Shown here: in pieces, positions 1-64,000 of the stretch | How positions within the stretch are numbered: position 1 is the stretch's first letter | How the letters are laid out: the number at the start of each line of letters is the position of its first letter | Assembly: GCA_026414805.1 (NCBI GenBank) | Contig: JAOAIH010000004.1 | Location: 15,808 to 79,807, forward strand | Reading direction: 5' to 3' | Source: Spirochaetota bacterium | Lineage (GTDB): Bacteria > Spirochaetota > UBA4802 > UB4802 | DNA length: 64,000 bases | Program-made: the position numbers and the translations under genes | The notes under the pieces: model-generated | What the model was told of the DNA's origin: nothing | What the model saw: the letters and a program-made list of their open reading frames with translations, nothing else | Databases searched by the model: none

Positions 1-153
1 CTTGAAGCAAAAGATTTTACAAATTTAAGTACAAAAGACAGTAAACCAAAAAAAATGGGAAAGCACATTGTATTGGACGATAAGAAGATTCAGTATGAAC
101 CAAAAATAATGGCAGAAGCTATACGAACTATGCTCAAACGTGATAAGGATTAA
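1..153 (+). CDS. 3' end of an upstream CDS that starts outside the window. Its position just before fliA suggests an flhF/flhG-type gene, but that is unproven.
   Basis: Open frame from base 1 with no stop for 50 codons in AT-rich DNA (...LEAKDFTNLSTKDSKPKKMGKHIVLDDKKIQYEPKIMAEAIRTMLKRDKD*), ending with TAA at 151-153. Confidence 0.5.
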   Translation, partial: LEAKDFTNLSTKDSKPKKMGKHIVLDDKKIQYEPKIMAEAIRTMLKRDKD

Positions 154-171
154 TTTAAATAACGAGGTTGT

Positions 172-972
172 ATGGCAAATAAAAAATTTAAGGAATTTGA
201 TGCAATTGATGAAGATGAACTTTGGAAACGATATGCCAAGACTCAAGATCAGGCAATAAGAGACTATTTTGTGATTAAATATGCACCTTTGGTAAAGTAT
301 GTTGCTGGAAAAATTGCTATGGGGATGCCAAGTTCTATAGAGTTTGATGACCTTGTTTCGTATGGTGTATTTGGATTAATTGATGCAATAACAAAATTTG
401 ATCCTGAACGTGGTATTAAATTCAAAACATACGCAATGACACGAATACGCGGTGCAATTTTTGATGAATTGCGTTCAATAGACTGGATACCTCGTTCAAT
501 ACGGCAAAAGGCCAAGCAAATTGAGCAGGCTATTGCAGACCTTGAAAACAAATTGGGAAGAACTGTTGAAGACGAGGAGATTGCTAAAGAGTTGGGAATC
601 ACTGTTGAAGAATTTCAATCATTACTCAATAAGCTCAGCGGCACAGCGATGCTATCATTGAATGATATATGGTATGTGGGCGATGAAAATGATGAGCTAT
701 CGATACTGGAAACTCTGGAAGCACCCGATACGCTGAATCCAGATGTTATGATAGAAAAGGAAGAAATTCGTGATTATATTGTTGATGCAATAAAAAAATT
801 GCCTGATAAAGAAAAAAAGGTGATAGTTCTGTATTATTATGAAGATCTTACACTTAAGGAAATTGGAGAAGTTCTTGAGGTTACCGAAAGCCGGGTATCG
901 CAGTTGCATACTAAAGCTATTATGCGATTACGAGGAAGATTGGGGAGGATTAAATCAAATATTGTTGGATAA
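172..972 (+). CDS. fliA: Flagellar RNA polymerase sigma factor sigma-28 (FliA/WhiG family)
   Basis: 266 aa. Sigma-70 region 2 ([39 protein letters not shown]), region 3, and a region 4 HTH ([29 protein letters not shown]). GAGG ribosome-binding site upstream. Confidence 0.9.
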
Positions 973-1030
973 ATTGTAATTAAGGGCATATGCCAGATAA
1001 TTATAAAATGAATCTCTGGATATTAGTATC

Positions 1031-3007
1031 ATGAAGAAATTAAAAGATCTGATGAAAACAATACAGGATGATGAGTCATCCGAAAATGAAATAGAAGTGT
1101 TAGCTGATTCTGTGAAACAGGCACTGGAACTTGCTGCTACTGAACTTGGTGTTGATATTTCAGAGCTTGATTATCAGATTTTGGAAAAGGGTACATCAGG
1201 GTTCATGGGTATTGGAAGACAGCCGTATCGGGTTTTGGTACGCCCAATAATCTCTGAAAAAGAAGAGGAAGAAGATTTTAGAGCGATAGAACAAAAACTA
1301 CATACCATACCAGAAGCTGACCTTACAATTAAAGATGTACCAAAGAATGTTGATGGTTCTGCAAAAATACGAGTTACCAAAACAGGTATATGGTTGACAG
1401 TAACTCCACCAAAAGGAAGTGGCAGACGTGTAGACCTGTCAGATGTTACAAATAAAATATATGCATTGCGCATCCAAAATGCGGATATGTCAAAAATAGA
1501 AAAAGAAGTGCGCAATCCATCAGGCAAACCTATAAAAATAGGTGATTGGATTCCAAATCCAGAATATGATGGGACAATGACTGTTGAGATTACTGATGAT
1601 GAAATGAAAGCATTTGTTCATTTTGTTCCACCACGATTTTGCGGACGACATATGGATGTTGATGATGTTGTTGAAGCTTTGAAACGTGCAGGAGTAGTAA
1701 CAGGTATAAAAGAAGAAAGAATTGCCCAATATCTTGAAAAAATGGATTACAGCCAGCCTCTCCTTGCAGCGGAAGGAACTCCACCACGTCATGGACGTGA
1801 TGCATATATAGACTACAAAGTAAGAATTGATAAGAGTGGAATTCAGTTAGAGGAAGATGAAAAAGGAAGAGTTGATTTTAAGGATCTTGATTTACTTGAA
1901 AATGTTGTTGTTGGACAGGTGCTGGCAGTAAAGGTGCCTGCTGAGGAAGGGGTGCCGGGAAGAACGGTAACAAATAGAATCATTCCTGCCCGCTCTGGAA
2001 AGGATATTCAGATAAAATACGGGAAGGGAACAATATTGTCACAAGATGGCACAGAGCTAACTGCAGAAATTAATGGGCAGGTAGTGTACCAGAATGGTAA
2101 ACTCAGTGTTGAGCCTATATATGTTGTGAAAGGGGATGTTTCCACCGAGACAGGTAATATCGTATTTTTGGGTTCTGTTATTGTCAGTGGGAGTGTGCAG
2201 GATAATTTTACCGTAAAGGCTGCTGGCAATATTGAGATTAAAGGTACTGTACAAAAAGCAAATCTTGAAGCTGAAGGAGATATTATTATACGCCAGGGTA
2301 TAATGGGTAGGGAAGGAGCACGGATAGAATCAACTGGTGGTTCTATTATAGCTAAATTTATACAAACAGCAACGGTAGTAGCCGAAAAGGATGTGATAGT
2401 TGCTGAAGGTATTGTTCATTCCAATGTGGATGCAGGTAACAGAATTATTTGCAATGGAAGACGAGCCAGGATAGTTGGTGGATTAATTAGAGCTGGAGAG
2501 GAGGTCAATTCCAAGTATGTTGGGTCTGATTCATTTACTAAAACAGTTGTAAGAGTTGGAATGAATCCAAAAGTGCTCCAGCAACTTACAGAGTTGGAGG
2601 AAAACAAGCGAACTATTTCCGAGGAGTTTGATAAAGTAAGAAAGGATGTAACAACACTTACTGTACAAAAAAATAATGCTGGAGGTCATTTGCCAAAAGA
2701 TAAGGAAGAGCTTTTAGGCAAACTTGTTGCTCAAAAGCAAAAGTTGGAGCAGCGGCTCAATGAAATTAATCTGTCGCTGGAAGAATTGAAAGCGTATCTT
2801 AATATGCTAGAGCAGAAGGGCAAAGTATGTGTTGAAAAGACCATATTCCCAGGGGTAGAAATATATATTAAAGATAAACGTTTTAATGTTAAAGATCCTT
2901 ACAATTATGTGAAGTTTTCTCTTGAAGGAGCTGATATACGACTTTCTGAGTATGAACCTCCAGATTTGGGTGAAGCACAAAAATTAATGATAAGGAGGAG
3001 AAGGTAA
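1031..3007 (+). CDS. fapA: Flagellar assembly protein A-like (FapA/DUF342 family)
   Basis: 658 aa. The N-terminal domain, a long central beta-helix-like glycine- and valine-rich region (GNIVFLGSVIVSGSV..., GNIEIKGTV...) and a C-terminal coiled coil are typical of DUF342. Located directly after fliA. Confidence 0.7.
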   Translation: MKKLKDLMKTIQDDESSENEIEVLADSVKQALELAATELGVDISELDYQILEKGTSGFMGIGRQPYRVLVRPIISEKEEEEDFRAIEQKLHTIPEADLTIKDVPKNVDGSAKIRVTKTGIWLTVTPPKGSGRRVDLSDVTNKIYALRIQNADMSKIEKEVRNPSGKPIKIGDWIPNPEYDGTMTVEITDDEMKAFVHFVPPRFCGRHMDVDDVVEALKRAGVVTGIKEERIAQYLEKMDYSQPLLAAEGTPPRHGRDAYIDYKVRIDKSGIQLEEDEKGRVDFKDLDLLENVVVGQVLAVKVPAEEGVPGRTVTNRIIPARSGKDIQIKYGKGTILSQDGTELTAEINGQVVYQNGKLSVEPIYVVKGDVSTETGNIVFLGSVIVSGSVQDNFTVKAAGNIEIKGTVQKANLEAEGDIIIRQGIMGREGARIESTGGSIIAKFIQTATVVAEKDVIVAEGIVHSNVDAGNRIICNGRRARIVGGLIRAGEEVNSKYVGSDSFTKTVVRVGMNPKVLQQLTELEENKRTISEEFDKVRKDVTTLTVQKNNAGGHLPKDKEELLGKLVAQKQKLEQRLNEINLSLEELKAYLNMLEQKGKVCVEKTIFPGVEIYIKDKRFNVKDPYNYVKFSLEGADIRLSEYEPPDLGEAQKLMIRRRR

Positions 3008-3031
3008 GAAAGTTTTAACTGGGAGAAAGTT

Positions 3032-3343
3032 ATGGCAATCAAACCAATAGATTTGCAAACCAACATAGCCCAGATGATAGAAGTGGCTAGAGGAGAGCAT
3101 GCAAGAAATGCTGCTGCAGTTGAACAGCAACATATATTAAGTAAGGAATCTCAGGAAAAGGCTAATATTCAGAAGGAAAAGGTTGAAGAAAACAAAAAGG
3201 CAGAAAGAACAATAATTTTAAACGAAGAAAAACAGTTTAAGAAGGGGAAACAATTTCAAAAAGGAGAAAAGAAGGAAAAACAGGAGCAGCCTGAAATACC
3301 AGAAGATACAAAAATTGGAAGAATTATTGATGTAAAAAAATAA
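3032..3343 (+). CDS. Hypothetical lysine/glutamate-rich protein in the flagellar locus
   Basis: 103-aa ORF with a GGGAGA ribosome-binding site. Low-complexity, charged C-terminus. No recognisable domain. Confidence 0.5.
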   Translation: MAIKPIDLQTNIAQMIEVARGEHARNAAAVEQQHILSKESQEKANIQKEKVEENKKAERTIILNEEKQFKKGKQFQKGEKKEKQEQPEIPEDTKIGRIIDVKK

Positions 3344-3360
3344 AAAAGGAAGTATGCGCA

Positions 3361-4203
3361 ATGCAGCTTATTATTCTTATAATGGTGAATATTTTAATAG
3401 CATCTATATTTTATCTTATTATATCGCTTAAATTAGAGCGTTCAGCCACAGAATTCCGCTCAAAGAAGTTACGAAAAGAAATGGAAGAGCTTATCAATGA
3501 ATTTAATCATACGGCTGAACGTAATTTATCTTTGCTGGAATATAAAATTAATATCCTCCGTGAATTGCTAAAAAAAGCTGATGCATTACCAACACTTGAT
3601 ATAACCATTAATGATGATGAAAAAATAGCAGGTGCCAAAAAAACCAAAAAGAGATCAAGCCAAAAAATAGAAGATAACGATTCTGCATTGCACCCCAATA
3701 AAATGAGCATGCAATCAGTAAATTTTGAAACCCCTTATGATAGTAAAAAACAAACTGTTAGAGAATCAAATAATAATACATTATTATATCTTCAAAAAGA
3801 AGCTAACAGCTCTTTCCAGGAAAACAAATCACAACTTCCTACTGTTAAAGAACAATTAGCAGAAATAGGGAAAATTATTTTTTATAGATTGCGACAGTAT
3901 ATTGAAAATAAATCTGCTAAAAAAGCAAATAATTCTATTAATCAATATGTTGAAGATTTATCCAATACTGCTATTTTGGATTATGATGAACCTCAAGAAC
4001 AATTTCGTGGAAATTCAGATATGGCTATAAGCACTGCTTTTGATGAAAATGAATTGATGGCACTTTATCGGAATGCTGACGACAAATATTTGATGATTGC
4101 AAAATTGTATAGCCAGGGTTGTTCTCTACAGTTACTATCGAAAATTTCTGGAATTCCGGTTGGGGAGATATCGCTTATTTTGAATCTTTCAATGAAAAAA
4201 TAA
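3361..4203 (+). CDS. Hypothetical membrane-anchored protein with a C-terminal sigma-70 region-4-like helix-turn-helix
   Basis: 280 aa. N-terminal transmembrane helix (LIILIMVNILIASIFYLIISL). The C-terminus (ELMALYRNADDKYLMIAKLYSQGCSLQLLSKISGIPVGEISLILNL) resembles sigma region 4 or LuxR-type HTH. Sits between fapA and cheR. Confidence 0.55.
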   Translation: MQLIILIMVNILIASIFYLIISLKLERSATEFRSKKLRKEMEELINEFNHTAERNLSLLEYKINILRELLKKADALPTLDITINDDEKIAGAKKTKKRSSQKIEDNDSALHPNKMSMQSVNFETPYDSKKQTVRESNNNTLLYLQKEANSSFQENKSQLPTVKEQLAEIGKIIFYRLRQYIENKSAKKANNSINQYVEDLSNTAILDYDEPQEQFRGNSDMAISTAFDENELMALYRNADDKYLMIAKLYSQGCSLQLLSKISGIPVGEISLILNLSMKK

Positions 4204-4240
4204 TGGTTTATTCTATTGTTTGTTTGCAAATTGGTGAGGT

Positions 4241-5101
4241 ATGATTGATTTTTCAAATATCAAGAGATTAACAGAGGATGAGTTTAAAAAATTTGCTAAG
4301 TTAATATATGATGAAAGTGGGATTTTTTTAAAAGATTCCAAAATTACACTTTTATCAAACAGGTTACGAAAACGATTAAAGGCATTAAACCTTTCAGAAT
4401 TCTCAGAGTATTATAATTATATTACAAATCTTAAGGATAAAAGCAAGGAAATTGAAGAGTTACTGGATGTTGTATCTACCAATGAGACGTATTTTTTTAG
4501 AAATGAACGCCAGTTTGATGCTTTAAAAGATTTTTGCATACCAGAAATTATCAAAAAGAAAAAAGAAAAAATTTTGAAGATATGGAGTGCAGGATGTTCA
4601 ACAGGCGAAGAGCCTTATACAATAGCTATCTGTGTTATGGAATCACATGTCATTTCAAGTGGTTGGAATGTTTCAATTATTGCTACTGATATTGCCCCTT
4701 CAGTCCTTGAGTTTGCGCGTATAGGCAGATATACAGGAAGACGCATTGAAAAGGTGCCACCTGAAATTTTAAAAAAATACTTTACACAAATGCCAGATAA
4801 TCCTGAAGTGTATGAGGTAAAGGATGAGTTAAAAAAGTTGGTTTCGTTTTCATATCTCAATCTGTTTAAAAACCCTTATCCTCAAAATATTGATATAATA
4901 TTTTGCCGTAATGTGATGATATATTTTGACCGGGTACGTCAAAAAGAACTTATTGCAAATTTTTACAAGGTACTTAATCCATGGGGATACCTTTTTATTG
5001 GCCATTCGGAAACATTGCATGCATTGTCTGATGATTTCCAGTATGTCAAGATCATGGATTCGCCTGTATATGTTCCCAAGGAGAAAATAAATGGATTTTA
5101 A
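4241..5101 (+). CDS. cheR: Chemotaxis protein methyltransferase CheR
   Basis: 286 aa. CheR N-terminal helical domain plus SAM-methyltransferase motifs (ETYFFRNERQF, KIWSAGCSTGEEPYTIAI, IFCRNVMIYFD). Confidence 0.9.
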   Translation: MIDFSNIKRLTEDEFKKFAKLIYDESGIFLKDSKITLLSNRLRKRLKALNLSEFSEYYNYITNLKDKSKEIEELLDVVSTNETYFFRNERQFDALKDFCIPEIIKKKKEKILKIWSAGCSTGEEPYTIAICVMESHVISSGWNVSIIATDIAPSVLEFARIGRYTGRRIEKVPPEILKKYFTQMPDNPEVYEVKDELKKLVSFSYLNLFKNPYPQNIDIIFCRNVMIYFDRVRQKELIANFYKVLNPWGYLFIGHSETLHALSDDFQYVKIMDSPVYVPKEKINGF

Positions 5102-5570
5102 ACTTATTACTGTTCCAATAGCCGATTATAAAGTTTCAAAATCTCCAGATATATTGCGTACAATATTAGGTTCATGTGTGGGAATATGCCTGTATGATCC
5201 TGAAAACAAGATTGGTGGACTTGCCCATATTATGCTACCGGAAAATAATGATAAATCAACAAATCCAAAGAAATATGCTGATAGTGCGATAGCTCTTATG
5301 ATAGAGGAATTGTGCAAAAGTGGTGCAAATGCCGAGCATTTAGTAGCAAAAATTGCAGGTGGTGCATCAATGTTTAAAATGCCTGAAAATTCTTTTATTG
5401 GTTCAATAGGCATAAACAATGTACATAAAGTGCGGGATGTTTTGAATGAATACCATATAACGATTATTGGCGAAGATGTGTTTGGTGATTATGGTAGAAC
5501 GGTTGATTTTTTCCTGGAAACAGGGAAGCTAAAAATTAAGTCATTAGGCCGTGAGGATAAAGAAATATAG
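5091..5570 (+). CDS. cheD: Chemoreceptor glutamine deamidase CheD
   Basis: 159 aa. CheD signature LGSCVGICLYDP...GGLAHIMLP. Overlaps the cheR 3' end by 11 nt, implying translational coupling. Confidence 0.85.
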   Translation: MDFKLITVPIADYKVSKSPDILRTILGSCVGICLYDPENKIGGLAHIMLPENNDKSTNPKKYADSAIALMIEELCKSGANAEHLVAKIAGGASMFKMPENSFIGSIGINNVHKVRDVLNEYHITIIGEDVFGDYGRTVDFFLETGKLKIKSLGREDKEI

Positions 5571-5575
5571 AGTGA

Positions 5576-6451
5576 GTGTGGATTATGGAAAGTATGACAG
5601 GATATTCGTTTATTGAAAAAAGTACGGAACAGTTCACTTTTTCAATTGAAATTAAAACCTTAAATTCTAAGTACCTTGAAGTATATACAAATATCCCAAA
5701 AATACTGAAATCCGAAGATAATGCTATTACAAATTTACTTAAAAAAAGTTTTGAAAGAGGTAAGGTAGAATGTACTATTGATATTTATGATTGGGTTGAA
5801 TCTCGACCAGTTCATATTGACACTAATGTATTACTTAAATATTATAAAGAAATACATAGCTCTCTTGCAAAATTAAAAATACCAGCTAATTTTTCAATTG
5901 ATGCTTTATTACAACTTGATGGTGTAGTGCATAAAGAAAGGACAGTACTTTCAAAAAAATCAAAAGAGGATATTTATAATACTTTGGAAAAATCAATAGA
6001 ATTAGCAATTAAAATGCGACAGAAAGAAGGTAAGTCCATAAAAAAAGATCTAGAACTATCCCTCAAAGTGATTGAAAATGCATGCAATGATATTCAGAAG
6101 CTTGCAAATACAGTTGTAGAGTACCAGTTTAAGAGATTAAAAAAGGCATTGGAATCATTATTGCACAGCAAAGTTGATGATAACAGGATTTATACTGAGA
6201 TAGCAATATTAGCGGATAAGCAGGATATAAATGAAGAGCTGTCACGGCTAAAAGATCATATGCAAAAATTTAAAGATATACTGTTATCTGAGGGGCAAAA
6301 AGGTAGGCAACTAGATTTCCTTGCGCAGGAAATGTTTAGGGAAATAAATACAATTGGTTCAAAATCAAACAATGCTTATATAGCGCATAAAGTTGTTGAA
6401 GTTAAAAATCATATTGATAAGATTCGGGAACAATGCAGGAATATTGTGTAA
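5576..6451 (+). CDS. yicC: YicC-family protein (YicC_N + DUF1732)
   Basis: 291 aa. N-terminus MTGYSF...F.IEIKTLNSKYLEV and C-terminal DUF1732-like helices. Same synteny as Bacillus yloC-remA-gmk-rpoZ. Confidence 0.75.
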   Translation: MWIMESMTGYSFIEKSTEQFTFSIEIKTLNSKYLEVYTNIPKILKSEDNAITNLLKKSFERGKVECTIDIYDWVESRPVHIDTNVLLKYYKEIHSSLAKLKIPANFSIDALLQLDGVVHKERTVLSKKSKEDIYNTLEKSIELAIKMRQKEGKSIKKDLELSLKVIENACNDIQKLANTVVEYQFKRLKKALESLLHSKVDDNRIYTEIAILADKQDINEELSRLKDHMQKFKDILLSEGQKGRQLDFLAQEMFREINTIGSKSNNAYIAHKVVEVKNHIDKIREQCRNIV

Positions 6452-6472
6452 TCTGGGGAGAATTATAACACA

Positions 6473-6724
6473 ATGAAATCGACTACACTAATAAACATTG
6501 GCTTTGGCAATGCTGTTGTAGCTGAACGAGTAATAGCTGTCATTACCCCAATGTCTGCTTCAGGTAAGCGCTTACGTGAAGAAGCAAAAGAAAATAACAT
6601 GCTGATAGACGCAACTCATGGACGAAAAACGCGTGCTATAATTATAATGGATAGCAATCATGTAATATTATCGGCAATGCAACCGGAAACTATCGCAAAC
6701 AGATTAAATCAAAGTGAAGAATAG
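6473..6724 (+). CDS. remA: DUF370 / RemA-like regulatory protein
   Basis: 83 aa. [19 protein letters not shown]...[11 protein letters not shown]...[26 protein letters not shown] matches the RemA/DUF370 family. Confidence 0.75.
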
Positions 6725-6726
6725 GT

Positions 6727-7344
6727 ATGTTTTCAATAATTATTTCAGCGCCATCAGGTGCAGGGAAAACAACATTAATAGAAAGGCTTCTTATTCAAAA
6801 TCCTATTTTTGAATTTGCAATATCAACAACTACCAGAACAAAGAGGGCAAACGAAACTGAAGGTAAAAGTTATCATTATGTGAGTTATGAAGAGTTTATG
6901 CAAATGGTAGATAAGGGTGAATTCTTGGAATGGGCCAAGGTGCATGATAATTATTACGGTACAACAAAAAAAGAAGTTGACAGAATAAAAGCACTTTCAA
7001 AAATACCTATCTTTGATGTAGATGTACAGGGTGCACGCAGTTTGCGTAATAAATTACAAAATGTTATATCAATATTTATTATTCCACCATCCATTCAGGA
7101 ATTAGAAAAACGTTTGCGGCACCGTTCAACTGAAACGGAATATCAAATAGCTGTTAGATTGAACAATGCACTAGTTGAATTACGCGAATATGTAAATTAT
7201 GATTATATTGTAGTAAATGATGATTTGCAAAAAGCTCTTGATGAACTCAATGCAATTTTAAAGACTGTTATACTTAAACGTGAATATATGGAATCAGTAG
7301 TTAAAAGATTATTGGAGGGTGTACATGATTATACCATTAGATAA
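6727..7344 (+). CDS. gmk: Guanylate kinase
   Basis: 205 aa. P-loop ISAPSGAGKTTL, GMP-binding region (YHYVSYEEF...GEFLEWAKVHDNYYGT). Confidence 0.9.
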   Translation: MFSIIISAPSGAGKTTLIERLLIQNPIFEFAISTTTRTKRANETEGKSYHYVSYEEFMQMVDKGEFLEWAKVHDNYYGTTKKEVDRIKALSKIPIFDVDVQGARSLRNKLQNVISIFIIPPSIQELEKRLRHRSTETEYQIAVRLNNALVELREYVNYDYIVVNDDLQKALDELNAILKTVILKREYMESVVKRLLEGVHDYTIR

Positions 7345-7528
7345 ATTGATTGCATTGGAAGATAACAGATATGTCTTTTCCTGTGCTGCCATGAAAGTAG
7401 TTGATAAATTAGGTAACATTGAAGGGTATCCTGAAAGTGATAAAAACTGGAAGGTTGTCCCCAATATTTTAAATTTAATGCTTAATAATATAGTTAAATA
7501 TGAATTTAAAGAAGAAATAAAAGATTAA
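7319..7528 (+). CDS. rpoZ: DNA-directed RNA polymerase subunit omega
   Basis: 69 aa. Omega-like core LIALEDNRYVFSCAAMKVVDKL. Follows gmk as in many bacteria. The true start may be the internal Met (MIIPLDKL). Confidence 0.6.
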   Translation: MYMIIPLDKLIALEDNRYVFSCAAMKVVDKLGNIEGYPESDKNWKVVPNILNLMLNNIVKYEFKEEIKD

Positions 7529-7625
7529 AAGTTTGCAAAAACAGTATTTAATAATTCCAATAGTATAACACCTATGAGTATTTGATTATTGTATAAGTGG
7601 GTTATGATATTTTGGGATAAAGGAT

Positions 7626-8534
7626 TTGAATAATAAAGCTGTTGTTCTTGTAGGGCCAACGGCATCCGGAAAAACACGCATATCCCTTGAAATAGCACAT
7701 GATGTTTTTGAGATAATATCAGTAGATTCAGCGCAGGTTTATAAGTATATGGACATTGGTACAGGGAAGGTTGCCCCGTACTATCGTTCTTTGATAACAC
7801 ACTATTGTATAGATATTGTTAATCCGGATTATTGGTTCACTGCTGGGGATTTTTGTAGAGAAGCCGAAAATGCACTAGAAAAAGTGAGACAACACAATAA
7901 ATTGCCTCTTTTTGTTGGGGGTACAGGGCTATATTTTCAGGCTTTCTTATATGGACTGGCTCAACTTCCAAAAATAGATGCAACGATAAAAAAACAGTTA
8001 CACGAGGAATTACAACAAAAGGGGCTTGAGGCTTTGTATACTGAACTGTTGCAGCATGATCCACAGTGGGCACATCGTATTCATCCAAATGATACTCAAA
8101 GGATTTTGCGTGGTTTAGAAGTCTTCAGAGCAACCGGTATTCCTCTATCAAAGTTTCTACAGTCTGAGCACAAAAAAAGTAATCTAGAAATTCTTATGAT
8201 AGCGCTGGATGTTGAAAGAGATGAATTGTACTTGCGAATTGAACGCCGGGTTGATGAAATGATAAGTAATGGATTTGTGGAAGAAGTTAAAAATTTGAGG
8301 GCAATGGGCTATACGGAAAAGTTTAATTCACAAAAGGCTATTGGTTATTTGCAGTTACATAAGGTTTTGCAAAATGAGTTGGAGCTTGAGGAAGCAATTA
8401 AGTTAATAAAACAGGAAACAAAGCATTATGCAAAACGGCAAATTACATGGTTTAAGCGCTATAACCCTTTATGGGTATCACCGAATAATATTAAAAAAAT
8501 AAGGGAAATAATAACGCAATGGTTATTCAATTAG
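7626..8534 (+). CDS. miaA: tRNA dimethylallyltransferase MiaA
   Basis: 302 aa. P-loop VLVGPTASGKT, DSAQVYKYMDIGTGK, conserved HYAKRQITWFK C-terminal region. Confidence 0.9.
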   Translation: MNNKAVVLVGPTASGKTRISLEIAHDVFEIISVDSAQVYKYMDIGTGKVAPYYRSLITHYCIDIVNPDYWFTAGDFCREAENALEKVRQHNKLPLFVGGTGLYFQAFLYGLAQLPKIDATIKKQLHEELQQKGLEALYTELLQHDPQWAHRIHPNDTQRILRGLEVFRATGIPLSKFLQSEHKKSNLEILMIALDVERDELYLRIERRVDEMISNGFVEEVKNLRAMGYTEKFNSQKAIGYLQLHKVLQNELELEEAIKLIKQETKHYAKRQITWFKRYNPLWVSPNNIKKIREIITQWLFN

Positions 8535-8718
8535 TGTAGTACGATAGTTACTGAGTCATAAGCATTATAATAATAAATAATACTAATGATCAATTTTAAG
8601 ATATAATTTGTAAAAAAATATTGATATTATTTATGTTCAATGATATGTAAGTGTATTGTGGTGCAATATTGTTAAAATAAAATAATATATAAAATTAAAT
8701 AAATAAAGAGGGTACACA

Positions 8719-8949
8719 ATGGGCAAACAAACAAAAAATTTACAGGACACTTTTCTTAATGCTGCACGCAAAGATAAAGTGGAAATTACCATCTATCTTA
8801 TGAACGGCGTTCCGATCAAGGGGAAGGTTATCAGCTTTGATAGCTTTACAATTTTGGTTGAAGTTGACAAAAAGCAAAATCTTATCTATAAACATGCTAT
8901 ATCAACGATAATGCCGTCAAAGCCAGTTCAGTATAAAGATGAAGAATAA
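8719..8949 (+). CDS. hfq: RNA chaperone Hfq
   Basis: 76 aa. Sm1/Sm2 motifs ([42 protein letters not shown]...IYKHAISTI). Classic miaA-hfq order. Confidence 0.92.
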
Positions 8950-8952
8950 TAC

Positions 8953-9837
8953 ATGGGTAAAGTACAAAAAATTGTTGTTGCAGCGTTTATTATTGCTGCC
9001 CTTATTTATGTTTTTGTACGTGTAGTTGTGATTGTTGGAGATGGTGTAGTGGCAATTGTCACTGATAAAGAAGGTCAGGTATTAGGACAATTGCACAAAG
9101 GTGTTAATATAGTTCCTCAGGGGATAACTACTCACATTAAAGCACACTATATCCCACTGAATAATACATGTCATGTGGACATTACCATACCGGTTCCTCC
9201 ACTAGAAGTAATTAAAAGTGAACATTATTCTATTAAGATTCCTGTAGCTGTTACTTACAGGCTTAATCCGGGTCAATTATCACTTGATTTATACAAACTG
9301 TATTCAGATGCACAGTACCTGCCTCAACAAATTCAGCTACGATTACTTAGCAGTATTAAAGATAATATTGCCTTCCATCTTTATCCATACTACCAGTATA
9401 ATGTATTGCAAGCCAATATCAACAGGGAAATAGGGCAGGCGATAGCTCATGTTAAAGAATCTTTTATCAAAGAAGGCATACTGATACAAGATGCTACTGT
9501 GGGTGTCATCTATATGCCAGATTATGCTGTATATGCTGAGGGTAAAAAATTTTTACTTGAATTGCTGACACAGGAGAAATTGAATGCCATACAGCGTAAT
9601 GAATTGCAACATCAGCTCAAGCAAGAACAGATGCGAAATGAACAATATTTGGCCTATCTTGAAAAGATGTCACAAATTATTTCAAAAAACAAGGATATTT
9701 TGCAATATATTTATATTGACAAATTAGCGGATAATGTGAGGGTGATAGTTACTTCGGACAAAAATGTTCCATGGGATATAGCAAGTGAGAGTGGCTCAGA
9801 ATCTTTAAAGAAAGATTTTGATAATTTTAAAAAATAG
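8953..9837 (+). CDS. SPFH/band-7 (HflC/HflK-like) membrane protein, putative
   Basis: 294 aa. N-terminal transmembrane helix, then VVIVGDGVVAIVTDKEGQVLGQLHKGVNIVPQG..., which resembles the start of an SPFH domain. Position after hfq parallels hfq-hflXKC. The family assignment is only moderately supported. Confidence 0.45.
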   Translation: MGKVQKIVVAAFIIAALIYVFVRVVVIVGDGVVAIVTDKEGQVLGQLHKGVNIVPQGITTHIKAHYIPLNNTCHVDITIPVPPLEVIKSEHYSIKIPVAVTYRLNPGQLSLDLYKLYSDAQYLPQQIQLRLLSSIKDNIAFHLYPYYQYNVLQANINREIGQAIAHVKESFIKEGILIQDATVGVIYMPDYAVYAEGKKFLLELLTQEKLNAIQRNELQHQLKQEQMRNEQYLAYLEKMSQIISKNKDILQYIYIDKLADNVRVIVTSDKNVPWDIASESGSESLKKDFDNFKK

Positions 9838-9933
9838 TGGATTGGTGTATTAATTCCGTTGTATATTAATAATCAGATATAATAAATAAAGTATTTTTGT
9901 GACATATTTTTATAATAAGGAGAGTGAAACACT

Positions 9934-10029
9934 ATGCCCTGTGGTAGGAAGCGAAAACGCAGAAAGATTGCTAATCACAAACGGAAAAAACGAAGAAGAC
10001 TTAATCGTCACAAGAAGAAATTACGATAA
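9934..10029 (+). CDS. Tiny arginine/lysine-rich protein (31 aa), candidate ribosomal protein of the bS22 / mS38 (AURKAIP1-like) family
   Basis: ATG at 9934 preceded by AAGGAGAG (9918-9925) with ideal spacing. Translation is MPCGRKRKRRKIANHKRKKRRRLNRHKKKLR, stop TAA at 10027-10029, followed by a rho-independent terminator. The ORF track instead listed an alternative frame (9899..10084) that lacks these signals. Confidence 0.6.
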   Translation: MPCGRKRKRRKIANHKRKKRRRLNRHKKKLR

Positions 10030-10040
10030 TGTAAGTAGAG

Positions 10041-10081
10041 GAGAGATTGGCAGAAAAGGAAGTCAATCTCTTTTCTATTTT
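10041..10081 (+). terminator. Rho-independent terminator after the small basic ORF
   Basis: Stem GAGAGATTG (10041-10049) / CAATCTCTT (10064-10072) with a 14-nt loop, followed by TTTTCTATTTTT. Confidence 0.6.
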
Positions 10082-10102
10082 TAAATACAATAAGGTTGGA
10101 TA

Positions 10103-10831
10103 ATGCGCAGAAGAATTAAAACAAAATCAATTATAATCCCTGAGGCAAAGAAGACCTACTGGAAACGAAGGCCATCAGAAATTAGAGGCTATCAACGGGT
10201 TTTCTACTGCAATACTGAAAACGGTGATTACATCCGTGTGGATTATAATTTAAAAGATAAAAGGGTAAGGCTGTATCTGGAAGATAGCGAAGAAGGCGGA
10301 AATCCTTATTATGCGGTTATAGATAAAGGGCGCATTACTGCTGAACGCAACGCTACTTCAGGGCGACCAGTAAGTTTACGGGAAAAATTTGAAAAGCGTG
10401 CAGAACTCATATCAACCATTCCTAATAAAGATGTAATAAAACTTATCAATAAGCATTATGGAATAGGTGAAAGTGCTGAAGAGATTGCAGCTCGTCAGAA
10501 AAAAAGACAGGAAGAACTTGAAAGAACTCGTAAACGCTACTTCAAACCTGAAGAAGTTCCATCATTTGTTAAAAAAGAAACAATCACAGTATCAAAACGG
10601 AAGGTTAGAATACGTGATATGGTAGATATTGGCATAGGTGGTGTAAGTGTAGGTGGTATATATTTTTTAACTCTTGATTTTGTAAAGGCAGGCATTGCTT
10701 CAGCAGCATTTGGTATACTGCTTGCATTTGTTGATATCTTCATTAGAGAAAAAGAAACACTGTTACTTAAGACGTTGCTGTTTTTGGTTATTGGTATAGC
10801 ATTGTATATTTATGGTTATTTTATTTTATAA
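10103..10831 (+). CDS. Hypothetical membrane protein (basic cytoplasmic N-domain, two C-terminal transmembrane helices)
   Basis: 242-aa ORF with a ribosome-binding site. Hydrophobic C-terminus GIGGVSVGGIYFLTL...LLFLVIGIALYIYGYFIL. No known domain recognised. Confidence 0.5.
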   Translation: MRRRIKTKSIIIPEAKKTYWKRRPSEIRGYQRVFYCNTENGDYIRVDYNLKDKRVRLYLEDSEEGGNPYYAVIDKGRITAERNATSGRPVSLREKFEKRAELISTIPNKDVIKLINKHYGIGESAEEIAARQKKRQEELERTRKRYFKPEEVPSFVKKETITVSKRKVRIRDMVDIGIGGVSVGGIYFLTLDFVKAGIASAAFGILLAFVDIFIREKETLLLKTLLFLVIGIALYIYGYFIL

Positions 10832-10836
10832 TACTG

Positions 10837-11796
10837 TTATCGCCTTCTGATTTCGGAAAGCCAGTCCCACCAGTTGCGTATATAATCCAGTACGGGAGTT
10901 GAAATTTCTGCACTGCCAAAGATATACAACCGTGCCAAAACAGGACCATATCGGAATGTTGCCAGACCAACCAGAAAACCAGCAATAACATCAATGACAT
11001 AGTGATACCGTAAATATACAGTAGAAATTATAAGAAGTAGTGCCCACACTGATGCAATAATACTGAATTTTTTGTGGAATTTGATAGCCAGAAGGACTGT
11101 AAGTATTGAAACTAATGTGTGCCCACTCGGGAAACAATCACGTGTAACCCCTTCTAAGTATGCCAGACCATGGTGGATAAAATTGAATAACAGAAGCCCT
11201 TCAAGTGGTTGTGTCTGAAGATGAGTTAAAGTAAACCGTGGGCCAATGGCCGGGAATATATAATAGCCAATATATGACAAATAAAAACCAAGCATTATGG
11301 TGGATGCAACTATATGGAATTCAACTTTTCTTTCTTTCAGATACAATAGCAGGCAAAATGTAAAAGGCAAAAAATAGAAGCTAGCATATACTATCTGTAA
11401 TAATTCAGTGACAAATGGATGTAGTGCTTTTTCCAGTAATACAGTGGGATGATTTCCAAAAAATAGTGCATAATCAATTTTTATTAAGGTTGTATCAATA
11501 TCATGCGGATTGATAAGTGGTACAAGTTTATTGTGTTCCATAAATATTGCAACAAGCAGTGGCAATATGTACCAGTCTCGGTATATGGCAAATAATGGTG
11601 AAGCGGCATATCGCTGAGCAAATACAGTGGCAACGATAAGCAACATAATTGTAATATTGATGGTAAAAATTACAGGAGCAAATGTTATATGTGAGAAAAT
11701 GATAATTAATAGATTCAGGAATAACGCCATGCCAAACGTCAAAAGCTCTTCAAGGTGAATCCTTGAATCATACTCTGTTAATACCTTCTGCAGCAT
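10837..11796 (-). CDS. PAP2-superfamily integral membrane phosphatase
   Basis: 319 aa, multiple transmembrane helices. PAP2 motifs PSGH (FPSGHTLVSIL) and a SR...H...D-like motif (LRYHYVIDVIAG). Confidence 0.7.
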   Translation of the reverse strand: MLQKVLTEYDSRIHLEELLTFGMALFLNLLIIIFSHITFAPVIFTINITIMLLIVATVFAQRYAASPLFAIYRDWYILPLLVAIFMEHNKLVPLINPHDIDTTLIKIDYALFFGNHPTVLLEKALHPFVTELLQIVYASFYFLPFTFCLLLYLKERKVEFHIVASTIMLGFYLSYIGYYIFPAIGPRFTLTHLQTQPLEGLLLFNFIHHGLAYLEGVTRDCFPSGHTLVSILTVLLAIKFHKKFSIIASVWALLLIISTVYLRYHYVIDVIAGFLVGLATFRYGPVLARLYIFGSAEISTPVLDYIRNWWDWLSEIRRR

Positions 11797-11951
11797 ATCC
11801 GGCCTCTTATCCCAATATATATATGTATAATAGCGTATTCAATATTGTTATAAAATAATATATACAAAATATTTAAAAATGACAATATTTTGCGTTTGTT
11901 ACATGCGTAAAAACAATTATAGTGCTAATTTTAATCATTTGTCAAGAAATA

Positions 11952-12942
11952 TTATATGACAGCAAGAAAAGCTTTATATTCTTCCGCAATGATTTCGGGC
12001 ATTAGCAGAGTAAATGAATCATCATGTAACATTTGGAGATAGTTGATTTCGCTTGTTGCATTTGGTGGAAATGTTACTCGTGGACATATTCGTATGTGTG
12101 GATAAAAGATATTATTATTAGCAATAGAATAGAAGGCCATATTAAAATTATCAATTTTTTTACTGTGTAGATACTGAAGAGTTTTTATCAAATATTCTAT
12201 TACTGTGTAAAGTTTTCCTTTTAATGTGTGTAGTGGTGCAAAGTGGTGGAGTATTCCCAAAATATCAAACTGACCTCTTGGGGCAAAAGCCACTAACCAG
12301 GTACTATCGCCCAAACTTATAATAATCCGTTCATTGAGTTGTTTTTCAAGATTTATGTAATCCCAAAATAGGTTGTTGTTTTTTTCAAGGTTTGACAGTA
12401 TGTCAGTATAGTAATTGGATGGCGTTGATGACGCTATAACCTGAAGATGAGGATGTATTAAAGAGCTTCCTGCAACTGGCATATAATTCCAGTTTATGGA
12501 TTGATAGGGATACTGTGCTGGGTCAATGTCGGATAAAAATAATAATGCACATTCAAATGCATCCTGTAACATTTCAAAACTAAAATTGTTTATAGCTACA
12601 TAGTGCTGGCTTGTTATGGTGACAACGGCGTTATGTTCATCATAGGGAAATGCGTTGGGGAAGCAACGTGCATTGCCATAGGTATACCTGTTCCTTAAGG
12701 GGTGAGGTAAATTTTGGGGTCAGAGCATCAATGAGCCCGGGGCAAAAGGGGCATGTTTTGGCTGATTCTTCTATCATTGTGCTGCGATCTGTGGTTGCAA
12801 ATTCTTTCAATGACATTCCTAATACACGTGTGTTGCGTCCGGTTAAAGGGCAGTAGCGGATTTGGCAGGTACGTTGTGTTTCCTTAAATTGCTGGAACGG
12901 GTCTTTTATGGTTATTGTCTTGGTTTCTTTTTTTAATTGCAT
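11952..12942 (-). pseudogene. galT: Galactose-1-phosphate uridylyltransferase-like (GalT/HIT family) gene split by a frameshift
   Basis: N-terminal part 12640..12942 (RYCPLTG...CPFCPG zinc motif) and C-terminal part 11952..12572 (WNYMPVAGSSLIHPHLQV, the HPH active site) lie in different frames about 67 nt apart. Short C/G homopolymer runs lie at the junction. Either a true pseudogene or a sequencing indel. Confidence 0.6.
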
Positions 12943-13379
12943 CAGTTACCTCCGTAATGGTATTCATAAACCTAAAATTAAGGTGGAGTGTAGTATGTGA
13001 ATACATATAAATGCTATGGCAGCTTTTGCAATTAATTTTTTGAATAATGCTTTTTTATAATAGATGAAACAAAATAAAACGTTTAGCATTATATACAAAT
13101 TTAATATCAAATAGTATATAAAGTTAACTCTTATGGGCACATCAAAAACTGCTTTTGCCTTTAATAATTTAAAATAAAAAAAGCATTTTTTTACTTAATT
13201 TATGTGCCCACAAGCGAACATTCTCGATATTGGTTTTTAGAAGTTCTCTTATTTTGATTGACATGATCCTTCCACACGCTGCATGTTAATACGCAAAAAT
13301 ATTTATTTAAAATCTTAACGGTAAGTCAAGGAAAGTAAATGACCATATAGGTTTTAAAAGAATTAGGGGGACAGATAAC

Positions 13380-14831
13380 ATGAAAAGGTTTATATGTATT
13401 ATAATAGTCATGCTATGTGGTTCGTTAGGTTTTGCTCAAAAAGGAAAAAATCTTCAGTGGATAGTATTGCCACAATTTGAAAATGTAAGAAATTTTTCTG
13501 AAGGTATGGCTGCAGTACAGTTGAATGGCAAATGGGGTTTTATTGATAATGAAGGAAAGGTTATTGTTGAACCGCAATATGATGATGTGGGCGATTTTCA
13601 TGATGGTATGGCTTTTGTTAAGATTGATGATAAATATGGATTTATTGATAAAGAAGGTGTAGTGAAGATCCCACCGCAGTTTACGGGTGTGTTTGATTTT
13701 TCAGAAGGTTTAGCTGCTGTATCTAAGGATAGACGTTATTACGGGTATATCAATAAAGAAGGCAAAGTGATTGTTCCTTTTGAATATGATTTTCCAAATT
13801 ATTGCAGAGAAGGCATGATACCTGTTTGGAAAGGAGTAAAAGCTGGATATGTCAATTCCGAAGGTGTAATGGTTATACCTTTAATTTATACATCAACGTA
13901 TGAATTTTCTGAAGGATTAGCAGCTGTAGTGAAAGATAAAAAGATGGGATATATAAATAAACAAGGCGAATTTGTCATCCCACTCAGGTTTGATCAAGAT
14001 TTGTATTTTGTAGGGGACTTTAAAGAAGGTATGGCGTCAATTTTAAGCAAAAAAGATAAAGGAAACTATAAATATGGTTTTATTAACAAACAGGGCGATA
14101 TTATTGTAGATCCAATATATGAGCATACGTTAAGATTCTCTGAGGGAATGGCAAATGTAAAGAAAAATGACAAATGGGGTTATGTCAACAAACAGGGTAT
14201 TTTAGTTATTGAACCTAAGTTTAAATATTCATCTAATTTTAAAGAGGGATGTGCCCCTGTGACTGAGGATGGAAAAAAAGCAGGATATATTGACTATAAT
14301 GGAAACTGGATAATATCTCCACAATTTGATGAAGCCTATGAGTTTAATGAAGGAATAGCGCGTGTAATCGTAGATGGTAATGTTGGTTATATAGATAAAT
14401 CTGGAAGATATGTTATACAACCAACAATTTACCGTTATGGTGCAAGTGATTTTGTAGAAGGAGCAGCTGCAATTTTTTCTCAGGTTAAAATTGGGAAAGA
14501 ATATAAAAGCGGATGGGGATTTATTAAAAATCCACTCCCATTGGCAAAAAAAGTTAATTCATTAGAAAAAGCGGGGGCTTATGTTGGAAATGTAAAAGAA
14601 GTAAAAAGTGATGAAATCTTAATAGTTGGTAAAGATATTGCTGAAAGAGTGAGAATGTTTGAAAAATTATGTATTTTCAGTGGCGATAAATTAATACTTT
14701 TACGTGCACATTTTCCTATGATGACTACTGCAAAGTGTAAAGTTATATCAGGATCAATTAAGCAAATTACACCGGGGATGAAAGTATATAAGTATCGTGA
14801 AAAAGATAAAGATAATCAAAAAGCTATGTAA
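13380..14831 (+). CDS. Secreted WG-containing-repeat (KWG-type) protein
   Basis: 483 aa. Signal peptide (MKRFICIIIVMLCGSLGFA). About 10 tandem ~30-aa repeats of the form F.EG.A.V..(N/D)GKWG(F/Y)I(D/N)K.G..VI.P. Confidence 0.8.
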   Translation: MKRFICIIIVMLCGSLGFAQKGKNLQWIVLPQFENVRNFSEGMAAVQLNGKWGFIDNEGKVIVEPQYDDVGDFHDGMAFVKIDDKYGFIDKEGVVKIPPQFTGVFDFSEGLAAVSKDRRYYGYINKEGKVIVPFEYDFPNYCREGMIPVWKGVKAGYVNSEGVMVIPLIYTSTYEFSEGLAAVVKDKKMGYINKQGEFVIPLRFDQDLYFVGDFKEGMASILSKKDKGNYKYGFINKQGDIIVDPIYEHTLRFSEGMANVKKNDKWGYVNKQGILVIEPKFKYSSNFKEGCAPVTEDGKKAGYIDYNGNWIISPQFDEAYEFNEGIARVIVDGNVGYIDKSGRYVIQPTIYRYGASDFVEGAAAIFSQVKIGKEYKSGWGFIKNPLPLAKKVNSLEKAGAYVGNVKEVKSDEILIVGKDIAERVRMFEKLCIFSGDKLILLRAHFPMMTTAKCKVISGSIKQITPGMKVYKYREKDKDNQKAM

Positions 14832-14995
14832 TTAATAATTGAATTGGTGCGAGTCATTTTAATCGTAGATATGTTTTAATTATGAAAAAGCAGAAAGATA
14901 TATATAAAAGTGAAATTTAGCTTTTGTAGATGTTACTATTGTTTTTTCATTTTGTTGTTAATGTGGACTGGTAATCATTTACAAAATTATGATGA

Positions 14996-17043
<2,048 letters not shown>

Positions 17044-17044
<1 letters not shown>

Positions 17045-18639
17045 TGAAGATTAATCAACTTTTGGATACAATTTGGCGGCATTATTACTTACTTAGTGTA
17101 CTTCTGTTTTATTTTTCTTTTTTAACACATTTGAATCTATATCTGCCGTTGCTATCAGTGTGTGCGTGGGTTAGCCTAGTGCCGTTACTTACGTATGTGC
17201 GATCCAGACCATTAAAAGACGTATACATAACATCATTTATTACCGGCCTTTTTGGTTTTGGTGTTGTCTATTACTGGATGGGCGATTTTGGTCAGGCGCT
17301 GCCATACGGGAAGGTTGTGATTATTGCACTGATAGTTCCGTGTATTTCGGTTTTCTTTGCTACAAAGATATTTGTTGCTGAATATCTTTCACGTGTTTTT
17401 CCTCACCTTACTGTTATAATATATCCATCCGTGTGGATTGCATTTGATTGGGTACAGACTATTGGAACTATGGCATTCCCATGGAATTTTTGGGGTTACA
17501 CACAATATCCATTTATACATTTCATTCAGATAGCTTCGATTGTTGGTATTTTTGGCATAACATTTATTGTGATTTTTTCAAATATCAGTATTGCCCAGTA
17601 TATAATAGCAAAGATGAATAACAGTAACTATCGCCATGCACTTGTTGCCTGTACTCTTTGCTGCGTCATTGTGGCAGCTTCTACAGTGTATGGCTTTATA
17701 CGGCTTCATGGCCAAAAAGATGGACACAATACGCACCTGCGAGTAGCAATGGTGCAGTCATGCTTTTCGCCATGGGAAAACTGGATTAAAAACAGGTATG
17801 AGTATCTAAATATATTACGAGAGCTAACAAATAAAGCAATGCAACATGATCCTGATCTTGTAGTGTGGTCAGAATCTGCTACGCTTGAAAATATTTCGTA
17901 CAGCTACTTCAATGGCAATTTGAATGATTTTGAAGAAGCAGTGCTTGCTTTGGCAGCTAGTAACCGTGTACCGCTTTTGACTGGCGAGATTGGAGTAATT
18001 GAAGATACAGTGCATCACAGGTATTATCCGCAAAACAGCATGGTGCTTATTAATTCTACAGGGCAGGTTGTTGACACCTATGCCAAAATACATCTGGTGC
18101 CATTTGGCGAGTGGTTCCCGTATGGGGAATTGTTCCCGTTTGTGAATGATATAGTTGATGCGTTTGGTGGCTCAAACTTTGTGCCAGGTGATAGCCCGCG
18201 TATTTTTACCATAGGTTCGTTCAGATGTGCCCCCCTTATATGCTATGAAAATATTTTTCACAAATTATGCCGCAACTATGCAAAGACAGGTATTGACTTT
18301 TACGTAAATATCACAAACCTTTTGTGGACAGAAAACCCCATTGGCCCTATGCAACACTTTTATTTTTCGGTGTTCAGAGCCATTGAAAATGGAATATGGT
18401 TTGTGAGTGCAGGCAACTCTGGATTTACTGCACTGATTGACCCGTATGGCCGCGTGACTTCATGGGTACCTTTAATGAAAAAAACATATTGTGTAGGGGA
18501 CATAGATTTAAGTAAAAACACCAGTACATTATATCGACGTTGTGGTGACAGTATTTTATATATATCATTTGCATTTTTAATTGTGTTATGGGCGATAGTT
18601 ATCGGTAATACATTGATTGCCAAAAAAAGGAAACACTGA
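17044..18639 (+). CDS. lnt: Apolipoprotein N-acyltransferase Lnt
   Basis: 531 aa. N-terminal transmembrane helices plus a CN-hydrolase domain with the catalytic-cysteine context CAPLICYENIF. The ATG overlaps the ligA stop (TAATG), implying translational coupling. Confidence 0.85.
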
Positions 18640-20318
18640 TGCGAATAATCTACTGTACCGATATCCATGGCGCATTTGAACGTGTGCGCGAGCTACTATA
18701 TGAGACGATAGCCGATGTGTATATAATCTCCGGCGATTTGATTGATATACCTTTTTATAATATGGATAGTGCCATTCGCTATTATGAATTGCAGATGTAT
18801 TTTGATACTATGCGAAAGCAGATGGGCCGTGATGATGTTACTGTGGAAGACTTTGTTGATGAATTGCTGGAGATGCCGCATATAACCGAGGACGTTGCGG
18901 AGTTAGGTACTAAGTTTCAGCAATATACAATACGTGCACGCCGTGTAATGCAGCAAAAATATAAAGTGCTAGCTAACATTTTTAGCTTTAAACCTCAAAC
19001 GTATATATTTGCACTGCCTGGCAATTATGACATGGATTTGAAATACACATCGCTTCATGACCGAGACCTTCATATGCACTGGTATCTGGTGGAAGATCAG
19101 GTGATAGCAGGATATGGTGGTGCAGATGTGTTTACCGCGGGGATTCCGCAAAAGTATGTTGTACCTTACAGAGCCGGCATTGGAATTGATGACCGTAAAA
19201 ACGAAATGTATAATTTTTTTAAAGCAGTGCGCCCCACTATAATAGTAACGCATCAGCCTGCACATGGAGTGCTGGACTGGCTTGCCCCGGTTGGCCCAAC
19301 AGGTTCACCGGCATTGAGGACGTATTGTGACAACAACCCTGTTATCCTGTGCTTAACTGGCCATATCCATGGTTCATGGGGAATACAGGAGGTTGAGCAT
19401 ACACTGTATTTAAATCCTTCACCATTTGGTGATATCACCACTGTGCGCCATGATGTGCTAGAAGGGGGTTTCTTCTACCAGATAGAATTAGAGGAAGGTA
19501 AGGTAGTCCAAGTGCTGTACAGAAAAATGTATAATGAGCGTGTGTATGATCTGGCTGAATATGTAAAGAAAGATGGTATGTGGGCTGAAACTATCATTGA
19601 TGAAGGCCGATTCAATGCAAAAAAGAAATTACATAATATTGATATGAATATTCAGCAGTACTCGCACATACCTGAAATTGAACTGTTCAAGGAAATCAAA
19701 AATTTTTTCAGAATGTTCCAGACCGAAGAATCAGAATTACGCGTTGAAAAGCTTGAGGAGATAGTTAAGCGGATTGAGCCAATGATAGAAGATATAGCAA
19801 TGGATGTTGTGGGCTCGGTCAATGTGGGACTGTCGCAGCCAAGTTCGGATATTGATATAGTACTGTATTTGCGATGTGGATTGCAATGTACCGATAATCC
19901 TTTATCATGCAATTGTTGCAAGGATGCAGCAGAAATGATACGAAATGCATTGCAGGATGAATATAAATTTGAAGTACTTGATTGTATTGATTTAAACGAG
20001 GTTGAAAGAAGTATAAAAGAAAAAAATTATGAATCTGAAACATTACAGCGGTTTGTGGCATATCGTTCTATCTGCCGACCAATTAACTACCGCGTCATAG
20101 CACCTTTGGAAGATATGCTTAATCAGGATATTGAGTTCAGAAAAGAGGTGGAGGGGAGCATCAGATCATATTTTAAAATATTTGTCACAACATCACAACA
20201 CATACGTTCGTTTAAAAAATATGAAAACCGGTTGAAAACAATTGGGATACGCCTGCCTGATTCAATCCGCCGAAAAATATTACAGTATCTGCAAAGTGAA
20301 GAAGACAAAGAATTTTAG
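18639..20318 (+). CDS. Fusion protein: N-terminal calcineurin-like metallophosphoesterase plus C-terminal minimal (Pol-beta-type) nucleotidyltransferase domain
   Basis: 559 aa. Phosphoesterase motifs DIHG, GDLID, GNYD, THQ and GHIHG in residues 1-290. Nucleotidyltransferase motif VGSVNVGLSQPSSDIDIVLYL (hG[GS]x9-13Dh[DE]h) near residue 390, plus a cysteine cluster CGLQCTDNPLSCNCC. The ATG overlaps the lnt stop (TGATG). Confidence 0.75.
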   Translation: MRIIYCTDIHGAFERVRELLYETIADVYIISGDLIDIPFYNMDSAIRYYELQMYFDTMRKQMGRDDVTVEDFVDELLEMPHITEDVAELGTKFQQYTIRARRVMQQKYKVLANIFSFKPQTYIFALPGNYDMDLKYTSLHDRDLHMHWYLVEDQVIAGYGGADVFTAGIPQKYVVPYRAGIGIDDRKNEMYNFFKAVRPTIIVTHQPAHGVLDWLAPVGPTGSPALRTYCDNNPVILCLTGHIHGSWGIQEVEHTLYLNPSPFGDITTVRHDVLEGGFFYQIELEEGKVVQVLYRKMYNERVYDLAEYVKKDGMWAETIIDEGRFNAKKKLHNIDMNIQQYSHIPEIELFKEIKNFFRMFQTEESELRVEKLEEIVKRIEPMIEDIAMDVVGSVNVGLSQPSSDIDIVLYLRCGLQCTDNPLSCNCCKDAAEMIRNALQDEYKFEVLDCIDLNEVERSIKEKNYESETLQRFVAYRSICRPINYRVIAPLEDMLNQDIEFRKEVEGSIRSYFKIFVTTSQHIRSFKKYENRLKTIGIRLPDSIRRKILQYLQSEEDKEF

Positions 20319-20326
20319 TTTTTTAG

Positions 20327-23300
20327 TTGTATTTTCCAACCAAAACGATTATAGTAATTTTAGGTTATACTGCTTTTCTTATAATGAAGGTTGTATTCAT
20401 GGATAATCGTAAAAAAACACGTAAGCCGTCTAAAAGTGCAAGAAATCTAAAACAAAAGAAGACATTACCACCTACAAAAAAAATTTCACAAAAAGTGGAT
20501 CGTTTTGACCTTGTGGCAAATGAAGAGCTTACCATATTCAAAGAACTGGTAGAAAACTCATCATACGCTATCGGCATGTCCACGCCTCAGGGGAAGCATT
20601 ATTATCAGAATAAAGCATTTAGTGAGCTTTTTGGAGATATTGGGGATGATCCGCCTTCTACGTTGTATGTTGATAAAAAAATTGGAAGAGAAGTATTCAC
20701 AACAATTATGTCCGGAGGCTCATGGACCGGACAGGTAAAAATGTATGATAGAAATAAAAATATAATAGATGTGTACTTACGTGCTAATGCTATTAAAGAT
20801 GCTGCAGGGAAGGTTATAGGTTTAGTAGGCATCCACGAGGATATAACGACTATTAAATTAATGGAGAAAATTTTAAAAGAAAATGAGGAAAAATTTAGAG
20901 CCATCTTTGAATCAACAACTGATGCTGTGTTTATTATGAAAGATGATGTGTGCATTGATTGTAATCCCGCTACTCTGAAGATGTTCAAATGCTCACGCAA
21001 TGATATTATTGGTGCTTCAGCTCACCAGTTTCACCCGCAATTCCAGCCCAATGGGAAAAAATCAAAAGAATTGGCACTACGCTATATTCAAAAAGCAAAA
21101 AAAGGCATTCCCCAACATTTTGAATGGCAACATTTGAAATTGGATGGCACCCCATTCTATACAGAGGTAAGTCTAAATAGACTGGTCTTTGGCAAAGAAG
21201 TATTCTTGCTGGCAATAGTACGCGATATTACTCATCGTAAGGAAATAGAAACCCGATTGAAGAAGAGTGAACAGTGGTACAAGGCGTTATTTGATACTTC
21301 GCCAGACGTAATTATCATTTACGATTTTAAAGGCAATATTTTTGCTGCAAATCATAGAGCACGTGAATTATACGGTGTTGGGACTATCGGTGAATTGTTA
21401 ACTGAAGTCACAAATATACTGGATTTGCTGGATGAAAACGATAAAAAGAAAGCCATAGCCACTATGGAAAATACTCTTAAAACAGGATATGCAGCAGGGA
21501 ATGTTTATACAATTAAAAATAAAAAAGGCCAAAAGATTCAGGTTGAAGTTCATTCTTCAGTTTTGCCAGATAATGAAGGTAATCCTCAGGCGTTTATAAG
21601 TATTATCAGAGATATTTCTGAGCGTATCAAATCAGAAAAAGAGTTAAAGGATAGGGAATCAAAATACAGAGCATTATTTGAAAATGCTACTGAAACCATC
21701 ATGGTGATACAGGATGGCATGATTAAATTGTTCAATAACCGTGCTTCAGAGCTAAGTGGTTATTCACCAGAAGAATTAGCGTCACGCTCATTTATAGATT
21801 TTATACATCCCGAAGACCGTGAGATGGTATTAAATACGTACCTACAGAGAATACAGGGTAAACAGGCTCCAACACAGTATAATTTTAAGATAATTACAAA
21901 AAATCAGGAAATACGGTGGGTTGAAACACATGTTGTTTTGATTGAATGGGAAGGCAAGCCCGCAACATTAAATTTTCTTACTGATATAACAGAACGTAAA
22001 ATTATTGAAGACCAGATAAAAGAAAATGAAGCAAAATACCGTACACTCTTTAATTGTGCAAATGATGCAATCTTTATAATGGATAAAGAAATATTTATTG
22101 ATTGCAATTATAAAACGCTGGAAATGTTTGGATGCACCAGGGAACAGATTATAGGTACGCCTCCATATCAATTTTCCCCAGAATATCAGCCTGATGGAAG
22201 AAAATCAAAAGAAAAAGCACTGGAGAAGATTCATAAAGCTCTTGAAGGGTATCCTCAGTTTTTTGAATGGCAGCATTGCAGATATGACAAAACCCCTTTT
22301 GAAGCTGAAGTAAGCCTTAACGCCTTTGAGCTTGGTGGCAAACAGTATATTCAGGCGATAGTTCGTGATATAACCGAACGTAAAAAAGCAGAAAATATGC
22401 TCCGAAGAAGTGAAGAACAGTACCGAATGCTGGTGGAAACTGCAAAGGAGGGTATTTGGAAAATTGAAAATGATGTTACTACCTATGTAAATAAAGCAAT
22501 GGCTGATATGATGGGGTATACACAAGAAGAGATGATGGGAAAATCTATTTATGATTTTATGTTTGATGAAGATATCCCAGAATTAAAAGAAAGGTTAAAA
22601 AAACGAGCAAAAGGGATTGATGAGGTATACGAAGGCAGACGGAAAAAGAAAGATGGCAGCCCATTGTGGGCGATAGTTTCAGCAAAAGCAATCATAGATG
22701 AAAAAGGTAATTATGTTGGTTCTTTTGCTCTTTATACTGATATAACTGAAAGAAAAAAAGCCGAAGCTGAAATAGTAAACAAACAGAAGCTACTTGAAGA
22801 TATCATTGCATATACTCCTGATCCCACTCTGGTGATTGATAAAAATGGTATCGTTATAGCTTGCAATAAAGCTATGGAAGAGTTGTTGGGGGTAAATGCC
22901 AGTGAATTGATTGGTAAGGGAAATTATGAATATGCATTACCATTGTATGGGGTGCGCAGGCCAATTTTAATAGATTTAGCTTTGCATTATGATGGTGAAA
23001 TAGCAAAAAAATATACATATGTCAAAAAAGAAAAGGATGTACTGATTGCAGAAACTACCATAGATAACTTCAGAGGCAAAAAAGTATATTTATGGGGCAA
23101 GGCTGCACCACTGTATAATAAAGATGGAAATATAATAGGAGCTATCGAAACTATCCGTGACATAACCGAGCAAAAACAAAATGAACTGGCACTCAAGGAG
23201 AGTGAGCAAAAATTTAGAGAAATATTTGACTCAACTACTGATTCAATTATGATTGATGAAATTACTGAAACAGGTGCCAGAATCATTGATTGTAACCAGC

Positions 23301-26300
23301 AAACTTTGGAAATGTATGGATATTCCTCAAAAGAAGAAATGCTTTCGGGCAATATTGGTGATTTAAGTGCAAATATTTATCCATATACAGAAGAGGAAGC
23401 ACAGGAAAAAGTTGCTCTTGCATTAAAAGGCGAAGTTCCTACCTTCGAGTGGTTGGCAAAAAAGAAAAATGGTGAAGTATTCTGGGTAGAAGTAACACTT
23501 AAAAAAGTAACACTTGCAGGCAAGGAAAGAGTATTGGCAATAGTACGTGATATAAATGAAAGAAAAAAAACAGAAGAAAAGCTGACTCTTTATAGTAAAA
23601 GATTAAATACTATTATTGAAGCTGTAAATATTGGTACGTGGGAATGGAATGTGCAGACGGGTGAGCTTGTTTTAAATGAGGTCTGGGCAAATATGGTTGG
23701 GTATACATTACAGGAGCTATCGCCCATATCATTACAAACATGGGAATCATTAACCCACCCTGAGGATTTAAAAAAAGCTTATGATACGCTGGAAAAACAC
23801 TTCAATGGCCAATTGCCGTATTACGAATGCGAAATAAGAATGAAACACAAAAATGGTAATTGGATATGGATTCTTGATAAAGGCAGAGTGGTGATGTGGA
23901 CTAACGATGGCAAACCGCTCATGATGTATGGTACCCATACCGATATTACAAAATTAAAAGAAACTGAACAGGCCTTACGCCAATCAAAAGAGTTTATTAA
24001 TAATGTCCTTGATACTATACCTGTAAGAGTATTCTGGAAAGATAGGCAATTGAGATATTTAGGGTGCAACAGGGCATTTGCTGTTGATGCTGGGTATGAT
24101 GACCCTGCTCAAATTGTTGGAAAGACAGATTTTGATATGGCCTGGAAACAGCAAGCAGAGCTCTACAGGAAAGATGATAAAGATGTAATAGAAACTGGGA
24201 TTGCGAAATTGGGTTATGAGGAACCTCAAAATACGCCTGATGGTAACATATTATGGCTGCGTACCAGCAAAGTACCATTGCGCAATGAAAGTGGTGAAAT
24301 TATAGGCGTGCTTGGAACGTATGAGGATATTACAGAAGCAAAAAAAGCTGAAAAAGATCTTAAAGACAGCGAAGAACGGTACCGTAATTTAGCTGAATCA
24401 ACACAGGATTGTATAGCTTTGCATGATATGAATGGTGTTATTCAATACGTAAATCAGGCTGCAGTAAATATTACTGGATATTCACGTGAAGAGATAATTG
24501 GTAAAAATATAATCATGTTCATTCCACGTAAGTACCGGCGTTCAATTTATGAACGGCACACAAAGCGGCTTAAAGGATTTATGGGTATAGATCAGTTTGA
24601 AGCAGAAATGATTAATAAATATGGAGTTTTAATACCTGTACAGGTGACTTCAACACCTATTGTTAAGGATAATAAGATTGTATCAATAATGATTGTTGTT
24701 CATGACCTTACTCAGCGCAAAATAGCTGAGGAGTTATTGATAAAGAATAAAGAGCGTCTGGAAGCTGCAATATCTATACTGCAATATGATGCACATGATA
24801 CTCGTGAATTAATTGATTATGTGTTGAATCAGGCTTTGCTGTTAACAGGGAGCAAAATTGGTTTTATCATGAGTTATGATAACAAAGAAAAGAAATTCTC
24901 TGTTGAAGCATGGTCAAAAGAAGTCATGTATGAATGTACTATAATAGAGAAGCCAGAAGTGTATTATCTGCATAATGCCGGTATATGGGCTGAAGCGGTC
25001 CGTCAGGCACGGCCAGTTATTATTAATAATTATAAAGAGCCACATACAGCAAAGAAAGGCTATCCAGAAGGCCATGTGGATATTATCCGGTATTTGGGTA
25101 TACCAGTATTTAAAAATAAAGAGATAGTTGCCACTGTTGGTGTTGCCAATAAAGAAACTGATTATACTGAAATAGATGTTTTGCAATTAACATTGCTTAT
25201 GGATGCAGCATGGAAATCAATTGAGCGTTTGGAGATAAAACTGGCTCTTTCTGAAAGTGAAGCAAAATTCAGAACGTTAGCTGATTTAAGCCCAACGGCT
25301 ATTATGATGTATCAGGATGATAAATTTGTATACGTTAATAAGGCTGCTGAGCGCATTTCAGGTTACAGTTTTGAAGAAGCAGTTACTATGGATTTTTGGT
25401 CTATTGTACATCCTGATGATTTGCAGATGATTATTGAAAAAGGAAAGAAACGACAAGCGGGTCAACATGGATTAGATAGTTATGAGTTCAGGATTATTAC
25501 AAGGGGTGGGGAAATTAAATGGGTCTATATCACCAGTGCAACTGTGCAATATAGAGGTAGACCTGCTGGTCTTGTTTCAGTGTTGGATATAACCGACCGT
25601 AAAAAAGCAGAGGACGCCCTGTATGAAGAAAAGGAAAAACTACAGATAACTCTACAAAGTATTGGTGACGGAGTAATAGCAACAGATACTCAAGGTAAAG
25701 TGGTGATTATAAATGCAGCTGCACAGCGGCTTACAGGGTATTCCCAGATAGAAGCGGAAGGGAAACCTCTTACAGAGATCTTTACAATTATTCATGAGCT
25801 ATCGGGCAAACCTTTAGAAAACCCGGTTGAAAAAGTATTAGCAACAGGAAAAGTATATGAGCTTTCTAATCATACAGTCCTGGTGGCAAAAGACGGTACA
25901 CGACGTATTATTGCTGATAGTGCTGCACCTATTAAAGATGCTTCTGGAAATATTCTGGGAGTTGTACTTGTATTTAGAGATATGACCGAAAAACTACAGC
26001 TAATTGAGCAATCGCAACGTGCACAGCGGTTAGAATCATTAGGGATTCTGGCTGCAGGTATTGCCCATGATTTCAACAATATTCTGGAGGGTGTGTTTGG
26101 GTATATTGGACTTGCTAATGCATATGTAAAAGATGCCAATATATCTGATTTGCTATCACAGGCACTTAAGTCAATCCAGCGTGCAAAAGGTTTGACCGGG
26201 CAACTTTTGACATTTTCAAAAGGTGGACAACCGGTTAAAAAAGTGCAGTCAATTATACCTTTATTGGAAGATACAGTACAGTTTGCAATTAGTGGTTCAA

Positions 26301-27121
26301 ATATTAAAGCGCAATTCTATTTTGATGAAAATCTTAATAATGCTAATTTTGACTATAACCAGATTGCACAGGTAATTGAAAATGTAGTTATCAATGCTGT
26401 TCAAGCAATGCCAATGGGAGGTACTATAACTGTAAGTGCAAACAATGTATCATTTAGTGGCAATGAACATCCATTGCTTGAGGGTGATTACATTAGAATA
26501 ACTATTGCTGACGAGGGTGTAGGCATTCCTAAAGACCTACTGCCTAAAATATTTGATCCTTTCTTTACTACAAAAAGTTTGGGACAAGGCTTGGGGCTTG
26601 CAACAAGCTATTCAATTATTACACGGCATAATGGAACAATAGAAGTTGAATCAGAACCAGGAAAAGGAACAACGGTGTATATTTATCTGCCAGCCTCAAA
26701 AAGTAGAGTACAAGATGTACAAAAGAAAGAAGAAAAGAAGATACTGAAAGGAGGAAAAATACTTATTCTTGATGATGAACCTACAATGCGACAGATTATG
26801 CTACAATTTTTAGAACATCTGGGTTTTGAAGGAGTAGCTGTTGACAATGGAAACGATGCAATTGAAATATTTTTAAGGGAAAAAGAAAAAGGAAGGCCAT
26901 TTGATGCATTAATCTTTGATATGACAATAAAGGGAGGTATGGGTGGCAAAGAAGCAATTGCCGAAATACGAAAATATGATTCCAAAGTGCCTGCATTTGT
27001 CATGAGCGGGTATAGTGAAGACTATGTAATGGTACACCCCCAGGAACATGGATTTAACGCTGGTATTAGCAAACCGTTCACACTTGAAGAATTGGAAGCA
27101 TTGCTGGCAAAGTATTTTTAA
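20327..27121 (+). CDS. Giant multi-PAS/GAF hybrid sensor histidine kinase (HisKA + HATPase_c + receiver)
   Basis: 2264 aa. N-terminal hydrophobic segment, more than 12 PAS/PAC repeats separated by recurring ITERKKAE-type linkers, a GAF-like segment, an H-box ([16 protein letters not shown]), N/G1/G2 ATPase boxes, and a C-terminal receiver domain (ILILDDEP...[12 protein letters not shown]). The exact start (20327 or an in-frame Met nearby) is uncertain. Confidence 0.9.
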
Positions 27122-27334
27122 GTATTTTATAAAAAATGTTTATTAAACCTTCAACAATAGCAATTTTTAAAAAGCATGGTATACGTATTGACAGTGATTT
27201 GCAACTGTCATCCTAAATCATGTGTTAGCTTAAAGGCAACACAATTTGCCAAAAGGTTCGATAGCTCATTGTCGATGAATGCACTGGCGGTAATTGATAA
27301 AACAAAGCCATGGCCACTTGATATTGAAAAGTTA

Positions 27335-27814
27335 TTATAAAGTGGCAAAACTCTGAAAAACTCTATTAAAAAAAGATTCAAAGCTGTAAAAGGTATTTTC
27401 AGGTGCGCTGCATTCAATGATAAAGATAGTAGCACCTGTGTTGATAATACGTATCCGGTGAATAGAACTAACTTTATTTCTATATGTTGCAACTAGAATA
27501 CCACCGTTATCGTTTCGTGATTGTAGTACAAAGTGAGCATTTGGGTCAATATCCCATATCTTCCATGTCAATTCAGCAAGAATATCAGATTGTATTGATT
27601 TCAATTTGAAAACTTTAATGTAGATGTCTTTTGAGTAAGCACAGATAAATTCATGAATATCACTTTGCATCATTTCAGATATATCCCATGCGGGCACTTC
27701 AACCTGAAACCCCAAAGCGCTTTTGTACATAGTAAAACAATTTGGCGATGAGTTGGATATATTTGGCATGACTACTGTTAACAGTGTAACAATGACAATT
27801 AAAAAATTTTTCAT
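27335..27814 (-). CDS. Hypothetical secreted protein
   Basis: 159 aa. Signal peptide MKNFLIVIVTLLTVVMPNISNS. No recognisable domain. Confidence 0.5.
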   Translation of the reverse strand: MKNFLIVIVTLLTVVMPNISNSSPNCFTMYKSALGFQVEVPAWDISEMMQSDIHEFICAYSKDIYIKVFKLKSIQSDILAELTWKIWDIDPNAHFVLQSRNDNGGILVATYRNKVSSIHRIRIINTGATIFIIECSAPENTFYSFESFFNRVFQSFATL

Positions 27815-28204
27815 TATTTACACCTCCTTGCGGGATATAATTTAACCTTCATCATTTGAGGCAAACCCTTGAATATTTTCTTTCGTTTGCTATCCGTAAA
27901 TATAGTCTTAAAACATTTTACAATTAGCAATTTCACCTCTTTAAGGTAGCTACAAAACTAATTGGTAAGAGATTCCTCCGAACGTATCTACTTTAAAATA
28001 ATAATAAGAAATTGCAAATGTTATTTATATGCTTGAATAGTATTTGTTGTATACTCTGATTTCTATCGTATAGAAAAGCTTTCAAAAAGAAAATAAAAAA
28101 ATATTCATAATAATTTTATATATACTTTACTGTTGATTGGCATCTTACAAACAAAGAAAATTTTGTTATAGCTTTTTTATTTTATAAACAGCTGGAGACT
28201 TTTT

Positions 28205-29389
28205 ATGCCAGTTTCGACAGTTGAAAGTATAATATATCGATTACATGAGCCTTTACCAATGCGCTTTACAGCAGGAATGCTTGTCAGTTCAATGTATTAT
28301 GTTTTTTCTGATACTAAAATTGATGCACTGTCGGAAGCGCTTGCAAAAAATGAAGACATCTTTGCATGCGCGGTTGTAGACAGGTCTATGAAAGTACATG
28401 GCGTAATTGTTAGGAAGGATCTTTTTGATATTCTGGGAAGGCGTTTTGGCAGAGAATTGTACTATAACAAAACAGCGCTTGATATGATACAGAGGGTGCA
28501 GAGTTTTCCTTATAACATACATGTGTTTGAATGTGCAAAGATTATTGAAAGAGATCTACTCACAGGTGTGCAGGATTATTATGTTCTGTTAGATGATAAC
28601 GGCTGTTACAGTGGCATTTTTTCAACAAAAGATATGTTGATATTCCTGTCTCGATTAACACGTATTGATATTGATCAGGCAAAACGAATAATAAGTAGAA
28701 TCATAAAAAAAGAATATATTATAAAAACCAAGCGTTTGCATATTGCAGTACGTACTGAAATGGTGCAGGATATTGGCGGAGATTCATATTATGTTCTATC
28801 GTCAAAAAGCAAAAATCAGCATGTTATTGCGGTGTGTGATGTTTCAGGAAAAGGAATAGCAGCATCAATGATAACTACACTTATAAGTGGCATGATATCA
28901 TCGTATGACTTTGAAAAAAATTCTATAGAATATTTTCTTATACAGTTAAATAATTTTATTTATACTACTTTTGAAGGTGAACGTTTTGTTACTGCATGTT
29001 TTATGTTGATTGATGAAGATAGCGGGATGTTAAATATGTATGATTTTGGCCATTCAATGACATATTTATTACGGAATAATAATATGTTTAAATTGTCTTT
29101 GAAGGAAATAAATATACCATTGGGAATTCAAAAAATGCATTCTGTTAATGGTGGTAGAGCAAAAATAGAGCCAGGTGACACTATCATAGCATTTACCGAT
29201 GGTATTATTGAGCAGCGAAATATTGAAGGCAAAGAATATGGAGTGCAGAGATTAAATAAATTAATTATTGATAATAATACATTTGATCCTATGAACACAA
29301 TTAATGCAGCATTTGATACTATAAAAAATTATAAAGGAAGGTATCCACAACAGGATGATATGACCCTGTTGTGTATTCGATATGAATAG
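28205..29389 (+). CDS. CBS-domain-containing PP2C-type (SpoIIE/RsbU family) serine phosphatase
   Basis: 394 aa. N-terminal CBS-like pair (ACAVVDRSMKVHGVIVRKDLFDILG). C-terminal PPM motifs (GGDSYYV..., VCDVSGKGIAASM, DGIIEQRN). Confidence 0.75.
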   Translation: MPVSTVESIIYRLHEPLPMRFTAGMLVSSMYYVFSDTKIDALSEALAKNEDIFACAVVDRSMKVHGVIVRKDLFDILGRRFGRELYYNKTALDMIQRVQSFPYNIHVFECAKIIERDLLTGVQDYYVLLDDNGCYSGIFSTKDMLIFLSRLTRIDIDQAKRIISRIIKKEYIIKTKRLHIAVRTEMVQDIGGDSYYVLSSKSKNQHVIAVCDVSGKGIAASMITTLISGMISSYDFEKNSIEYFLIQLNNFIYTTFEGERFVTACFMLIDEDSGMLNMYDFGHSMTYLLRNNNMFKLSLKEINIPLGIQKMHSVNGGRAKIEPGDTIIAFTDGIIEQRNIEGKEYGVQRLNKLIIDNNTFDPMNTINAAFDTIKNYKGRYPQQDDMTLLCIRYE

Positions 29390-29393
29390 AGTA

Positions 29394-30779
29394 TTATTTA
29401 TACTGTATAGTATATACCTCAACTGGTTGTTCAATTCCACGGATCGTTACTAATTCCATACGTGTTGTTTGAATAGAGGGGGCTAGCTTTTTTACATCTG
29501 AACTAATTAATATACTATCTTCACTGCACAACTGTTCCAATCGTGAGGCAATATTTACTACTTTTCCTATAGCAGTAAATGTTAACCTGTCCGATGGTCC
29601 AAAACTTCCAACTGTAGCATATCCACAGTGTATGCCTATTCGTAGGTGAAGTGAATGATCTTTTAATTGGTTTTTCCAGCTAATTTGTAATTTTTGAAAT
29701 ACCTTTTGCATTTCAATAGCCATATTAAGAGCATTATCTACCTGCATTGAAGGTATCATGGAATAGGGAGCACCAAATATAATCATGATACCATCTCCCA
29801 GAAACTTATCAACAGTACCATTAAATTTATGTGCAATGGTTGTCATCTGGGTTAAATATTGGTTGAGTATATCAGCAGCTATCTCCGCTTCACTTACATC
29901 AGTAAGCTTTGTAAATCCCTGTATATCAGTAAAGCAAACGGTAATAAATCGTTTTTGAAGTGGAATAATTTCCTGCTTTTGCCGTCGCAATATCATCTGT
30001 ACCAATTGAGATGGCAAATAAGAAGATAGTTGACTGCCAATAGATAAAAGAAATTGTTTTTCTGCTTTCACGATATATAATATGACTAGCACCAGAATTA
30101 AAGAAACAACACTGATGCCACTTACTGCAATAACAGAAAATGTAAAATACCTGTTTTTAGTTTTGATAATTTTATCATAGCTCACTTCATTAATATCATT
30201 GCATACCTTTGATAATAAGTCTGTTGCTAATTGATCTTTGCCTTTGATGATAGAATACACATCATGTGCTGATATTCTATTCTCTTTATATTGTGTTATT
30301 TCATCAATGAGTAATTCGGAAAATTGTTTATGATAATGAACTATATGTTCCATATTTTGTTTTATTGCAGGATATTCATTGAGCATTATTTTAAGATTAA
30401 AAAGTTGATTTTGTACAATAGTATATTGGTAGGAAAATTTGTGAAAGTATTTACGATATTCTTCGTTATCATTTTCAAGTAACATTGCATGTAGTAATGC
30501 CAATTGATTGCCAAAGTCTATTTGTATTGTTTGTGTTAACGTTATTATTTCGTTAATTTTTTCAATTTCTTTATGTGATTTATTAAGGTAATATAAATTC
30601 AGAAACCCACTTAACGATATCATAACCACCAGCAGTAAACCAACAACAATAACCCAGTAAGGTATTTTGGTAATAGAAAATTGTTCAATATCACTGGACA
30701 AAATAGATGGAAGCAGTTTTTTAAATAATAAGTTTAGCCTTTGAATCATGGGAAGCTTCTCCTTGAGAAGATACATCAT
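29394..30779 (-). CDS. Membrane-bound class III adenylate/guanylate cyclase with an N-terminal sensor region
   Basis: 461 aa. Two transmembrane segments flank a periplasmic region. The catalytic domain has FTDIQGFTKLT...GDGIMIIFGAP... in the CYCc pattern. Confidence 0.8.
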   Translation of the reverse strand: MMYLLKEKLPMIQRLNLLFKKLLPSILSSDIEQFSITKIPYWVIVVGLLLVVMISLSGFLNLYYLNKSHKEIEKINEIITLTQTIQIDFGNQLALLHAMLLENDNEEYRKYFHKFSYQYTIVQNQLFNLKIMLNEYPAIKQNMEHIVHYHKQFSELLIDEITQYKENRISAHDVYSIIKGKDQLATDLLSKVCNDINEVSYDKIIKTKNRYFTFSVIAVSGISVVSLILVLVILYIVKAEKQFLLSIGSQLSSYLPSQLVQMILRRQKQEIIPLQKRFITVCFTDIQGFTKLTDVSEAEIAADILNQYLTQMTTIAHKFNGTVDKFLGDGIMIIFGAPYSMIPSMQVDNALNMAIEMQKVFQKLQISWKNQLKDHSLHLRIGIHCGYATVGSFGPSDRLTFTAIGKVVNIASRLEQLCSEDSILISSDVKKLAPSIQTTRMELVTIRGIEQPVEVYTIQYK

Positions 30780-30971
30780 TTACTTATAGCAATGATGTAA
30801 TCATAAGTAATAATTGCAAACCTATTAAAAATGATATAAAGATATAATGAAGATGATGTCAAAATTATTGATGGATAGCGGAGTAATAATGAAATGAAGC
30901 ATTAATTTACTTGACCATAAAGGAATAATTGTTATGAAATAAATAAAGGTATATGCTATCAGGGGAATAGT

Positions 30972-31742
30972 ATGGATATACAGTGGTTAGGAACAGCTTC
31001 AATTAAAATATCCTTGGGCAACACTTCGTTGTACTTTGACCCTTTTATATCAATGAATCCAATGCTACAGTATACTTCTATAGACGATTATGCCGATGCA
31101 ACGGATATATTTGTTACACATGGGCATTTTGACCACATTTATACTATCCCTCAAATATGGAAAATGACCAAGTGCGTTATTTACTGTGGAATACAGGTAG
31201 CTAATGTTTTGCTTAGACAGGGCATTTTGCCTGACTATATACGAATTATTGACCATGGCCAGGTGATATCAATACCACCATTTATTATTAAAATATACCG
31301 AAGTGAGCATATCCGTTTTGACTTTCCTCTTATAGTCAAAACTTTATTTCATAAAAGGGTGTTGCACTATTTCGATAATTTTAAAAATATTGCTTCTATG
31401 ATTAAAAAAATGCCTGCGGGTATTGTATTTGCCTATGAGATAGTGTATAGGGAAAAATCCATACTTCATTTTGGCAGTTTAAACTATTCATCTGCTATTG
31501 CGTATCCTTATAATCCATCGGTGCTCACGATACCATTACAAGGGCGATCGGATATACATGATTATGCAATTGAGTTTATAAAGAAATTCATGCCGCAAAA
31601 AATATTTTTACATCACTTTGATGACACATTCCCACCACTATCATCGAATGTGGATACAACTGGATTTGTTGAAAACGTTATAAAAATTTTCCCGGAAATG
31701 ACAGTTATCATTCCTGAGTATGGAATATCCTATAAAGTATAA
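30972..31742 (+). CDS. MBL-fold metallo-hydrolase
   Basis: 256 aa with a HxHxDH motif (VTHGHFDH). Divergently arranged with the cyclase. Function (possibly a phosphodiesterase) not determined. Confidence 0.7.
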   Translation: MDIQWLGTASIKISLGNTSLYFDPFISMNPMLQYTSIDDYADATDIFVTHGHFDHIYTIPQIWKMTKCVIYCGIQVANVLLRQGILPDYIRIIDHGQVISIPPFIIKIYRSEHIRFDFPLIVKTLFHKRVLHYFDNFKNIASMIKKMPAGIVFAYEIVYREKSILHFGSLNYSSAIAYPYNPSVLTIPLQGRSDIHDYAIEFIKKFMPQKIFLHHFDDTFPPLSSNVDTTGFVENVIKIFPEMTVIIPEYGISYKV

Positions 31743-31743
31743 A

Positions 31744-33372
31744 TTATTCTAGATCTCCTATCTTTTTCAAAATGGTTGCTTCATAAGGGTAGCATTGCAT
31801 TCGTAAATCAGCAAAGTGTTCAAATTTGCTTCGATGAGTTGAATACAGTACTTTCCACTGTGCTTCGTGGTGGTGGTGTAAAAAGGTGTTGGTGTCATTA
31901 AAATTTAATATGATGCATAAAGTTTCATTGTCAAATTTACGGATATATGCTAAAATGCCATTCTTACCCTTAACGATAGGTTCCCAGGTTCCATGAGTAA
32001 GTGCTGGATGTTTTTTTCGCAGTTGTATTATATCCTTAAAGAATGAGAGCAGTGAATAGCGGTCTTTAATTTGATTTTTGACATTAATTGTGCGATAGTT
32101 ACTGTCAATTGGCAACCAGCTGCAACCGTTGCTGAAACCAGCATTTGCCTCATCGGACCATTGCATTGGAGTACGGGCACAGTCCCTACCTTTATACAGC
32201 GGCCAAAAGCGTTTGCCTGCAGGATCAACAATGTTGCGCAGGGGAATGGCACAATTTTTCATTCCTATCTCTTCGCCGTAATATATGAATGGTGTTCCCC
32301 ATAATGTTAAAAGCAAGAGTGCCAAAAGACGTTTAATTGCATCATTACTGTCATTGCTGTATTTGTCGGCATATCGTGGTTGGTCATGATTTGATAAAAC
32401 GTTACATGGCCAACAGTTTTCAGGAATAGCGTTGTACCAATGTTTAATGCATGTATATATTTTTCGTGCATCAAATGGCTGATACAAAAGTGAAAAGTCA
32501 AATGCAAGATTCAATCCTTTACCATTAAAGAGATAACTGGCAGAAAGTTCAGGATTACCGGGAGGATAACAAAATACTTCACCAACAACCATACGGTCAT
32601 CATAGGAATCAATCAGTTCGCGAATTTCCTGAACAAGTATATAGTTTTCCGGCCTGTTGCGATTATATTTTTCTATTTGCTCATTGAATGGATTAAATGA
32701 AAATGGATTGTTACGGAAACGTTTGTCTTTATAGCAATAGTTAATCACATCAAGCCTGAATCCATCTACTCCCATATCAAGCCAGTACCTCATCACATCA
32801 AACATTGCCTGTTTCACTTGTGGGTTTCGCCAGTTTAGATCGGGTTGCTCTTTGAGAAATGAATGAAGATAGTACTGCCCGGTAGGTTGGTGCCATTCCC
32901 AGGCTGATGTTAAATACGCTGATTTCCAGTTGTTGGGCGGTTTTCCTTTTTTGCCATCATGCCATATATACCAGTCGCGCTTTGGATTGTCTTTTGATGA
33001 AGATGATTCTATAAACCACGGATGCAGGTGAGACGTGTGGTTTAACACCATGTCCATTATGATCTTGATGTTGCTACTATGAGCTATCGCCAGTAAATTT
33101 TTGAAATCATCCATTGTGCCAAATGAAGGATCAATGGCATAGTAATCGCTGATATCATATCCACAATCATACATTGGAGAAGTGTATATAGGCGACAGCC
33201 ATATAGCATCAATTCCCAGACTAGTAAGGTAATCAAATTTTTCGATAATGCCCTGGATATCGCCTATGCCATCGCCATTTGAATCATAGAAGCTGCGGGG
33301 ATAGATCTGGTATATTATCCCATGCTTCCACCATACATGTTGTTTTACATTATGCCGCTGTGTTGAGATCAT
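31744..33372 (-). CDS. GH13 alpha-amylase-family enzyme (oligo-1,6-glucosidase / alpha-glucosidase / trehalose-synthase-like)
   Basis: N-terminus WWKHGIIYQIYPRSF, GIDAIWLSPIY, QPDLNWRNPQV, catalytic GVDGFRLDVINY, VGEVF, SNHDQPR. Start placed at the internal Met (MISTQRH, 33372). The track ORF extends to 33417 and would overlap the upstream gene. Confidence 0.85.
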   Translation of the reverse strand: MISTQRHNVKQHVWWKHGIIYQIYPRSFYDSNGDGIGDIQGIIEKFDYLTSLGIDAIWLSPIYTSPMYDCGYDISDYYAIDPSFGTMDDFKNLLAIAHSSNIKIIMDMVLNHTSHLHPWFIESSSSKDNPKRDWYIWHDGKKGKPPNNWKSAYLTSAWEWHQPTGQYYLHSFLKEQPDLNWRNPQVKQAMFDVMRYWLDMGVDGFRLDVINYCYKDKRFRNNPFSFNPFNEQIEKYNRNRPENYILVQEIRELIDSYDDRMVVGEVFCYPPGNPELSASYLFNGKGLNLAFDFSLLYQPFDARKIYTCIKHWYNAIPENCWPCNVLSNHDQPRYADKYSNDSNDAIKRLLALLLLTLWGTPFIYYGEEIGMKNCAIPLRNIVDPAGKRFWPLYKGRDCARTPMQWSDEANAGFSNGCSWLPIDSNYRTINVKNQIKDRYSLLSFFKDIIQLRKKHPALTHGTWEPIVKGKNGILAYIRKFDNETLCIILNFNDTNTFLHHHHEAQWKVLYSTHRSKFEHFADLRMQCYPYEATILKKIGDLE

Positions 33373-36004
33373 TGATGAACTGCTTGATGATTGCATCAGG
33401 GCTGTATTCATGAGCACGCAATAATGACTGGTTTTTGAATAGATTGAGCAGAAGAGGGTTATCCAGAAGCTCTATTATTTTTTGACCCATTTCGGTTTCA
33501 TTTTTTACTAGATAACCATTTAAGCCATTGTTTATAATGTCTTTTGGTCCCTTTGTGTTATATGCAAGTACGGGCAACCCGCATGATAGCGCTTCTAGTA
33601 CAACACATCCAAACGTATCAAATCGTGAAGGTAATACCAGCATGTCAGCAGCCGAGTATATCTTTGGCAATTTTTCATGGTCAACCCAACCTAAAAAGAT
33701 TGCATCTGGCATAAGTTTTTTGAGTTCCTGTTCTTTTGGCCCAATACCTGCAAATGCAACCTTTGCATGAGGATGTTTTTGCTTAACAATCTCCATTACT
33801 TTTGGTATATCCATAACGCCTTTTTCTTCAGAAAGCCTACCAGCAAAAAGTATTACAGGTGTTGTGGCACTCACACCAAATATTTCTTCTTTACTTGTTT
33901 TGTAAGGTTTAAAAATTTCTTCAACCCAGTGTGCAGTCAAAAATACCTGTGAGGGATTAAATCCCATATCTTTTCCGGTTAGCCATTTGCGGTGATCATT
34001 GTTAAGGACAAATAATCCATCAAAACCTTTGTAAAAAGTACGAAGTAATCTTCGGAAATTATTGAGATTTTCGCCTGTTAATTTTAGTGTTTGTTCTGCA
34101 AACATCATCCAGTCTGTGTGTACATAAAAATACGCAGGCACTGAATATGCATATTTTAACCAAACTGCAGCCAACCCCATTGGCCCTTCAGTTGAGGCAA
34201 TAATCTTGCTGTATTCACCTTCTTTAAATATTTTGTGAATTTCCAAAATATCAGGAATTCGTAATGGTTGCTGTTCATAAAATGGAAGCGTAAATTCCTT
34301 CAAAGGCTGTATAACGATTAAGTGATCCTGTGGTTGAAGTGTGTTGCTGATAGTTAATATATCTATAGGTAGATCCCGTTTTTGGATTTCTTTGAGCATT
34401 GATTGTAGTACCATTGCCACACCGTTTGAGTCGGTAAATGTATCGGTGAGCCACAACGTACGTTCAGGGTGTTTGAGAGTGTTATGAACTTTTGCAAATT
34501 CGTACAGCAATGGACGAGCTTTATACATTACACGTGCGCTAGTAAAAAAGGCTGCTGCAATCACTGCTGATCCTAAAAATGGGAATGATAATTCATCAAA
34601 TAATTTTGGCAGATTGACTTTTGATAAACCATTGCCATTAGATTTTTCGTTGGGTTCAATGTATTTTCTAAAATGTGTAGGGATTTCTATGTCTTCAAAG
34701 AATGATTCAAATTCTTTTGATTTAAACCGTTCATCTTTAATAAAATCATTGATATGCTTATCAGCACGTTTCATGAGTAGTTGTAGTAATTCTTTATATA
34801 TTCCGTATATAGATTCTGTAAAGAATTCTATATCTTCTTTTTTTCTTGTTTTTGTGTAACGGGATAATTTATATGCTATATCAAAGACCTTTTTATAATC
34901 TCTGCTTACATAAAACCGTTTTGTTTTAGAAAATGTTTTTCCAATCAAGGACTGATGGAAGAGTTCAAGGAAGTTAAGTGTAGTTTTATGCCGTCGTAAT
35001 TCAAGAAAAGCGTTAGTTATGGCTAAAGCAGCTAATTTATCTTGCATATCTCCTTTATGCAGTAATATATGAGGAAGGCCAGGATCTTCCATGTTCATAG
35101 CTATCTGACAGAAGTAATCAATAAATGATATTGCCATCTTTTCGCTATCATTATGAGAACCAAAAGGTGCCATCGCACCTTGCTTAATTGCTTCAAGTGC
35201 CAGCATTGAACGGCTAACAGTTTTTAATCGTTCATTAAGATTTGGAATGTGCAAATAGACACCTGTGAGGCCTGTAAATATTCCCATGTGACTATCGGAC
35301 CCTCCAGACATAAACTTGTCATAAGGTCTTTTACAAAACCTATCAGGTTTTATTTTAAATTTTTGCGAAAGCTCATCTAATTTATCTTTGGTTAATGACT
35401 CGATCCATTGTTTCACCAGCATATTTTGCCAGCTATCGCGTTGACCATTGATGACTTCAAATCGTTCAAACAGAAGAGCCATTTTATCGAAGAATTCCAT
35501 AGGTGGAATTCCTTTTGATTTGTAGTGATAGAGTGGATGAGCCCATATTGTGGGGAGGTCCTGCTCTAGTGTGTAATCTAAAAATTTATATATATCATTG
35601 CGGTATTTATTAAGCTTGATTTCCTGTTGGGGCGTAAACCCATACGTAAGAACATGGATACCAACTTTGTAATCGGGAACGGTACAACTAAACTCAGCAC
35701 CAACGAGCACGTCTACTCCTTTTTCTAAAAGCTGGTAGCATGAGCGTGCATTGTTGTGATTTGTTATAGTAAATGTGTCACAACCGTGAATTTTTAATGT
35801 GGAAATGAGTTCCTGTGTTGGCAACCATGTTTCGGGTATTCCTAATATTCTACCTAATTGCTCATCGGGTACATTGCTGTTGTAGTCATGGCAATGCAGG
35901 TCTATGGTTAATATTTCATTGGCAGGGTAGCGATTTTTTTGTTCATTGACAAAAGAATTAAGCAGTGAAGTAATCTGTTGGCTAAATGTTGCTTTTGACG
36001 TCAT
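33350..36004 (-). CDS. Fusion protein: N-terminal PHP-domain phosphoesterase plus C-terminal GT4 (GT-B) glycosyltransferase
   Basis: 884 aa. PHP motifs IDLHCHDYNSN...HNNARSC...GAEFS in residues 1-250. Central region (~250-500) of unknown function. C-terminal GT4 signature GRLSEEKGV...VLPSRFDTFGCVVLEALSCGLPVLAYNTKGPKDII. Lies immediately upstream of the GH13 gene on the same strand. Confidence 0.75.
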   Translation of the reverse strand: MTSKATFSQQITSLLNSFVNEQKNRYPANEILTIDLHCHDYNSNVPDEQLGRILGIPETWLPTQELISTLKIHGCDTFTITNHNNARSCYQLLEKGVDVLVGAEFSCTVPDYKVGIHVLTYGFTPQQEIKLNKYRNDIYKFLDYTLEQDLPTIWAHPLYHYKSKGIPPMEFFDKMALLFERFEVINGQRDSWQNMLVKQWIESLTKDKLDELSQKFKIKPDRFCKRPYDKFMSGGSDSHMGIFTGLTGVYLHIPNLNERLKTVSRSMLALEAIKQGAMAPFGSHNDSEKMAISFIDYFCQIAMNMEDPGLPHILLHKGDMQDKLAALAITNAFLELRRHKTTLNFLELFHQSLIGKTFSKTKRFYVSRDYKKVFDIAYKLSRYTKTRKKEDIEFFTESIYGIYKELLQLLMKRADKHINDFIKDERFKSKEFESFFEDIEIPTHFRKYIEPNEKSNGNGLSKVNLPKLFDELSFPFLGSAVIAAAFFTSARVMYKARPLLYEFAKVHNTLKHPERTLWLTDTFTDSNGVAMVLQSMLKEIQKRDLPIDILTISNTLQPQDHLIVIQPLKEFTLPFYEQQPLRIPDILEIHKIFKEGEYSKIIASTEGPMGLAAVWLKYAYSVPAYFYVHTDWMMFAEQTLKLTGENLNNFRRLLRTFYKGFDGLFVLNNDHRKWLTGKDMGFNPSQVFLTAHWVEEIFKPYKTSKEEIFGVSATTPVILFAGRLSEEKGVMDIPKVMEIVKQKHPHAKVAFAGIGPKEQELKKLMPDAIFLGWVDHEKLPKIYSAADMLVLPSRFDTFGCVVLEALSCGLPVLAYNTKGPKDIINNGLNGYLVKNETEMGQKIIELLDNPLLLNLFKNQSLLRAHEYSPDAIIKQFINDLNTAA

Positions 36005-36157
36005 ATTTCCTCTTTTAATGTAAAAATACTATAAAGTTATCAATAACAAGATGTCTTTAAGGTATAAAGATTTTATAAAGTTTGTATATAATTGTAATAA
36101 ATAAGGCTTGATTAAAAGTATATATGTGTTCTATATTTTACTATATTATAAAAAATA

Positions 36158-36649
36158 ATGGCGGGGTACATAATGAATGCTGAAACCACAACGTGTATTT
36201 CAATTCAAAATTATGGAATACTTAAGGAGCTTTGCAGAAAATATAAAATATCTTATTCAAGAGCAGTAGTGTTGATGGTTAAATATGCTACCGAAAATAA
36301 AAAATTATCAATAATAAGTAACAGAAACGTTAAATATAGAGATAAGAATGTTGCAGTATGGAGAAGGATTCATATACAGCTAACTCCTAATGAATATGAA
36401 TTTTTGATGGATGTTAAGAAGATCTGGAAGATGTCTGTGGCGAAGATGATTGAGTTTTGTCTTGAAACTATTCTTCTTGAATTAGTGGAAAATGTTCTAG
36501 AAAAAAATAGAACCGATAACTATCTATATAATAACTATCATTTTGAAATTGGTGAGGTAGAAGGTATTACATATTACCAGATCTACTGGGGGTTACCCAC
36601 AAAAATCCTCACACAAATACTAAAAAAACCATCATATACCCTCACATAA
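36158..36649 (+). CDS. Hypothetical protein with two tandem ribbon-helix-helix-like units
   Basis: 163 aa. Two similar segments (ISIQNYGILKELCRKYKISYSRAVVLMVKYA and IHIQLTPNEYEFLMDVKKIWKMSVAKMIEFCLE) each show the strand-helix-helix pattern of RHH/CopG-like proteins. Confidence 0.45.
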   Translation: MAGYIMNAETTTCISIQNYGILKELCRKYKISYSRAVVLMVKYATENKKLSIISNRNVKYRDKNVAVWRRIHIQLTPNEYEFLMDVKKIWKMSVAKMIEFCLETILLELVENVLEKNRTDNYLYNNYHFEIGEVEGITYYQIYWGLPTKILTQILKKPSYTLT

Positions 36650-36741
36650 ACTTAAAAAGTAGTAATTATTGTTGCTTGACGTGTGATACATGTATACAGT
36701 ATAGTTGTACCATTGAAAATACTATCCTGGATGTGAATAAT

Positions 36742-36954
36742 ATGAAAGTTAGACAAATATTAACTTTATTTATATTGTTGCTTTTTCTTATAATTATTTT
36801 GCAAAACACCCAGCCAGTATCGTTTACAGTATTTGTATGGGATATAACGCTGCCACTGATCGTAATGTTGTTAACTGTATTTATAGCGGGCTTAATTATT
36901 GGCACCCTGTTTGGCACATCTGGTAAAAGAAGAAAAAATATAACAAAACTGTAA
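36742..36954 (+). CDS. Small membrane protein, LapA-like (DUF1049)
   Basis: 71 aa, MKVRQILTLFILLLFLIIILQNTQP...IAGLIIGTLFG. Start chosen at the internal Met of track ORF 36676..36954. Confidence 0.5.
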   Translation: MKVRQILTLFILLLFLIIILQNTQPVSFTVFVWDITLPLIVMLLTVFIAGLIIGTLFGTSGKRRKNITKL

Positions 36955-36965
36955 AAAGGGACATT

Positions 36966-37202
36966 ATGAATACTGGTGTATTACTCACAATTATTGCAAT
37001 TATAAGTTTTATCATTCTCATATACATGTTTATTAAACAGCTTTTGAAGCTTATCACCATACTTGTTGCCATGTTTATTATTTTTGCGGGGTATATATAT
37101 ATAAAAAATGGTTCGCTTCCCAAAAACCTCAATGGATATATTGATGAAGGTAAAATTGCCGTTGACCAGCTGCATCAGTCATATGAAAAGTTGATTAAAT
37201 AA
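36966..37202 (+). CDS. Hypothetical small protein with two transmembrane helices
   Basis: 78 aa, with two hydrophobic helices. Confidence 0.4.
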   Translation: MNTGVLLTIIAIISFIILIYMFIKQLLKLITILVAMFIIFAGYIYIKNGSLPKNLNGYIDEGKIAVDQLHQSYEKLIK

Positions 37203-37341
37203 CAAAAATAAATGTTTATTTTGAAATCAGTTGTATTCCATGAGCTATCGTACAAAAAATAAAAAAATTTTCACTTGAAAATTTGCATTGCTATTCATAG
37301 TATTGAGAAAATAGGCTAAAATTGTAATTAAGGATGCCAAA

Positions 37342-37806
37342 ATGAAAACGCAAACAAAAGATACCGCATTAAATAGCATGCAGATCGTATGCTTTAATAT
37401 AGGCAAGGAAGAATATGGAATAGAAATATTGAAGGTGCAGGAAATACTAAAGCTTCCCGCAGTAACACCCTTGCCAAAATCTGCTGATTATATTATGGGA
37501 GTCATTGATTTGCGCGGCAAGGTTATCCCCATTGTTGATTTAGGGGTGCGCTTTGGAATTTCTGAAAAAAGCACAAAAAACAAACGTGCAATCGTTGTTG
37601 ATATTAAAGGCAAGCGTATAGGGCTTGCAATAGATCAAGTAAGTCATGTCATTAAACTGGAGCAAAAAGACATTGAACCACCGCCACCAATTGTAAAAGG
37701 CATATCAGGCAGGTTTATCATTGGAATAGGGAAAGTTGAAAATAAATTTGTGATTATTCTTGATATAGACCAAATATTTTCTTCAGAAGAATTAAAGCAG
37801 CTATAA
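37342..37806 (+). CDS. cheW: Chemotaxis coupling protein CheW
   Basis: 154 aa. CheW domain (IVCFNIGKEEYGIEILKVQEIL...VIDLRGKVIPIVDL). Confidence 0.9.
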   Translation: MKTQTKDTALNSMQIVCFNIGKEEYGIEILKVQEILKLPAVTPLPKSADYIMGVIDLRGKVIPIVDLGVRFGISEKSTKNKRAIVVDIKGKRIGLAIDQVSHVIKLEQKDIEPPPPIVKGISGRFIIGIGKVENKFVIILDIDQIFSSEELKQL

Positions 37807-38964
37807 TTTTTTCTGTTTATAGTATTCCTTTAGCGCTTCTTCCATTATAAGGTATAAAGGTTTTTTGATTTTTGCTGCCACCTTTTTACAATCCTCATAT
37901 TCAGGTTTAGGCGATAGCTCATTATAACGATAACTTTGCTTAATACGGATTTGTTCACCGTAAAGGGTAATCGTTGCAATATCCCGTGGTAAAAAGTGGC
38001 GACTAACAGTATATTCCCTGACTCCCAATGTTGTCGTTTGAGAAAAAATAATCTGTGTGCACTGTTTTACAGCTGAAAAAGGGCAAAGTACTGAAAGTAC
38101 CACACCAGGTCGCCCTTTTTTCATGATAACCTGTTGCATATATACATCTAACGCTCCCTCGCTAAAAAGCAGATCATATACATACGGATAAATTTCAGGA
38201 TTCATATCATCAATGGTGCATTCCAGCACGCACAAAAGTTGGTGTTGACTATCTGTATCATCTAGAAGCATAACCCGCGTATAACTTGGGAAACCATAAT
38301 CGCGTGTACCAAACCCTATGCCAGTTGCAGAAATCATACCTCCAAACTGTAGTTGCTGTTTACCTAAGGTTGTAAGTATAGCAGCAGCAGTTGGTGTTGT
38401 CAGTTCACCTACTTTTCCGGTGAATATAACCTGTTTCCCTTCTGTCAGCTTGACAGTTGCAGGGGCAGGTAATGGGATTGTTCCGTGTTGTGTGGATATA
38501 GTACCGGTGCCACATGCAAATGCGCTGTAGTACAATACATCGATTTGTAGGTATTCAATGCCAATACAAAAAGAAAGTATATCTACAATACTATCAATGG
38601 CACCCACCTCATGAAAATGTACTTTCTCCTTTGGTATGCCATGCACTGCAGCCTCAGCTGTGGCTAATGCATCAAATATTTTAATTGCATTGTTTTTAAC
38701 AAAGTCAGAACATGTTGTTGATGAAATAATTGCATCAATTGCTTCAAGGTTTCTATGTGTTGTATCAACTTTAGCTTTAATTCCAGCTTGAATGCCGCTA
38801 ATTCCATGCCGCACAATTTTTTCAGGAGCTATCTCAAAACCTTTAATGGGTAATGATTGTAATTGTGTAGTAATAACTTCAACCGGTAGCCCAACATCAA
38901 TGAGTGCGCCCACAAGCATATCACCGGATGCTCCCAGTTGAATATCGCAATAAAGTATTTTCAT
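37801..38964 (-). CDS. larC: LarC-family protein (DUF111; nickel insertase of the nickel-pincer nucleotide cofactor pathway)
   Basis: 387 aa. N-terminus MKILYCDIQLGASGDMLVGALIDVG matches the LarC/UPF0272 family. Confidence 0.75.
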   Translation of the reverse strand: MKILYCDIQLGASGDMLVGALIDVGLPVEVITTQLQSLPIKGFEIAPEKIVRHGISGIQAGIKAKVDTTHRNLEAIDAIISSTTCSDFVKNNAIKIFDALATAEAAVHGIPKEKVHFHEVGAIDSIVDILSFCIGIEYLQIDVLYYSAFACGTGTISTQHGTIPLPAPATVKLTEGKQVIFTGKVGELTTPTAAAILTTLGKQQLQFGGMISATGIGFGTRDYGFPSYTRVMLLDDTDSQHQLLCVLECTIDDMNPEIYPYVYDLLFSEGALDVYMQQVIMKKGRPGVVLSVLCPFSAVKQCTQIIFSQTTTLGVREYTVSRHFLPRDIATITLYGEQIRIKQSYRYNELSPKPEYEDCKKVAAKIKKPLYLIMEEALKEYYKQKKL

Positions 38965-38973
38965 GATACTATC

Positions 38974-39723
38974 CTACAAATTCCGTATAATACGGTATGC
39001 ACAGTACACAGCACCAAATCCATTATCTATATTGACCACACTTACCCCTGGTGCACAGGAGTTGAGCATACCTAAAAGTGCTGCAATACCACCAAATGAT
39101 GCACCATACCCAACTGAAGTGGGCACAGCAATGACGGGGCAGGGCACCAGCCCGCCAATAACGCTAGGCAGTGCGCCTTCCATTCCGGCAATAACAATTA
39201 TAACAGTTGCATCATGAATATGTTCCCAGTTATGGAAAACTCTATGAATACCTGCAACCCCAATATCATAAATAGTTTCAACATTAAGCCCCATTATACG
39301 TGCGGTTTCTTTTGCTTCTTCAGCTACGGGAATATCTGATGTTCCTGCTGTGATGATTAAAAGCTTGTGAGGTTTATGGTGGGGTTTTTGTATGCAGTAT
39401 GAAATGACTCTACCTGCTTCATTGTAGTGTGCTTTTTTAATATATCGTTTTACAGCAGTAAAATGTTCTTTTGTTGCCCGTGTACCCAGAAAATTTGTCT
39501 TACGTTTAACCATAGACTGTGCAATATCGGCTACCTGTTTTGGAGTTTTATTCTGGCAAAAAATAACTTCAGGGAAGCCAAGCCTGGTTTGCCGGTGATG
39601 GTCAAGTGTGGTGTGGCCTAATTGTTCAATTGTAAGGTGCGATAGCTCCTGTAGAAAATCTTCTTCAGAAATGAGCCCATTTTTAAAGCGATGCAGTAAA
39701 TCTTTAATTGCAGAGTGGCTCAT
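38974..39723 (-). CDS. larB: LarB-like PurE-fold carboxylase/hydrolase (nickel-pincer cofactor biosynthesis)
   Basis: 249 aa. PurE-like core IITAGTSDIPVAEEAKETARIMGLNVETIYDIGVAGIHR and a C-terminal NCAPGVSVVNIDNGFGA. Confidence 0.75.
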   Translation of the reverse strand: MSHSAIKDLLHRFKNGLISEEDFLQELSHLTIEQLGHTTLDHHRQTRLGFPEVIFCQNKTPKQVADIAQSMVKRKTNFLGTRATKEHFTAVKRYIKKAHYNEAGRVISYCIQKPHHKPHKLLIITAGTSDIPVAEEAKETARIMGLNVETIYDIGVAGIHRVFHNWEHIHDATVIIVIAGMEGALPSVIGGLVPCPVIAVPTSVGYGASFGGIAALLGMLNSCAPGVSVVNIDNGFGAVYCAYRIIRNL

Positions 39724-39726
39724 AGG

Positions 39727-40953
39727 TTAATATGCAGCAATAAGGATAGTTTCAACTTCATCACGGTTAAGCACCCGCGGTGCATTTTGAATAAATGGGT
39801 AGGAAAGTGTAATTTCAGCTACCTTAGAGAAAATAGCCTTATTTATATCAAATTGCGACAGTCGCTGTGGGATGTCAACATCAAGAGCCAGTTTTCTTAC
39901 ACCTTCCACAGCTTTAATTGCAGCTTCAATGACAGTAATATCCCGTACATCTTCGTCCATGACTTTTGACATCTGAACATATTTAGCAGGTGTTGATGTT
40001 AAATTGTATTCCATGATATGCGGTAACATAACAGCCATATAAGAAGCTATATCAATATGTGTCAACGAAGAAAGTGCCAGTGACAATGCAAGGGATACAG
40101 AAAGTTGAGCACTACTGAATGCAATTCCGGCCATTAGTGAAGCCATCATCATATTGAGGCGGGCGGTTTCATTATCACTTTCGCGAAGTGCTGCGGGTAA
40201 ATTTTTGAAAATCAAGTCTATGGTTCTCAATGAAAGGGTGTTCGTGATATTATTAATGTTTTTGGAAATAACAGATTCTATTGCTATGGCCAGCGTTGCT
40301 ATGCTATACCTTGCTATTGTTTCTTCATCAATACCAAAGGACATCCCCGGGTCAAGGATGACTGCTTTTGGAAAAATATAATTGTGAAAAAATGTTTTAT
40401 GTATGCCGTCATGGATATCGGTTAGTATTGTACAGGGAGTTATGTCAAATCCAAAGAGAGGGTGGACAGGGATACTTATAAATGGGACAGATTCATGAAG
40501 ATACGGGTAAGTGAAAAGTTCATGTGCAAAAAAATAATTGGATGTCAAAAGGGCAACTGCTTTTGCTGCATTAATTGAATGGATACCACCAAAACCTATA
40601 ACAAGATCACAATGGGTTTTTCGGGCAAAATAGACCGCAGTATCAATATAATCAGTGTTGTTTTCAGGAATTTCATCATAAATTATAAAAGGAATATTGT
40701 TGTTTTGCAGGTTTCTGGCAATGGGCATAAAAAGATGGTTGTACTGGTTAAAATCTATGGAACTGGTAATAAAAAGTACCCGTGAGCCAAAAAGCTTTAT
40801 AATTGAGGGAAGCAGCGTCACACTGTCAGGCTGTGCATATACAGCTGTTGGAATATAGAGGTCAGGCCATATACCTTCAATGGTTTGCCCATACGTTTTA
40901 GACATAAAAAAGCGGAATCCTGATTCCGCCTTTCTGTCAATTATGCCGGCCAT
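39727..40953 (-). CDS. Iron-containing alcohol dehydrogenase (Fe-ADH / DHQS-like superfamily) family protein
   Basis: 408 aa. N-terminal RVLFITS...IIYDEIPENNTDYIDTAVYFARKTHCDLVIGFGGIHSINAAKAVA (GGGS-like loop), AVILDPGM, and the histidine pair ...LTHID...LPHI. Its stop lies 4 nt before the larB start. Confidence 0.65.
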   Translation of the reverse strand: MAGIIDRKAESGFRFFMSKTYGQTIEGIWPDLYIPTAVYAQPDSVTLLPSIIKLFGSRVLFITSSIDFNQYNHLFMPIARNLQNNNIPFIIYDEIPENNTDYIDTAVYFARKTHCDLVIGFGGIHSINAAKAVALLTSNYFFAHELFTYPYLHESVPFISIPVHPLFGFDITPCTILTDIHDGIHKTFFHNYIFPKAVILDPGMSFGIDEETIARYSIATLAIAIESVISKNINNITNTLSLRTIDLIFKNLPAALRESDNETARLNMMMASLMAGIAFSSAQLSVSLALSLALSSLTHIDIASYMAVMLPHIMEYNLTSTPAKYVQMSKVMDEDVRDITVIEAAIKAVEGVRKLALDVDIPQRLSQFDINKAIFSKVAEITLSYPFIQNAPRVLNRDEVETILIAAY

Positions 40954-40977
40954 TAATATAACCTTTAATGGATGTTT

Positions 40978-41280
40978 CTATTTTCGTAAAAGCTGCATTG
41001 CAATTTTTTCGGCAACTTTATCTATAATGCGGTCATCATTGAAATCATAAGTACCATTGGCAATCTGTTCTTTAAGTTCTCGTACTCGTTCAGCTCTAAT
41101 ATCGGGTGTTTGTTTGACAACCTGGGCAATTTTTGACTGTTCGGCAGCTTTCTTTGCTTCGCTGGAAATTTCAACCGAGTCAGATTTACCAGTAGATTTT
41201 GCTTTCCCTACTGATTTAGTATTTTTAGGTTCAACAATATTTTTAATATTACCTATTTTATCTATAACCATTGCAATCAC
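40978..41280 (-). CDS. flgM: Anti-sigma-28 factor FlgM
   Basis: 100 aa. C-terminal FlgM signature IRAERVRELKEQIANGTYDFNDDRIIDKVAEKI. Confidence 0.8.
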   Translation of the reverse strand: MIAMVIDKIGNIKNIVEPKNTKSVGKAKSTGKSDSVEISSEAKKAAEQSKIAQVVKQTPDIRAERVRELKEQIANGTYDFNDDRIIDKVAEKIAMQLLRK

Positions 41281-41534
41281 CCTCTTTTAATCTATAGTAA
41301 CTATCGGCACCTATTTGTCAAATCTTAATTTATTATTTAGTAATTGTTGTAAATATAATCAATAATTAAATCTAATTAATAGTATAGTGTAATGTAGGTA
41401 AATTGCAATACAATTTTAAAAAAATCTATGAAAATTTGATTGCTTGAATTACCACTAACTATCGCCATTTATAATTACTCCACTTTTTTTATATTGAAAG
41501 ATTTAAGATTTTTTTACTTTGCTCAGAATGACAT

Positions 41535-42743
41535 TTAAAGGCTTTTATTGTCACTACATAAATTTTCAAATTCCTTTAAAAAGTTTATATAATGTGTGAA
41601 TCGAACGTTGTGGATTGTAATATCCTCTTTCCCCTGGTATAGTACAGTACCTTGTATGTGAGTGTGAGGGTTATAGTTTTTGAATTGTTGTATTAGTTTT
41701 GCAATCTTTTCTGCAAAAAGCGGTTTAGGTGTGGAAGTTAATTTTATTTCCAGTAAATATATGGTTTTATTACGTAGATCTTCAATTATACAATCAATTT
41801 CGTTTCCAGTATTGTCTCTAAGGTAAAATATTTTAATATGCGCATTATGGTGTAATATTATTTTATTCAATTCAGCTATGATGTAATTTTCAAAAATTGT
41901 ACCTGCTAATGGTCCTTTTTGCAATAGTTCAAGTGTATATATACCAGTTAAATAGCACACAACACCAGTGTCATAAAAATATACTTTTGGCCGTTTTACA
42001 ATTCGTTTGCCTATGTTGTTATAATATGGCAAGACAGTAAATAGTACATAACTTGCTTCAAGTACTGATATCCAGGATTTAATGGTTTTCACTGTAACAC
42101 CAATGTCATTGGCTAAACGGTTCATATTCAGTTCCTGCGCAGTTTGGGAAGCAAGAAGTGATAGAAGTCGTTGAAAATCTTTTAGATTGCCAATATTAAA
42201 AAGTGACCTTACATCACGTTCTAAATAATTAGTAATATATGCAGCGTACCATTCATGTACACCGTGATATTTTCGCACTACATTTTCAGGGTAGCTTCCA
42301 TATATAATCTGATGTTTTTGTAATAGATGAGGTATTTCAGAATATTGAAAAGGCAGCAAAGTCAAAAGTCCTATTCTTCCAGCTAATGATTCTGTTATAT
42401 TTTTCAGCATGGTAAACTGACTTGATCCAGTCAGTATAAAATTGCCATATTCAAAACGATTATCATCTATGCACAATTTAATATAATTAAAAATATCAGG
42501 TACTTTTTGCACCTCGTCAAAAATTATGTGATTGTTAAATTCCTTAAAAAAACCTTTAGGATCAACCAAGAAGCGTTCACGAATAATTGGATCGTCAAAT
42601 GTAACATAACGATAAGTATGTGAATATTGTTGTTTCAACATAGTAGATTTTCCAGACTGCCGTGGTCCACATACAGCAACTGCAGGGAAAATTGATAAAT
42701 ACTGGGATAATGTTTTTTCTAATGTTCTGTGGTAATATTTCAT
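41535..42743 (-). CDS. AAA-family ATPase with a DUF4143 C-terminal domain
   Basis: 402 aa. Walker A GPRQSGKST. The architecture is typical of the widespread AAA_14/DUF4143 family. Confidence 0.7.
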   Translation of the reverse strand: MKYYHRTLEKTLSQYLSIFPAVAVCGPRQSGKSTMLKQQYSHTYRYVTFDDPIIRERFLVDPKGFFKEFNNHIIFDEVQKVPDIFNYIKLCIDDNRFEYGNFILTGSSQFTMLKNITESLAGRIGLLTLLPFQYSEIPHLLQKHQIIYGSYPENVVRKYHGVHEWYAAYITNYLERDVRSLFNIGNLKDFQRLLSLLASQTAQELNMNRLANDIGVTVKTIKSWISVLEASYVLFTVLPYYNNIGKRIVKRPKVYFYDTGVVCYLTGIYTLELLQKGPLAGTIFENYIIAELNKIILHHNAHIKIFYLRDNTGNEIDCIIEDLRNKTIYLLEIKLTSTPKPLFAEKIAKLIQQFKNYNPHTHIQGTVLYQGKEDITIHNVRFTHYINFLKEFENLCSDNKSL

Positions 42744-42802
42744 AGATAAAATATAATTTTACAAATTTATACTGTCAAGATAAATTTGTAAAAAATAATT
42801 GT

Positions 42803-43483
42803 CTATTTCTCTGAGTTATAAAAAGCTACAACAAATTCTCCCTTTTGGGTAAGTTGTGTTGCTACCGCATCGACATCACCTGCTTCACAGTAAATAAATT
42901 GTTCAAAATGTTTTGTCATTTCTCTTCCAATGAAAATTTTAGATTTTGGCATTACTTCAGCAATTGCGTGCAACAATTTAACAATTCTATACGGGGATTC
43001 ATATACTACAATTATTGCATTCATGTGCGATAGCTCCTGCAACTGTTTTTTGCGCTTGCCTTCTTTCTTGCTTAAAAATCCAGCAAAATAAAATTCGGTT
43101 GATGGAAATCCACACACTGAAAGAATACAAGTTACTGCTGAGGGACCCGGTATAGGAATGACAGGAATATCGTTTTCTCTTGCCAGTGCTGCCAATTTGC
43201 CACCTGGATCTGATATGCCAGGGGTGCCTGAGTCAGTACAATATGCAACTGTTTTGCCAGATTGTATTTCCTGAATGATGCTGTGCAGTTTTGTATTGCT
43301 TGAATGGGTATGGAGTGAACGCAGTGGTACATTTATCCCATAATGGGTAAGAAGCTTTGCTGTCTGACGTGTGTCTTCACAATACACAATATCAGTTTCT
43401 TTCTTGAGAATACGCAGTGCACGCAATGTAATATCTTCAAGATTGCCAATAGGAGTTGCAATAATATATAGTTTTCCAGGCAT
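42803..43483 (-). CDS. rsmI: 16S rRNA (cytidine1402-2'-O)-methyltransferase RsmI
   Basis: 226 aa. N-terminus [34 protein letters not shown] is diagnostic of RsmI. Confidence 0.85.
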   Translation of the reverse strand: [226 protein letters not shown]

Positions 43484-43588
43484 ACATAGACCTTTTTGAT
43501 TTATTTGCTTGATTTTTTATCACAGTACCATAGTAATAGTTTTTCTTTCAAGTATAAACTTAAACAATGATTCAGGAGAAAAAGATAC

Positions 43589-44674
43589 ATGGCACGAATA
43601 TATAATTTTTCATCCGGGCCTTCAATTTTACCGTTGAGTGCGCTGGAAGAAGCAAGCAGGGAGCTTGTGGACTATAAACATACTGGAATGTCGCTTATTG
43701 AAATGAGCCATAGAGGAAAAATTTATGATCAGGTTCATAATGAGGCGATAGCTCTTGTAAAAGAGCTCCTTGCTGTGCCCGATGATTACACTGTTCTATT
43801 TATCCAGGGTGGGGCAACGCTGCAGTTTGGAATGATACCAATGGCATTTCTACAACCAGGTAGAATAGCAGATTTTGTTGTTACAGGAACGTGGGTAAAA
43901 AAGGCGTTTGAAGATGCAAAATGTATAGGTGAAGCAAGAATTATATGGGATGGTGCTGTAGAAAGATATCGCCGCATACCTACCCAGAAAGAGTTGAATT
44001 TTACTACTGGTGCTGAATATGTATATATATGTTCAAACGAGACAATTGATGGCATTCAGTGGCCTACAATGCCTGATACAGGAGGAATTCCATTAATTGT
44101 TGACATGTCGTCGGATATACTGTCACGGCCAGTTGAGTGGGATAAGGTAACTATGCTATTTGCGGGTACACAGAAAAATTTAGCTCCAGCTGGAATGGCA
44201 GTAGTCATAATGAAAAATGAACTGTTAGCTAAAGCACGAAAAGACCTTCCTGCATATTTGCGCTATGACTTGCATGCAAAAGAAAACTCTTTGTATAACA
44301 CTCCTCCCACTTTTACAGTGTGGATGACAACGCTTACATTAAAGTGGGTTAAATCAATTGGTGGAATGCCACAAATAGAAAAATTACGTGACCAGAAGGC
44401 AAAACTCATATATGATGCAATAGATGCAAGTGGCGGGTATTACATGTGCCCCGTGGATAAAAGCAGTCGTTCCAAAATGAATATAGTGTGGCGTTTACAC
44501 AACGAACAGCTGGAAGAACAATTTGTAAAAGAAGCTGAAAAAGAAGGCTTGAGTGGATTGAAAGGGCATCGCTCTGTGGGTGGACTCAGGGCATCAATCT
44601 ACAATGCTATGCCAGTGGAGGGCGTTGTAGCTCTTGTTGAATTTATGAATCATTTTATGCAGAAAAACGGGTAA
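43589..44674 (+). CDS. serC: Phosphoserine aminotransferase SerC
   Basis: 361 aa. N-terminus IYNFSSGPSILP is the SerC start motif. Aminotransferase class V fold. Confidence 0.85.
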   Translation: MARIYNFSSGPSILPLSALEEASRELVDYKHTGMSLIEMSHRGKIYDQVHNEAIALVKELLAVPDDYTVLFIQGGATLQFGMIPMAFLQPGRIADFVVTGTWVKKAFEDAKCIGEARIIWDGAVERYRRIPTQKELNFTTGAEYVYICSNETIDGIQWPTMPDTGGIPLIVDMSSDILSRPVEWDKVTMLFAGTQKNLAPAGMAVVIMKNELLAKARKDLPAYLRYDLHAKENSLYNTPPTFTVWMTTLTLKWVKSIGGMPQIEKLRDQKAKLIYDAIDASGGYYMCPVDKSSRSKMNIVWRLHNEQLEEQFVKEAEKEGLSGLKGHRSVGGLRASIYNAMPVEGVVALVEFMNHFMQKNG

Positions 44675-44679
44675 CAGCT

Positions 44680-45042
44680 ATGGATGATAGGGCAATTTAT
44701 TCAGAACACAGACCATGGGGTTTTTATGAAGTGCTATCGGACACAGAAACCCACAAGGTAAAACGTATAACAGTATATCCAAAGAAACGCTTAAGCTTGC
44801 AGCGGCATAAAAAGCGCAAAGAGCATTGGTTTTTTGTGTCGGGTCAGGGCATAGTGACTCTTGATATGAATGAAGTGAAGGTACAACAGGGAGTAAGCGT
44901 TGATATAGATTTTAACGTATTGCACAGAGTCGAAAATACCGGTGATGAAAATCTTGTATATATTGAAGTTCAGCTTGGAGAATACTTTGGTGAGGATGAT
45001 ATAGAACGAATTGAAGATGACTTTGGCAGAGCTAAAAAATAA
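44680..45042 (+). CDS. Cupin-domain protein (mannose-6-phosphate isomerase type II C-terminal-like)
   Basis: 120 aa. Cupin motifs (RPWGFYEVL..., HWFFVSGQGIV, VLHRVENTGDENLVYIEVQ). Confidence 0.65.
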   Translation: MDDRAIYSEHRPWGFYEVLSDTETHKVKRITVYPKKRLSLQRHKKRKEHWFFVSGQGIVTLDMNEVKVQQGVSVDIDFNVLHRVENTGDENLVYIEVQLGEYFGEDDIERIEDDFGRAKK

Positions 45043-45190
45043 CGTGTAACATTTTTGTTATTTGTTTTTCAAATAATTTTTAAAAGACTGGCGGAATGAT
45101 TGCAACAGATCGTGATAATTATATAATCGTTCATGCTGTCATAGTGCAAATTGTGTGTAAAAAATCTTTTCTTTAAAGTACCATGTTAAG

Positions 45191-45205
45191 TGGCACAGCT
45201 ATTGA
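45191..45205 (+). promoter_or_regulatory. Possible sigma-54-type promoter (TGGCACagctaTTGA) about 140 bp upstream of the GldA-like ABC operon
   Basis: Matches the -24 TGGCAC element and the -12 TTG of TTGCW with correct spacing. The C of the -12 GC dinucleotide is an A here. Confidence 0.25.
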
Positions 45206-45337
45206 GTTACAGAATCTCATATTAAAATGTCAGGATTCTTGATTATTTTGCTATCTTTTAAAGGTTTAAGATAATTTGCAATTGAATGTTTATCGTACCG
45301 TGTGCAATGACAATCACCATATAATTTTAACAGGAGG

Positions 45338-46273
45338 ATGCTATACATGATTAATGTTTTGAATCTGGTAAAGCATTACGGTGAAGTAAAAGCTGTTGAT
45401 GGCATTTCTTTTACAATCAGGAAGGGTGAAATAACTGGGTTGCTTGGCCCAAATGGAGCAGGCAAGACCACAACCTTGCGAATATTGACAGGATACTTGC
45501 AGCCAACCAGTGGAGTAGTAAGTGTCGATGAGTTTCTTGTTAACGAAAACCCAATAGAAGTCAAAAAGCGAATAGGGTACCTACCTGAATCAGCTCCCCT
45601 GTATCCTGATATGATTGTATATGATTTTTTGCAGTTTATGGCTGATATACGGGATGTGTATGATAAGGAAAGGATTAAAGATGTTGCAATACAGTGTGGC
45701 ATTACTGAAGTGATGCATAAAAATATAAGTGAGCTGTCAAAGGGATATAAACAGCGTGTTGGACTGGCACAGGCTATTTTACATGATCCTGAGATACTTA
45801 TTCTTGATGAGCCAACCAACGGGCTTGATCCAAATCAGATTATTGAGATACGTGACCTAATAAAAGAATTAGGGAAAGAAAAGACAGTAATACTGTCAAC
45901 TCATATATTGCAGGAAGTTGAAGCTACATGTAACAGGGTAATAATAATTGATAAGGGTGCGATAGTAGCTGACGATTCTACCAGTGAACTTAAAAGTGCA
46001 AAGGGAAAAGATATTCGTATCAATTGCATTGTTGGTGGTACCACATTTGATGCTATCCATAATGTGTTAAAGAACATTCCAGGTATTAAAGACGTAAAAC
46101 ATGTGCGCGATGAGGGGCAATTGTGCCATATTCAAGTATTGACTGGAGCAGATGTAGATATGCGCCCGGCTGTATTTAATTGTGCCAAAGACAATGGCTG
46201 GACACTGTATGAGATGAACAGGGAATACCGAAGCTTGGAGCATGTATTCCGCGAACTTACTGTAGGAGTATAA
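45338..46273 (+). CDS. ABC transporter ATP-binding protein (GldA-like)
   Basis: 311 aa. Walker A GPNGAGKTTT, ABC signature LSKGYKQRV, Walker B ILILDEPTNGLD. The start may be the Met at 45347. Confidence 0.85.
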   Translation: MLYMINVLNLVKHYGEVKAVDGISFTIRKGEITGLLGPNGAGKTTTLRILTGYLQPTSGVVSVDEFLVNENPIEVKKRIGYLPESAPLYPDMIVYDFLQFMADIRDVYDKERIKDVAIQCGITEVMHKNISELSKGYKQRVGLAQAILHDPEILILDEPTNGLDPNQIIEIRDLIKELGKEKTVILSTHILQEVEATCNRVIIIDKGAIVADDSTSELKSAKGKDIRINCIVGGTTFDAIHNVLKNIPGIKDVKHVRDEGQLCHIQVLTGADVDMRPAVFNCAKDNGWTLYEMNREYRSLEHVFRELTVGV

Positions 46274-46293
46274 TGAGTATAAGGAGGATGAGG

Positions 46294-47019
46294 ATGGAAC
46301 AATTTAAGGAAATCATGAAAGGTGCAAAGCTTATTGCTAAAAAGGAACTTTCAGGATATTTTTCAACACCAATAGGATATATTGTTATTTCAGTATTTTT
46401 GGTTATTGCAGGATTTTTATTCTTCTCAACATTCTTTTTGTATGGGCAAGCTGAGCTGAGAGCATATTTTGAACTGCTTCCTCTATTGTTTGCCTTTGTA
46501 ATACCAGCTGTCACCATGCGGCTTTTTGCTGAGGAACGCAACACTGGTTCATTTGAAATGCTTATGACATTGCCTCTGTCAACTGTGCAGGTAGTTATAG
46601 GTAAAATTATGGCAGCCACTTTGTTTGCCGCTGTAATGATATCGCCCACTCTGGTATATGCTATATCGGTAGCCTTTGTGGGATCTCTTGATATTGGTCC
46701 GGTTATTGGAGGGTATGTAGGTGCAGTGTTACTGGCAGCTGCGTATGCTTCAATTGGTGTGTTTGCATCTTCCATGACAAAAAATCAGATTGTTGCATTC
46801 ATCATAGGCTTTGCTATTTGCATTGTGCTATCGCTCATTACTAAATTTTTATACTTTATTTCCCCTAAACTGGTTTCACTATTTGAATACATCAGTGCCG
46901 ACTACCATTTTCAGAATATAGCTCGTGGTGTTGTTGATTCTCGCAATATTATATATTTTGCTTCAGTAATTGTATTAAGCTCAATGGCAAGCATCTATCA
47001 GCTGGAGGTGAAAAGATAA
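46294..47019 (+). CDS. ABC-2-type permease (GldF-like)
   Basis: About 241 aa with six hydrophobic helices. Start placed at the Met preceded by AGGAGG (track ORF starts at 46273). Confidence 0.7.
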   Translation: MEQFKEIMKGAKLIAKKELSGYFSTPIGYIVISVFLVIAGFLFFSTFFLYGQAELRAYFELLPLLFAFVIPAVTMRLFAEERNTGSFEMLMTLPLSTVQVVIGKIMAATLFAAVMISPTLVYAISVAFVGSLDIGPVIGGYVGAVLLAAAYASIGVFASSMTKNQIVAFIIGFAICIVLSLITKFLYFISPKLVSLFEYISADYHFQNIARGVVDSRNIIYFASVIVLSSMASIYQLEVKR

Positions 47020-47021
47020 TT

Positions 47022-49169
47022 ATGGACAAAAGAAAAATTAATGATGTAATTGCTAAGCTTAAAGCTAACATTTCAACCATCTATATACAGGCAGTACAAA
47101 AGCTAAAGGCGCAAACCCAGGCTCACGATAGCCACATGCATAAAAGCTATTCACATTTTTTTCTGTATGGTGTGATTGTTGTGTTAATTAATTTAGTTGG
47201 TCTTACATTGTATTTCAGGGTGGATCTGACAAAAAATAGCGTATATTCGCTATCGCCTATAAGCAAAGAGGTAGTGTCATCACTTGAGGAGCCGCTGACT
47301 ATTAAAATATTTTTTAATAAGGACCTTCCTGCTCCATATAATGCAGTGTATCGGTATCTTCAGGATTTGATGGTGGAGTACGATAACGCTGGCAACAGGT
47401 ATTTCAGCTATGAGTTTATAGATGTTGAAAAACAAAAGGATGCTGCTTCGGACTTTGGGATTTATCCAGTACAGATACGTGAGATACGAAACGATCAGGT
47501 TAAATTCAGAAATGCATATATGGGGCTTGCAATTATCCATGGCGATTTGATAGAAAAAATTGATTCAATCACTGAACCAGAGGGACTGGAGTATCGTATC
47601 ACAACATTAATAAAAAAGATGAATGGCAAGATTGATTCATTGCTTAAATTGAAAGAACCTATCACCGTTACATTGTATGCCAGCAGTAACCTCCCCATTC
47701 CTGGCATGCAGAATTTAAATGAGCGTGTATATGCTGAGGTACAAAAATGCAATATACGAAACTACAATAAAATTCAATACCGCTATATAGATCCACTTCA
47801 AAATCCTCAAGGGAATACTCTTGCGCAGATGTATGGATTGCCCATGCTTATATGGCCACGCTTTACTACTATGGAAGGTAAGGTTGTTGATCCCGGTGAA
47901 GGCATGGTTGGCATCGTAGTGGAATATAATAATAAATTTGAAACGGTACAGATTCTTACACGCTCAATTTTTGGACAATATGCAGTTGGCGATCTGACTC
48001 GCCTTGAAGATATGCTCAATGCTGCTATAGATAATTTGATTAGCATTAATCCAAAAGTTGGGTATATAGTGGGGCATGGCGAACGTGATATTAATGATGA
48101 ACAGAATGGTGCAGCGCAGTTTAAGAAGATGATTGCTGATATGTATGACCTTGTCACAATTGATATTACAAAAGATGATATACCAAATGACATCCAAACC
48201 ATTATAATCAATGGCCCACGATCTATGTACAGCGAATATGATTTGTATAAAATTGATCAGTTTTTAATGCACGGCGGAAGTGCTGTTATATTGCTGGACT
48301 CATATGTGGAACAGCAGACGCAAGGTATGCAAATGTTCCAACGCCCCCCACAAGCCTTGCCGGTATTTACCGGTCTTGAAGGAATGCTTGCACATTATGG
48401 CATTACAGTAGGCAGGGATATTGTGATGGATAAGCAGTGCTTCATTGCCCAACAACGAGGGTTGGGCGAGCTGACGATATATTTTGCTCCAATGATTTCG
48501 GAAGATGGTCTGGCAAAGGATAGCGAGATAACTAAATATTTAAAGAAGATAGTATTTTTAAAAGCTTCGTCCATTACGGTTGATGAACAGTTGTTAAAAG
48601 AAAATAAAGCTTCTGCCAAATATATTGTAAAATCATCACCCTATAGTTGGCTTCAACAGGGCAATATTAGCTTTATGCCATGGGGTGCCAATCCTCCACA
48701 GGATTCAGCACTCAAACAATATAATTTAGCTGTTTTGGTGCAGGGAAATATTAAAAGCTACTTTGCTGACAGACAACCCAAAATAGATGTTAAAGAAAAA
48801 GCAAAAACAAAAGATTATATTGAACAGGCAGCTTTGAAGCAGAGTGTAAAACCGGTTAAGCTATTTGTAGCAGGTACATCAGAAATTACAGGCCGTAATA
48901 TTATCGATGAAGAGGGAAAATCACCCAATGCAGTGTTTATGCATAATGTGATAGATTACATGCAGGGTAACTATGCCATTCCGCAGATGCGCAGCAAGGG
49001 CCTATCGTTTAATCCACTCAAAGAAACGTCTGATACGGCAAAAAGTATTATCAAGGGCATAAATATTGCTGGACTGCCTCTTTTAGTTATTCTGGCCGGT
49101 GTTCTGTATATGTGGCGCAAAAAAATTCGCCGCAGGCGCATTGAAGAACAATTTTCCAGTAAGGTATAA
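47022..49169 (+). CDS. GldG-like ABC-transporter auxiliary protein
   Basis: 715 aa. N-terminal and C-terminal transmembrane helices flank a large extracytoplasmic domain. The ATPase-permease-GldG order is typical. Confidence 0.65.
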   Translation: MDKRKINDVIAKLKANISTIYIQAVQKLKAQTQAHDSHMHKSYSHFFLYGVIVVLINLVGLTLYFRVDLTKNSVYSLSPISKEVVSSLEEPLTIKIFFNKDLPAPYNAVYRYLQDLMVEYDNAGNRYFSYEFIDVEKQKDAASDFGIYPVQIREIRNDQVKFRNAYMGLAIIHGDLIEKIDSITEPEGLEYRITTLIKKMNGKIDSLLKLKEPITVTLYASSNLPIPGMQNLNERVYAEVQKCNIRNYNKIQYRYIDPLQNPQGNTLAQMYGLPMLIWPRFTTMEGKVVDPGEGMVGIVVEYNNKFETVQILTRSIFGQYAVGDLTRLEDMLNAAIDNLISINPKVGYIVGHGERDINDEQNGAAQFKKMIADMYDLVTIDITKDDIPNDIQTIIINGPRSMYSEYDLYKIDQFLMHGGSAVILLDSYVEQQTQGMQMFQRPPQALPVFTGLEGMLAHYGITVGRDIVMDKQCFIAQQRGLGELTIYFAPMISEDGLAKDSEITKYLKKIVFLKASSITVDEQLLKENKASAKYIVKSSPYSWLQQGNISFMPWGANPPQDSALKQYNLAVLVQGNIKSYFADRQPKIDVKEKAKTKDYIEQAALKQSVKPVKLFVAGTSEITGRNIIDEEGKSPNAVFMHNVIDYMQGNYAIPQMRSKGLSFNPLKETSDTAKSIIKGINIAGLPLLVILAGVLYMWRKKIRRRRIEEQFSSKV

Positions 49170-49190
49170 TAACACAAAAGAGGTGTTGCA

Positions 49191-50153
49191 ATGCAAATGA
49201 AGAAAAACATTATTATCAGTATTGTGGTGATAGTTTTATTGGCAGGATATTTGGTTTTCAATACTTTGACTACTAAAACTATAAAGAAACTTCCTGCTAT
49301 TAAGGATCCAATAACAGAGCTAGTGCTTAAAAAAGGGGAAAGCATAATCATTATCAAAAAAGATGGTGATAGTTGGAAAGTAAATGAATTTGAAGGTGAT
49401 AAGAATGTTATTGCTAATATGGAAAACAAGATAAAAGATCTAAAGGTAACTGATCTGGTAAGCGATAAACCGCATTATGAGCGCTTTGAACTTGATAGTG
49501 CACATGCAATACATGTGCAGGCAAAAAGCAATGGTCAGACTGTACGTGATTTCTATATCGGCAAAAAAGGGAGTACCTATCGCCATACTTATGTTCGTTT
49601 TGAGGGCGACCCTAAAGTATATTTAGCAGAAGATACATTGGATTCATACTTCAACAAAACCGTAGACGATTTGCGCAACAAGGATATAGTGCAGATTGAT
49701 ATTGCAAAAATTGAATTGGTAAAGCTATGGTACAAAAATGCAACGCTAACATTGCAAAAGACTATAGTGGAAAAGAAAAAAGAATCATCTGGTCAGGATA
49801 AAGACAAGCAAGGCCAGATTGAAAAGGAAGAGCAATGGACATGTAAAGAATATCCAAATGTAAAATTAGATAATGACAAGGTAAAGGAAATTCTTTATAC
49901 GTTTGACCCTCTGAAAGCGTATTCATTTCCTGAAATTGATGCAAAAAGTTTAACCGGCAAGATTGCTTCAGTTAGCGTTACAGTAAAACAAGATGATAAC
50001 ACAAAAAAATCTGAAGAAATCACTCTTGTTATTCACAAAGAATTTGAAAACAATAGATATCTTTGTACCAGCTCAAAAACAAAATATGTTTTTACTTTGG
50101 ATGAGTGGAGAGCTAAGAGAGTATTTAAGACTCTTCAGGATTTAAAGAAATAA
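49191..50153 (+). CDS. DUF4340-like protein, often found with gldG homologues
   Basis: 320 aa. N-terminal transmembrane or signal segment. Immediately follows the GldG-like gene. Confidence 0.45.
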   Translation: MQMKKNIIISIVVIVLLAGYLVFNTLTTKTIKKLPAIKDPITELVLKKGESIIIIKKDGDSWKVNEFEGDKNVIANMENKIKDLKVTDLVSDKPHYERFELDSAHAIHVQAKSNGQTVRDFYIGKKGSTYRHTYVRFEGDPKVYLAEDTLDSYFNKTVDDLRNKDIVQIDIAKIELVKLWYKNATLTLQKTIVEKKKESSGQDKDKQGQIEKEEQWTCKEYPNVKLDNDKVKEILYTFDPLKAYSFPEIDAKSLTGKIASVSVTVKQDDNTKKSEEITLVIHKEFENNRYLCTSSKTKYVFTLDEWRAKRVFKTLQDLKK

Positions 50154-50500
50154 TCTGTAGCATAGAGTATTTTTAAAAGAAAAACGGAAATAAGGTTATA
50201 TCATCAATACCAGTTGAGCTACCATGTACGGTGGCTCTACTGGTATTATAAACCTGCCAGATGGTATACCACAATTAGTATGCCAACAATATTTATAAAG
50301 ATTAATATAAAAATTAGAAATAAAAATTTGTATATGCTATATTCAATACAAATTATGTATGTTGTATTTACATTATCAATAGAATATAAGATTTGTTGAT
50401 GTAATAATGACATTTTATTTTATCAAAAAAATTTGTGCAGTGAATTAAGTAACTACAAAGTATAAGTTTGTATACTCATGCTAAGATAAGGAGAAAAGCA

Positions 50501-51847
50501 ATGGGTGATATTGAAAAATGGGAATACCAGAAAAAGAAAATAACTGCAGAACAAGCTGCAGCAATGGTAAAATCGGGTGATAGGATATTTTATGGTGAAT
50601 TTGTTTTGTTCCCAGAGGCTATTGATGAAGCACTATCTAAACGCGTGAATGAATTGCGTAACGTAGATGTTCGCAGTGTATGCTATATGCGCGTTCCAAA
50701 AATAGTTGAAGTTGATCCTGAAAGAAAGCATTTCATTCTCAATGACTTTCATTTTGGAACAATCTCTAGAAGATTATATGATCAGCATCTTTGTAATTAT
50801 ATTCCAATAACCTATCATCAGGGGCCAAGAGTTATAAGGAAATATCTTGATTTTGATGTAGCATTTTTAACAGTTGGGCCCATGGATCCCAGAGGGTATT
50901 TTAATTATGGGCTGGCTAATTCTGTTACATCAGCAGTGGTAACAAAGGCTAAAAAGATAATAGTGGAAGTAAATGAAAATGTACCGTATTGTTTGGGTGG
51001 CAATCAGGAGTCCATTCATATATCGCGCGTTGATTACATTGTAGAAGGCAAAAACTTGCCGTTGCCGCAGATACCAGCTCTTGAACCAACTGATATCGAT
51101 AAGCGTATAGCAAAACATTTACTTGAGCAAATTGAAGACGGATCATGCCTGCAGTTAGGAATTGGTGGCCTACCAAACGTTGTTGGTAAGATGATAGCCG
51201 AAAGTGATCTTAAGGATTTGGGTGTGCATACTGAAATGCTTGTGGATTCTTATGTTGATTTGTATCATGCAGGGAGGGTAACAGGAGCAAGGAAAAATAT
51301 TGATAAATACAAAATGAGCTATACATTTGCCATGGGTACCAATAAGCTATATGACTTTCTCCATCATAATCCAACCTGTGCATCGTATCCCGTGAACTAT
51401 ATTAATGATCCAAGGATTATAGCTCTTAATGACAAAGTTGTTGCTGTGAATAATGCCATTGCTGTTGATTTATTCAGTCAGGTGTGCTCAGAATCTGCAG
51501 GAATTGCTCATAAATCGGGAACGGGTGGCCAATTGGATTTTATATTTGGTGCTTTTGGTTCACATGGTGGTAAAGGATTCATCTGTTTATCTTCTACTTA
51601 TACCGATAAAAATGGTAATCTTGTTTCTCGGATTGTTCCAACATTGCCCCCAGGATCGATTGTAACGGTTCCTCGTTCTATTGTACAATATGTTGTTACA
51701 GAATATGGTGCGGTACAGCTTAAAGGGAAATCCACCTGGGAGCGAGCAGAAGCCCTGATTAGTATAGCCCATCCAGATTTCAGAGATGAATTGATAAAAA
51801 AAGCTGATGAAATGAATATATGGACTAAGACAAATAAGATTGAATAA
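50501..51847 (+). CDS. Acetyl-CoA hydrolase/transferase-family CoA-transferase (4-hydroxybutyrate or succinyl-CoA:acetate type)
   Basis: About 448 aa from [10 protein letters not shown], preceded by AAGGAG. Conserved GIGG(L)PN and GTGGQLDF regions of the family. Confidence 0.75.
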
Positions 51848-51850
51848 AAT

Positions 51851-51890
51851 AAAAACGCCGGGATCAAACCGGCGTTTTTATTTTCTATTT
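51851..51890. terminator. Bidirectional rho-independent terminator between the CoA-transferase (+) and acs (-) genes
   Basis: AAAACGCCGG-GATCAAA-CCGGCGTTTTTATTTTCTATTTT: a GC-rich 8-bp stem flanked by an A-run and a T-run. Confidence 0.8.
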
Positions 51891-51901
51891 TCTATTGTCG
51901 T

Positions 51902-53794
51902 CTATCCACTCACAGTTATTTTTGACAACGCATCTTTTATTTCATCCAGTATAGCCGGATCATCAATAGTAGATGGTACAGAATATGGCTTTTTATCTGC
52001 TATTTTGCGCATTGTGCCACGTAAAATTTTTCCCGATCGAGTTTTTGGCAATCTATTAACAATAAGAGTAGTTTTATAGCATGCAACTGCACCAATCTGA
52101 TCACGAACCATCTGCGCTAGTTCACTTTGGATCTGTTCATGGCTCTTTGAACTGCCTTCTTTTAAGACTACAAATCCTACAGGTAACTGCCCCTTAAAAC
52201 TATCTTCAACACCAATAACTGCGCATTCTGCAACATCGGGGTGTTTTGCAATTACTTCTTCCATGGCGCCAGTTGAAAGTCTGTGGCCTGCTACATTAAT
52301 GACATCGTCAATTCTGCCCATTATGTACAGGTAGCCATCCTCATCATAATAACCACCATCTCCGGTAAAGTAATACCCTTCATATATATCCAGGTACGAT
52401 TCCCTGAACTTTTCATCATTTTGCCACAGTGTTGGGAGTGTTCCGGGTGGGAGGGGTAGTTTAATGACCACAATACCTTCGGTTCCATTTGGAACCTGTT
52501 TGCCTTCATCATTGATAATATGTACCTGATAGCCAGGAACAGGTTTTGTTGGGGAACCAGCTTTAATAGGCAACAGTTCAATGCCCACACAGTTTGCTGC
52601 TACAGGCCATCCAGTTTCAGTTTGCCACCAGTGGTCAATGACAGGTTTTTGCAATAGATTTGAAGCCCAGTAATAAGTATCGGGATCCAGTCGTTCACCA
52701 GCAAGGAACAAATATTTAAATTGTGAAAGATCGTATTTTTTAAAGAACTCACCACCAGAATCTTCTTTTTTTATTGCCCTAAAAGCTGTAGGTGCAGTGA
52801 ATAATGCTTTAGCCTTGTGCTGAGAAATAACACGCCAGAAAGCGCCAGCATCCGGTGTGCCAACTGGTTTGCCCTCATACAGGATTGTTGTGGCACCGTA
52901 AATAAGTGGACCGTACACTATATATGAGTGTCCAACTACCCAGCCAACATCCGAAGCAGCCCACCACACATCACCTGGTTCAATACCATAAATATTTTTC
53001 ATGCTCCAGTGCAACGCTACTGCGTGGCCTCCATTGTCACGTACAACTCCTTTAGGAATGCCAGTAGTACCAGATGTATAAAGAATATATAATGGATCAG
53101 TTGCTTCAACTGGTACACATTCAGCAGGTTTTACACCACGTATTGCTTCATTCCAATCTATGTCTCGTCCTGGTATAAGTGAAGCCTTTACCTGGGGCCT
53201 TTGGTAAATAATGCAATGCTGGGGTTTATGATTTGCTATTTCTATAGCTTTGTCAAGCAGTGGCTTGTAGTCTATAACTTTTTTTCCTTCAATACCACAA
53301 GAAGCCGACACAATTAGTTTTGGTTTGGCATCATCAATACGTATTGCAAGCTCATTGGGTGCAAATCCACCAAACACAACGGAATGAATTGCTCCAATGC
53401 GTGCACATGCCAGCATCGCAACTGGCGCTTCGGGAATCATAGGCATATAAATAATAACTCTATCGCCTTTTTGTATGCCATACTTTTGCAATGCACCTGC
53501 AAAAGTTGAAACCATATCGAGCATTTCCTTATACGTAAATTGTGCGATAGTACCTGTAACAGGGCTATCATAGATTAAAGCAACCTGATTGCCTCTGCCA
53601 CTTTCTACATGACGGTCAATAGCGTTATAGCAGGTATTAAGCTGTCCACCTACAAACCATCGATAAAATGGTTTTCTGGAATCATCCAGCACTTTGGTAT
53701 ATGGTTTATACCAGTTGATTGCTTTTGCCGCTTCACTCCAAAATTTTTCAGGATTATTAATAGACTCATCATAAATTTTTTGATACAAGCTCAT
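51902..53794 (-). CDS. acs: Acetyl-coenzyme A synthetase (acetate-CoA ligase)
   Basis: 630 aa. AMP-binding motifs YTSGTTGIPKG, and the family's conserved N-terminal and C-terminal regions. Confidence 0.9.
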   Translation of the reverse strand: MSLYQKIYDESINNPEKFWSEAAKAINWYKPYTKVLDDSRKPFYRWFVGGQLNTCYNAIDRHVESGRGNQVALIYDSPVTGTIAQFTYKEMLDMVSTFAGALQKYGIQKGDRVIIYMPMIPEAPVAMLACARIGAIHSVVFGGFAPNELAIRIDDAKPKLIVSASCGIEGKKVIDYKPLLDKAIEIANHKPQHCIIYQRPQVKASLIPGRDIDWNEAIRGVKPAECVPVEATDPLYILYTSGTTGIPKGVVRDNGGHAVALHWSMKNIYGIEPGDVWWAASDVGWVVGHSYIVYGPLIYGATTILYEGKPVGTPDAGAFWRVISQHKAKALFTAPTAFRAIKKEDSGGEFFKKYDLSQFKYLFLAGERLDPDTYYWASNLLQKPVIDHWWQTETGWPVAANCVGIELLPIKAGSPTKPVPGYQVHIINDEGKQVPNGTEGIVVIKLPLPPGTLPTLWQNDEKFRESYLDIYEGYYFTGDGGYYDEDGYLYIMGRIDDVINVAGHRLSTGAMEEVIAKHPDVAECAVIGVEDSFKGQLPVGFVVLKEGSSKSHEQIQSELAQMVRDQIGAVACYKTTLIVNRLPKTRSGKILRGTMRKIADKKPYSVPSTIDDPAILDEIKDALSKITVSG

Positions 53795-54177
53795 AGACTT
53801 CCAATCCCCCTTTCTATGGATTTAAAATTTTATATATAATTTTGTTACAATGTATGTACAATAGCTCATTGCATATTGATATTGATATTGTGAAGAATCA
53901 AAAGTTTTTAGAATTTATTATAACAGTATAAAAAAATTGCTTACTTGATATGTTGGTCCTTGACCAAAATATTCGGGGGAATATATTTGTCAATGATAAA
54001 TATATGTAGTATTACAAAAATTGTAATACTATAAGGCATTTAAAGTGTGCTGAAAAATGAAATGCTGGTATGACACTGACTAATAGCAGCATGTACCGTT
54101 GTACCGAGTTTAAAATAATGGACATTAAATAATAAACCTTGTCCAGATTAAAAAAGGATATTTTTTTAAATCAATAT

Positions 54178-54651
54178 TTACAAGCTCAGTTTCTCTTTCA
54201 AATCCAGCAATGTTAGTACGTGCTTACGTTCTTCATTGATTAGCCGCTCAAGAATGTCTTTTGACTTAGCATCATTGTGGTATATTTCCTTCAATTCCGA
54301 ATACCACACAATTGAATCCCGTTCGGCATCCATTGCTATCTTGATTATATCAAGTGGTTGCTGGAGTGTGGGTGCGATTTTGTCAATATCATCTTTGTTT
54401 GAAAATACTCTAGTTGTTCCAATAGCTTTAAGATATGAATAGTACTCTTCAGTAAACAAGCCCTGAGTATCTTTTAATTCCTTAAGCATCCCAGAAAACG
54501 CATCTTTATGTCGCAACTCTTCATCTGCAAGAAATTGAAAAATCTGTTTAAACGACTCATCTTTAAATTTATTTTTAAAAGTAGAATAAAAATAAAACCC
54601 TGTTTCTTCAATGCCAATTGCTATATCAATTAATTCTTTTGTTGAATACAT
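54178..54651 (-). CDS. Ferritin-like / rubrerythrin-family diiron-type domain protein
   Basis: 157 aa. Two E...EE..H-type helices (FLADEELRHKDAF and LINEERKHVLTL). Confidence 0.5.
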   Translation of the reverse strand: MYSTKELIDIAIGIEETGFYFYSTFKNKFKDESFKQIFQFLADEELRHKDAFSGMLKELKDTQGLFTEEYYSYLKAIGTTRVFSNKDDIDKIAPTLQQPLDIIKIAMDAERDSIVWYSELKEIYHNDAKSKDILERLINEERKHVLTLLDLKEKLSL

Positions 54652-54669
54652 GGATAGTCTCCTTTCTTT

Positions 54670-56133
54670 TTATGAAGAATAGTTTTTTACAAATTCATAT
54701 AATAATCTTACCCCAAATCCTGTGGCATTTTTTGGATTATAGCCACGCTTTTTTGAATACCACGCTGTGCCAGCTATATCAATATGAGCCCAAGGTGTAT
54801 TTTCAACAAAATTTTTTAGGAATATCGCTCCAATAATTGTGCCTGCGTTTCTAACAGGTGGGACATTAATGATATCAGCAATGTCGGATTTGATTTCTTC
54901 ATTGTATTCGGGATATAATGGCATGCGCCATATTTTTTCACCTGTAATGTCTGACGCTTTGGTGAGTACTTGAGATAAATTTTCATCATTTGTCAGATAC
55001 GCAGCTACTATCTCCCCAAAACTAACAATACAAGCTCCCGTGAGCGTTGCAATATCAACAATAGCTTTAGGTTTTAATTTTCTTTCAATAAAGGATAATG
55101 CATCAGCCAGTATAAGGCGCCCTTCAGCGTCCGTGTTGCCAATCTCAACGGTTTTGCCGTTGTACGCGGTAAACACATCACCTGGTTTATATGCAGTATG
55201 CGAAATCATATTTTCAGCAAGTGGTATTACTGCATACACATTCACTGGTAGCTTCATCTGGGCAATTGCATTAATTGCATAAATGCACGAAGCTGCGCCA
55301 GCCATATCGGTGCGCATTGTCTCAATATGTCCTGAAGGCTTTAAGTTAATACCGCCTGTATCAAAGGTTATACCTTTACCTGCAATAGCTATCGCATCTT
55401 TTTTTGGTGCTCCCCTATAGTGCATAACTATTAAATATGGTGGGTATTTGCTGCCCTGGCTGACAGCTAACAGCAGTCCCATTTTCATTTTTTCTATATC
55501 TTTTTTATTGAACACTGTACATTTTATCTTTGATTGTGTGGCAATTGTTTTTGCAATTTTGGCGATAGTTACTGGATTAGCATTTTCAGTGGTTTCGTTA
55601 ACTAAATCACGGCACAGTAAAGTGTTGTGGCATACAATCTCTACTTCTTTAAGAATTGGCAACAGCTGTGCGGGATTATCACACAGTAATATAGCCTTTT
55701 CTAATAATGGGTTTATTTCATCTTTTTTAGTTTTATAGCGATTAAATGCATAGTTTGAAAGATATAATCCTTCGGCAATGCATCGGCCACTATCTTTTAT
55801 ATTTATATTATCAGGAACAACAACATGAACTTCCAAAACTGATTTGTCCTGGCATGCACCAACTATAACACTTGCTGCGTTGCGCAAAGTTTCTTGTGTC
55901 ACATCTTTATGGCTACCCAGCCCAACAAGAAGAATTGAAGGCTTATCTTTCAACGCTGCAAAAAAATAGGTGCCCTGTTTTGCTTTAAAGTTTTTTGTGT
56001 TGATGAATGAAAAAACATCAGACAGCTGTTGAGGAATAAACGTATTGTTGGCAATCTGTTCTTGGGTACAAAGTAATGCAACAGTTGCAGATGGTAGTAC
56101 AACATCAAACTTTTTTGCCTGTAAAGTGAACAT
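54670..56133 (-). CDS. pepA: Leucyl aminopeptidase (M17 family)
   Basis: 487 aa. M17 signature NTDAEGRLILADAL and the conserved metal-binding region. Confidence 0.85.
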   Translation of the reverse strand: MFTLQAKKFDVVLPSATVALLCTQEQIANNTFIPQQLSDVFSFINTKNFKAKQGTYFFAALKDKPSILLVGLGSHKDVTQETLRNAASVIVGACQDKSVLEVHVVVPDNINIKDSGRCIAEGLYLSNYAFNRYKTKKDEINPLLEKAILLCDNPAQLLPILKEVEIVCHNTLLCRDLVNETTENANPVTIAKIAKTIATQSKIKCTVFNKKDIEKMKMGLLLAVSQGSKYPPYLIVMHYRGAPKKDAIAIAGKGITFDTGGINLKPSGHIETMRTDMAGAASCIYAINAIAQMKLPVNVYAVIPLAENMISHTAYKPGDVFTAYNGKTVEIGNTDAEGRLILADALSFIERKLKPKAIVDIATLTGACIVSFGEIVAAYLTNDENLSQVLTKASDITGEKIWRMPLYPEYNEEIKSDIADIINVPPVRNAGTIIGAIFLKNFVENTPWAHIDIAGTAWYSKKRGYNPKNATGFGVRLLYEFVKNYSS

Positions 56134-56145
56134 AGCTACACCTGT

Positions 56146-58233
56146 TTATACTACATCAAAATCTATGCGCATAAGGTCAGTGTCAACACTTTTTAACCTG
56201 ACTTTAATAATGTCACCAAGCCTGAAACGGCGTCCCAGACGTTTGCCTATTACCGTGTATTCATCTTCATTGACAAGGTAATAATCATCGGTAAGGAATT
56301 TCAACGGAACCATACCTTCTATTGGTTTGTCAAGCAAACTTACATAAAATCCAAATCGTGTTACTCCGCTTATAATGCCTTCAAATTCCTGGCCAACCTT
56401 ATCCTCAAGCAGTCTGCACCCTTTGAGTTTCAAGAGGTCACGTTCAGCTGATTGAGCCACACGTTCAAGTTTTGATGATTGCTCGCCTATTGCGGCCAAT
56501 TCCTCAGGCAAGTAGGGTGGCGGAGTGTTGTCAATTAATGATTTTATACAGCGGTGTACTATAAGATCAGGATAACGACGTATGGGCGAGGTAAAGTGCG
56601 TGTAATCTTTAAATCCCAGTCCAAAATGCCCAAGCGGAGTGGGGCCATAGTATGCCTGCATCAATGATTTTAACACTATGAAATTTACAACCTGCTGATA
56701 TTCTTTTTGTGCCACTGAATCAATTACCCTTTGCAGAGCAAGTCCAAGATTTTCTTCTTCTTTTAGAGTAATGCCTAATGTTTTAAGGAAGTTTTGCAAT
56801 GCTATAAATTTTTCTTCGGCAATTGGCTCGTGAACGCGATGCAGTGCTGGTATATCATGTTGGCGCAAGACACGAGATACAATTTCGTTGGCACTGAGCA
56901 TGAATTCTTCAATTATCATGTGACTTTCAAGGCGAGTAGCAAAGGCAATATCAGCAATTGAAGCGTTGTTGTCAAATATCATCTCTGCATCTGCAAGGTT
57001 TAAATCAACCCTGCCATTGGATAAGCGTTTAGCTTTAAGCTTAAATGCCAGATCCCTGGCATGAGAAAGCATTGTTTTGATTTTGCCTCGTTTTTTTGAA
57101 TTCAATATTTCTTGGGCCTGGGTGTAGGTTAACCGCTCATTAACGTTTATTATAGCACGGTGTATTGAATGTGTGCGATAGTTACCATGCACATCAAACT
57201 GCATCATAACCGAAAGTGTTAACCTATCAACACCTGCTTTCAGTGAGCACAGGTCATTAGATAACTTTTCAGGGAGCATTGGTATAACAGCATTGCCAAG
57301 ATAATAGCTGGTACCGCGGTTGTAAGCTTCCTTATCAATGGCATCATCTTTGTACACATATGCAGATACATCAGCGATATGGACATAAAGTGTATAAATG
57401 CCATTTTTATACTCAAGCGAAATAGCATCGTCAAAATCTTTAGCTGTTTCACCATCTATGGTTACTGTTACAAGCTTTCGGTAATCCTTACGGTTTTTAT
57501 GTTCATGTGGCTTAACATATTCTTCAATCTTTTCAAGATGTTTATATTCAGGGTGTACACCAGGCAGCGAGTGCTTGCTTACAATGCGCTGAATATCGTA
57601 TTGTTCCTCGTGGTGGATGATTGTATTAATGCTGCATTCTTGATAATTCTGTATAAAAGAATTTTTAACAGTAACTATCGCCAAACTTTTTGGTTTTATA
57701 TTTTCTTTTGTGATGACCTGGATATTGCCAGGAACATCAAGAAGCTGCAAAATGCTGAATTTCCCATTAGGTTTAATGCAGCGTGCAAAAAACATCTGTT
57801 TATTTGGAGATACAATTTCGGTAACCCTGCCAAACAATGTGCCATGCCGTATATCAGTTAGCTGTACTTTCACTTGGTCCTTATTGCGTGCATGGTTTAC
57901 ATCTTCACGGAAAATGTGCACTTCAATATCGTCATTTATATATACCACACCGTGGCCTTTTTTATTATGAATAAAAGTGCCAGTAAAAGTAAAAGGCTGA
58001 GCAATTTTAAATTTACCCTTTTGCTTTGTCAGAAAACCATAGTGGAAAAGAGTGGCAATAGTGTTTTGTACACGGTTGGCAGTTTTCTGAGTTTCTCGTT
58101 GTGTGGTTTTGCTTTTTTTTGGTTTTTTACTTTTTGTCTTTGTGAGCAATACTGTGGCTACAATATCCTGAGGTGTAAAATAACCTTTTTGTTTTTCAAT
58201 TGTTTGTAAAATACGCGATGATGTTTTAGACAT
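56146..58233 (-). CDS. rnr: Ribonuclease R (RNB family, with a C-terminal S1 domain)
   Basis: 695 aa. Cold-shock/OB domains and an RNB catalytic domain (DFDDAISLE...). Confidence 0.85.
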   Translation of the reverse strand: MSKTSSRILQTIEKQKGYFTPQDIVATVLLTKTKSKKPKKSKTTQRETQKTANRVQNTIATLFHYGFLTKQKGKFKIAQPFTFTGTFIHNKKGHGVVYINDDIEVHIFREDVNHARNKDQVKVQLTDIRHGTLFGRVTEIVSPNKQMFFARCIKPNGKFSILQLLDVPGNIQVITKENIKPKSLAIVTVKNSFIQNYQECSINTIIHHEEQYDIQRIVSKHSLPGVHPEYKHLEKIEEYVKPHEHKNRKDYRKLVTVTIDGETAKDFDDAISLEYKNGIYTLYVHIADVSAYVYKDDAIDKEAYNRGTSYYLGNAVIPMLPEKLSNDLCSLKAGVDRLTLSVMMQFDVHGNYRTHSIHRAIINVNERLTYTQAQEILNSKKRGKIKTMLSHARDLAFKLKAKRLSNGRVDLNLADAEMIFDNNASIADIAFATRLESHMIIEEFMLSANEIVSRVLRQHDIPALHRVHEPIAEEKFIALQNFLKTLGITLKEEENLGLALQRVIDSVAQKEYQQVVNFIVLKSLMQAYYGPTPLGHFGLGFKDYTHFTSPIRRYPDLIVHRCIKSLIDNTPPPYLPEELAAIGEQSSKLERVAQSAERDLLKLKGCRLLEDKVGQEFEGIISGVTRFGFYVSLLDKPIEGMVPLKFLTDDYYLVNEDEYTVIGKRLGRRFRLGDIIKVRLKSVDTDLMRIDFDVV

Positions 58234-58246
58234 GGTATGTTAAGCT

Positions 58247-58564
58247 TTAATATCGATTATGTTTGGATTCATAAAGTTCTTTAATTTTTTTAATTTCGTT
58301 TTGTTTTTCCTGTATTTTTGCTTTATAATCATTAATGGTGGCGACAGCTCCGGAAATAAACTCATCTGTGTTAGATAAAAGTTTGCCACTTGACACTGAG
58401 TCATACACATACTTGCCTGTATTTAAATATATCTCTTTAATGGAATGTTCCAACTTTTTTATCTCCATTGTAATTCGTGCTATTTGAGCCAGTTCTTCGG
58501 TTTTATCTAAAAATCGTTCGCTGAAATTGAGCAATGATTCGCCAGCATCTTTAAGAAATCCCAT
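58247..58564 (-). CDS. Hypothetical coiled-coil protein
   Basis: 105-aa ORF directly downstream of rnr on the same strand. Confidence 0.4.
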   Translation of the reverse strand: MGFLKDAGESLLNFSERFLDKTEELAQIARITMEIKKLEHSIKEIYLNTGKYVYDSVSSGKLLSNTDEFISGAVATINDYKAKIQEKQNEIKKIKELYESKHNRY

Positions 58565-58633
58565 GTTTACCCTCGGATATTAAAGATAATAAAGTTTAAA
58601 TATAAATAAATATTAAAATAAAGTCAATATCTT

Positions 58634-59959
58634 TTAAAATGCAATTGATTCTCCAATGTAAATGCTTATACGGTGTGTATAGTGGTGTACTATGGGGTCA
58701 GAGCCAGAAGAAACCGTATAGAATCTAAAACCACGAATATCGCCTATCCCCAACTGATACGATACTCCAATGGTTGTCCACATGCTTTTTGCTTTTATTG
58801 TATCGTTTTGTAAGGGATTTAAATCATTGCCAAACGAAAAGCTTAATGTTGCTCCATAGTAGTCATTTTTTTCATCATTTTCGGAAGTCTGTGTTACTGT
58901 ATTTTTTTGGCTGAAGTCAGTAAAAAAGCCGGTTCTTACTATTACATCATCATGTATATATATTTCCAAACCAACTTTGCCATTTAAGACTTTTTTTGGA
59001 TAATCTGGATTTGTATAGTGCATGATCCCTTCACATGTAAATGACCATTTACCTTCACGTGTGTATCCATAACCCAGTGAGATATATGCAGGAACTATCT
59101 TAAAGCGAAAATTATCTTCTACTGTTGTACTTTCAGAACTGTTGGAAGGAAAGATGGGGCCAACCTGTTGAGTTGTCATCTTTTCTTTTCTTGATGCGTA
59201 TACTCTGTATACAGGCGAACGGTAGTATGCACCAAGATGATGATGGGGAGTCAACAAATATTGCATACCAACACCACCAAATGAAGTCATTGCAGTTAGC
59301 TCATTATCAATAATCATTGCAATTTCACTTTGATTAGTTCCACCGGGGTCAAGATATGCAGAAATATTTGCCCCACCTTTGCCTTGAAAATACCCTAATG
59401 CTGCTGTTAATCCTGCATTGAGATTATTGCTGATTTTTAAACCATATCCTGCTATGCCATAGTATGCTTTCGTGTTGATTCTATACGTAGCATTAAGATC
59501 AACATTCATGACACTACCAGTTGCTCTCCCTGCTATAGTAGCCTGAATTGCATCCTGCATTGGAACAAACAATCCGTATGCAATAACATCATTGCCTATC
59601 CAATTAACTCTGCGTGCATATGCAACGCTTGTAGGAATAACTGAAATATCAGTTTCTTTCAAGTCTAGGCTTTGATATTTGCCTGCTTGCTCTTCAATTT
59701 GCCAGTATTGTGGTGAGTTGCGTGTTAAGTAGCTATACGTATTAACCGAAAGATTTAATTTACTATCAATAATGTTGGCTAAACCTGCAGGGTTATACCA
59801 TAACGCAGCTCCGTCATTAGCTAATGCACAATATGCACCACCAAGCCCGGCTGCTCTTTCGCCAATTAAATGCTGGTAATTGTTGTAGTTTTCAAGAAAA
59901 CAGAAGCCATTGGAATATATAAAAATCACTACCAATGTAGCAGTAATTTTTTGTAACAT
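58634..59959 (-). CDS. Outer-membrane beta-barrel protein, FadL/TodX-like
   Basis: 441 aa. Signal peptide. N-terminal hatch motif AAGLGGAYCALANDGAALWYNPAGLA. C-terminal ...IGESIAF ending in Phe. Confidence 0.7.
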   Translation of the reverse strand: MLQKITATLVVIFIYSNGFCFLENYNNYQHLIGERAAGLGGAYCALANDGAALWYNPAGLANIIDSKLNLSVNTYSYLTRNSPQYWQIEEQAGKYQSLDLKETDISVIPTSVAYARRVNWIGNDVIAYGLFVPMQDAIQATIAGRATGSVMNVDLNATYRINTKAYYGIAGYGLKISNNLNAGLTAALGYFQGKGGANISAYLDPGGTNQSEIAMIIDNELTAMTSFGGVGMQYLLTPHHHLGAYYRSPVYRVYASRKEKMTTQQVGPIFPSNSSESTTVEDNFRFKIVPAYISLGYGYTREGKWSFTCEGIMHYTNPDYPKKVLNGKVGLEIYIHDDVIVRTGFFTDFSQKNTVTQTSENDEKNDYYGATLSFSFGNDLNPLQNDTIKAKSMWTTIGVSYQLGIGDIRGFRFYTVSSGSDPIVHHYTHRISIYIGESIAF

Positions 59960-60081
59960 TGCAAACCTCCAGAATATTTGGATGTATTTATTTTTTTACA
60001 ATATAATCCCAAACGGGGTATATAAAAAGAGAAAAAGTATAAAATATAAAAATATCTTGACAAAATAAGTATGAAAAAATT

Positions 60082-60095
60082 ATTATCAGAATAAT
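60082..60095. promoter_or_regulatory. Palindromic operator-like site ATTATCAGAATAAT upstream of the AbrB-like gene
   Basis: Inverted repeat with 5-bp arms. It closely resembles the 15-bp palindrome downstream at 60527-60541. Confidence 0.35.
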
Positions 60096-60101
60096 CAGTA
60101 A

Positions 60102-60386
60102 ATGCAGAAATATCAGAAAAACAAGAGTAATCATATGAATACATCAGAATGTTGCACTTCATCCACATGTTCAATTGAGGCGATAGTGACTGTTGATGAA
60201 CGTGGACAGGTAGTATTGCCGAAAGAATTGCGAGATAAATTTGGGGTCAAAGCAGGAGATAAATTTATTGTGGCATCGTTGATGAACGATGCTTCGTTGT
60301 GTTGCATCGCCTTAATTAAAGCCGATTCTTTAAATTCAGTTATAGTTGAGCAGATAGCTCCTGTAGTAAGTGGAGTGCGAAAATAA
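60102..60386 (+). CDS. AbrB/MazE-like (SpoVT_AbrB swapped-hairpin) protein with vicinal-cysteine clusters
   Basis: 94 aa (or 83 aa from the internal Met). AbrB-like core AIVTVDERGQVVLPKELRDKFGVKAGDKFIV. Cysteine clusters CCTSSTC and LCC. Confidence 0.6.
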   Translation: MQKYQKNKSNHMNTSECCTSSTCSIEAIVTVDERGQVVLPKELRDKFGVKAGDKFIVASLMNDASLCCIALIKADSLNSVIVEQIAPVVSGVRK

Positions 60387-60526
60387 TATGTGTCAAACTG
60401 TTTGGTTACCGCTCTAATACGTAAATGCGAAGAAAATAGTCTTGGATGAGATGATAAAGCATACGGTGATGAAGAATCTATTTTTAGGTTTGAGATTCTT
60501 CGCTTTGCTCAGAATGACATATGCTT

Positions 60527-60541
60527 ATTATTCAGAATAAT
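60527..60541. promoter_or_regulatory. Perfect 15-bp palindrome ATTATTCAGAATAAT, followed by a direct-repeat half-site, upstream of arsM
   Basis: Read directly from the sequence. The next 20 bp contain ATTATTATTCACAAT, a direct repeat of the half-site. Confidence 0.4.
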
Positions 60542-60664
60542 ACATGATTATTATTCACAATGGCATTGATAGCTGATTTAGTATGATATTTGCAATACAT
60601 TTGAAATGGCAAACTAAGTTTATATTTTCAAAATGTGTTATCATCATTTTTTAGGAAAAATACT

Positions 60665-61456
60665 ATGGAATCAAATGAAAAAATTAAAAAGATAGTAAAA
60701 CAAAATTATGGCAGTATAGCATTACTAAAAACTTCCTGTTGTTCAGGGAGTAGTTGCTGTACCCCAGCTGACGTAGCAACAAAAATTGGCTATAGTGAAA
60801 ATGAATTAGCTGAACTTGATTCAGCTAATTTGGGGTTGGGATGCGGCAATCCAAATGCAATAGCTACTCTTAAAGAAGGTGAGGTGGTGCTTGATCTTGG
60901 CAGTGGTGCGGGTATTGATTGTTTTCTAGCATCACGAAAAGTTGGTTCAACAGGGAAAGTTATTGGAATTGATATGACACCGGAAATGATTGCACTTGCT
61001 AAAGAGAATGCACAAAAATTAAATATTACCAATGTTGAATTTATTTTAGGTGATATAGAAGACCTGCCAGTTGAAAATGATTCGATTGATGTAATACTAT
61101 CCAATTGTGTTATAAATTTGGCTCCGGACAAAGAAAAAGTATTTAATGAAGCATACAGAGTATTAAAGAATCATGGAAGGCTTGTAGTATCAGATATAGT
61201 GCTGGAAGGTACGCTTCCTAATCAAATAAAAAATTCAATTGATGCGTATGTAAGCTGCATTGCAGGTGCAATCCAAAAAGAGGAGTATATTTCATTACTG
61301 TATAAAGCTGGATTTACTCATGTTGAAATTGTAAAAGAATATAGTTATAGCACTATATTTGAAAATGAAGAATTGTGTAGTCATAACGTATCTAATACAG
61401 ATTATGCAAAGTATAAAGATGTTGTGAAAAGTATAAGTATAATTGCATGGAAATAG
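60665..61456 (+). CDS. arsM: Arsenite S-adenosylmethionine methyltransferase ArsM
   Basis: N-terminal cysteine pairs (CCSGSSCC), SAM-methyltransferase motif VLDLGSGAGID and the conserved NCVINL cysteine. Start placed at MESNEKIKK (the track ORF begins at 60635). Confidence 0.85.
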   Translation: MESNEKIKKIVKQNYGSIALLKTSCCSGSSCCTPADVATKIGYSENELAELDSANLGLGCGNPNAIATLKEGEVVLDLGSGAGIDCFLASRKVGSTGKVIGIDMTPEMIALAKENAQKLNITNVEFILGDIEDLPVENDSIDVILSNCVINLAPDKEKVFNEAYRVLKNHGRLVVSDIVLEGTLPNQIKNSIDAYVSCIAGAIQKEEYISLLYKAGFTHVEIVKEYSYSTIFENEELCSHNVSNTDYAKYKDVVKSISIIAWK

Positions 61457-61545
61457 AAAAATAATAAATTTCCTTGATTTTTAACTATAAGCTTAATTAA
61501 ATACCAATTTATTGACTAAATATATACATATAAGGTGGCACGCCA

Positions 61546-62913
61546 ATGAAAGAAGGATATGTAGTCCCTACTATTGAAAAAATAGCATATGGCCTTGGGG
61601 ATCTAGCAATTAATATTGCCTATACTACTATCGGCTTTTATTTTTTGTTCTTTTTGGTTAATGTTGCAGGATTACCTCCACAGTGGGCTGGAATTATTTT
61701 CTTTTTAGCCCGTGCATGGGATGCAATAACCGACCCGCTTATGGGAATGATATCTGACCGTACTGTATCCAAATATGGAAGGCGAAGGGTCTATTTTTTG
61801 TTTGGCTGCATTCCGTTTGGAATAATGTTTATGCTAATCTGGCTGGTACCTTCATTTAACCATCTTATGATGTTTGGATATTATACTGCAATAGCAATCC
61901 TGTTTAATACTGCGTTCACAGTGGTGGCTGTTCCCTATAATGCCCTGATGCCGGAGCTATCGCAAAACTATGACGAACGTACAAGTATATCCGGGTATCG
62001 TATGTCACTTTCATTTGTTGGCAATCTTGTTGCTGCTGTTGGAGTATCTGTAATTGTTGATGTTGTCTTCAAAGGCAAAGAACAGTATACTACAAGCTAT
62101 CCTGTTATGGGTGTTGTTTTTGGTATCATTATCATTATTTTAATTTTCATCACCTTTGTGGGAACAAAGGAACGTGTCAAGTCACAAGCGTTACTCCATG
62201 AAGGGCTTTTCAAGACATTTAAAGCTGTATTGAGTTTACGGGAATTCAGGATACTGCTGGGAATGTTTTTATTCAATATGATTGGGTTTGACCTTATACA
62301 AGCATTATTTATATTCTTTTTAAAAGATGTCATTTTAATTTCTGAAGATATGACATTCGTTGTAATGGGCATTCCGCTTATTATTGCGGTGATGTCAGCT
62401 CCACTGTGGATTTATGTTTCAGATAAATTAGATAAACGCAGGGCATATATAGTTGCTGCAGTGTATTTTACGCTATCGCTATTGTTATGCCTGATAGCTC
62501 CGGTAGGGAGTCTTTGGTTTGTAATAGCAATTGGTGTGCTGGCAGGAGTAGGCATTTCAGCATCACAGATTATTCCATTTTCCATGATTCCTGATGTCAT
62601 TGAATATGATGAATACAAAAACGGCGTACGTCGGGAAGGAGCTTTTTATGGCATTACTACTTTTTTGTATAAAGTGGCATCAGCGTCAGCAATTGCGGTT
62701 GCATCAGCAATACTGGGTTATTTTGGCTACATTGAAAACAGTATAGCAGCGCAGCCACAATCTGCAATTCACGCTATTCGCTATATGATGGCGTTTGCAC
62801 CGGGTATATGTTTTTTGGTTTCAGTGTATTTTGTTTCAATTCTTCCTATTACTAGGGAGGGGTTTGATGAAATAAAAAGAGCACTGGAGCAACGAAAAAC
62901 AGGTTCCATATAA
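61546..62913 (+). CDS. MFS transporter, glycoside-pentoside-hexuronide (GPH) cation-symporter family
   Basis: 455 aa, about 12 transmembrane helices. MelB/GPH-type N-terminal pattern (GLGDLAINIAYTTIGFYFLFF...). Confidence 0.75.
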   Translation: MKEGYVVPTIEKIAYGLGDLAINIAYTTIGFYFLFFLVNVAGLPPQWAGIIFFLARAWDAITDPLMGMISDRTVSKYGRRRVYFLFGCIPFGIMFMLIWLVPSFNHLMMFGYYTAIAILFNTAFTVVAVPYNALMPELSQNYDERTSISGYRMSLSFVGNLVAAVGVSVIVDVVFKGKEQYTTSYPVMGVVFGIIIIILIFITFVGTKERVKSQALLHEGLFKTFKAVLSLREFRILLGMFLFNMIGFDLIQALFIFFLKDVILISEDMTFVVMGIPLIIAVMSAPLWIYVSDKLDKRRAYIVAAVYFTLSLLLCLIAPVGSLWFVIAIGVLAGVGISASQIIPFSMIPDVIEYDEYKNGVRREGAFYGITTFLYKVASASAIAVASAILGYFGYIENSIAAQPQSAIHAIRYMMAFAPGICFLVSVYFVSILPITREGFDEIKRALEQRKTGSI

Positions 62914-63000
62914 ATTAATTAAGGCCAGAATGGCCAAAAGCATATTGCCGGTCAAAATCAAAGTGACAGTGGTGAAATTCAATAAATGAGAGGAAATTGT

Positions 63001-63531
63001 ATGAGATATTCAGCAATATTGATATCAGTAATTGTATTAAATATAGTACTGTTATCGGGTTGTGCCCGTAAAGAAAAGGGAAGGTATTATAATGATGAAT
63101 ATGGTTTTTCGATCGTTTTTCCAAAATATTGGGAAATCCAGCAAAAGGAAATGGGTGCAGTGGTGATTGCGTTAAGCCCTGAAGAAGGGAGCAAGGATGA
63201 TTTCAGGGAAAATGTTGCCATAACTGTAGAAAATATGACAGACAATGTAACACTGGAACAATATTTTGAGCTATCGCAAAAAAATCTTAAAAATTATTCA
63301 AAAGATTACAAGCTATTGTATAAAAATACTACCTGGCTTGCTAAAAAACCTGCCATGATTTTAGGTTTTACATACTCAATGAGTGGTCTCAAATTGAAGG
63401 TGTTACAGTATTATTGCCTCAATAACAGTAAAGCATATGTAATAACCTGTACAGCACTGCCGCATTCATTTGGCCGTTATGAAGAATCATTTTTAAAGAT
63501 AGTGAGGTCTTTTCGTTTTGAAAAGAAATAA
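63001..63531 (+). CDS. Hypothetical lipoprotein
   Basis: Signal peptide with lipobox MRYSAILISVIVLNIVLLSGC. About 176 aa. Confidence 0.6.
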   Translation: MRYSAILISVIVLNIVLLSGCARKEKGRYYNDEYGFSIVFPKYWEIQQKEMGAVVIALSPEEGSKDDFRENVAITVENMTDNVTLEQYFELSQKNLKNYSKDYKLLYKNTTWLAKKPAMILGFTYSMSGLKLKVLQYYCLNNSKAYVITCTALPHSFGRYEESFLKIVRSFRFEKK

Positions 63532-63544
63532 TGTAAACATCACA

Positions 63545-64000
63545 TTATTTTGAATGTATTGTGCATAAATTATTTATTGAAGAAACAGGAATAATAATAT
63601 CTCCAAGATCTAAAAAAGCATTTATCAAGCTTATATGTGTAAATGCAGATATATCATTGACTGTGATGTATGCTTCTTTGATTTTTCCTTCATCAATGAG
63701 TTTGGCGCGTTTTGTGCCTGCAAGAAGCGGCGTTTTTGGGGTAAACCACATGCTGCCATCATACAGGGCTACATTTGCTGAAGAGCTATCGGTAACTAAC
63801 CCCCTTTTTATAATTAAAATATCGTCGGCATTTCCACGTTGTTCAAATAGCTGCGTTATCCGTGATCTATCTGCATATTTATAGGGGTAATCTATAGTAT
63901 CGTCTACTATAATTGTTACTGTGGATATAGATTTTCTTTTATACAATTCATATTCAATTTTTTTTACTGTTGCATTGTAATACACCCGTATTTTCCAGAT
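63545..64000 (-). CDS. Class IV aminotransferase-fold protein (branched-chain aminotransferase / aminodeoxychorismate lyase-like), C-terminal part; the N-terminus lies outside the window
   Basis: Conserved region ILIIKRGLVTDSSSANVALYDGSMWFTP...LLAGTKR. The ORF stays open to the window edge. Confidence 0.6.
   Translation of the reverse strand: MWKIRVYYNATVKKIEYELYKRKSISTVTIIVDDTIDYPYKYADRSRITQLFEQRGNADDILIIKRGLVTDSSSANVALYDGSMWFTPKTPLLAGTKRAKLIDEGKIKEAYITVNDISAFTHISLINAFLDLGDIIIPVSSINNLCTIHSK

Follow-up and report, generated by a model that had tools for sequence, protein, structure and literature searches.

A short asymmetric DNA motif in vast excess in one genus-level clade of Spirochaetota: a possible self-DNA watermark

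Introduction

The DNA uptake sequence (DUS) of Neisseriaceae occurs in thousands of copies and forms lineage dialects (PMC3630211). The cyanobacterial Highly Iterated Palindrome HIP1 (GCGATCGC) is 15-300-fold over-represented and conserved (PMC5861425). It has been reported to boost natural transformation (10.1101/2024.09.10.611283; 10.64898/2026.06.24.733823), whereas a nucleoid- or chromosome-structuring function was proposed by Xu, Lawrence and Durand (PMC5861425), and the choice between nucleoid structure and transformation is debated. Chi, KOPS and architecture-imparting sequences are short, asymmetric words, found mostly within genes, that DNA-processing machines read; they are modestly over-represented and strongly co-oriented with replication. 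No earlier report of a motif of such kind in spirochaetes was found in the searchable literature. Nor, to our knowledge, has any spirochaete been described as naturally transformable with sequence-specific uptake.

The DNA analysed here is a 64-kb stretch (the window) from an uncultured Leptospirales-like Spirochaetota MAG, in which a first-pass annotation had recorded strong over-representation of the word GAGCTATCG.

Motif sequence and abundance

The window holds 17 exact copies of GAGCTATCG, 10 on the plus and 7 on the minus strand. A set of 100 dinucleotide-preserving shuffles of the window gives an expected count of 0.10, with a maximum of 1, and an order-3 Markov model predicts 0.235; the excess is about 70-170-fold. 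The earlier rough expectation of 0.2-0.3 was fair, and the over-representation is stronger than claimed. The earlier count was 15; the minus-strand copies at 5287 and 9440 had been missed. One copy given at 39650 lies at 39640, every other listed position being correct.

This word is the sharpest portion of a degenerate, non-palindromic motif of ~14 nt, C-A-G-[G/T]-A-[G/A]-C-T-A-T-C-G-C-[C/A], also written CAG-GAG/TAA-CTATCGCC. The motif has a short, strong core, weaker flanks and an abundance of T on its 5' side (~16 bits in total); CTATCG is the essential core, and the triplet in the middle varies within limits (GAG, TAA, GTA). The related word (CA)GTAACTATCGCC, noted in the same annotation, is also real. 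It is found as exact CAGTAACTATCGCC at 17622..17635 (+; lnt, sense N-Y-R frame), 55561..55574 (-; pepA, pair I25) and 57669..57682 (+; RNase R, antisense A-I-V, kept in metagenome relatives), each scoring 22.3 bits, and the site at 57174..57187 (-; TGGTAACTATCGCA, 16.3 bits, RNase R, kept in L321) ends in CA. Both forms had been under-described, as they are two faces of a single 14-nt motif with ~47 sites.

With a cut-off of 13 bits, below which exact GAGCTATCG copies with weak flanks can fall, 47 sites are present in the 64 kb versus ~2.6 in order-3 Markov simulations, or ~1 site per 1.4 kb. Beyond ~20 nt the flanks of the sites are unrelated. One-off variants are 2-7-fold enriched and not depleted, which is the expected result of graded recognition and mutational decay.

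Placement in genes and intergenic DNA

The Glu-Leu-Ser reading proposed earlier proved correct for nine GAGCTATCG sites in eight genes. These are 694..702 (+; fliA, sense D-E-L-S, weak flanks, below 13 bits), 16646..16659 (+; CAGGAGCTATCGCC, 24.6 bits, ligA, sense Q-E-L-S-P), two sites in the PAS histidine kinase at 23711..23724 (+; again CAGGAGCTATCGCC, 24.6 bits, Q-E-L-S-P) and 25793..25806 (+; CATGAGCTATCGGG, 15.5 bits, H-E-L-S-G), 37910..37923 (-; AATGAGCTATCGCC, 18.5 bits, larC, N-E-L-S-P), the CAGGAGCTATCGCA copies at 39638..39651 (-; larB) and 43026..43039 (-; rsmI), both with 23.5 bits and Q-E-L-S-H, 61951..61964 (+; CCGGAGCTATCGCA, 20.1 bits, MFS transporter, P-E-L-S-Q) and 63265..63278 (+; TTTGAGCTATCGCA, 14.7 bits, PsbP-like gene, F-E-L-S-Q). 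As had been suspected, CTA and TCG are minor codons in the window (9% of Leu and 9% of Ser; GAG makes up 22% of Glu). The general codon bias that might have explained the triplet was not found: GAG-CTA-TCG encodes 9 of the 18 E-L-S tripeptides in the window, against a fraction of 0.0019 expected from codon usage.

Other sense sites lie at 4129..4142 (+; CAGTTACTATCGAA, 14.4 bits, Q-L-L-S; CTATCG kept in 6/7 aligned genomes, namely the window and L002-L006), 23136..23149 (+; TAGGAGCTATCGAA, 16.0 bits, histidine kinase, G-A-I-E frame), 32091..32104 (-; CAGTAACTATCGCA, 21.2 bits, GH13, N-Y-R frame) and 53543..53556 (-; CAGGTACTATCGCA, 20.3 bits, acs, T-I-A frame).

The A-I-A and T-D-S-S frames reported earlier were borne out. 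Antisense A-I-A is found at 5285..5298 (-; TAAGAGCTATCGCA, 17.1 bits, cheD, identical in six species), 9438..9451 (-; CATGAGCTATCGCC, 22.4 bits, SPFH gene, CTATCGC kept in six species), 33078..33091 (+; TATGAGCTATCGCC, 19.4 bits, GH13) and 43744..43757 (-; CAAGAGCTATCGCC, 21.2 bits, class-V aminotransferase), and antisense T-D-S-S at the exact, weakly flanked copy 63783..63791 (+; class-IV aminotransferase fragment). Antisense A-I-V is encoded at 18591..18604 (-; CGATAACTATCGCC, 17.0 bits), 22669..22682 (-; CTGAAACTATCGCC, 16.2 bits, histidine kinase) and 45958..45971 (-; CAGCTACTATCGCA, 18.2 bits, ABC ATPase), and antisense G-D-S-T at 12298..12311 (+; CAGGTACTATCGCC, 21.4 bits, orthologous copies in L001, L004 and L005). 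Further antisense sites are 2392..2405 (-; CAGCAACTATCACA, 15.5 bits, FapA gene), 29873..29886 (+; CAGCAGCTATCTCC, 19.1 bits, cyclase gene) and 38823..38836 (+; CAGGAGCTATCTCA, 20.1 bits, larC).

Intergenic DNA carries the motif at 6684..6697 (+; CGGAAACTATCGCA, 16.9 bits, kept in 5/6 species), 8540..8553 (-; CAGTAACTATCGTA, 16.7 bits, specific to the window's species), 37239..37252 (+; CATGAGCTATCGTA, 16.9 bits), 41295..41308 (+; TAGTAACTATCGGC, 15.9 bits), 41453..41466 (+; CACTAACTATCGCC, 19.7 bits, family D12), 60179..60192 (-; CAGTCACTATCGCC, 19.4 bits) and 60350..60363 (-; CAGGAGCTATCTGC, 17.8 bits), and the exact copy with weak flanks at 27259..27267 (-). Two GAGCTATCG copies are intergenic, as the annotation had stated.

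Three sites fall within paralogous PAS repeats of family D3: 21211..21224 (-; CGCGTACTATTGCC, a weak site of 13.2 bits, which is therefore not an independent copy), 22354..22367 (-; CACGAACTATCGCC, 21.1 bits) and 23536..23549 (-; CACGTACTATTGCC, 15.1 bits). The remaining sites are 9741..9754 (-; AAGTAACTATCACC) and 41920..41933 (-; CTTGAACTATTGCA), both weak at 13.2 bits, 47244..47257 (+; TATTCGCTATCGCC, 15.1 bits), 49571..49584 (+; GAGTACCTATCGCC, 14.5 bits), 55002..55015 (+; CAGCTACTATCTCC, 15.9 bits, kept in metagenome relatives), 58340..58353 (-; CCGGAGCTGTCGCC, 16.6 bits, one-off core CTGTCG), 59089..59102 (+; CAGGAACTATCTTA, 14.7 bits) and 60856..60869 (-; GAGTAGCTATTGCA, 14.3 bits), and a near-palindrome at 55381..55396 (TGCAATAGCTATCGCA) holding two overlapping opposite-strand sites of 13.1 and 18.7 bits.

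The motif thus occupies all five stop-free frames as well as intergenic DNA, in both orientations, and leaves an imprint on the proteome (ELS 2.9x and AIA 2.6x over expectation). Because of the E-L-S codon excess, the use of all five frames and the intergenic copies, the cause of the motif excess lies at the level of DNA and not of codons or peptides. The earlier claim of selection or drive on the DNA word itself is upheld by the same evidence together with lineage-specificity.

With respect to genes, 20 window sites are sense, 20 antisense and 7 intergenic; clade-wide the figures are 60 sense and 59 antisense. The strands are also balanced in the window (22 plus, 25 minus). The motif has no strand, transcription or replication polarity.

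Lineage distribution, gain and retention

In congeneric species, represented by independent assemblies, the motif is equally dense (~3-11 per 10 kb), and 225 kb of clade DNA contain 132 sites (5.9 per 10 kb). One sister lineage shows an intermediate density, and the motif is absent from 2.2 Mb of more distant Spirochaetota loci (0.26-0.36 per 10 kb). The motif is confined to one genus-level clade, within which it recurs in independent NCBI, ENA and JGI assemblies.

Where orthologous sequence lacks the motif, it aligns with the sites without gaps, and some gains are species-specific; the sites therefore originate by substitution and not by insertion. Once present, they are conserved between species: CTATCGC is retained in 65% of cases versus 34% for all 7-mers, about twofold.

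Comparison with known systems

In several respects the motif is like the DNA uptake sequences by which Neisseria and Haemophilus recognise their own DNA (DUS and USS): it has a short, non-palindromic core with weaker flanks, is present in vast excess in both orientations at ~1 copy per 1-1.5 kb and leaves a measurable imprint on tripeptide usage. Like the USS, it lies mainly inside genes, in several frames, and is made by substitution. Related species have it in common and it is lacking outside the lineage, again as with USS and DUS (PMC3630211; PMC3458573). Unlike them, it belongs to another phylum (Spirochaetota), is unrelated in sequence, varies in its middle triplet and is genus-level, not family-level. 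A gene-terminus bias is reported for the Pasteurellaceae USS (PMC2346458), whereas the sites of the motif are spread evenly along genes (KS p=0.70). The inverted-pair terminators of Neisseria have no equivalent among the window sites.

HIP1 is likewise a hyper-abundant intragenic word that is conserved at orthologous positions and cannot be accounted for by a function of codons, peptides or RNA. However, HIP1 is a perfect 8-nt palindrome, contains known methylase sites (GATC, CGATCG) and is phylum-wide, whereas the motif is asymmetric, ~14 nt long, genus-wide and without known methylase link. Both the uptake-sequence-like and the HIP1-like candidates of the first-pass annotation fit the motif anatomy.

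Possible function

By analogy with these systems, the motif may mark the DNA of its lineage as self, a watermark comparable to DUS, USS and HIP1 that serves in DNA uptake or in recombination during transformation; we put the probability of this at roughly 0.4. A putative cognate receptor, as a sequence-specific DNA-binding component of the uptake or transformation-recombination machinery, would favour motif-bearing fragments. Alleles gaining a better match by point mutation would be taken up and recombined more often, and the motif would spread into any coding frame tolerating it and then be kept. Several results count against the presumed link to uptake or recombination. In the 64-kb window, no genes for competence, pili, DNA methylases or restriction were found, the sites are not spaced significantly more evenly than at random (CV 0.83, p=0.12), and inverted pairs are lacking among them. 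Furthermore, the genus-level range is narrower than the family-wide range of DUS and USS, and the higher site retention is equally expected from a binding-site function unrelated to uptake.

Such a function is the basis of a less probable reading, in which an abundant chromosome-structuring or nucleoid-associated protein binds the motif and the sites are kept for chromosome organisation. The twofold retention at orthologous positions would fit this, as would non-polar, mainly intragenic sites graded in strength and the precedent of HIP1, which is conserved, shows no link with genes or RNA and recurs with a period of 10-90 kb (PMC5861425). The random-like spacing in the window speaks against it. 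The motif is also very recent and genus-restricted, which would call for a dominant DNA-binding protein that is itself new. We know of no nucleoid protein imposing an exact 7-14-nt word inside genes at ~1 per 1.4 kb.

Somewhat more doubtful still is a neutral origin, in which the motif, without a function of its own, is inflated by a sequence-specific DNA methyltransferase together with very-short-patch-like biased mismatch repair, or by another context-specific mutational drive. HIP-type motifs co-occur with orphan methyltransferases recognising internal sub-sequences (PMC4390886). The motif core includes CpG, and at two orthologous sites the CTATCGC of the clade is replaced in the fringe lineage L006 by CTATCAC, which on the complementary strand is a C-to-T transition. 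Against this, the deamination products are enriched and not depleted (CTATTGC 1.9x, CTATCAC 2.3-2.6x, CTATCGT 2.7-3.4x), the sites are position-conserved and not just replenished, and a 14-nt context with a variable middle triplet would be needed, unlike known methylase sites. Neither DNA methylase nor Vsr-like genes were found in the 64-kb window.

A Chi-like signal had also been suggested in the annotation. A polar signal for recombination or segregation, of Chi or KOPS/AIMS type and oriented with replication, is highly improbable and was rejected. The motif is short, non-palindromic, over-represented and intragenic, and in transformation HIP1 has been described as acting "in a manner reminiscent of Chi" (10.1101/2024.09.10.611283). 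However, GC skew is positive in 14/16 4-kb bins of the window, the cumulative skew climbs almost monotonically, and nothing in the profile points to an origin or terminus within the window. Within this one-sided skew the orientation is balanced; the probability of at most 22 of 47 sites is 0.0008 under a 70% orientation skew and 0.011 for the opposite polarity. Known Chi sites fall far below the motif in both excess (70-150-fold for the motif) and length (14 nt).

An artefactual origin can practically be dismissed, whether from preferred codons or tripeptides, a protein motif that recurs, a miniature mobile element (or the footprint left by its excision) or the assembly. The PAS repeats and the ELS and AIA enrichment point towards such an origin, but a triplet of three minor codons in half of E-L-S versus 0.2% expected, sites in five frames, both strands and intergenic DNA, flanks without relation beyond ~20 nt, orthologue alignments without indels and recurrence across independent assemblies all oppose it.

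As a minor likeness, the reverse complement of the motif (GGCGATAG...) has the half-site GGCGAT of extended HIP1, quite possibly by coincidence.

Abundance and anatomy of the motif

An unbiased k-mer survey of the window yielded a single strongly over-represented word family. The family comes in two forms, (CAG)GAGCTATCGC(C) and CAGTAACTATCGCC, with the core CTATCG(C) common to both. The exact word GAGCTATCG is present in 17 copies in the 64-kb window, ten on the plus strand and seven on the minus strand, versus a mean expectation of 0.10 (maximum 1) in dinucleotide-preserving shuffles of the window and 0.235 under an order-3 Markov model. The first-pass annotation had listed 15 copies; all of these are among the 17, with the position 39650 corrected to 39640, and the minus-strand copies at 5287 and 9440 had been overlooked. 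The core 6-mer CTATCG occurs 54 times in the window against 15.5 expected, and CTATCGC occurs 33 times against 2-5 expected.

Iterative PWM refinement gave an asymmetric consensus of 14 nt, C-A-G-[G/T]-A-[G/A]-C-T-A-T-C-G-C-[C/A], preceded by a weakly T-rich 5' flank (tCtTTtACAG...). The total information is about 16 bits, with 1.2-2.2 bits per position in the core CTATCG(C) and 0.6-1.0 in the 5' half (CAG and the middle triplet). Sites of at least 13 bits number 47 in the window, or one per 1.36 kb, whereas order-3 Markov simulations yield 2.6. Since the training data for the PWM came from this very window, the figure of 47 errs somewhat on the high side, a bias that leaves the exact-word counts untouched. 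Whole-genome totals of the motif are extrapolations rather than counts. Three of the sites (21211, 22354 and 23536) lie inside paralogous PAS-domain repeats of the repeat family D3 and are therefore not independent. The region 20327-27121 (+) encodes a single hybrid histidine kinase of 2264 aa with about a dozen PAS domains, one GAF domain, HisKA/HATPase and one receiver domain; its internal PAS repeats give rise to the direct-repeat families D1-D3 and to three weak motif matches.

Copy-to-copy similarity stops within ~18-22 nt of sequence, so the motif is a word and not a repeat element. A REP/MITE-type repeat was rejected on this ground as well as on the intragenic placement of 85% of the sites and the gap-free alignment with motif-free orthologues. 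AT content is 0.85-0.89 at positions -20/-19 and 0.74-0.81 just upstream (-7 to -1) of the sites, against a background of 0.64, the -19/-20 signal being borderline once multiple testing is considered. Furthermore, the copies at 9437, 37909 and 43743 have the 22-nt stretch AGGCGATAGCTCWTGTWAAAGA in common. Given these AT-rich positions and the shared stretch, the recognised element may be longer than 14 nt. At 55381-55396, two opposite-strand sites overlap in the near-palindrome TGCAATAGCTATCGCA; the window has no second case of this kind, and the overlap was judged to be due to chance.

Placement in genes and reading frames

The sites occupy all five stop-free reading frames; the sixth frame would hold TAG. 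The antisense A-I-A/V frame contains 19 sites and the sense E-L-S frame 11, followed by the sense G-A-I-A (5), sense N-Y-R (4) and antisense G/T-D-S (1) frames. The intergenic sites amount to 7 of 47 (15%), and non-coding DNA makes up 11% of the window. It had been suggested that the motif encodes Glu-Leu-Ser in at least eight genes, with codons expected to be rare, and that selection appears to act on the DNA word. Indeed, 9 of the 18 E-L-S tripeptides in the window are written GAG-CTA-TCG, for which codon usage predicts a fraction of 0.0019, and GAG (22%), CTA (9%) and TCG (9%) are confirmed as minor codons in the window genes. The rare-codon excess, together with the five frames and the intergenic copies, supports selection or drive on the word itself. 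Thus, the cause of the motif is at the DNA level and is neither codon nor peptide. The imprint on the proteome is modest, with ELS 2.9-fold and AIA 2.6-fold over expectation.

Sense and antisense sites are in parity (20:20) in the window, and the 225 kb of clade DNA give a ratio of 60:59; this balance excludes a function at the RNA level. Neither the Rfam scan nor the tRNA scan gave a match in the window, and they provide no RNA explanation. The position of sites within genes is uniform (KS p=0.70), and the test of relative gene position in the window showed no bias towards gene termini. The spacing of sites in the window shows no significant evenness (CV 0.83, p=0.12) and at short range is indistinguishable from random. 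All intergenic sites of the window are single, with no inverted pairs among them. Two intervals are the longest that lack sites or have just weak ones: 12300-16640, with the gene of a WG-repeat protein and the beginning of ligA, and 45960-53540, with an ABC-transporter/DUF4340/acetyl-CoA hydrolase block. These intervals may be DNA of more recent acquisition. The gene content of the window is ordinary, comprising housekeeping, chemotaxis and flagellar genes (fliA, fapA, cheR/D/W, ligA, lnt, larB/C, rsmI, acs, pepA, rnr and the PAS hybrid kinase among them); no competence, restriction or DNA-methylase genes were found among the genes of these 64 kb.

Distribution among Spirochaetota

The FapA protein places the window in an uncultured Leptospirales-like lineage of Spirochaetota. 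An exact look-up of this protein found no record, and its best match has only 95% protein identity (about 81% in DNA), so the species of the window is itself absent from the protein and genome collections searched. Several congeneric MAGs are recorded as 'Leptospira biflexa' or 'Leptospira sp.', apparently a loose taxonomic label. Five syntenic congeneric species (loci L001-L005), found through the FapA gene among GTDB species genomes, are 94% identical in protein and 80-82% in DNA and carry 2.7-5.3 sites per 10 kb. Independent metagenome contigs around the RNase R gene (L321-L325 and L328; 79-87% protein) carry 5.8-10.9 sites per 10 kb, and their commonest 14-mer is CAGTAACTATCGCC. The 225 kb of clade DNA contain 132 sites, and independent assemblies within the clade carry the same motif. 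The density is 0.36 sites per 10 kb in 74 more distant genomes (FapA gene, 1.4 Mb, <=75% protein), where CTATCGC is observed 66 times versus 87 expected, and 0.26 in 70 distant contigs (RNase R gene, 0.8 Mb, <=50% protein). Across these 2.2 Mb of other Spirochaetota loci the motif is absent. By these densities the motif belongs to one genus-level clade, and it looks evolutionarily young, being restricted to a genus with one intermediate sister lineage and clean outgroups.

The nearest outgroup of the clade is DCUV01000055.1 of Spirochaetia bacterium UBA2205 (L006; FapA gene, 88% protein), which has an intermediate motif density and a mix of CTATCAC (8 copies) and CTATCGC (3 copies), some of them shared and some private, with examples at 433 and 21345. 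Two of its orthologous sites differ from the clade solely by the G-to-A change that turns CTATCGC into CTATCAC. The CTATCAC form could be dialectal, could have decayed through CpG transition, or could mark the motif at an early point in its spread; assigning L006 a CTATCAC dialect was rejected as ambiguous, both forms being present. A division into GAG-type and TAA-type dialects was also rejected, as the middle triplet follows the reading frame and the amino acid encoded, and the mix varies as strongly by region as by species. Distinct dialects within the clade are not claimed. Two scans of viral collections with the 14-mers gave only single chance matches among the matches listed; the PWM density in the viral loci from these scans is at background, which says little about the phages of this host.

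Gain and retention of sites

Over the 12 kb open to comparison, the window is in full synteny with five other species of the genus. In the alignment of the six species, the sites 5287 and 9440 are identical in all of them, and 4135 and 6690 in nearly all. Many other sites are species-specific and align without gaps to motif-free sequence that is 2-4 substitutions apart. Sites are therefore born by point substitution and not by insertion. CTATCGC is retained between species in 65% of cases (100/155) versus 34% for all 7-mers, and the one-off neighbours of CTATCG in 31% versus 39% for all 6-mers, these figures being descriptive since the species pairs are non-independent.

Comparison with known systems and possible function

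The motif joins the hyper-abundant lineage-specific genomic words, a kind already known. To our knowledge, such genome-wide watermarks have been described in very few lineages, namely Neisseriaceae, Pasteurellaceae and cyanobacteria. The likeness to the uptake sequence of Neisseriaceae (DUS) and the uptake signal of Pasteurellaceae (USS) includes a copy number in the class of ~1 per kb (hundreds to thousands per genome), well beyond what base composition predicts, an asymmetric core that is short and flanked by weaker extensions, nearly equal use of both orientations without replication polarity, and presence in related species with absence from outgroups (shown here without distinct dialects). 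On the main features tested, the anatomy matches that of DUS and USS (PMC3630211, PMC3458573, PMC2346458). The hosts of such sequences are naturally competent and prefer motif-bearing DNA by way of a specific receptor, for example ComP. The spirochaete motif differs from the Neisseria DUS in lacking inverted-pair terminators and from the Pasteurellaceae USS in lacking a gene-terminus bias. Both features are habits of those lineages and do not strictly define uptake sequences. The cyanobacterial HIP1 is a perfectly palindromic octamer, unlike the asymmetric spirochaete motif, and resembles it in conservation at orthologous positions beyond background. HIP1 is conserved and 15-300-fold over-represented (PMC5861425); recent work reports that it enhances natural transformation and proposes that it is an uptake sequence (10.1101/2024.09.10.611283; 10.64898/2026.06.24.733823). 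HIP1-type words are further characterised by cognate orphan methyltransferases that recognise a sub-sequence within the word and by periodicity at 10-90 kb; the 64-kb window contains no DNA methylase. Searches of the accessible literature for the motif words gave only primers and unrelated matches, and in the literature searched, spirochaetes are not reported to have a motif resembling uptake sequences.

By analogy with these systems, the favoured reading is that the motif may be a watermark of self-DNA read by uptake or recombination machinery (probability roughly 0.4). Such machinery would recognise the motif as self, and molecular drive arising from motif-biased uptake or recombination would then spread it. 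It is a slightly more tentative proposal that this would be the first self-recognition sequence for uptake or transformation in Spirochaetota, an analogue of DUS and USS that evolved independently and recently within a single uncultured genus of Leptospirales-like bacteria. Should the uptake reading be true, the clade would be naturally competent, with uptake that is sequence-specific and a DNA receptor to match, and donor DNA supplied with the motif would make this uncultured group of spirochaetes accessible to genetics. As far as we know, comEC and dprA are near-universal, and their presence discriminates weakly for competence.

A binding site for nucleoid structuring is an unlikely alternative to the watermark. 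Somewhat less likely still, the motif could be a by-product of a methylase or of biased repair. Single-substitution variants of the core are 2-7-fold enriched, the products of C-to-T and G-to-A changes included. This argues against a very-short-patch-repair signature, where depletion of deamination products is expected, and fits graded recognition with decay. A polar signal of the Chi/KOPS type is very improbable; the first-pass annotation had listed a Chi-like signal as a candidate. Of the 16 bins, 14 have a positive GC skew, and the cumulative skew climbs almost monotonically, from which we infer that the window most probably lies within one replichore; the site orientation of 22+/25- contradicts co-orientation with replication (P=0.0008 for a 70% skew, 0.011 for the opposite sense). 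The GAG-CTA-TCG excess, the five frames and the gap-free orthologue alignment refute an artefact arising from codon usage, repeats or mobile elements. The leftover probability is assigned to something not yet imagined.

How genome-wide watermark motifs originate is an old question, which a young motif with motif-free sister lineages makes directly testable by comparative genomics. Comparison of motif-positive and motif-negative sister genomes could pinpoint the driver gene, be it for a receptor, for a methylase or for a protein of the nucleoid. Motif-positive MAGs have the contig prefixes CALEUQ01, JBBFLA01, CAZDWJ01, DYLU01 and JARYLT01, and motif-negative sisters have CAYFSO01 and CAZVRB01. 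Contigs of the genus can also be binned by the 14-mer, which is a sharp signature, and motif deserts would mark foreign DNA.

Other Spirochaetota loci of higher GC content (comparison loci L016, L032, L040, L042, L043, L045, L048, L075 and others) have, around the same gene, milder recurrent word excesses of their own, which may stem from conserved peptides or be additional lineage-specific words at the DNA level. In such loci, CATGGCCA is found in 5-8 copies per locus of 11-22 kb versus ~0.3-1 expected, and CTCGGTGA in 5-12 copies per locus of 20-22 kb versus ~1.2-1.9 expected.

Follow-up and report, generated by a model that had tools for sequence, protein, structure and literature searches.

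Does the 31-codon ORF at 9934..10029 of the window (the whole 64,000-nt stretch of DNA analysed here, with a G+C content of 36%) encode a ribosomal protein, or does the real gene at this place lie in the longer, 61-aa ORF that overlaps it in another frame? A sequence-only reading had singled out the shorter ORF as unannotated and as a candidate for the tiny ribosomal protein bS22. The present analysis suggests that this ORF is a genuine bS22 gene of the Bacteroidota/Spirochaetota type, a reading to which, from sequence comparison, we assign a probability of about 0.93. The features of the locus are these:

7626-8534, + strand: miaA (Pfam IPPT, 6.4e-84)
8719-8949, + strand: hfq (Pfam Hfq, 2.4e-31)
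8953-9837, + strand: gene for an SPFH/Band-7-like membrane protein (Pfam Band_7, 9.6e-5, just below the cut-off)
9899..10084, + strand: 61-aa ORF with a GTG start, overlapping the bS22 ORF in another frame and judged not to be a gene
9917..9924, + strand: Shine-Dalgarno (SD) site AAGGAGAG, read from the sequence
9925..9927, + strand: in-frame TGA stop, read from the sequence
9934..10029, + strand: rpsV-like gene, probably for 30S ribosomal protein bS22 (FCB/Spirochaete type), 31 aa (PDB match, HMM, conservation)
10033..10080, + strand: hairpin followed by a T-run, probable terminator (RNAfold; counterpart in the related locus L044)

The ORF runs from ATG to TAA on the forward strand, and its product is, as had been read, MPCGRKRKRRKIANHKRKKRRRLNRHKKKLR, a peptide with a pI of 12.0 in which 19 of the 31 residues (61%) are lysine or arginine. 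The TGA at 9925-9927 is in frame and lies two codons 5′ of the ATG, so that the ATG at 9934 is the sole possible start; the stop-to-stop segment around the ORF, which begins at 9928, is only 33 codons long. The strong ribosome-binding site described in the sequence-only reading is present, with a spacing to the ATG of 9 nt and not the 8 nt given there. The terminator hairpin that it had placed at 10041-10081 is likewise real: RNAfold of 10030-10095 puts it at 10033-10080, with a 19-bp stem (10033-10051/10062-10080), a 10-nt loop and a free energy of -23.2 kcal/mol (z = -7.3, 0 of 200 shuffles folding equally well). Its 3′ arm leads into the T-rich tract TTTTCTATTTTT, and hairpin and T-run together probably act as the intrinsic terminator for bS22 transcription. 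A simple terminator scan, which allows loops of 3-8 nt only, reported none at the gene, the 10-nt loop being beyond its limit. No promoter-like site on the + strand was returned by a scan of 9500-10500, and no Rfam family and no rRNA were found in the whole window.

The flanking genes in GenBank, which come from a MAG labelled "Spirochaetes bacterium," encode MCX8122852.1 (SPFH-domain protein) and MCX8122853.1 (hypothetical, N3F66_01655). As the two accession numbers leave no gap between them and the exact 31-aa peptide is not among the proteins of a 15-billion-protein collection, the gene appears to be without annotation in the source record. That it had been missed by annotation pipelines, as the sequence-only reading proposed, is in keeping with the failure of curated models to detect this type of bS22 in the tests given below.

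The identity of the product rests on proteins that have been seen in ribosomes. A phmmer search of the 31-aa peptide against all PDB chains gave three matches in total, every one a cryo-EM-verified bS22 chain and each aligned without gaps from residue 1: Borrelia burgdorferi 8FMW chain V (E 1.2e-7, residues 1-28 of 28), Flavobacterium johnsoniae 7JIL chain 5 (E 2.8e-7) and Porphyromonas gingivalis 9I5V chain 10 (E 4e-5). The alignments span residues 1-28/29 of both sequences and are in effect full length, which bears out the bS22-like identity proposed earlier. Ungapped identity is 21/27 to the Borrelia protein and 20-21/28 to those of F. johnsoniae and P. gingivalis. Shuffled versions of the peptide average 5.4-5.7 identities (sd 1.9, maximum 14), and since none of 20,000 attains the observed value (z ~8), composition alone is ruled out as the cause of the likeness. 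M1, P2, G4, H15, N24 and H26 occupy the same positions in the window peptide and in all three verified proteins, and C3 and I12 are additionally common to the window and Borrelia peptides. The resemblance that had been noted in the HK(R/K)(R/K)K core holds, and it belongs to a longer signature, MP(C/S/N)G...K(I/M/V)xxHKRKK...NRHKK, which is complete in the window ORF, itself a stand-alone ORF in the size class of ~28-31 codons. Four positions, R10, N14, R21 and L23, deviate from the family consensus. In the AlphaFold2 model residues 4-30 form one helix (pLDDT 94.5), in agreement with bS22 in ribosome structures, which is helical; the kink of ribosome-bound bS22 is absent from this model of the free peptide. 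Judged by these alignments, bb0822 of Borrelia and Fjoh_1533 of Flavobacterium are orthologues of the window gene, and it is this orthology to structure-verified FCB/Spirochaete proteins, not any curated model, that justifies the name bS22.

Curated models were indeed of no help. The search with the bS22 and AURKAIP1/COX24 profiles that had been suggested as a check gave no match: against Pfam and NCBIfam, including PF08213 (COX24_C, cut-off 23 bits) and NF047430 (ribo_bS22, cut-off 34 bits), the 31-aa ORF had no hits even at E <= 10, and it is not a member of either model. This negative result is uninformative, because the cryo-EM-verified bS22 proteins of Borrelia and Flavobacterium likewise return no match to PF08213 or NF047430 at E <= 10. 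The P. gingivalis protein reaches 11.7 bits, under the curated cut-off, and the only control to pass both models is the mycobacterial one, at 46.2 and 62.6 bits (the M. smegmatis sequence used here was entered by hand). This blind spot may help to explain the missing annotation of the window gene. A purpose-built family HMM, trained on 57 distinct peptides, all from other genomes, scores the window ORF at 53.7-54.0 bits and the verified bS22 proteins at 51.4-53.8 bits, and in a six-frame scan of the window (1732 segments) it recovers the bS22 ORF with an E-value of 1.7e-15, the runner-up reaching 6.8 bits. The M. smegmatis protein, again as entered by hand, scores -5 bits. From these scores, 51.4-53.8 bits for the verified proteins versus -5 bits for the mycobacterial one, two sequence families can be seen to go under the name bS22, and the window ORF, as far as sequence can tell, is in the Bacteroidota/Spirochaetota one.

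The link to mycobacterial bS22 and mitochondrial mS38 (AURKAIP1/Cox24) drawn in the sequence-only reading therefore has to be divided. Like the window protein, the actinobacterial and mitochondrial proteins are tiny, very basic and helical, and in the literature they occupy the same h44-h45 pocket (PMC7797042, PMC10618245). At the level of profiles, however, there is no detectable relationship to the window ORF (no matches to PF08213 or NF047430). The eukaryotic cytosolic protein eL41, a ~25-aa, K/R-rich single helix, sits in the equivalent small-subunit pocket (PMC10618245, PMC12123416), but it is shorter and unbent and belongs to another domain of life. The window protein is thus linked to mycobacterial bS22, mS38 and eL41 by position and shape and by no sequence similarity that could be detected, and convergence of the bS22 types has been raised previously (PMC12123416). 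On balance we lean, by a modest degree, towards the view that the Bacteroidota/Spirochaetota bS22 is a separate family, possibly a convergent occupant of the pocket, that is widespread and often missed by annotation. If so, the window gene exemplifies a widespread and often unannotated ribosomal protein of the FCB group and Spirochaetota.

The closest comparison for the reading frame is provided by L001, a Logan contig from run SRR7976356 on which hfq, the SPFH gene and the bS22 ORF follow one another as in the window. The two SPFH proteins share only 52% identity, and the intergenic region is unalignable save for ~30 nt around the SD site, where the stretch TATAATAAGGAGAGTGAAACA is preserved. 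The peptide is identical over all 31 aa, with 7 nucleotide differences, every one of which is synonymous. In L044, a syntenic Spirochaetota MAG, bS22 is 86% identical and 10 of the 15 differing codons are synonymous. A degenerate DNA pattern for the peptide, with Cys required at position 3, matches the window once (0.00 expected), and when each GTDB species was represented by a single genome, a scan with it yielded at least 120 loci, 13 of those listed being in Spirochaetota. At all 120 loci listed the ORF is 29-35 codons long and ends just after NRHKK, and among the matches listed the peptides are ~80% conserved across phyla. The pattern presupposes the peptide, so that conservation statistics of the GTDB set are partly circular; the L001 and L044 comparisons escape this circularity, as does a test confined to the ten codons that the pattern leaves open. 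In the 121 distinct DNA versions among the matches listed, these free codons have an entropy of 0.66/0.37/1.62 for their first/second/third positions, with 2.5 synonymous differences for every nonsynonymous one.

In the Spirochaetota the 13 listed loci are those of Borreliella turdi, several Treponema, a Sphaerochaeta and unclassified MAGs. The bulk of the remaining listed loci are in Bacteroidota (Chitinophagales, Cytophagales, Saprospiraceae, Flavobacteriales), and a further set carries the labels Ignavibacteria, Chlorobiota, Rhodothermales, Marinimicrobia, Cloacimonadota, WOR-3, Latescibacterota and "PVC group" bacterium. For the Latescibacterota loci a binning error is unlikely, since the contigs in question are of megabase scale. 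Presence of the family in several candidate phyla of the FCB group is apparently mildly new, being wider than in PMC13000457. As for the claims made earlier about distribution, the statement that bS22 is known from mycobacteria and Bacteroidetes is outdated: a 2026 paper still places the protein in "Mycobacteria and Bacteroidia" (PMC13000457), and yet bS22 was found in the spirochaete ribosome of Borrelia in 2023, by authors who predicted that more unannotated copies exist (PMC10618245). Spirochaetota are thus already known to have bS22, and the proposed extension of its distribution stands within the phylum and falls at phylum level. Two records are odd in their labels: L029 (CALPIT020000020.1, a "Streptomyces griseus" MAG) and L077 (CAZPPM010000123.1, a "Citrobacter" MAG) carry bS22 of the Bacteroidota type, of the Chitinophagaceae kind and without an SD site, and judging from these sequences they are probably mis-binned Bacteroidota contigs.

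Translation signals follow the phylogenetic divide. An SD-like 4-mer lies upstream of the ORF at 15 of 15 Spirochaetota loci and, among the matches listed, at 22 of 27 other non-Bacteroidia loci versus 4 of 80 Bacteroidia loci. Bacteroidia are reported to lack SD sequences (PMC7797042, PMC13000457), and the pattern fits this report as would be expected of a genuinely translated gene. The start codon is GTG, directly after a strong AAGGAG, in 10 of the 13 GTDB spirochaete bS22 genes listed (eleven spirochaete loci are named with this count: L024, L026, L033, L037, L038, L048, L062, L072, L073, L098 and L102), as it is in Borrelia bS22 (PMC10618245); the window, L001, L044 and L039 have ATG. GTG starts may add to the failures of bS22 annotation. 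Downstream, in L044, the closest syntenic genome, a hairpin whose stem is identical to that in the window, AGAGATTGGC...CAATCTCT, occupies the corresponding position, and a hairpin with a T-run also follows bS22 in the Spirochaetota loci L039, L062, L072, L098 and L102. In public databases, members of the family are named "hypothetical protein" or, occasionally, "AURKAIP1/COX24 domain-containing protein." A phmmer search of 1.84 billion representative proteins gave 42 weak matches, the best with an E-value of 9e-7 for this very short query; the library holds one representative per 50%-identity cluster and may collapse so conserved a family. Many of the protein-database matches are products of 41-88 aa that carry the peptide at their extreme C terminus, from which it seems that gene callers often extend the bS22 ORF upstream and that start sites are probably mis-annotated.

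The gene neighbourhood is shared in part. By Pfam, the local order is yicC-like, gmk, a 69-aa ORF, miaA, hfq, SPFH-like, bS22, a gene for a 242-aa protein and, on the opposite strand, PAP2. The arrangement of miaA, hfq and the SPFH gene in the window and in L044 recalls the miaA-hfq-hflXKC cluster of Escherichia coli. The gap between the SPFH-like gene and the bS22 ORF is 96 nt, and bS22 may be co-transcribed with miaA-hfq-SPFH or have its own promoter in this gap. L044 shares the order (a 159-aa ORF upstream of yicC, then gmk, miaA, hfq, SPFH, bS22 and the 242-aa gene), with neighbour proteins that are 27-72% identical to their window counterparts. In Borreliella turdi (L024, 1451-2470) and in L026 and L062 (one Spirochaetaceae MAG and one Treponema MAG), bS22 immediately follows miaA; in two Latescibacterota (L078, L081), miaA comes after bS22. 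At other loci bS22 stands beside murD-like genes, dxs or unrelated genes, and further spirochaetes are without miaA linkage. A universal operon context for bS22 was rejected, as the neighbours vary among the loci listed.

These data bear directly on what else the locus might be. The rival 61-aa ORF, whose existence in the other frame had been correctly reported, is the longer of the two and is open in the window, and it could be supposed that it is the real gene, the 31-aa frame being incidental to it. The same seven changes in L001 that are silent in bS22 nevertheless alter amino acids of the 9899..10084 frame, and its GTG start has become GAT there. Within the homologous 84 nt the alternative frame is broken by a stop at 73 of the 121 loci listed, it has no SD site of its own, and it passes through the terminator hairpin. 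Its product has no Pfam or NCBIfam match and no similarity in the PDB, and it scores -2.4 bits with the family HMM. Conservation therefore lies where the sequence-only reading had placed it: to judge from these substitutions, the bS22 frame is under purifying selection and the 9899..10084 frame is not. The lost start, the stops and the lack of similarity refute the 61-aa ORF as a gene in practice, and its probability is close to nil. It could also be argued that the 31-aa ORF arose by chance, as a low-complexity ORF in an A/G-rich spacer, or that it is a leader peptide or RNA element for the 242-aa gene, its likeness to bS22 being one of K/R composition. Peptides with 61% K+R do look alike, the curated HMMs have no match, and the ORF ends only 73 nt before the next one. 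Shuffles that preserve composition, however, never come near the observed identity, the marker residues other than K and R keep their exact positions, and all seven L001 changes are synonymous. Moreover, an ORF of fixed length recurs in at least 120 genomes beside unrelated neighbours, no Rfam family matches, and a strong hairpin with a T-run lies between bS22 and the downstream gene. An origin by chance or a leader function is thus scarcely credible, and a genuine bS22 gene remains much the better account.

The existence of the gene, purifying selection in the bS22 frame and orthology to proteins of known ribosome structures are established by these comparisons; the role of the product on the ribosome is a reading from its verified orthologues, by analogy with which it would bind the ribosome of its own host and exert functional effects there. 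In Borrelia, bS22 contacts h2, h27, h44, h45 and H68, and bb0822 has no transposon insertions and is grouped with essential-gene candidates (PMC10618245). Flavobacterium bS22 lies between h44 and h45 with its C-terminal lysines towards the 50S subunit (PMC7797042, PMC13000457), and the ribosome pocket and contacts of the P. gingivalis protein have been described (PMC12123416). In the model that we propose for the window gene, the hairpin at 10033-10080 would end the mRNA and the SD site at 9917-9924 would direct its translation into a 31-residue peptide with a pI of 12 that is predicted to form one long α-helix. This peptide would insert into the pocket formed by 16S h2/h27/h44/h45, beneath the platform and adjoining the decoding center; its C-terminal Lys/Arg tail may reach H68/H70 of 23S rRNA as an extra intersubunit contact, and the bound peptide would neutralize phosphate charge and stabilize h44. 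In mycobacteria the effect of bS22 there shapes the aminoglycoside-binding site, and deletion of M. smegmatis bS22, a structural analogue, has been found to increase sensitivity to kanamycin (bioRxiv 10.1101/2023.03.31.535098). It is conceivable that the window protein, as a true bS22 orthologue, acts mainly off the ribosome, as a nucleic-acid-binding or assembly chaperone peptide, or binds only conditionally: F. johnsoniae bS22 is present in 70S complexes and absent from isolated 30S subunits (PMC13000457), which indicates that binding can be conditional, and the window protein departs from the consensus at four positions. Yet the three orthologues seen in ribosomes, which come from two phyla including Spirochaetota itself, all lie in the same 30S pocket, and ~80% conservation across phyla fits a fixed rRNA partner. 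We thus regard a mainly off-ribosome or conditional role as improbable and a bS22 that resides on the ribosome as the expected one.

Comparison with the known systems places the window gene nearest to Borrelia. The Borrelia protein (bb0822, 8FMW_V) is from the same phylum, shares with the window protein the N-terminal MPCGRKRK as well as HKRKK and NRHKK among its 21/27 identical residues, and is encoded by a gene that was likewise unannotated in its genome (PMC10618245). The two proteins differ at residues 9, 10, 13, 14, 20 and 23, and the Borrelia gene starts with GTG where the window has ATG. In Borreliella (L024), as in the window, the gene has an SD site upstream and lies downstream of miaA on the same strand, but there miaA is immediately upstream, whereas in the window hfq and the SPFH gene lie between. 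Of the two, the Borrelia protein is the one that has been seen in a ribosome. The Bacteroidota proteins (Fjoh_1533, 7JIL_5; P. gingivalis, 9I5V/9I5X) belong to the same family, with 29-31 aa and an equal family-HMM score. Position 3 is Ser or Asn in F. johnsoniae and P. gingivalis and Cys in the window, as it also is at many other Bacteroidota loci listed; and Bacteroidia bS22 genes are mostly without an SD site (4 of 80 listed have one), in contrast to the strong SD site of the window gene.

For the source genome, the outcome is the addition of one missing ribosomal protein gene, and the understanding of how bS22 works is left unchanged. The failure of curated models on bS22 of the FCB/Spirochaete type is a mildly new observation; as a result of it, such genes are left out, named "hypothetical" or given over-extended starts. 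A dedicated model would be easy to make, since the HMM already built parts members (51-54 bits) from background (<7 bits), and it would close this gap and permit a survey of the bacteria that carry bS22, a protein of interest in that it adjoins the aminoglycoside site and the subunit interface.

Three other ORFs of the window deserve mention. The 69-aa ORF at 7319-7528 (+) lies before miaA and shares its first part with the 3′ end of gmk; it has no Pfam match, but L044 has a counterpart with 56% identity over 64 aa. Its location next to gmk and the presence of an "NRY...AA" stretch suggest that it may encode a divergent omega subunit of RNA polymerase. The 242-aa protein encoded at 10103-10831 (+), 73 nt past the bS22 ORF, belongs to no Pfam family; it has a basic N terminus and a hydrophobic C-terminal part, and its counterpart in L044 is 44% identical and keeps its position. 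Finally, the ORF list contains a 2264-aa ORF with a TTG start at 20327-27121 (+).

Follow-up and report, generated by a model that had tools for sequence, protein, structure and literature searches.

An operon on the minus strand of a 64,000-nucleotide stretch of Spirochaetota DNA (the window) encodes a PHP phosphoesterase fused to a GT4 glycosyltransferase (PHP-GT4), together with a GH13 α-glucosidase, and both promoter repeats and neighbouring genes indicate that it belongs to the phosphate-starvation (Pho) regulon. The interpretation favoured here, at a probability of roughly 45%, is that PHP-GT4 remodels lipids under Pho control, as a functional analogue of the protein pair PlcP and Agt. 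If this is correct, sugar lipids replace phosphorus-containing membrane lipids under phosphate starvation. A PHP-GT4 fusion with a GH13 partner is undescribed, as a preliminary description of this DNA had proposed; a characterised homologue, such as a cell-wall glycosyltransferase, was sought and none was found.

Architecture of the fusion protein and its partner

The fusion gene (884 aa, ATG start; 33350..36004), delimited from its ORF, Pfam matches, homologues and AlphaFold models, is preceded by a ribosome-binding site, AAGAGGA (36008..36014), read from the sequence, of which AGAGGA is invariant in an alignment of six sequences. The GH13 ORF is open up to a GTG at 33417 (31744-33417, 557 aa from GTG); the ATG at 33372 (31744..33372, 542 aa) is the likelier start, since alignments with homologues begin no earlier than residues 16-28. 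Both ORFs lie on the minus strand, as do all features given here, and the GH13 start overlaps the stop codon of the fusion gene by 23-68 nt, whilst the equivalent junction in relatives usually falls between a 4-nt overlap and a ~16-nt gap. Judged from sequence conservation, these are real genes rather than chance ORFs, since more than 700 homologues share the same PHP-helical-GT4 architecture.

The N-terminal PHP phosphoesterase domain (about residues 28-285; 35150..35923) is missed by Pfam, even at E ≤ 10, and by a sequence-profile search of the PDB. AlphaFold models of the fusion are confident (pLDDT 88 and 86.6), and Foldseek matches this domain to RNase AM (7UG9, best at 8e-6) and to 3E38, 9ETK, 3O0F and 2YB1, all five at a probability of 1.0. 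The ligand residues H37, H39, H83, E104, H117, H156, D237 and H239 are unchanged across 103 homologues, metal-binding histidines included, and would form an intact, trinuclear-type phosphoesterase site. Structural matches and invariant ligands together uphold the original PHP assignment. In lineage P0183 the PHP ligands have been lost and the GT4 part retained. The HxHxxxS(D/N) motif fits the TrpH/COG0613 pattern.

The PHP domain is followed by a conserved all-helical domain (about residues 287-510, ~220 aa; 34475..35146), defined from AlphaFold secondary structure, in which residues 438-469 form a disordered loop and residues 465-495 a long, hydrophobic packing helix. Its residues invariant in the 103 homologues include Q300, G309, H316, G318, N331, E335, H339, T342, Y370, P442, F474, P475 and R497. 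Foldseek returned no significant structural match for it, and the region earlier left unassigned is best described as a conserved helical domain with no known relative. A transmembrane role for helix 465-495 was ruled out, its family-mean Kyte-Doolittle value (1.40) being the same as that of the GT-B core; by hydropathy analysis PHP-GT4 is soluble and has no membrane anchor.

The C-terminal GT4 domain (GT-B, retaining-type family; residues 513-884; 33353..34468), correctly recognised at the outset, matches Pfam Glyco_transf_4 (residues 527-677, 3e-9) and Glycos_transf_1 (residues 708-857, 1.4e-33), and its Foldseek neighbours at ~1e-16 are GlgM (top), BshA, MshA, PimB' and SPS. R723, K728 and E804 are invariant in the 103 homologues, and the acceptor half of the domain carries a family-specific invariant basic cluster (K617, R652 and R655). 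The NCBIfam models for SPS, GlgA-type enzymes and MshA all score the protein far below their cut-offs; several GT4 models for envelope polysaccharides match its C-terminal part. A match to GpgS, a GlcNAc-phosphatidylglycerol synthase (PMC12713373), covers residues 613-849 and extends into the acceptor half, which when scanned alone matches no lipid-glycosyltransferase model. In a sister PHP-GT4 family, the acceptor half matches only lipid-glycosyltransferase models (GpgS at 1e-10, IagA/BgsA weakly).

The partner protein matches PF00128 at 2.4e-146, its catalytic residues D208, E265 and D330 do not vary among 56 orthologues, and it has no signal peptide, its homologues beginning at the catalytic domain. 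Its sequence marks it as a catalytically intact, cytoplasmic α-glucosidase, translationally coupled to PHP-GT4. Of the two identities first suggested, α-glucosidase stands and trehalose synthase (TreS) is rejected, the closest solved structure being the HaG-type α-glucosidase 3WY1 (1e-133). Similarity to HaG, XgtA (6AAV) and GSJ (2ZE0) is full-length (1e-133 to 1e-130), with an identical catalytic triad and a common QPDLN motif. The window enzyme differs from these in being dedicated to the PHP-GT4 operon and in having Val after the nucleophile (DVIN), as in α-1,6-specific enzymes and TreC. HaG and XgtA prefer maltose.

Conservation and phosphate-linked context

The operon is present in hundreds of uncultured bacteria, the module spanning Spirochaetota, Bacteroidota and other lineages, and PHP-GT4 is more than 50% identical between Leptospirales and Bacteroidota. 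GH13 lies directly downstream in 61/74 genome loci and 31/56 metagenome loci (71% of those having enough downstream sequence), which bears out the coupling noted in the window.

Upstream of the fusion gene, 59-76 nt from its start codon, is a Pho-box-like direct repeat, CTTTATA-AAAT-CTTTATA, with an 11-bp period (36063..36080). It is the sole exact match to its pattern within the window, where matches with at most two mismatches number 4 against 0.29 expected, and is the best-conserved upstream block in five relatives (L001-L005). A second, weaker repeat, TTTATAGTATTTTTACA (36019..36035), also fits the degenerate pattern and overlaps what is probably the core promoter or 5' UTR; relatives do not conserve it, which leaves its significance uncertain. 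Across 2.69 Mb the degenerate pattern occurs 32 times, 14 of these being 20-150 nt upstream of PHP-GT4 genes. The window-type motif also occurs at pstB-phoU-phoB promoters (L008, L010) and a PiT promoter (L012), and a matrix built from PHP-GT4-upstream sites finds pstB-phoU-phoB, PiT and MCP-pstS promoters; a Bacteroidota variant, CTTAAY-N5-CTTAAY, is common to PHP-GT4 and porin/pst promoters. Conversely, a matrix derived from porin/pst promoters alone (threshold ≥12 bits) detects sites in 34/146 PHP-GT4 upstream regions compared with 40/1268 other ORFs (odds ratio 9.3, Fisher p = 3e-16), the majority being 70-85 nt ahead of the start codon. PhoP/PhoB regulators bind 11-nt direct repeats (PMC2275107).

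Pho genes flank the module in ~11/80 genome loci and 15/80 metagenome loci, the recurrent ones being pstSCAB, phoU, phoBR, PitA/PiT and porin O/P (Porin_O_P), arranged on the same strand, divergently, or with a response regulator overlapping the start. The neighbouring PstS, PstC, PstB and PhoU exceed NCBIfam cut-offs, and the phoB/phoR genes are PhoB-/PhoR-like. No pst genes occur within the window, so its own Pho link is drawn from the promoter repeat and from relatives. Membrane-lipid genes, among them glycolipid and aminolipid genes, also adjoin the module, in minorities of loci. Stand-alone GT4 genes in 14 loci, resembling the diacylglycerol glucosyltransferases Mgs and BgsA, match Mgs, IagA/BgsA and Dgs full-length, though below curated cut-offs, and six of them score ≥12 bits when scanned with the porin-trained matrix; DedA, OlsF-like and FadD-like genes adjoin or overlap the module in some loci. 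No sugar-kinase, NDP-sugar, solute-transport or osmotic-type gene recurs near the module, and no LPS, capsule or glycogen gene recurs beside the 885-aa family. A sister-family member in Desulfamplus adjoins glgA and glgC. The synthesis and turnover of an osmotic compatible solute, as originally envisaged, finds no support in this context, the neighbourhoods and promoter repeats instead tying the module to phosphate starvation in several lineages, with membrane-lipid genes among the neighbours.

Proposed lipid remodelling and competing interpretations

Under the lipid-remodelling interpretation, exhaustion of phosphate would lead a PhoB-type regulator to bind the 11-bp repeats and induce the operon. 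The PHP domain would then cleave a phosphoester in either phosphatidic acid or a membrane glycerophospholipid, in a phospholipase-C-like or phosphatidate-phosphatase-like reaction that releases the phosphorus and yields diacylglycerol. The helical domain may hold the lipid or pass it on to the GT4 domain, which would add a hexose, probably α-glucose from an NDP-sugar, to yield a phosphorus-free glycolipid; a single polypeptide would thus do the job of two proteins. GH13 might act on a pathway-linked α-glucoside, one possibility being that it trims or recycles glucosyl head groups. Several observations weigh against this scheme. The most conserved partner is a soluble, disaccharide-type α-glucosidase, which would be surprising if the product were a lipid, and to make a glucosidase alongside a glucosyl-lipid synthase seems futile. 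The nearest PHP folds act on nucleotides, and we know of no PHP-family enzyme that acts on lipids. The best-scoring GT4 fold neighbours (GlgM, BshA and MshA) use soluble acceptors, the acceptor half alone lacks a lipid-glycosyltransferase match, and the protein lacks a membrane anchor. At loci that also encode an Mgs-like GT4, the diacylglycerol glucosyltransferase may be a protein other than PHP-GT4.

The same glucosidase, tightly coupled and intact, is the best support for the main rival, a soluble glycoside-phosphate synthase/phosphatase, which retains the chemistry first proposed with a changed physiology and which we consider unlikely. Here, GT4 would use an NDP-sugar to glucosylate a small phospho-acceptor (such as glycerol-3-P, fructose-6-P, glucose-1-P, inositol-P or 3-phosphoglycerate), PHP would remove the phosphate and GH13 would later hydrolyse the α-glucoside, so that under starvation phosphate is freed from the sugar-phosphate pool and carbon is parked in a neutral glucoside. 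Such pathways are known to use synthase-phosphatase fusions (SPS-SPP, TPS-TPP and GgpPS), the fold matches GlgM, MshA and SPS use soluble, partly phosphorylated acceptors, the basic cluster could bind phosphate and the protein is itself soluble. However, although SPS is also a GT4 enzyme and a fold neighbour (6KIH), its models give the window protein 31 bits against a cut-off of 576, with GlgA-type and MshA models likewise falling far short; the known fusions use HAD phosphatases rather than PHP, with osmotic or other stress as the trigger rather than phosphate. To our knowledge, no compatible-solute synthase belongs to a Pho regulon. This account also lacks a recurrent sugar-kinase, NDP-sugar or solute-transport neighbour, and leaves unaccounted for the large helical domain, the lipid-glycosyltransferase, DedA and OlsF-like neighbours and the resemblance of the acceptor half in the sister family to lipid glycosyltransferases.

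Pho regulation would also suit remodelling of envelope glycoconjugates, in which PHP dephosphorylates a lipid-linked or envelope sugar (such as those of the LPS core or of lipid A precursors) and GT4 adds glucose instead, similar to the WaaH modification of the E. coli core, which depends on PhoB. Alternatively, a GlgM-like reaction could feed or prime α-glucan or maltose metabolism with GH13 as the maltase. The envelope-polysaccharide matches, GlgM as top fold neighbour, the Desulfamplus glgA-glgC locus and the closeness of GH13 to maltose-preferring enzymes favour one or other form. Both are nevertheless improbable: the relevant LPS, capsule and glycogen genes do not recur, GlgM followed by a phosphatase and a maltase would be a futile cycle, and LPS cores differ between Leptospirales and Bacteroidota, whose enzymes are so similar. 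Even more doubtful is a PHP domain that hydrolyses the NDP from the GT4 reaction, or another nucleotide phosphoester, relieving product inhibition and recovering phosphate, a role that could go with a lipid acceptor as well as with a soluble one. Phosphate recovery is compatible with Pho control, and all significant PHP fold matches, like the HxHxxxS(D/N) motif, point to the nucleotide-directed TrpH/Cv1693 group, including RNase AM and an AMP-bound enzyme. Yet identity to that group is only 10-17%, we know of no precedent for a bacterial glycosyltransferase fused to an NDPase, and the helical domain and GH13 are left unaccounted for; the ligand loss in P0183 shows that GT4 can persist without PHP activity and is silent on substrate.

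Comparison with known systems

The PHP domain shares its fold and full metal-ligand set with the TrpH/RNase AM/Cv1693 group (7UG9, 9ETK, 2YB1, 3O0F and 3E38), despite going unmatched by sequence methods; those enzymes are stand-alone and nucleotide-acting, whereas the window domain is fused. The lipid-acceptor enzymes GpgS, Mgs and IagA/BgsA/Dgs belong to the same GT4 family as the window domain, and GpgS is the only curated model aligning into the acceptor half. However, the window protein falls far below the cut-offs of these families (48 bits against 480 for GpgS), and has PHP and helical domains that they lack.

PlcP belongs to the calcineurin-like metallophosphoesterases. The PlcP and Agt operons of marine and soil Proteobacteria carry Pho boxes (PMC4796936), and Agt/OlsF are found in phosphate-limited Desulfovibrio, with Agt in Desulfovibrio alaskensis (PMC5193443). 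These systems share with the window operon the pairing of a phosphoesterase with a GT4 and a Pho-box or Pho-box-like promoter, and their outcome, conversion of phospholipid to glycosyl-diacylglycerol under phosphate starvation, is predicted alike for PHP-GT4. They differ in that PlcP is described as a phospholipase C whilst the window phosphoesterase has a PHP fold, in that two separate proteins correspond here to activities fused through a new helical domain, and in that the window operon alone has an α-glucosidase attached.

A PHP-GT4 fusion and its GH13 partner

Both open reading frames (ORFs) of the preliminary description lie where it placed them, on the reverse strand. The upstream gene (33350-36004) starts with an ATG preceded by AAGAGGA and encodes the 884-residue fusion protein PHP-GT4, whose N-terminal part is not recognized by conventional sequence searches. 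Residues 1-512 match no Pfam family, metallophosphoesterases included, even at E ≤ 10, the protein does not reach the PF02811 gathering score, and a 29-sequence profile of residues 1-300 found nothing in the PDB by sequence. In the absence of a Pfam match, membership of the PHP superfamily is established by fold and metal ligands. AlphaFold models from an alignment of 103 homologues (pLDDT 88 and pTM 0.86 for the full length; pLDDT 86.6 for residues 1-512) show the distorted (beta/alpha)7 barrel of this superfamily, and a Foldseek search with the N-terminal model retrieved PHP structures at probability 1.0: 7UG9 (RNase AM, 8e-6), 3E38 (BVU_3505), 9ETK (V. cholerae RNase AM), 3O0F (BAD_1165) and 2YB1 (Cv1693). 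The ligand pattern HxH, His, Glu, His, His, DxH is complete (H37, H39, H83, E104, H117, H156, D237 and H239), and these residues sit where successive strands end in the model. All are invariant in 103 sequences, the metal-binding histidines on which the original assignment depended among them; that assignment was correct, the fold search having settled what the sequence searches missed. A separate observation concerns P0183, an 897-residue family member in which the HxH and second-strand His of the PHP site are lost and the GT4 motifs kept; the PHP domain of this lineage is probably inactive and structural.

Residues 287-510 form an all-helical domain whose invariant polar residues include Q300, H316, N331, E335, H339, Y370 and R497, and for which a fold search gave no significant match. 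The hydrophobic helix 472-494, with a Kyte-Doolittle value of ~1.65 in the window sequence alone, was suspected of being a membrane anchor. This was rejected, as the family mean of 1.40 equals that of buried GT-B segments, and the Asn and Arg inside the helix also argue against an anchor. The C-terminal part is a GT4 glycosyltransferase, with Glyco_transf_4 (residues 527-677, 37.6 bits) and Glycos_transf_1 (708-857, 116.3 bits) both over their gathering scores and a GT-B fold that superposes on GT4 structures with Foldseek TM-scores of 0.76-0.81. E804, R723 and K728 are invariant; we take the first to be the C-terminal Glu of the EX7E region and the others to be the Arg and Lys for the diphosphate. 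The protein does not reach the NCBIfam cut-offs for GpgS (48.5 bits versus 480), Mgs (43.3 versus 400) or IagA/BgsA (44 versus 460) and is, on these scores, only a distant relative of each. The sucrose-phosphate synthase (SPS) model TIGR02472 is matched by the C-terminal part only, at 31 bits against a cut-off of 576.

The downstream gene (31744-33372) encodes a GH13 member (PF00128, 2.4e-146, 488.9 bits) with regions I-IV and the Asp-Glu-Asp set of that family; the catalytic D208, E265 and D330, together with H112, R206 and H329, do not vary across 56 orthologues. Counted from the ATG at 33372, the gene overlaps the stop codon of PHP-GT4 by 23 nt, and from the GTG at 33417 by 68 nt. Homologues align only past residue 16-28 of the window ORF, making the ATG the likelier start, and the enzyme has no signal peptide. 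This enzyme had been described as an alpha-glucosidase or as trehalose-synthase-like. The former stands, the nearest solved structures being the alpha-glucosidases HaG (3WY1, 1e-133), XgtA and GSJ. The latter does not, given that TreS structures rank far below these and that the TreS N-terminal model scores 373.9 bits against a cut-off of 678; TreC was likewise rejected (471.8 bits versus 799).

Distribution and phosphate-gene neighbourhood

The N-terminal 512 residues retrieved more than 700 proteins, nearly all of ~885 residues and identical architecture. A genome scan located 280 loci, 80 of which were kept for analysis, and family members occur in at least 470 metagenome loci. Relatives are more than 50% identical across phyla and are annotated in the source records only as 'glycosyltransferase'. 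Carriers among the kept loci include Leptospira, Leptospirales and other Spirochaetota metagenome-assembled genomes (MAGs), as well as Bacteroidales, Marinilabiliales, Prolixibacteraceae, Cyclobacteriaceae and Flavobacteriia. Dysgonomonas sp. HGC4 is the sole isolate, and no carrier that has been cultured and studied was found among the loci. Of the 74 genome loci whose sequence extends far enough past PHP-GT4, 61 have a GH13 orthologue (49-91% identity) immediately downstream on that strand, and the junction is typically anything between an overlap of 4 nt and a gap of ~16 nt. In a second, independent set, drawn from metagenomes and made up of more distant relatives, GH13 is adjacent in 31 of 56 loci.

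More distant still are PHP-linker-GT4 fusions of ~780-1000 residues, commonly ~800 (P0191, P0193, P0200, P0187, P0197 and P0212), in which the linker is shorter and identity of ~33% is confined to the PHP domain. These sister proteins match PF02811 and PF13263 around the cut-offs (P0200 scores 26.7 bits for PF02811, cut-off 26.4), with PHP_C matches above 21.3. Neither GH13 nor pst genes occur in the three sister contexts (L081-L083), and a Desulfamplus member adjoins glgA, glgC and a PhoU-domain gene.

Several small or uncharacterized genes accompany the module in particular lineages. In a Bacteroidales subclade, GH13 is followed by a ~100-residue protein (MKTxKFFFFFNLFFY...) that probably has two transmembrane segments and matches no family (L031, L033-L035, L037, L041 and L048; e.g. 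L035:12778-13083), and a BgsA-like GT4 gene overlaps a DedA gene in five loci of the same subclade. In two Bacteroidota loci (L044:9567-9905 and L033:1375-1728), PHP-GT4 is immediately preceded on its own strand by the gene for a GRAM/PH-like domain protein of 112-117 residues. In three GC-rich loci that lack GH13 and have their nearest protein matches in Fibrobacterota, a widespread hypothetical protein of ~800 residues overlaps the PHP-GT4 start (L123:7594-10008, L133:7629-9986 and L153:7480-10008). Neither Pfam nor a PDB sequence search gave a match for this protein; its motif HNHWFRDSAF, to our eye, recalls (alpha/alpha)6 glycosidases and, if it is a glycosidase, it is a possible non-orthologous replacement of GH13.

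When the neighbours of 160 loci were clustered and ranked by locus count, GH13 (89 loci) was followed by PstB-type ABC ATPases (21), SpoIIE (16), PhoU (14), stand-alone GT4 (14), PstS (13), PstC/A (12), PhoB-like response regulators (10) and porin O/P (9). The neighbouring PstS, PstC, PstB and PhoU exceed their NCBIfam cut-offs, the response regulators are PhoB-like and the kinases PhoR-like, and Porin_O_P, PiT (PF01384, 1e-97) and PitA (5e-125) were also confirmed. Arrangements vary: one strand carries a response regulator, PHP-GT4, GH13, a porin, pstSCAB and phoU in L039; the module diverges from PitA or a porin-pst operon in L044, L054, L137, L142 and L160, and from pstB-phoU-phoB in L008 and L010; PstS is directly upstream in L068, L069 and L100; and a response regulator directly precedes PHP-GT4 in L053, L104 and L132. 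These differences point to several independent associations between the module and phosphate genes. Genes for a PhoH-like PIN-domain ATPase and for LMW-phosphatase/ArsC-like proteins also occur near the module (L012:14313-15725, L012:16045-16479 and L007:8322-8768), the latter carrying a Leptospirales-type Pho box.

The window itself contains no pst genes, the nearby ABC ATPase being GldA-like (368 bits versus a cut-off of 403); with its ABC_transp_aux/DUF7088 partner (45338-49169, forward strand) it forms a predicted gliding-motility-type ABC system in a spirochaete-like genome. Elsewhere in the window, a 2264-residue hybrid histidine kinase (20327-27121, forward) has approximately ten PAS domains together with GAF, HisKA/HATPase and receiver domains. 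LarC-like (Ni_insertion, 1e-124) and LarB-like (AIRC) genes, predicted parts of a nickel-pincer cofactor pathway, lie beside an iron-type alcohol dehydrogenase gene (37801-40953, reverse); neither LarA nor LarE was seen among the scanned window ORFs.

Pho-box-like promoter repeats

The repeat CTTTATA-AAAT-CTTTATA (36063-36080, reverse) is made of two 7-mers spaced at an 11-bp period and occupies the stretch 59-76 nt before the PHP-GT4 start. It is the sole exact match of its pattern in the window and the best-conserved upstream block in the nearest relatives. Plain k-mer enrichment upstream of the gene returned AT-rich noise only, and the motif emerged only when repeats of 11-bp period were searched. 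Its consensus TTYAYA-N5-TTYAYA has 32 matches on both strands of 2.69 Mb of loci, 14 of them in the interval 20-150 nt before a PHP-GT4 gene. When these sites were made into a matrix, it also found the pstB-phoU-phoB promoters of L008 and L010, the latter (TTAACAAAATCTTTATA) identical to the window box at 15 of 17 positions, as well as the promoters of a PiT transporter (L012), an MCP-pstS operon (L059) and LMW-phosphatase/ArsC-like genes. The direct repeats are shared by the module and pst/pit promoters. The Bacteroidota counterpart, YTTAAY-N5-YTTAAY, has 12 of its 32 matches upstream of porin/pst/phoB genes or PHP-GT4. A non-circular test used a matrix trained on porin O/P promoters only (≥12 bits within -250 to +60): 34 of 146 PHP-GT4 genes had such a site, compared with 40 of the 1268 other ORFs (Fisher p = 3e-16, odds ratio 9.3), and most sites were 70-85 nt before the start codon. 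The window box, a Leptospirales variant, was not scored by the Bacteroidota-trained matrix. Because 11-nt direct repeats are an established binding mode of PhoP/PhoB regulators (PMC2275107), the prediction that the PHP-GT4 operon belongs to the Pho regulon is well supported, and we hold it with considerable confidence. Both consensus sequences are candidate Pho-box motifs, the first for Leptospirales and the second for Bacteroidota, whichever product the enzymes make.

Similar repeats occur at two other window genes: at 28104-28120 (forward), ~85 nt upstream of a CBS-SpoIIE (PP2C) phosphatase gene (28205-29389, forward), and at 30835-30852 (reverse), ~56 nt upstream of an adenylate cyclase gene (29394-30779, reverse). 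Both recur beside the module, in 8-16 other loci, with boxes upstream of them in L001-L003, and may constitute a phosphate-starvation signalling branch acting through cAMP or partner switching. A 163-residue ORF (36158-36649, forward) diverges from the operon and shares the Pho-box intergenic region; it is conserved across six related loci and gave no convincing family match, its only NCBIfam hits being two weak ones far below cut-off.

Possible functions and relation to known systems

Replacement of phospholipids by phosphorus-free lipids is a major microbial answer to phosphate scarcity, and such lipids shape signatures that geochemists read in anoxic waters and sediments. The enzymes described so far (PlcP, Agt, Pgt, OlsB/OlsF, BtaAB and Sqd) have been studied mostly in Proteobacteria. 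Lipid remodelling of this kind under phosphate starvation is the likeliest mechanism for the module, with a probability of roughly 0.45. The PHP domain would make diacylglycerol, releasing phosphorus, the helical domain would handle lipid, the GT4 domain would add glucose, and GH13 would act on the alpha-glucoside so formed or on a related one. The architecture, intact active sites, operon and Pho-type promoter and neighbourhood are observed; the substrates are all ones that we infer. A more specific proposal, which we advance tentatively, is that one soluble polypeptide performs the whole exchange of phospholipid for glycolipid under direct PhoB control with a dedicated alpha-glucosidase partner. 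Its PHP metal centre would be a phospholipase C or phosphatidate phosphatase, the new helical domain would pass diacylglycerol to the GT4 domain for glucosylation, and the alpha-glucosidase would tune or recycle glucolipid head groups.

The lipid interpretation draws on the pairing of a Pho-regulated phosphoesterase with a GT4 enzyme, which is the logic of PlcP-Agt, a system that turns phospholipid into glycosyl-diacylglycerol (PMC4796936; PMC5193443). It draws also on the acceptor half of the sister-family proteins which, against 18,950 NCBIfam models, matches lipid glycosyltransferase models only: GpgS (described in PMC12713373) at 1e-10, 2e-10 and 5e-4, and IagA/BgsA weakly. The GpgS match of the window protein reaches into its acceptor half too. 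Glycolipid-synthase-like GT4, DedA, OlsF-like and FadD-like neighbours lend further support. Over their full length, the stand-alone GT4 neighbours match Mgs (6e-28), IagA/BgsA (7e-40) and processive Dgs (9e-35). With the porin-trained matrix six of 14 reach ≥12 bits (p = 4e-6), and porin-like repeat arrays can be seen by eye at several of them. BgsA-like neighbour genes overlap a DedA gene, and a FadD-like ligase adjoins the module in four loci. In L096 and L150 the gene immediately before PHP-GT4 encodes an OlsF-like aminolipid synthase (PF13444, PF19576, PF01553), and its ORF stops either 14 nt short of the called start or a few nt beyond it; L063 and L118 have such a gene nearby.

Against these lipid links, the acceptor half of the window GT4 domain matches nothing when scanned alone, PHP-GT4 has no membrane anchor, and the nearest PHP folds act on nucleotides. 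These points count against a lipid role or for a soluble product, as does the most conserved partner, a soluble, disaccharide-type alpha-glucosidase; the enzyme might then be a soluble glucoside-phosphate synthase/phosphatase serving as a phosphate-recycling device. The top GT4 fold matches (GlgM, BshA, MshA and SPS) likewise use soluble acceptors, with scores that do not discriminate. Such an activity is the main rival, less likely than lipid remodelling when set beside the lipid-type sister-family matches and neighbours, and it shares with lipid remodelling the Pho-type control. There is a small chance that the module serves other envelope or alpha-glucan roles, and a slighter one that the PHP domain is directed at nucleotides, as its nearest folds are, which could be combined with any of the other readings.

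Should lipid remodelling prove correct, the module would combine a new enzyme architecture with an unexpected glycoside hydrolase partner and possibly provide the first lipid substrate for the PHP superfamily. It is a candidate for the missing lipid route of those Spirochaetota and Bacteroidota that are mostly uncultured and represented by MAGs. Under the single-polypeptide proposal it would be a PlcP/Agt-independent renovation system, widespread among Spirochaetota, Bacteroidota, Fibrobacterota-like and Desulfobacterota lineages that are likewise mostly uncultured and MAG-derived. A lipid study of Labilibaculum, in which the phosphate of the standard medium was far above the in situ level, proved uninformative. 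With a soluble glucoside as product, the fusion would instead be the first glycoside-phosphate phosphatase of PHP type, and would newly connect phosphate starvation to the storage of carbohydrate.

The preliminary description expected a module without a described equivalent, and this is borne out by the searches, which found no paper on PHP-GT4 fusions and no characterized homologue. The module is not TreS, TreC, SPS, Mgs, GpgS or PlcP, each of which fails by curated threshold or by fold. PlcP-Agt is nearest in function, and the likeness is one of functional analogy, not membership. PlcP is a calcineurin-like metallophosphoesterase, a phospholipase C, whereas the domain described here has a PHP fold and no Pfam metallophosphoesterase match. 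We regard the module as a new architecture serving a starvation response of known type, and a PHP domain acting on lipids, if true, would be the greater surprise.

Follow-up and report, generated by a model that had tools for sequence, protein, structure and literature searches.

A flgM unit with a metal-less Fe-ADH-fold protein in Leptospirales-type Spirochaetota, followed by larB and larC in one lineage

The locus described here is best read as a flagellar-regulon flgM unit that carries a re-purposed, metal-less protein of the iron alcohol dehydrogenase (Fe-ADH) fold, to which one lineage has added larB and larC. A probability of about one half is assigned to this reading. The anatomy of the locus, the residue losses of the Fe-ADH-like protein, the promoter, the terminator and the phyletic pattern were observed directly. 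Use of a nickel cofactor by the Fe-ADH-like protein is possible only, since flgM is its partner across relatives and larB-larC are an add-on of a sub-lineage.

Organization of the locus

The window, i.e. the whole 64-kb stretch of DNA that was analysed, contains flgM, an Fe-ADH-like gene, larB and larC in succession on the minus strand (Table 1). The sequence-only reading had placed these four genes here, and their families are upheld by Pfam and NCBIfam profiles, with intergenic gaps of 24, 3 and 9 bp. At the 3' end, larC and the convergent cheW overlap by 6 bp at their stop codons.

Table 1. Coordinates of the features discussed, given as positions of the window.
Feature	Position	Strand	Basis and remarks
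sigma-28 (WhiG/FliA) gene	172..972	+	NF004935 433 bits (cutoff 343); TIGR02479 294 bits
cheW, convergent with larC	37342..37806	+	PF01584 E=2e-40; 3' boundary of the unit
larC (fused LarC1+LarC2; CTP-dependent nickel cyclometallase)	37801..38964	-	PF01969 E=1e-124; TIGR00299; NF052512
larB (NaAD carboxylase/hydrolase)	38974..39723	-	NF033503 equivalog; PF00731
Fe-ADH-like gene, probable CDS	39727..40905	-	392 aa from M17; annotated ORF to 40953 = 408 aa
flgM intrinsic terminator	40906..40929	-	GCGGAAT-CAGG-ATTCCGC stem-loop (40929-40912), then T6 (40911-40906)
flgM (anti-sigma-28 factor)	40978..41271	-	PF04316 E=1.6e-14; mechanical ORF from GTG at 41280
flgM sigma-28 (FliA/WhiG)-type promoter	41301..41327	-	TAAG-N15-GCCGATAG; -10 element 41308-41301
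AAA_14/DUF4143 ATPase, between rsmI and flgM	41535..42743	-	PF13173, PF13635
rsmI (16S rRNA C1402 2'-O-methyltransferase)	42803..43483	-	TIGR00096 214 bits (cutoff 168)

The assignment of FlgM is based on its domain (TIGR03824, 50.8 bits with a cutoff of 40.75), a sigma-28 gene in the window and a sigma-28-type promoter. The sigma-28 factor encoded in the window is the cognate sigma factor of this promoter and the target of FlgM. The ATPase gene is not part of the conserved unit. At the position between rsmI and flgM, it was seen only in the window, in locus L007 and, as fragments, in L009.

Promoter, terminator and start codons

The start codon of flgM is most likely the ATG at 41271, yielding a product of 97 aa, because this position fits the conserved layout of Shine-Dalgarno sequence and start codon, AAGGG-N8-ATG. 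Homologues of FlgM are 97-99 aa long. A promoter element with the consensus TTAAAGAATTGACAAA-N6-CCGATA, which can also be written as TAAA-N15-GCCGATA, precedes flgM in 75 of 79 sequences, and a strict sigma-28 promoter match was found in 45 of 82, compared to about 3.7 expected from the background. In the window, a sigma-70-like TTGACA-N16-TACTAT overlaps the sigma-28 promoter. Class-3 (sigma-28-dependent) flgM units elsewhere share the TAAA-N15-GCCGATAA spacing and the anti-sigma-28 domain, but the unit described here differs from them by a degenerate Fe-ADH-fold partner located downstream, behind a conserved terminator. The literature searched contained no such arrangement of flgM, terminator and degenerate Fe-ADH-fold gene.

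The terminator, a GCGG...CCGC hairpin followed by six to eight T, separates flgM from the Fe-ADH-like gene in 71 of 71 sequences, with a dG of -6 kcal/mol or lower in 64 of them. Its conservation contradicts the earlier view that flgM to larC form a single operon, as co-transcription needs read-through. From the end of the T-tract to a conserved Pro codon of the Fe-ADH-like gene, the median distance is 52 nt. A conserved second promoter was not detected, and in the window sequence no terminator separates the Fe-ADH-like gene, larB and larC from one another. Since the annotated Fe-ADH-like ORF of the window includes the flgM terminator in its first 48 nt, the true start of this gene is probably the ATG at 40905, corresponding to M17. 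Residues 1-24 are disordered in the structure model. According to the preferred reading, the sigma-28 promoter would drive flgM, transcription would then meet the strong conserved intrinsic terminator, and the Fe-ADH-like gene would be expressed mainly via terminator read-through, because it follows the terminator immediately and usually has no space for its own promoter.

Conservation of the neighbourhood

For Leptospirales-type Spirochaetota, the neighbourhood was surveyed in 80 species-level genomes; 75 loci were informative for the downstream side and 78, those holding upstream sequence, for the upstream side. Directly upstream of the Fe-ADH-like gene, flgM was found in 76 of these 78 loci, with rsmI upstream of flgM in most of them. 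The coupling to flgM, regarded as odd in the sequence-only reading, is instead the most conserved feature of the locus. The same reading had suggested checking the co-occurrence of the Fe-ADH-like family with larBC, which, measured by adjacency, is partial: larB and larC follow in 25 of the 75 loci and larB alone in 3, but neither gene in 47. Where larBC are missing, cheW abuts the Fe-ADH-like gene directly.

The adjacency of larBC to the Fe-ADH-like gene is not due to chance, since it recurs in 25 of the 80 species-level genomes. The linkage survives divergence to about 52 % identity of the Fe-ADH-like protein and about 43 % of LarC, and the three genes are tightly packed (3 and 9 bp in the window), with overlaps in L004 and L086. 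That this packing is kept over such deep divergence counts against the preferred reading. Secondary losses were also observed, as L026 and L049 lack larBC and L053 has larB without larC. Viewed from LarC, the Fe-ADH-like gene is a near-constant partner within the lineage, as the nearest LarC relatives lie on contigs equal in length to those with the Fe-ADH-like matches. None of four LarC contexts examined outside the lineage has an Fe-ADH-like neighbour, and the association therefore amounts to roughly one evolutionary event. The whole region of about 20 kb is syntenic, so that adjacency alone is weak evidence for a link between the Fe-ADH-like protein and FlgM.

Fold and lost sites of the Fe-ADH-like protein

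The Fe-ADH-like protein matches PF00465 (E=4.6e-26, 91.9 bits) and PF25137 (E=1.7e-32, 113 bits) above their cutoffs. Its AF2 model (pLDDT 91.5) aligns in Foldseek with FucO, ADH2 and DhaT at TM 0.87-0.89, an rmsd of about 1.9 Å and 20-24 % identity. The two-domain fold is thus that of the group III Fe-ADHs (FucO, DhaT, Z. mobilis ADH2; PF00465/PF25137), but in contrast to these the window protein lacks the metal tetrad and the GGGS turn and is encoded inside a sigma-28 flgM unit. In the alignment, the DhaT ligands D198, H202, H267 and H281 correspond to A219, I223, L288 and I302, and none of the 75 family members has D or H at these four columns, where A/S, I/L/M, L and V/I, respectively, are found. 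The second-sphere His of Fe-ADHs is replaced by Leu. The NAD motif GGGSxxD reads GGIHSIN in the window and GG[ILVT][DEHN]SxN across the family, and the TTxGTGSE loop reads HPLFGFDI and PxxPxFGFE, respectively, placing bulky or acidic residues at both sites. The replacements of metal ligands and NAD motif are family-wide and include a Leptospira-like outgroup. Like the Fe-ADHs, the protein still has an Asp where beta-2 ends (D93), a DP motif, the histidine of the LPH motif (H312) and a helical C-terminal architecture.

The identity of an iron alcohol dehydrogenase was ruled out, as the metal tetrad and the NAD motifs are replaced and the scores are below the cutoffs. The best NCBIfam match, lactaldehyde reductase, reaches 157 bits with a cutoff of 523, and all 14 NCBIfam matches are far under their cutoffs. 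The second-best match (E=2e-45) is ErcA of Pseudomonas (NF041833), an Fe-ADH-fold protein annotated as regulatory; however, a score of 156 bits with a cutoff of 550 excludes the window protein from this family, and the analogy would concern the role only.

Since the replacement residues are themselves strongly conserved, the sequences speak for a protein re-purposed to bind a ligand or a partner and not for a decaying gene. The strong purifying selection on the former active-site motifs argues for a real ligand pocket and counts against the preferred reading. H312 does not vary within the family, yet as the LPH histidine it is a general feature of Fe-ADHs. Among the lysines, K131 is almost invariant. 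K372 is constant in the outgroup and in the proteins linked to larBC, but 17 of 39 unlinked members have Q or R there; none of the lysines is shared without exception by the three groups. In the family alignment, neither a Lys, His or Cys nor any other residue is specific to the larBC-linked proteins, and proteins with and without neighbouring larBC have an identical set of conserved residues. The discriminating columns K250R, Y316F, D333G and G351A are conservative, with the larBC-linked state equal to that of the outgroup.

The lar genes

LarB scores 303 bits for NF033503 (cutoff 175) and contains the AIRC (PurE-like) domain PF00731. LarC scores 180 bits for TIGR00299 (cutoff 90) and 140 bits for NF052512 (cutoff 50), and keeps D15, H53, R71, E104, H108, H116, H118, E119, D124, D128, H160 and E187, numbered as in Moorella LarC, where these 12 residues were shown to matter. 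It is 100 % identical to P0121, a protein of an NCBI Spirochaetes MAG. By these features, larB and larC look functional.

A Pfam scan of the likely genes, covering about 47 of the 54 ORFs of at least 120 aa with the remainder antisense or overlapping, detected neither LarA (PF09861) nor LarE (PP-loop, TIGR00268) in the 64-kb window, and phmmer with a verified LarE seed gave no match there. The absence of larA and larE reported earlier is therefore confirmed for these 64 kb, which cover about 1-2 % of a genome. The Fe-ADH-like protein has no LarA homology, and only Fe-ADH domains were found in it. No larE was found within 10 kb of any of 86 loci, and a LarE-seeded search yielded no matches from this lineage. 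As bare larB-larC pairs with no larE or larA nearby are also seen in unrelated lineages (L088, L090), the genes for LarE and LarA homologues probably lie elsewhere in the genome. Spirochaetota with LarA homologues have on average at least two per genome (PMC11770544). As in the larA-larB-larC-larE cluster of Lactiplantibacillus plantarum, bona fide larB and larC are adjacent and co-oriented; unlike in that cluster, larA and larE are missing from the 64 kb, and the pair lies downstream of flgM and its terminator. Due to this position behind the flgM unit, larBC are presumably under sigma-28 control.

A dispersed lar pathway would also be expected if larB and larC were mere neighbours at a permissive convergent site, serving LarA-type racemases or epimerases elsewhere. 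The Fe-ADH-like protein would then still be a dehydrogenase with an unusual active site, either of the conventional NAD(P)-dependent type or catalytic in another way, and would be unrelated to both FlgM and Lar. The insertion point, a convergent intergenic region between the Fe-ADH-like gene and cheW, would suit this explanation, as would the bare larB-larC pairs elsewhere, the common occurrence of LarA homologues in Spirochaetota and the retained D93, DP and LPH motifs. It is nevertheless quite improbable: GGGS and TTxGTGSE are remodelled with bulky or acidic residues, scores against all characterised subfamilies are at most about 150 bits with cutoffs above 500, and in most genomes the gene follows the flgM terminator with no promoter space of its own. 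In addition, no member of the Fe-ADH family is known to function in the absence of the D-H-H-H metal site.

Discussion

In the preferred reading of a flgM unit with a re-purposed Fe-ADH-fold protein, functional larB and larC would have been added at the 3' end of the unit in one sub-lineage, including the window, in a translationally coupled manner, and would afterwards have been lost again in some of its members. The core function of the Fe-ADH-like protein would be tied to the FlgM/sigma-28 regulon and would be independent of the nickel-pincer cofactor. The larB-larC pair would contribute to a lar pathway whose other parts, larE and the LarA-type users, are encoded elsewhere. Loss of the metal site and of the ADP-binding glycine turn would, by analogy, also be predicted by a cofactor switch, which counts against this reading.

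Such a switch is the core of a more tentative alternative, in which the Fe-ADH-fold protein would be a new nickel-pincer scaffold, holding NPN/NPMN or the dinucleotide NPAD in the former NAD/Fe site. The cofactor would be self-metallated and supplied by the co-expressed larB-larC, with larE elsewhere, and genomes without larBC at this site would have their lar genes elsewhere. A coupled Fe-ADH-like/larB/larC array in 25-28 species-level genomes is consistent with this, as are the apparently fully functional LarB and LarC and the conserved new residues that stand in place of all metal ligands and of the GGGS turn, which binds pyrophosphate. By analogy with the AKR NphT, such losses would be expected if NAD and Fe were exchanged for a mononucleotide cofactor that brings its own metal. 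The invariant H312 and the nearly invariant K131 would fit as well, and the retained adenosine-ribose Asp D93 would allow NPAD.

There is also precedent since 2025-26 for NAD(P)-enzyme folds that became nickel-pincer users, namely the AKR NphT (PMC13524815) and an NPAD-dependent ornithine cyclodeaminase cited therein, and many genes associated with lar are reported to carry annotations as NAD(P)H oxidoreductases. Since the published pipeline demanded larE within 20 ORFs, it would have missed the present cluster. The Fe-ADH-like protein resembles the AKR NphT in belonging to an NAD(P)-dependent oxidoreductase superfamily, in its altered cofactor-site residues and in the adjoining lar biosynthesis genes. 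It differs in its fold, in the lack of a His/Lys motif specific to lar-linked members and of a nearby larE, and in a lar linkage restricted to about one third of the family.

Several observations make a pincer scaffold rather unlikely. In 47 of the 75 informative loci, larBC are not adjacent and the protein is equally conserved; no Lys is invariant in all groups or specific to larBC-linked members; larE is missing within 10 kb of the 86 loci and in the 64-kb window; L053 retained larB after larC had gone; and the association did not recur independently in four other lineages. The proposal of the sequence-only reading that the Fe-ADH-like protein is a nickel-pincer candidate is upheld in part. 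The missing metal ligands, the degenerate NAD motif, the larB-larC pair following in a sizeable clade and the NAD(P)-fold precedent speak for it, whereas the occurrence of larBC in 25-28 of 75 loci with secondary losses, the lack of larBC-specific residues and an association of about one evolutionary event speak against it.

In its broadest form, the idea is that the Leptospirales metal-less Fe-ADH-fold family constitutes a further nickel-pincer (NPN or NPAD) scaffold, in which the nickel of the pincer takes the place of the former Fe/Zn site, and that the protein, together with the cofactor genes in one lineage, belongs to the sigma-28 flagellar regulon. This is considered unlikely. If true, it would link nickel-pincer chemistry to the control of motility in spirochaetes.

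Results and discussion

The anatomy of the locus is secure. Sequence and family scans confirmed the four minus-strand ORFs that the sequence-only reading had described, with intergenic gaps of 24, 3 and 9 bp from flgM through the Fe-ADH-like gene and larB to larC, and the larC stop codon is overlapped by 6 bp by the convergent cheW. The accompanying statement that the window holds no larA or larE also stands, since a Pfam scan of the likely genes of at least 120 AA (about 47 of 54 listed ORFs, the remainder being antisense or overlapping) detected neither LarA nor LarE, and a verified LarE seed (TIGR00268, 312 bits) retrieved nothing by phmmer from the window or from any fetched locus. For a LarE seed from L087, a LarC locus of another lineage, the best 120 matches were all from other phyla and none lay on a contig with an Fe-ADH-like gene. 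The absence of larA and larE across 1-2 % of the genome says little about a possible use of the nickel-pincer cofactor. The LarB and LarC of the window both exceed equivalog cutoffs, and LarC retains D15, H53, R71, E104, H108, H116, H118, E119, D124, D128, H160 and E187 with numbering identical to Moorella LarC; these are all the positions whose substitution impaired the Moorella protein (PMC13510736).

Features of the window and of compared loci (window positions unless a locus is named)
Feature	Position	Strand	Detail
Sigma-28 gene	172-972		
Block whiG/fliA, fapA, cheR, cheD, yicC, gmk, miaA and others	172-10831	opposite	
ORFs without Pfam/NCBIfam match	3361-4203, 10103-10831, 27335-27814, 36158-36649		four ORFs, 159-280 AA
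Hybrid sensor kinase	20327-27121		2264 AA
Alpha-amylase-family gene	31744-33417		
GT4 glycosyltransferase gene	33350-36004		884 AA
Region with the core flgM/Fe-ADH-like/larBC/cheW	37342-43483		
Four-ORF unit	37801-41280	minus	
LarC		minus	PF01969 E=1e-124; TIGR00299 and NF052512 over cutoffs
LarB		minus	NF033503, 303 bits vs cutoff 175
Fe-ADH-fold protein		minus	PF00465 and PF25137
FlgM		minus	PF04316 and TIGR03824
Sigma-28 promoter	41327-41301		5' of flgM
flgM start ATG	41271		97 AA
Annotated Fe-ADH-like ORF, 5' stretch	40906-40953		408-AA ORF
Terminator hairpin	40929-40912		
T6 tract	40911-40906		
Most likely Fe-ADH-like start ATG	40905		M17
AAA_14/DUF4143 ATPase gene	41535-42743		between rsmI and flgM
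Terminator stem example	L001:9894-9925		
Fe-ADH-like gene, larB, cheW	L053:4328-5646		larC missing
LarC context	L087:9159-13389		larE-larC-thiS
LarC context	L088		larB-larC
LarC context	L089		larC-larE-larB
LarC context	L090		larB-larC

The Fe-ADH-like protein fell far short of every NCBIfam equivalog (best score 157 bits versus a cutoff of 523). In residue-level alignments with DhaT (3bfj), methanol dehydrogenase (8zrl) and BdhE (9ldl), the DhaT metal ligands D198, H202, H267 and H281 are replaced by A219, I223, L288 and I302, the second-sphere His of Fe-ADHs by L292, the GGGSxxD motif by GGIHSIN and the TTxGTGSE loop by HPLFGFDI. These replacements are family-wide in alignments of 35 homologues, 109 homologues and 75 locus-derived proteins. 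The replacement motifs GFGGxxSxNxAKA, PxxPxFGFExxP and LSxxLAxSLALSS are near-invariant, and the block from LPHIMEYNLT to GVRKL is unusually conserved. AlphaFold models the protein with confidence (pLDDT 91.5) except for disordered residues 1-24, and the model superposes on FucO, ADH2 and DhaT with TM 0.87-0.89 at an identity of just 20-24 %. Judged by the replaced ligands and motifs, the near-invariance of the new motifs and the superposing fold, the protein is not an iron ADH, having kept the Fe-ADH fold but lost the catalytic apparatus, and its former active site is still under selection. This family is misnamed by the label 'iron-containing alcohol dehydrogenase'. The sequence-only reading had put the protein forward as a candidate user of the nickel-pincer cofactor. 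In favour of this proposal, an enzyme switching to a self-metallated mononucleotide would be expected to lose specifically its metal site and ADP-binding turn, and the remodelled pocket is under selection.

Upstream of flgM, the window carries TAAG-N15-GCCGATAG, and the consensus TTAAAGAATTGACAAA-N6-CCGATA followed by AAGGG-N8-ATG is present in 75 of 79 sequences, Leptospira-like loci included. Under strict matching, it was observed in 45 of 82 sequences versus about 3.7 expected. The element is a canonically spaced sigma-28 promoter; the window also contains the sigma-28 gene, and the layout of promoter and AAGGG-N8-ATG sets the flgM start listed in the table. A GCGG...CCGC hairpin followed by T6-8 separates flgM from the Fe-ADH-like coding region in all 71 sequences (dG <= -6 kcal/mol in 64), and the distance from the end of the T-tract to the codon of the conserved Pro35 has a median of 52 nt, with 40-47 nt in many loci. 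Because hairpin and T6 lie within the annotated Fe-ADH-like ORF of the window, translation most likely starts at M17. The annotated ORF and the 408-AA database homologues P0001 and P0002 begin 5' of the flgM terminator, and the correction concerns a gene start by which a terminator is now annotated as coding sequence.

The only SD-like AGGA for the M17 start sits inside the hairpin, which hints at a possible coupling of terminator folding to translation initiation. The terminator stem AAAGCGGA...TCCGCTTTTTTTAT, which contains a GGA motif, is conserved nearly base for base in the spirochaete loci L001-L077; its loops vary, and the proteins are just about 50 % identical. Such conservation exceeds the need of a generic terminator, and the stem may serve in regulated attenuation or bind a protein.

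Even lax criteria placed a further promoter, of the sigma-28 or any other type, between flgM and the hairpin in just 6 of 79 loci, so this possibility was rejected, and the window shows no minus-strand terminator among the Fe-ADH-like gene, larB and larC. Expression of the Fe-ADH-like gene, and of larBC where present, therefore probably depends on sigma-28 and on polymerase reading through the flgM terminator. No riboswitch or other known RNA was detected in the leader, with zero Rfam matches at the gathering threshold in the whole window. A FlgM/Fe-ADH-like fusion by stop-codon read-through was also rejected; the frame shared by both genes in the window was judged coincidental because L008 and other loci differ.

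A scan with one genome per species returned at least 556 relatives, every one of them from a MAG of the Spirochaetota, Leptospirales or Leptospiraceae; 80 loci were fetched and their six-frame ORFs searched with the window proteins. In 76 of the 78 loci with upstream sequence, flgM lies immediately 5' of the Fe-ADH-like gene; L078 and L080 are true exceptions without an upstream flgM, FlgM profile included. Most loci have rsmI 5' of flgM, and most non-Leptospira-like loci have a convergent cheW 3' of the unit. Downstream, larB and larC are present in 25 loci, larB alone in three and neither gene in 47, and gene calls with Pfam labels confirmed both the linked and the unlinked layout. Two of the three larB-alone loci are cut by a contig end; L053 is genuine, its larB being followed by cheW, and represents either lar gene loss caught midway or use of larB without larC.

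In a neighbour-joining tree, the larBC-linked proteins form two adjoining clades, and L026 and L049 have apparently lost larBC secondarily. The columns that differ between linked and unlinked proteins are conservative (K250R, Y316F, D333G, G351A), the linked state being that of the Leptospira-like outgroup, and the 75-protein alignment contains no Lys, His or Cys specific to linked proteins as a possible NPN tether or ligand. The proposed pincer cofactor use is only partly supported. The Fe-ADH-like gene, larB and larC are closely packed in an array of deep conservation and the metal site is lost, but larBC adjoins the gene in only a third of the family, the other two thirds being equally conserved, secondary losses include one of larC alone, larE is not nearby and a residue signature specific to lar linkage was not found. 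On this balance, such cofactor use is rather unlikely, and a conventional enzyme beside a coincidental neighbour is quite improbable. The favoured reading, with a probability of about one in two, is a protein of the sigma-28/flgM unit whose role is independent of NPN, with larBC as a lineage-specific add-on for a dispersed lar pathway.

Seen from LarC, the nearest homologues (43-79 % identity) are apparently on contigs that also carry Fe-ADH-like matches, and therefore larBC appears to be confined within the lineage to the Fe-ADH-like locus and co-inherited with this gene. None of the four LarC contexts from outside the lineage (L087-L090) has an Fe-ADH-like neighbour, and this lack of independent recurrence further argues against pincer cofactor use; two of the four (L088, L090) are bare pairs. 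L089, whose lar genes lie beside DUF362/Fer4, was rejected as a relative with a full cluster because the shared proteins are just 30-47 % identical to the spirochaete ones. In the unrelated organism of L087, the genes after larE-larC encode a ThiS-like sulfur carrier and an aldehyde:ferredoxin oxidoreductase; with ThiS beside larE, sulfur for pincer biosynthesis could conceivably be supplied in a non-sacrificial way.

About 15 % of genomes contain larB/E/C without larA (PMC11796402), which implies cofactor users other than LarA. In 2026, covalent binding of the nickel-pincer cofactor was demonstrated for NphT, an enzyme of the AKR fold (PMC13524815), and this direct precedent from a different superfamily of NAD(P) enzymes favours a pincer role of the Fe-ADH-like protein. 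NphT was discovered through lar adjacency with larE required within 20 ORFs, and many lar neighbours carry an NAD(P)H oxidoreductase annotation (PMC13524815). The same paper also refers to an ornithine cyclodeaminase that depends on NPAD. Where Spirochaetota possess LarA homologues, the mean is two or more per genome (PMC11770544). Leptospira FlgM biology is essentially uncharacterised (PMC12655853, PMC4863578). Nothing in the literature searched connects the pincer cofactor with Fe-ADH proteins, or an ADH-like gene with flgM, Leptospira flgM neighbours included.

The surroundings of the unit vary. In the relatives L001, L002, L004 and L086, the roughly 10 kb after cheW hold two unknown genes and then hfq, miaA, gmk, remA, yicC, cheD, cheR and fapA. 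The corresponding block of the window lies on the opposite strand with about 26 kb of other genes between it and cheW, the result of a rearrangement that left the core intact. The AAA_14/DUF4143 ATPase gene is intact at its place only in the window and L007, with fragments in L009, which suggests a recent mobile or selfish insertion that is already decaying.

Elsewhere in the window, the hybrid sensor kinase combines about a dozen PAS domains with GAF, HisKA/HATPase and a C-terminal receiver domain. The 884-AA protein is a GT4 glycosyltransferase in its C-terminal half, its N-terminal half of about 500 AA has no Pfam match, and its gene shares 68 bp with the 5' end of the alpha-amylase-family gene that lies downstream. 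Relatives have Pfam-less ORFs (155-300 AA, gene calls) by cheW and fapA that correspond to the unmatched ORFs of the window by position alone.

Conclusions

The locus places a member of the Fe-ADH superfamily, its metal site erased, in a flagellar-regulon unit and joins to it a lar gene pair that is presumably controlled by sigma-28. If pincer cofactor use were true, the fold would follow LarA, the AKR NphT and ornithine cyclodeaminase as a further case of conversion from NAD(P) to NPN, and the protein would have been overlooked by the published lar-adjacency pipeline because larE is required nearby. Whatever the cofactor, a conserved and so far undescribed part of the spirochaete sigma-28/FlgM unit has been identified: a strongly conserved Fe-ADH-fold protein without its catalytic metal site, which hundreds of Leptospirales-type genomes encode 3' of a conserved flgM terminator. 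Its gene is a concrete knockout target for the FlgM biology of Leptospira.
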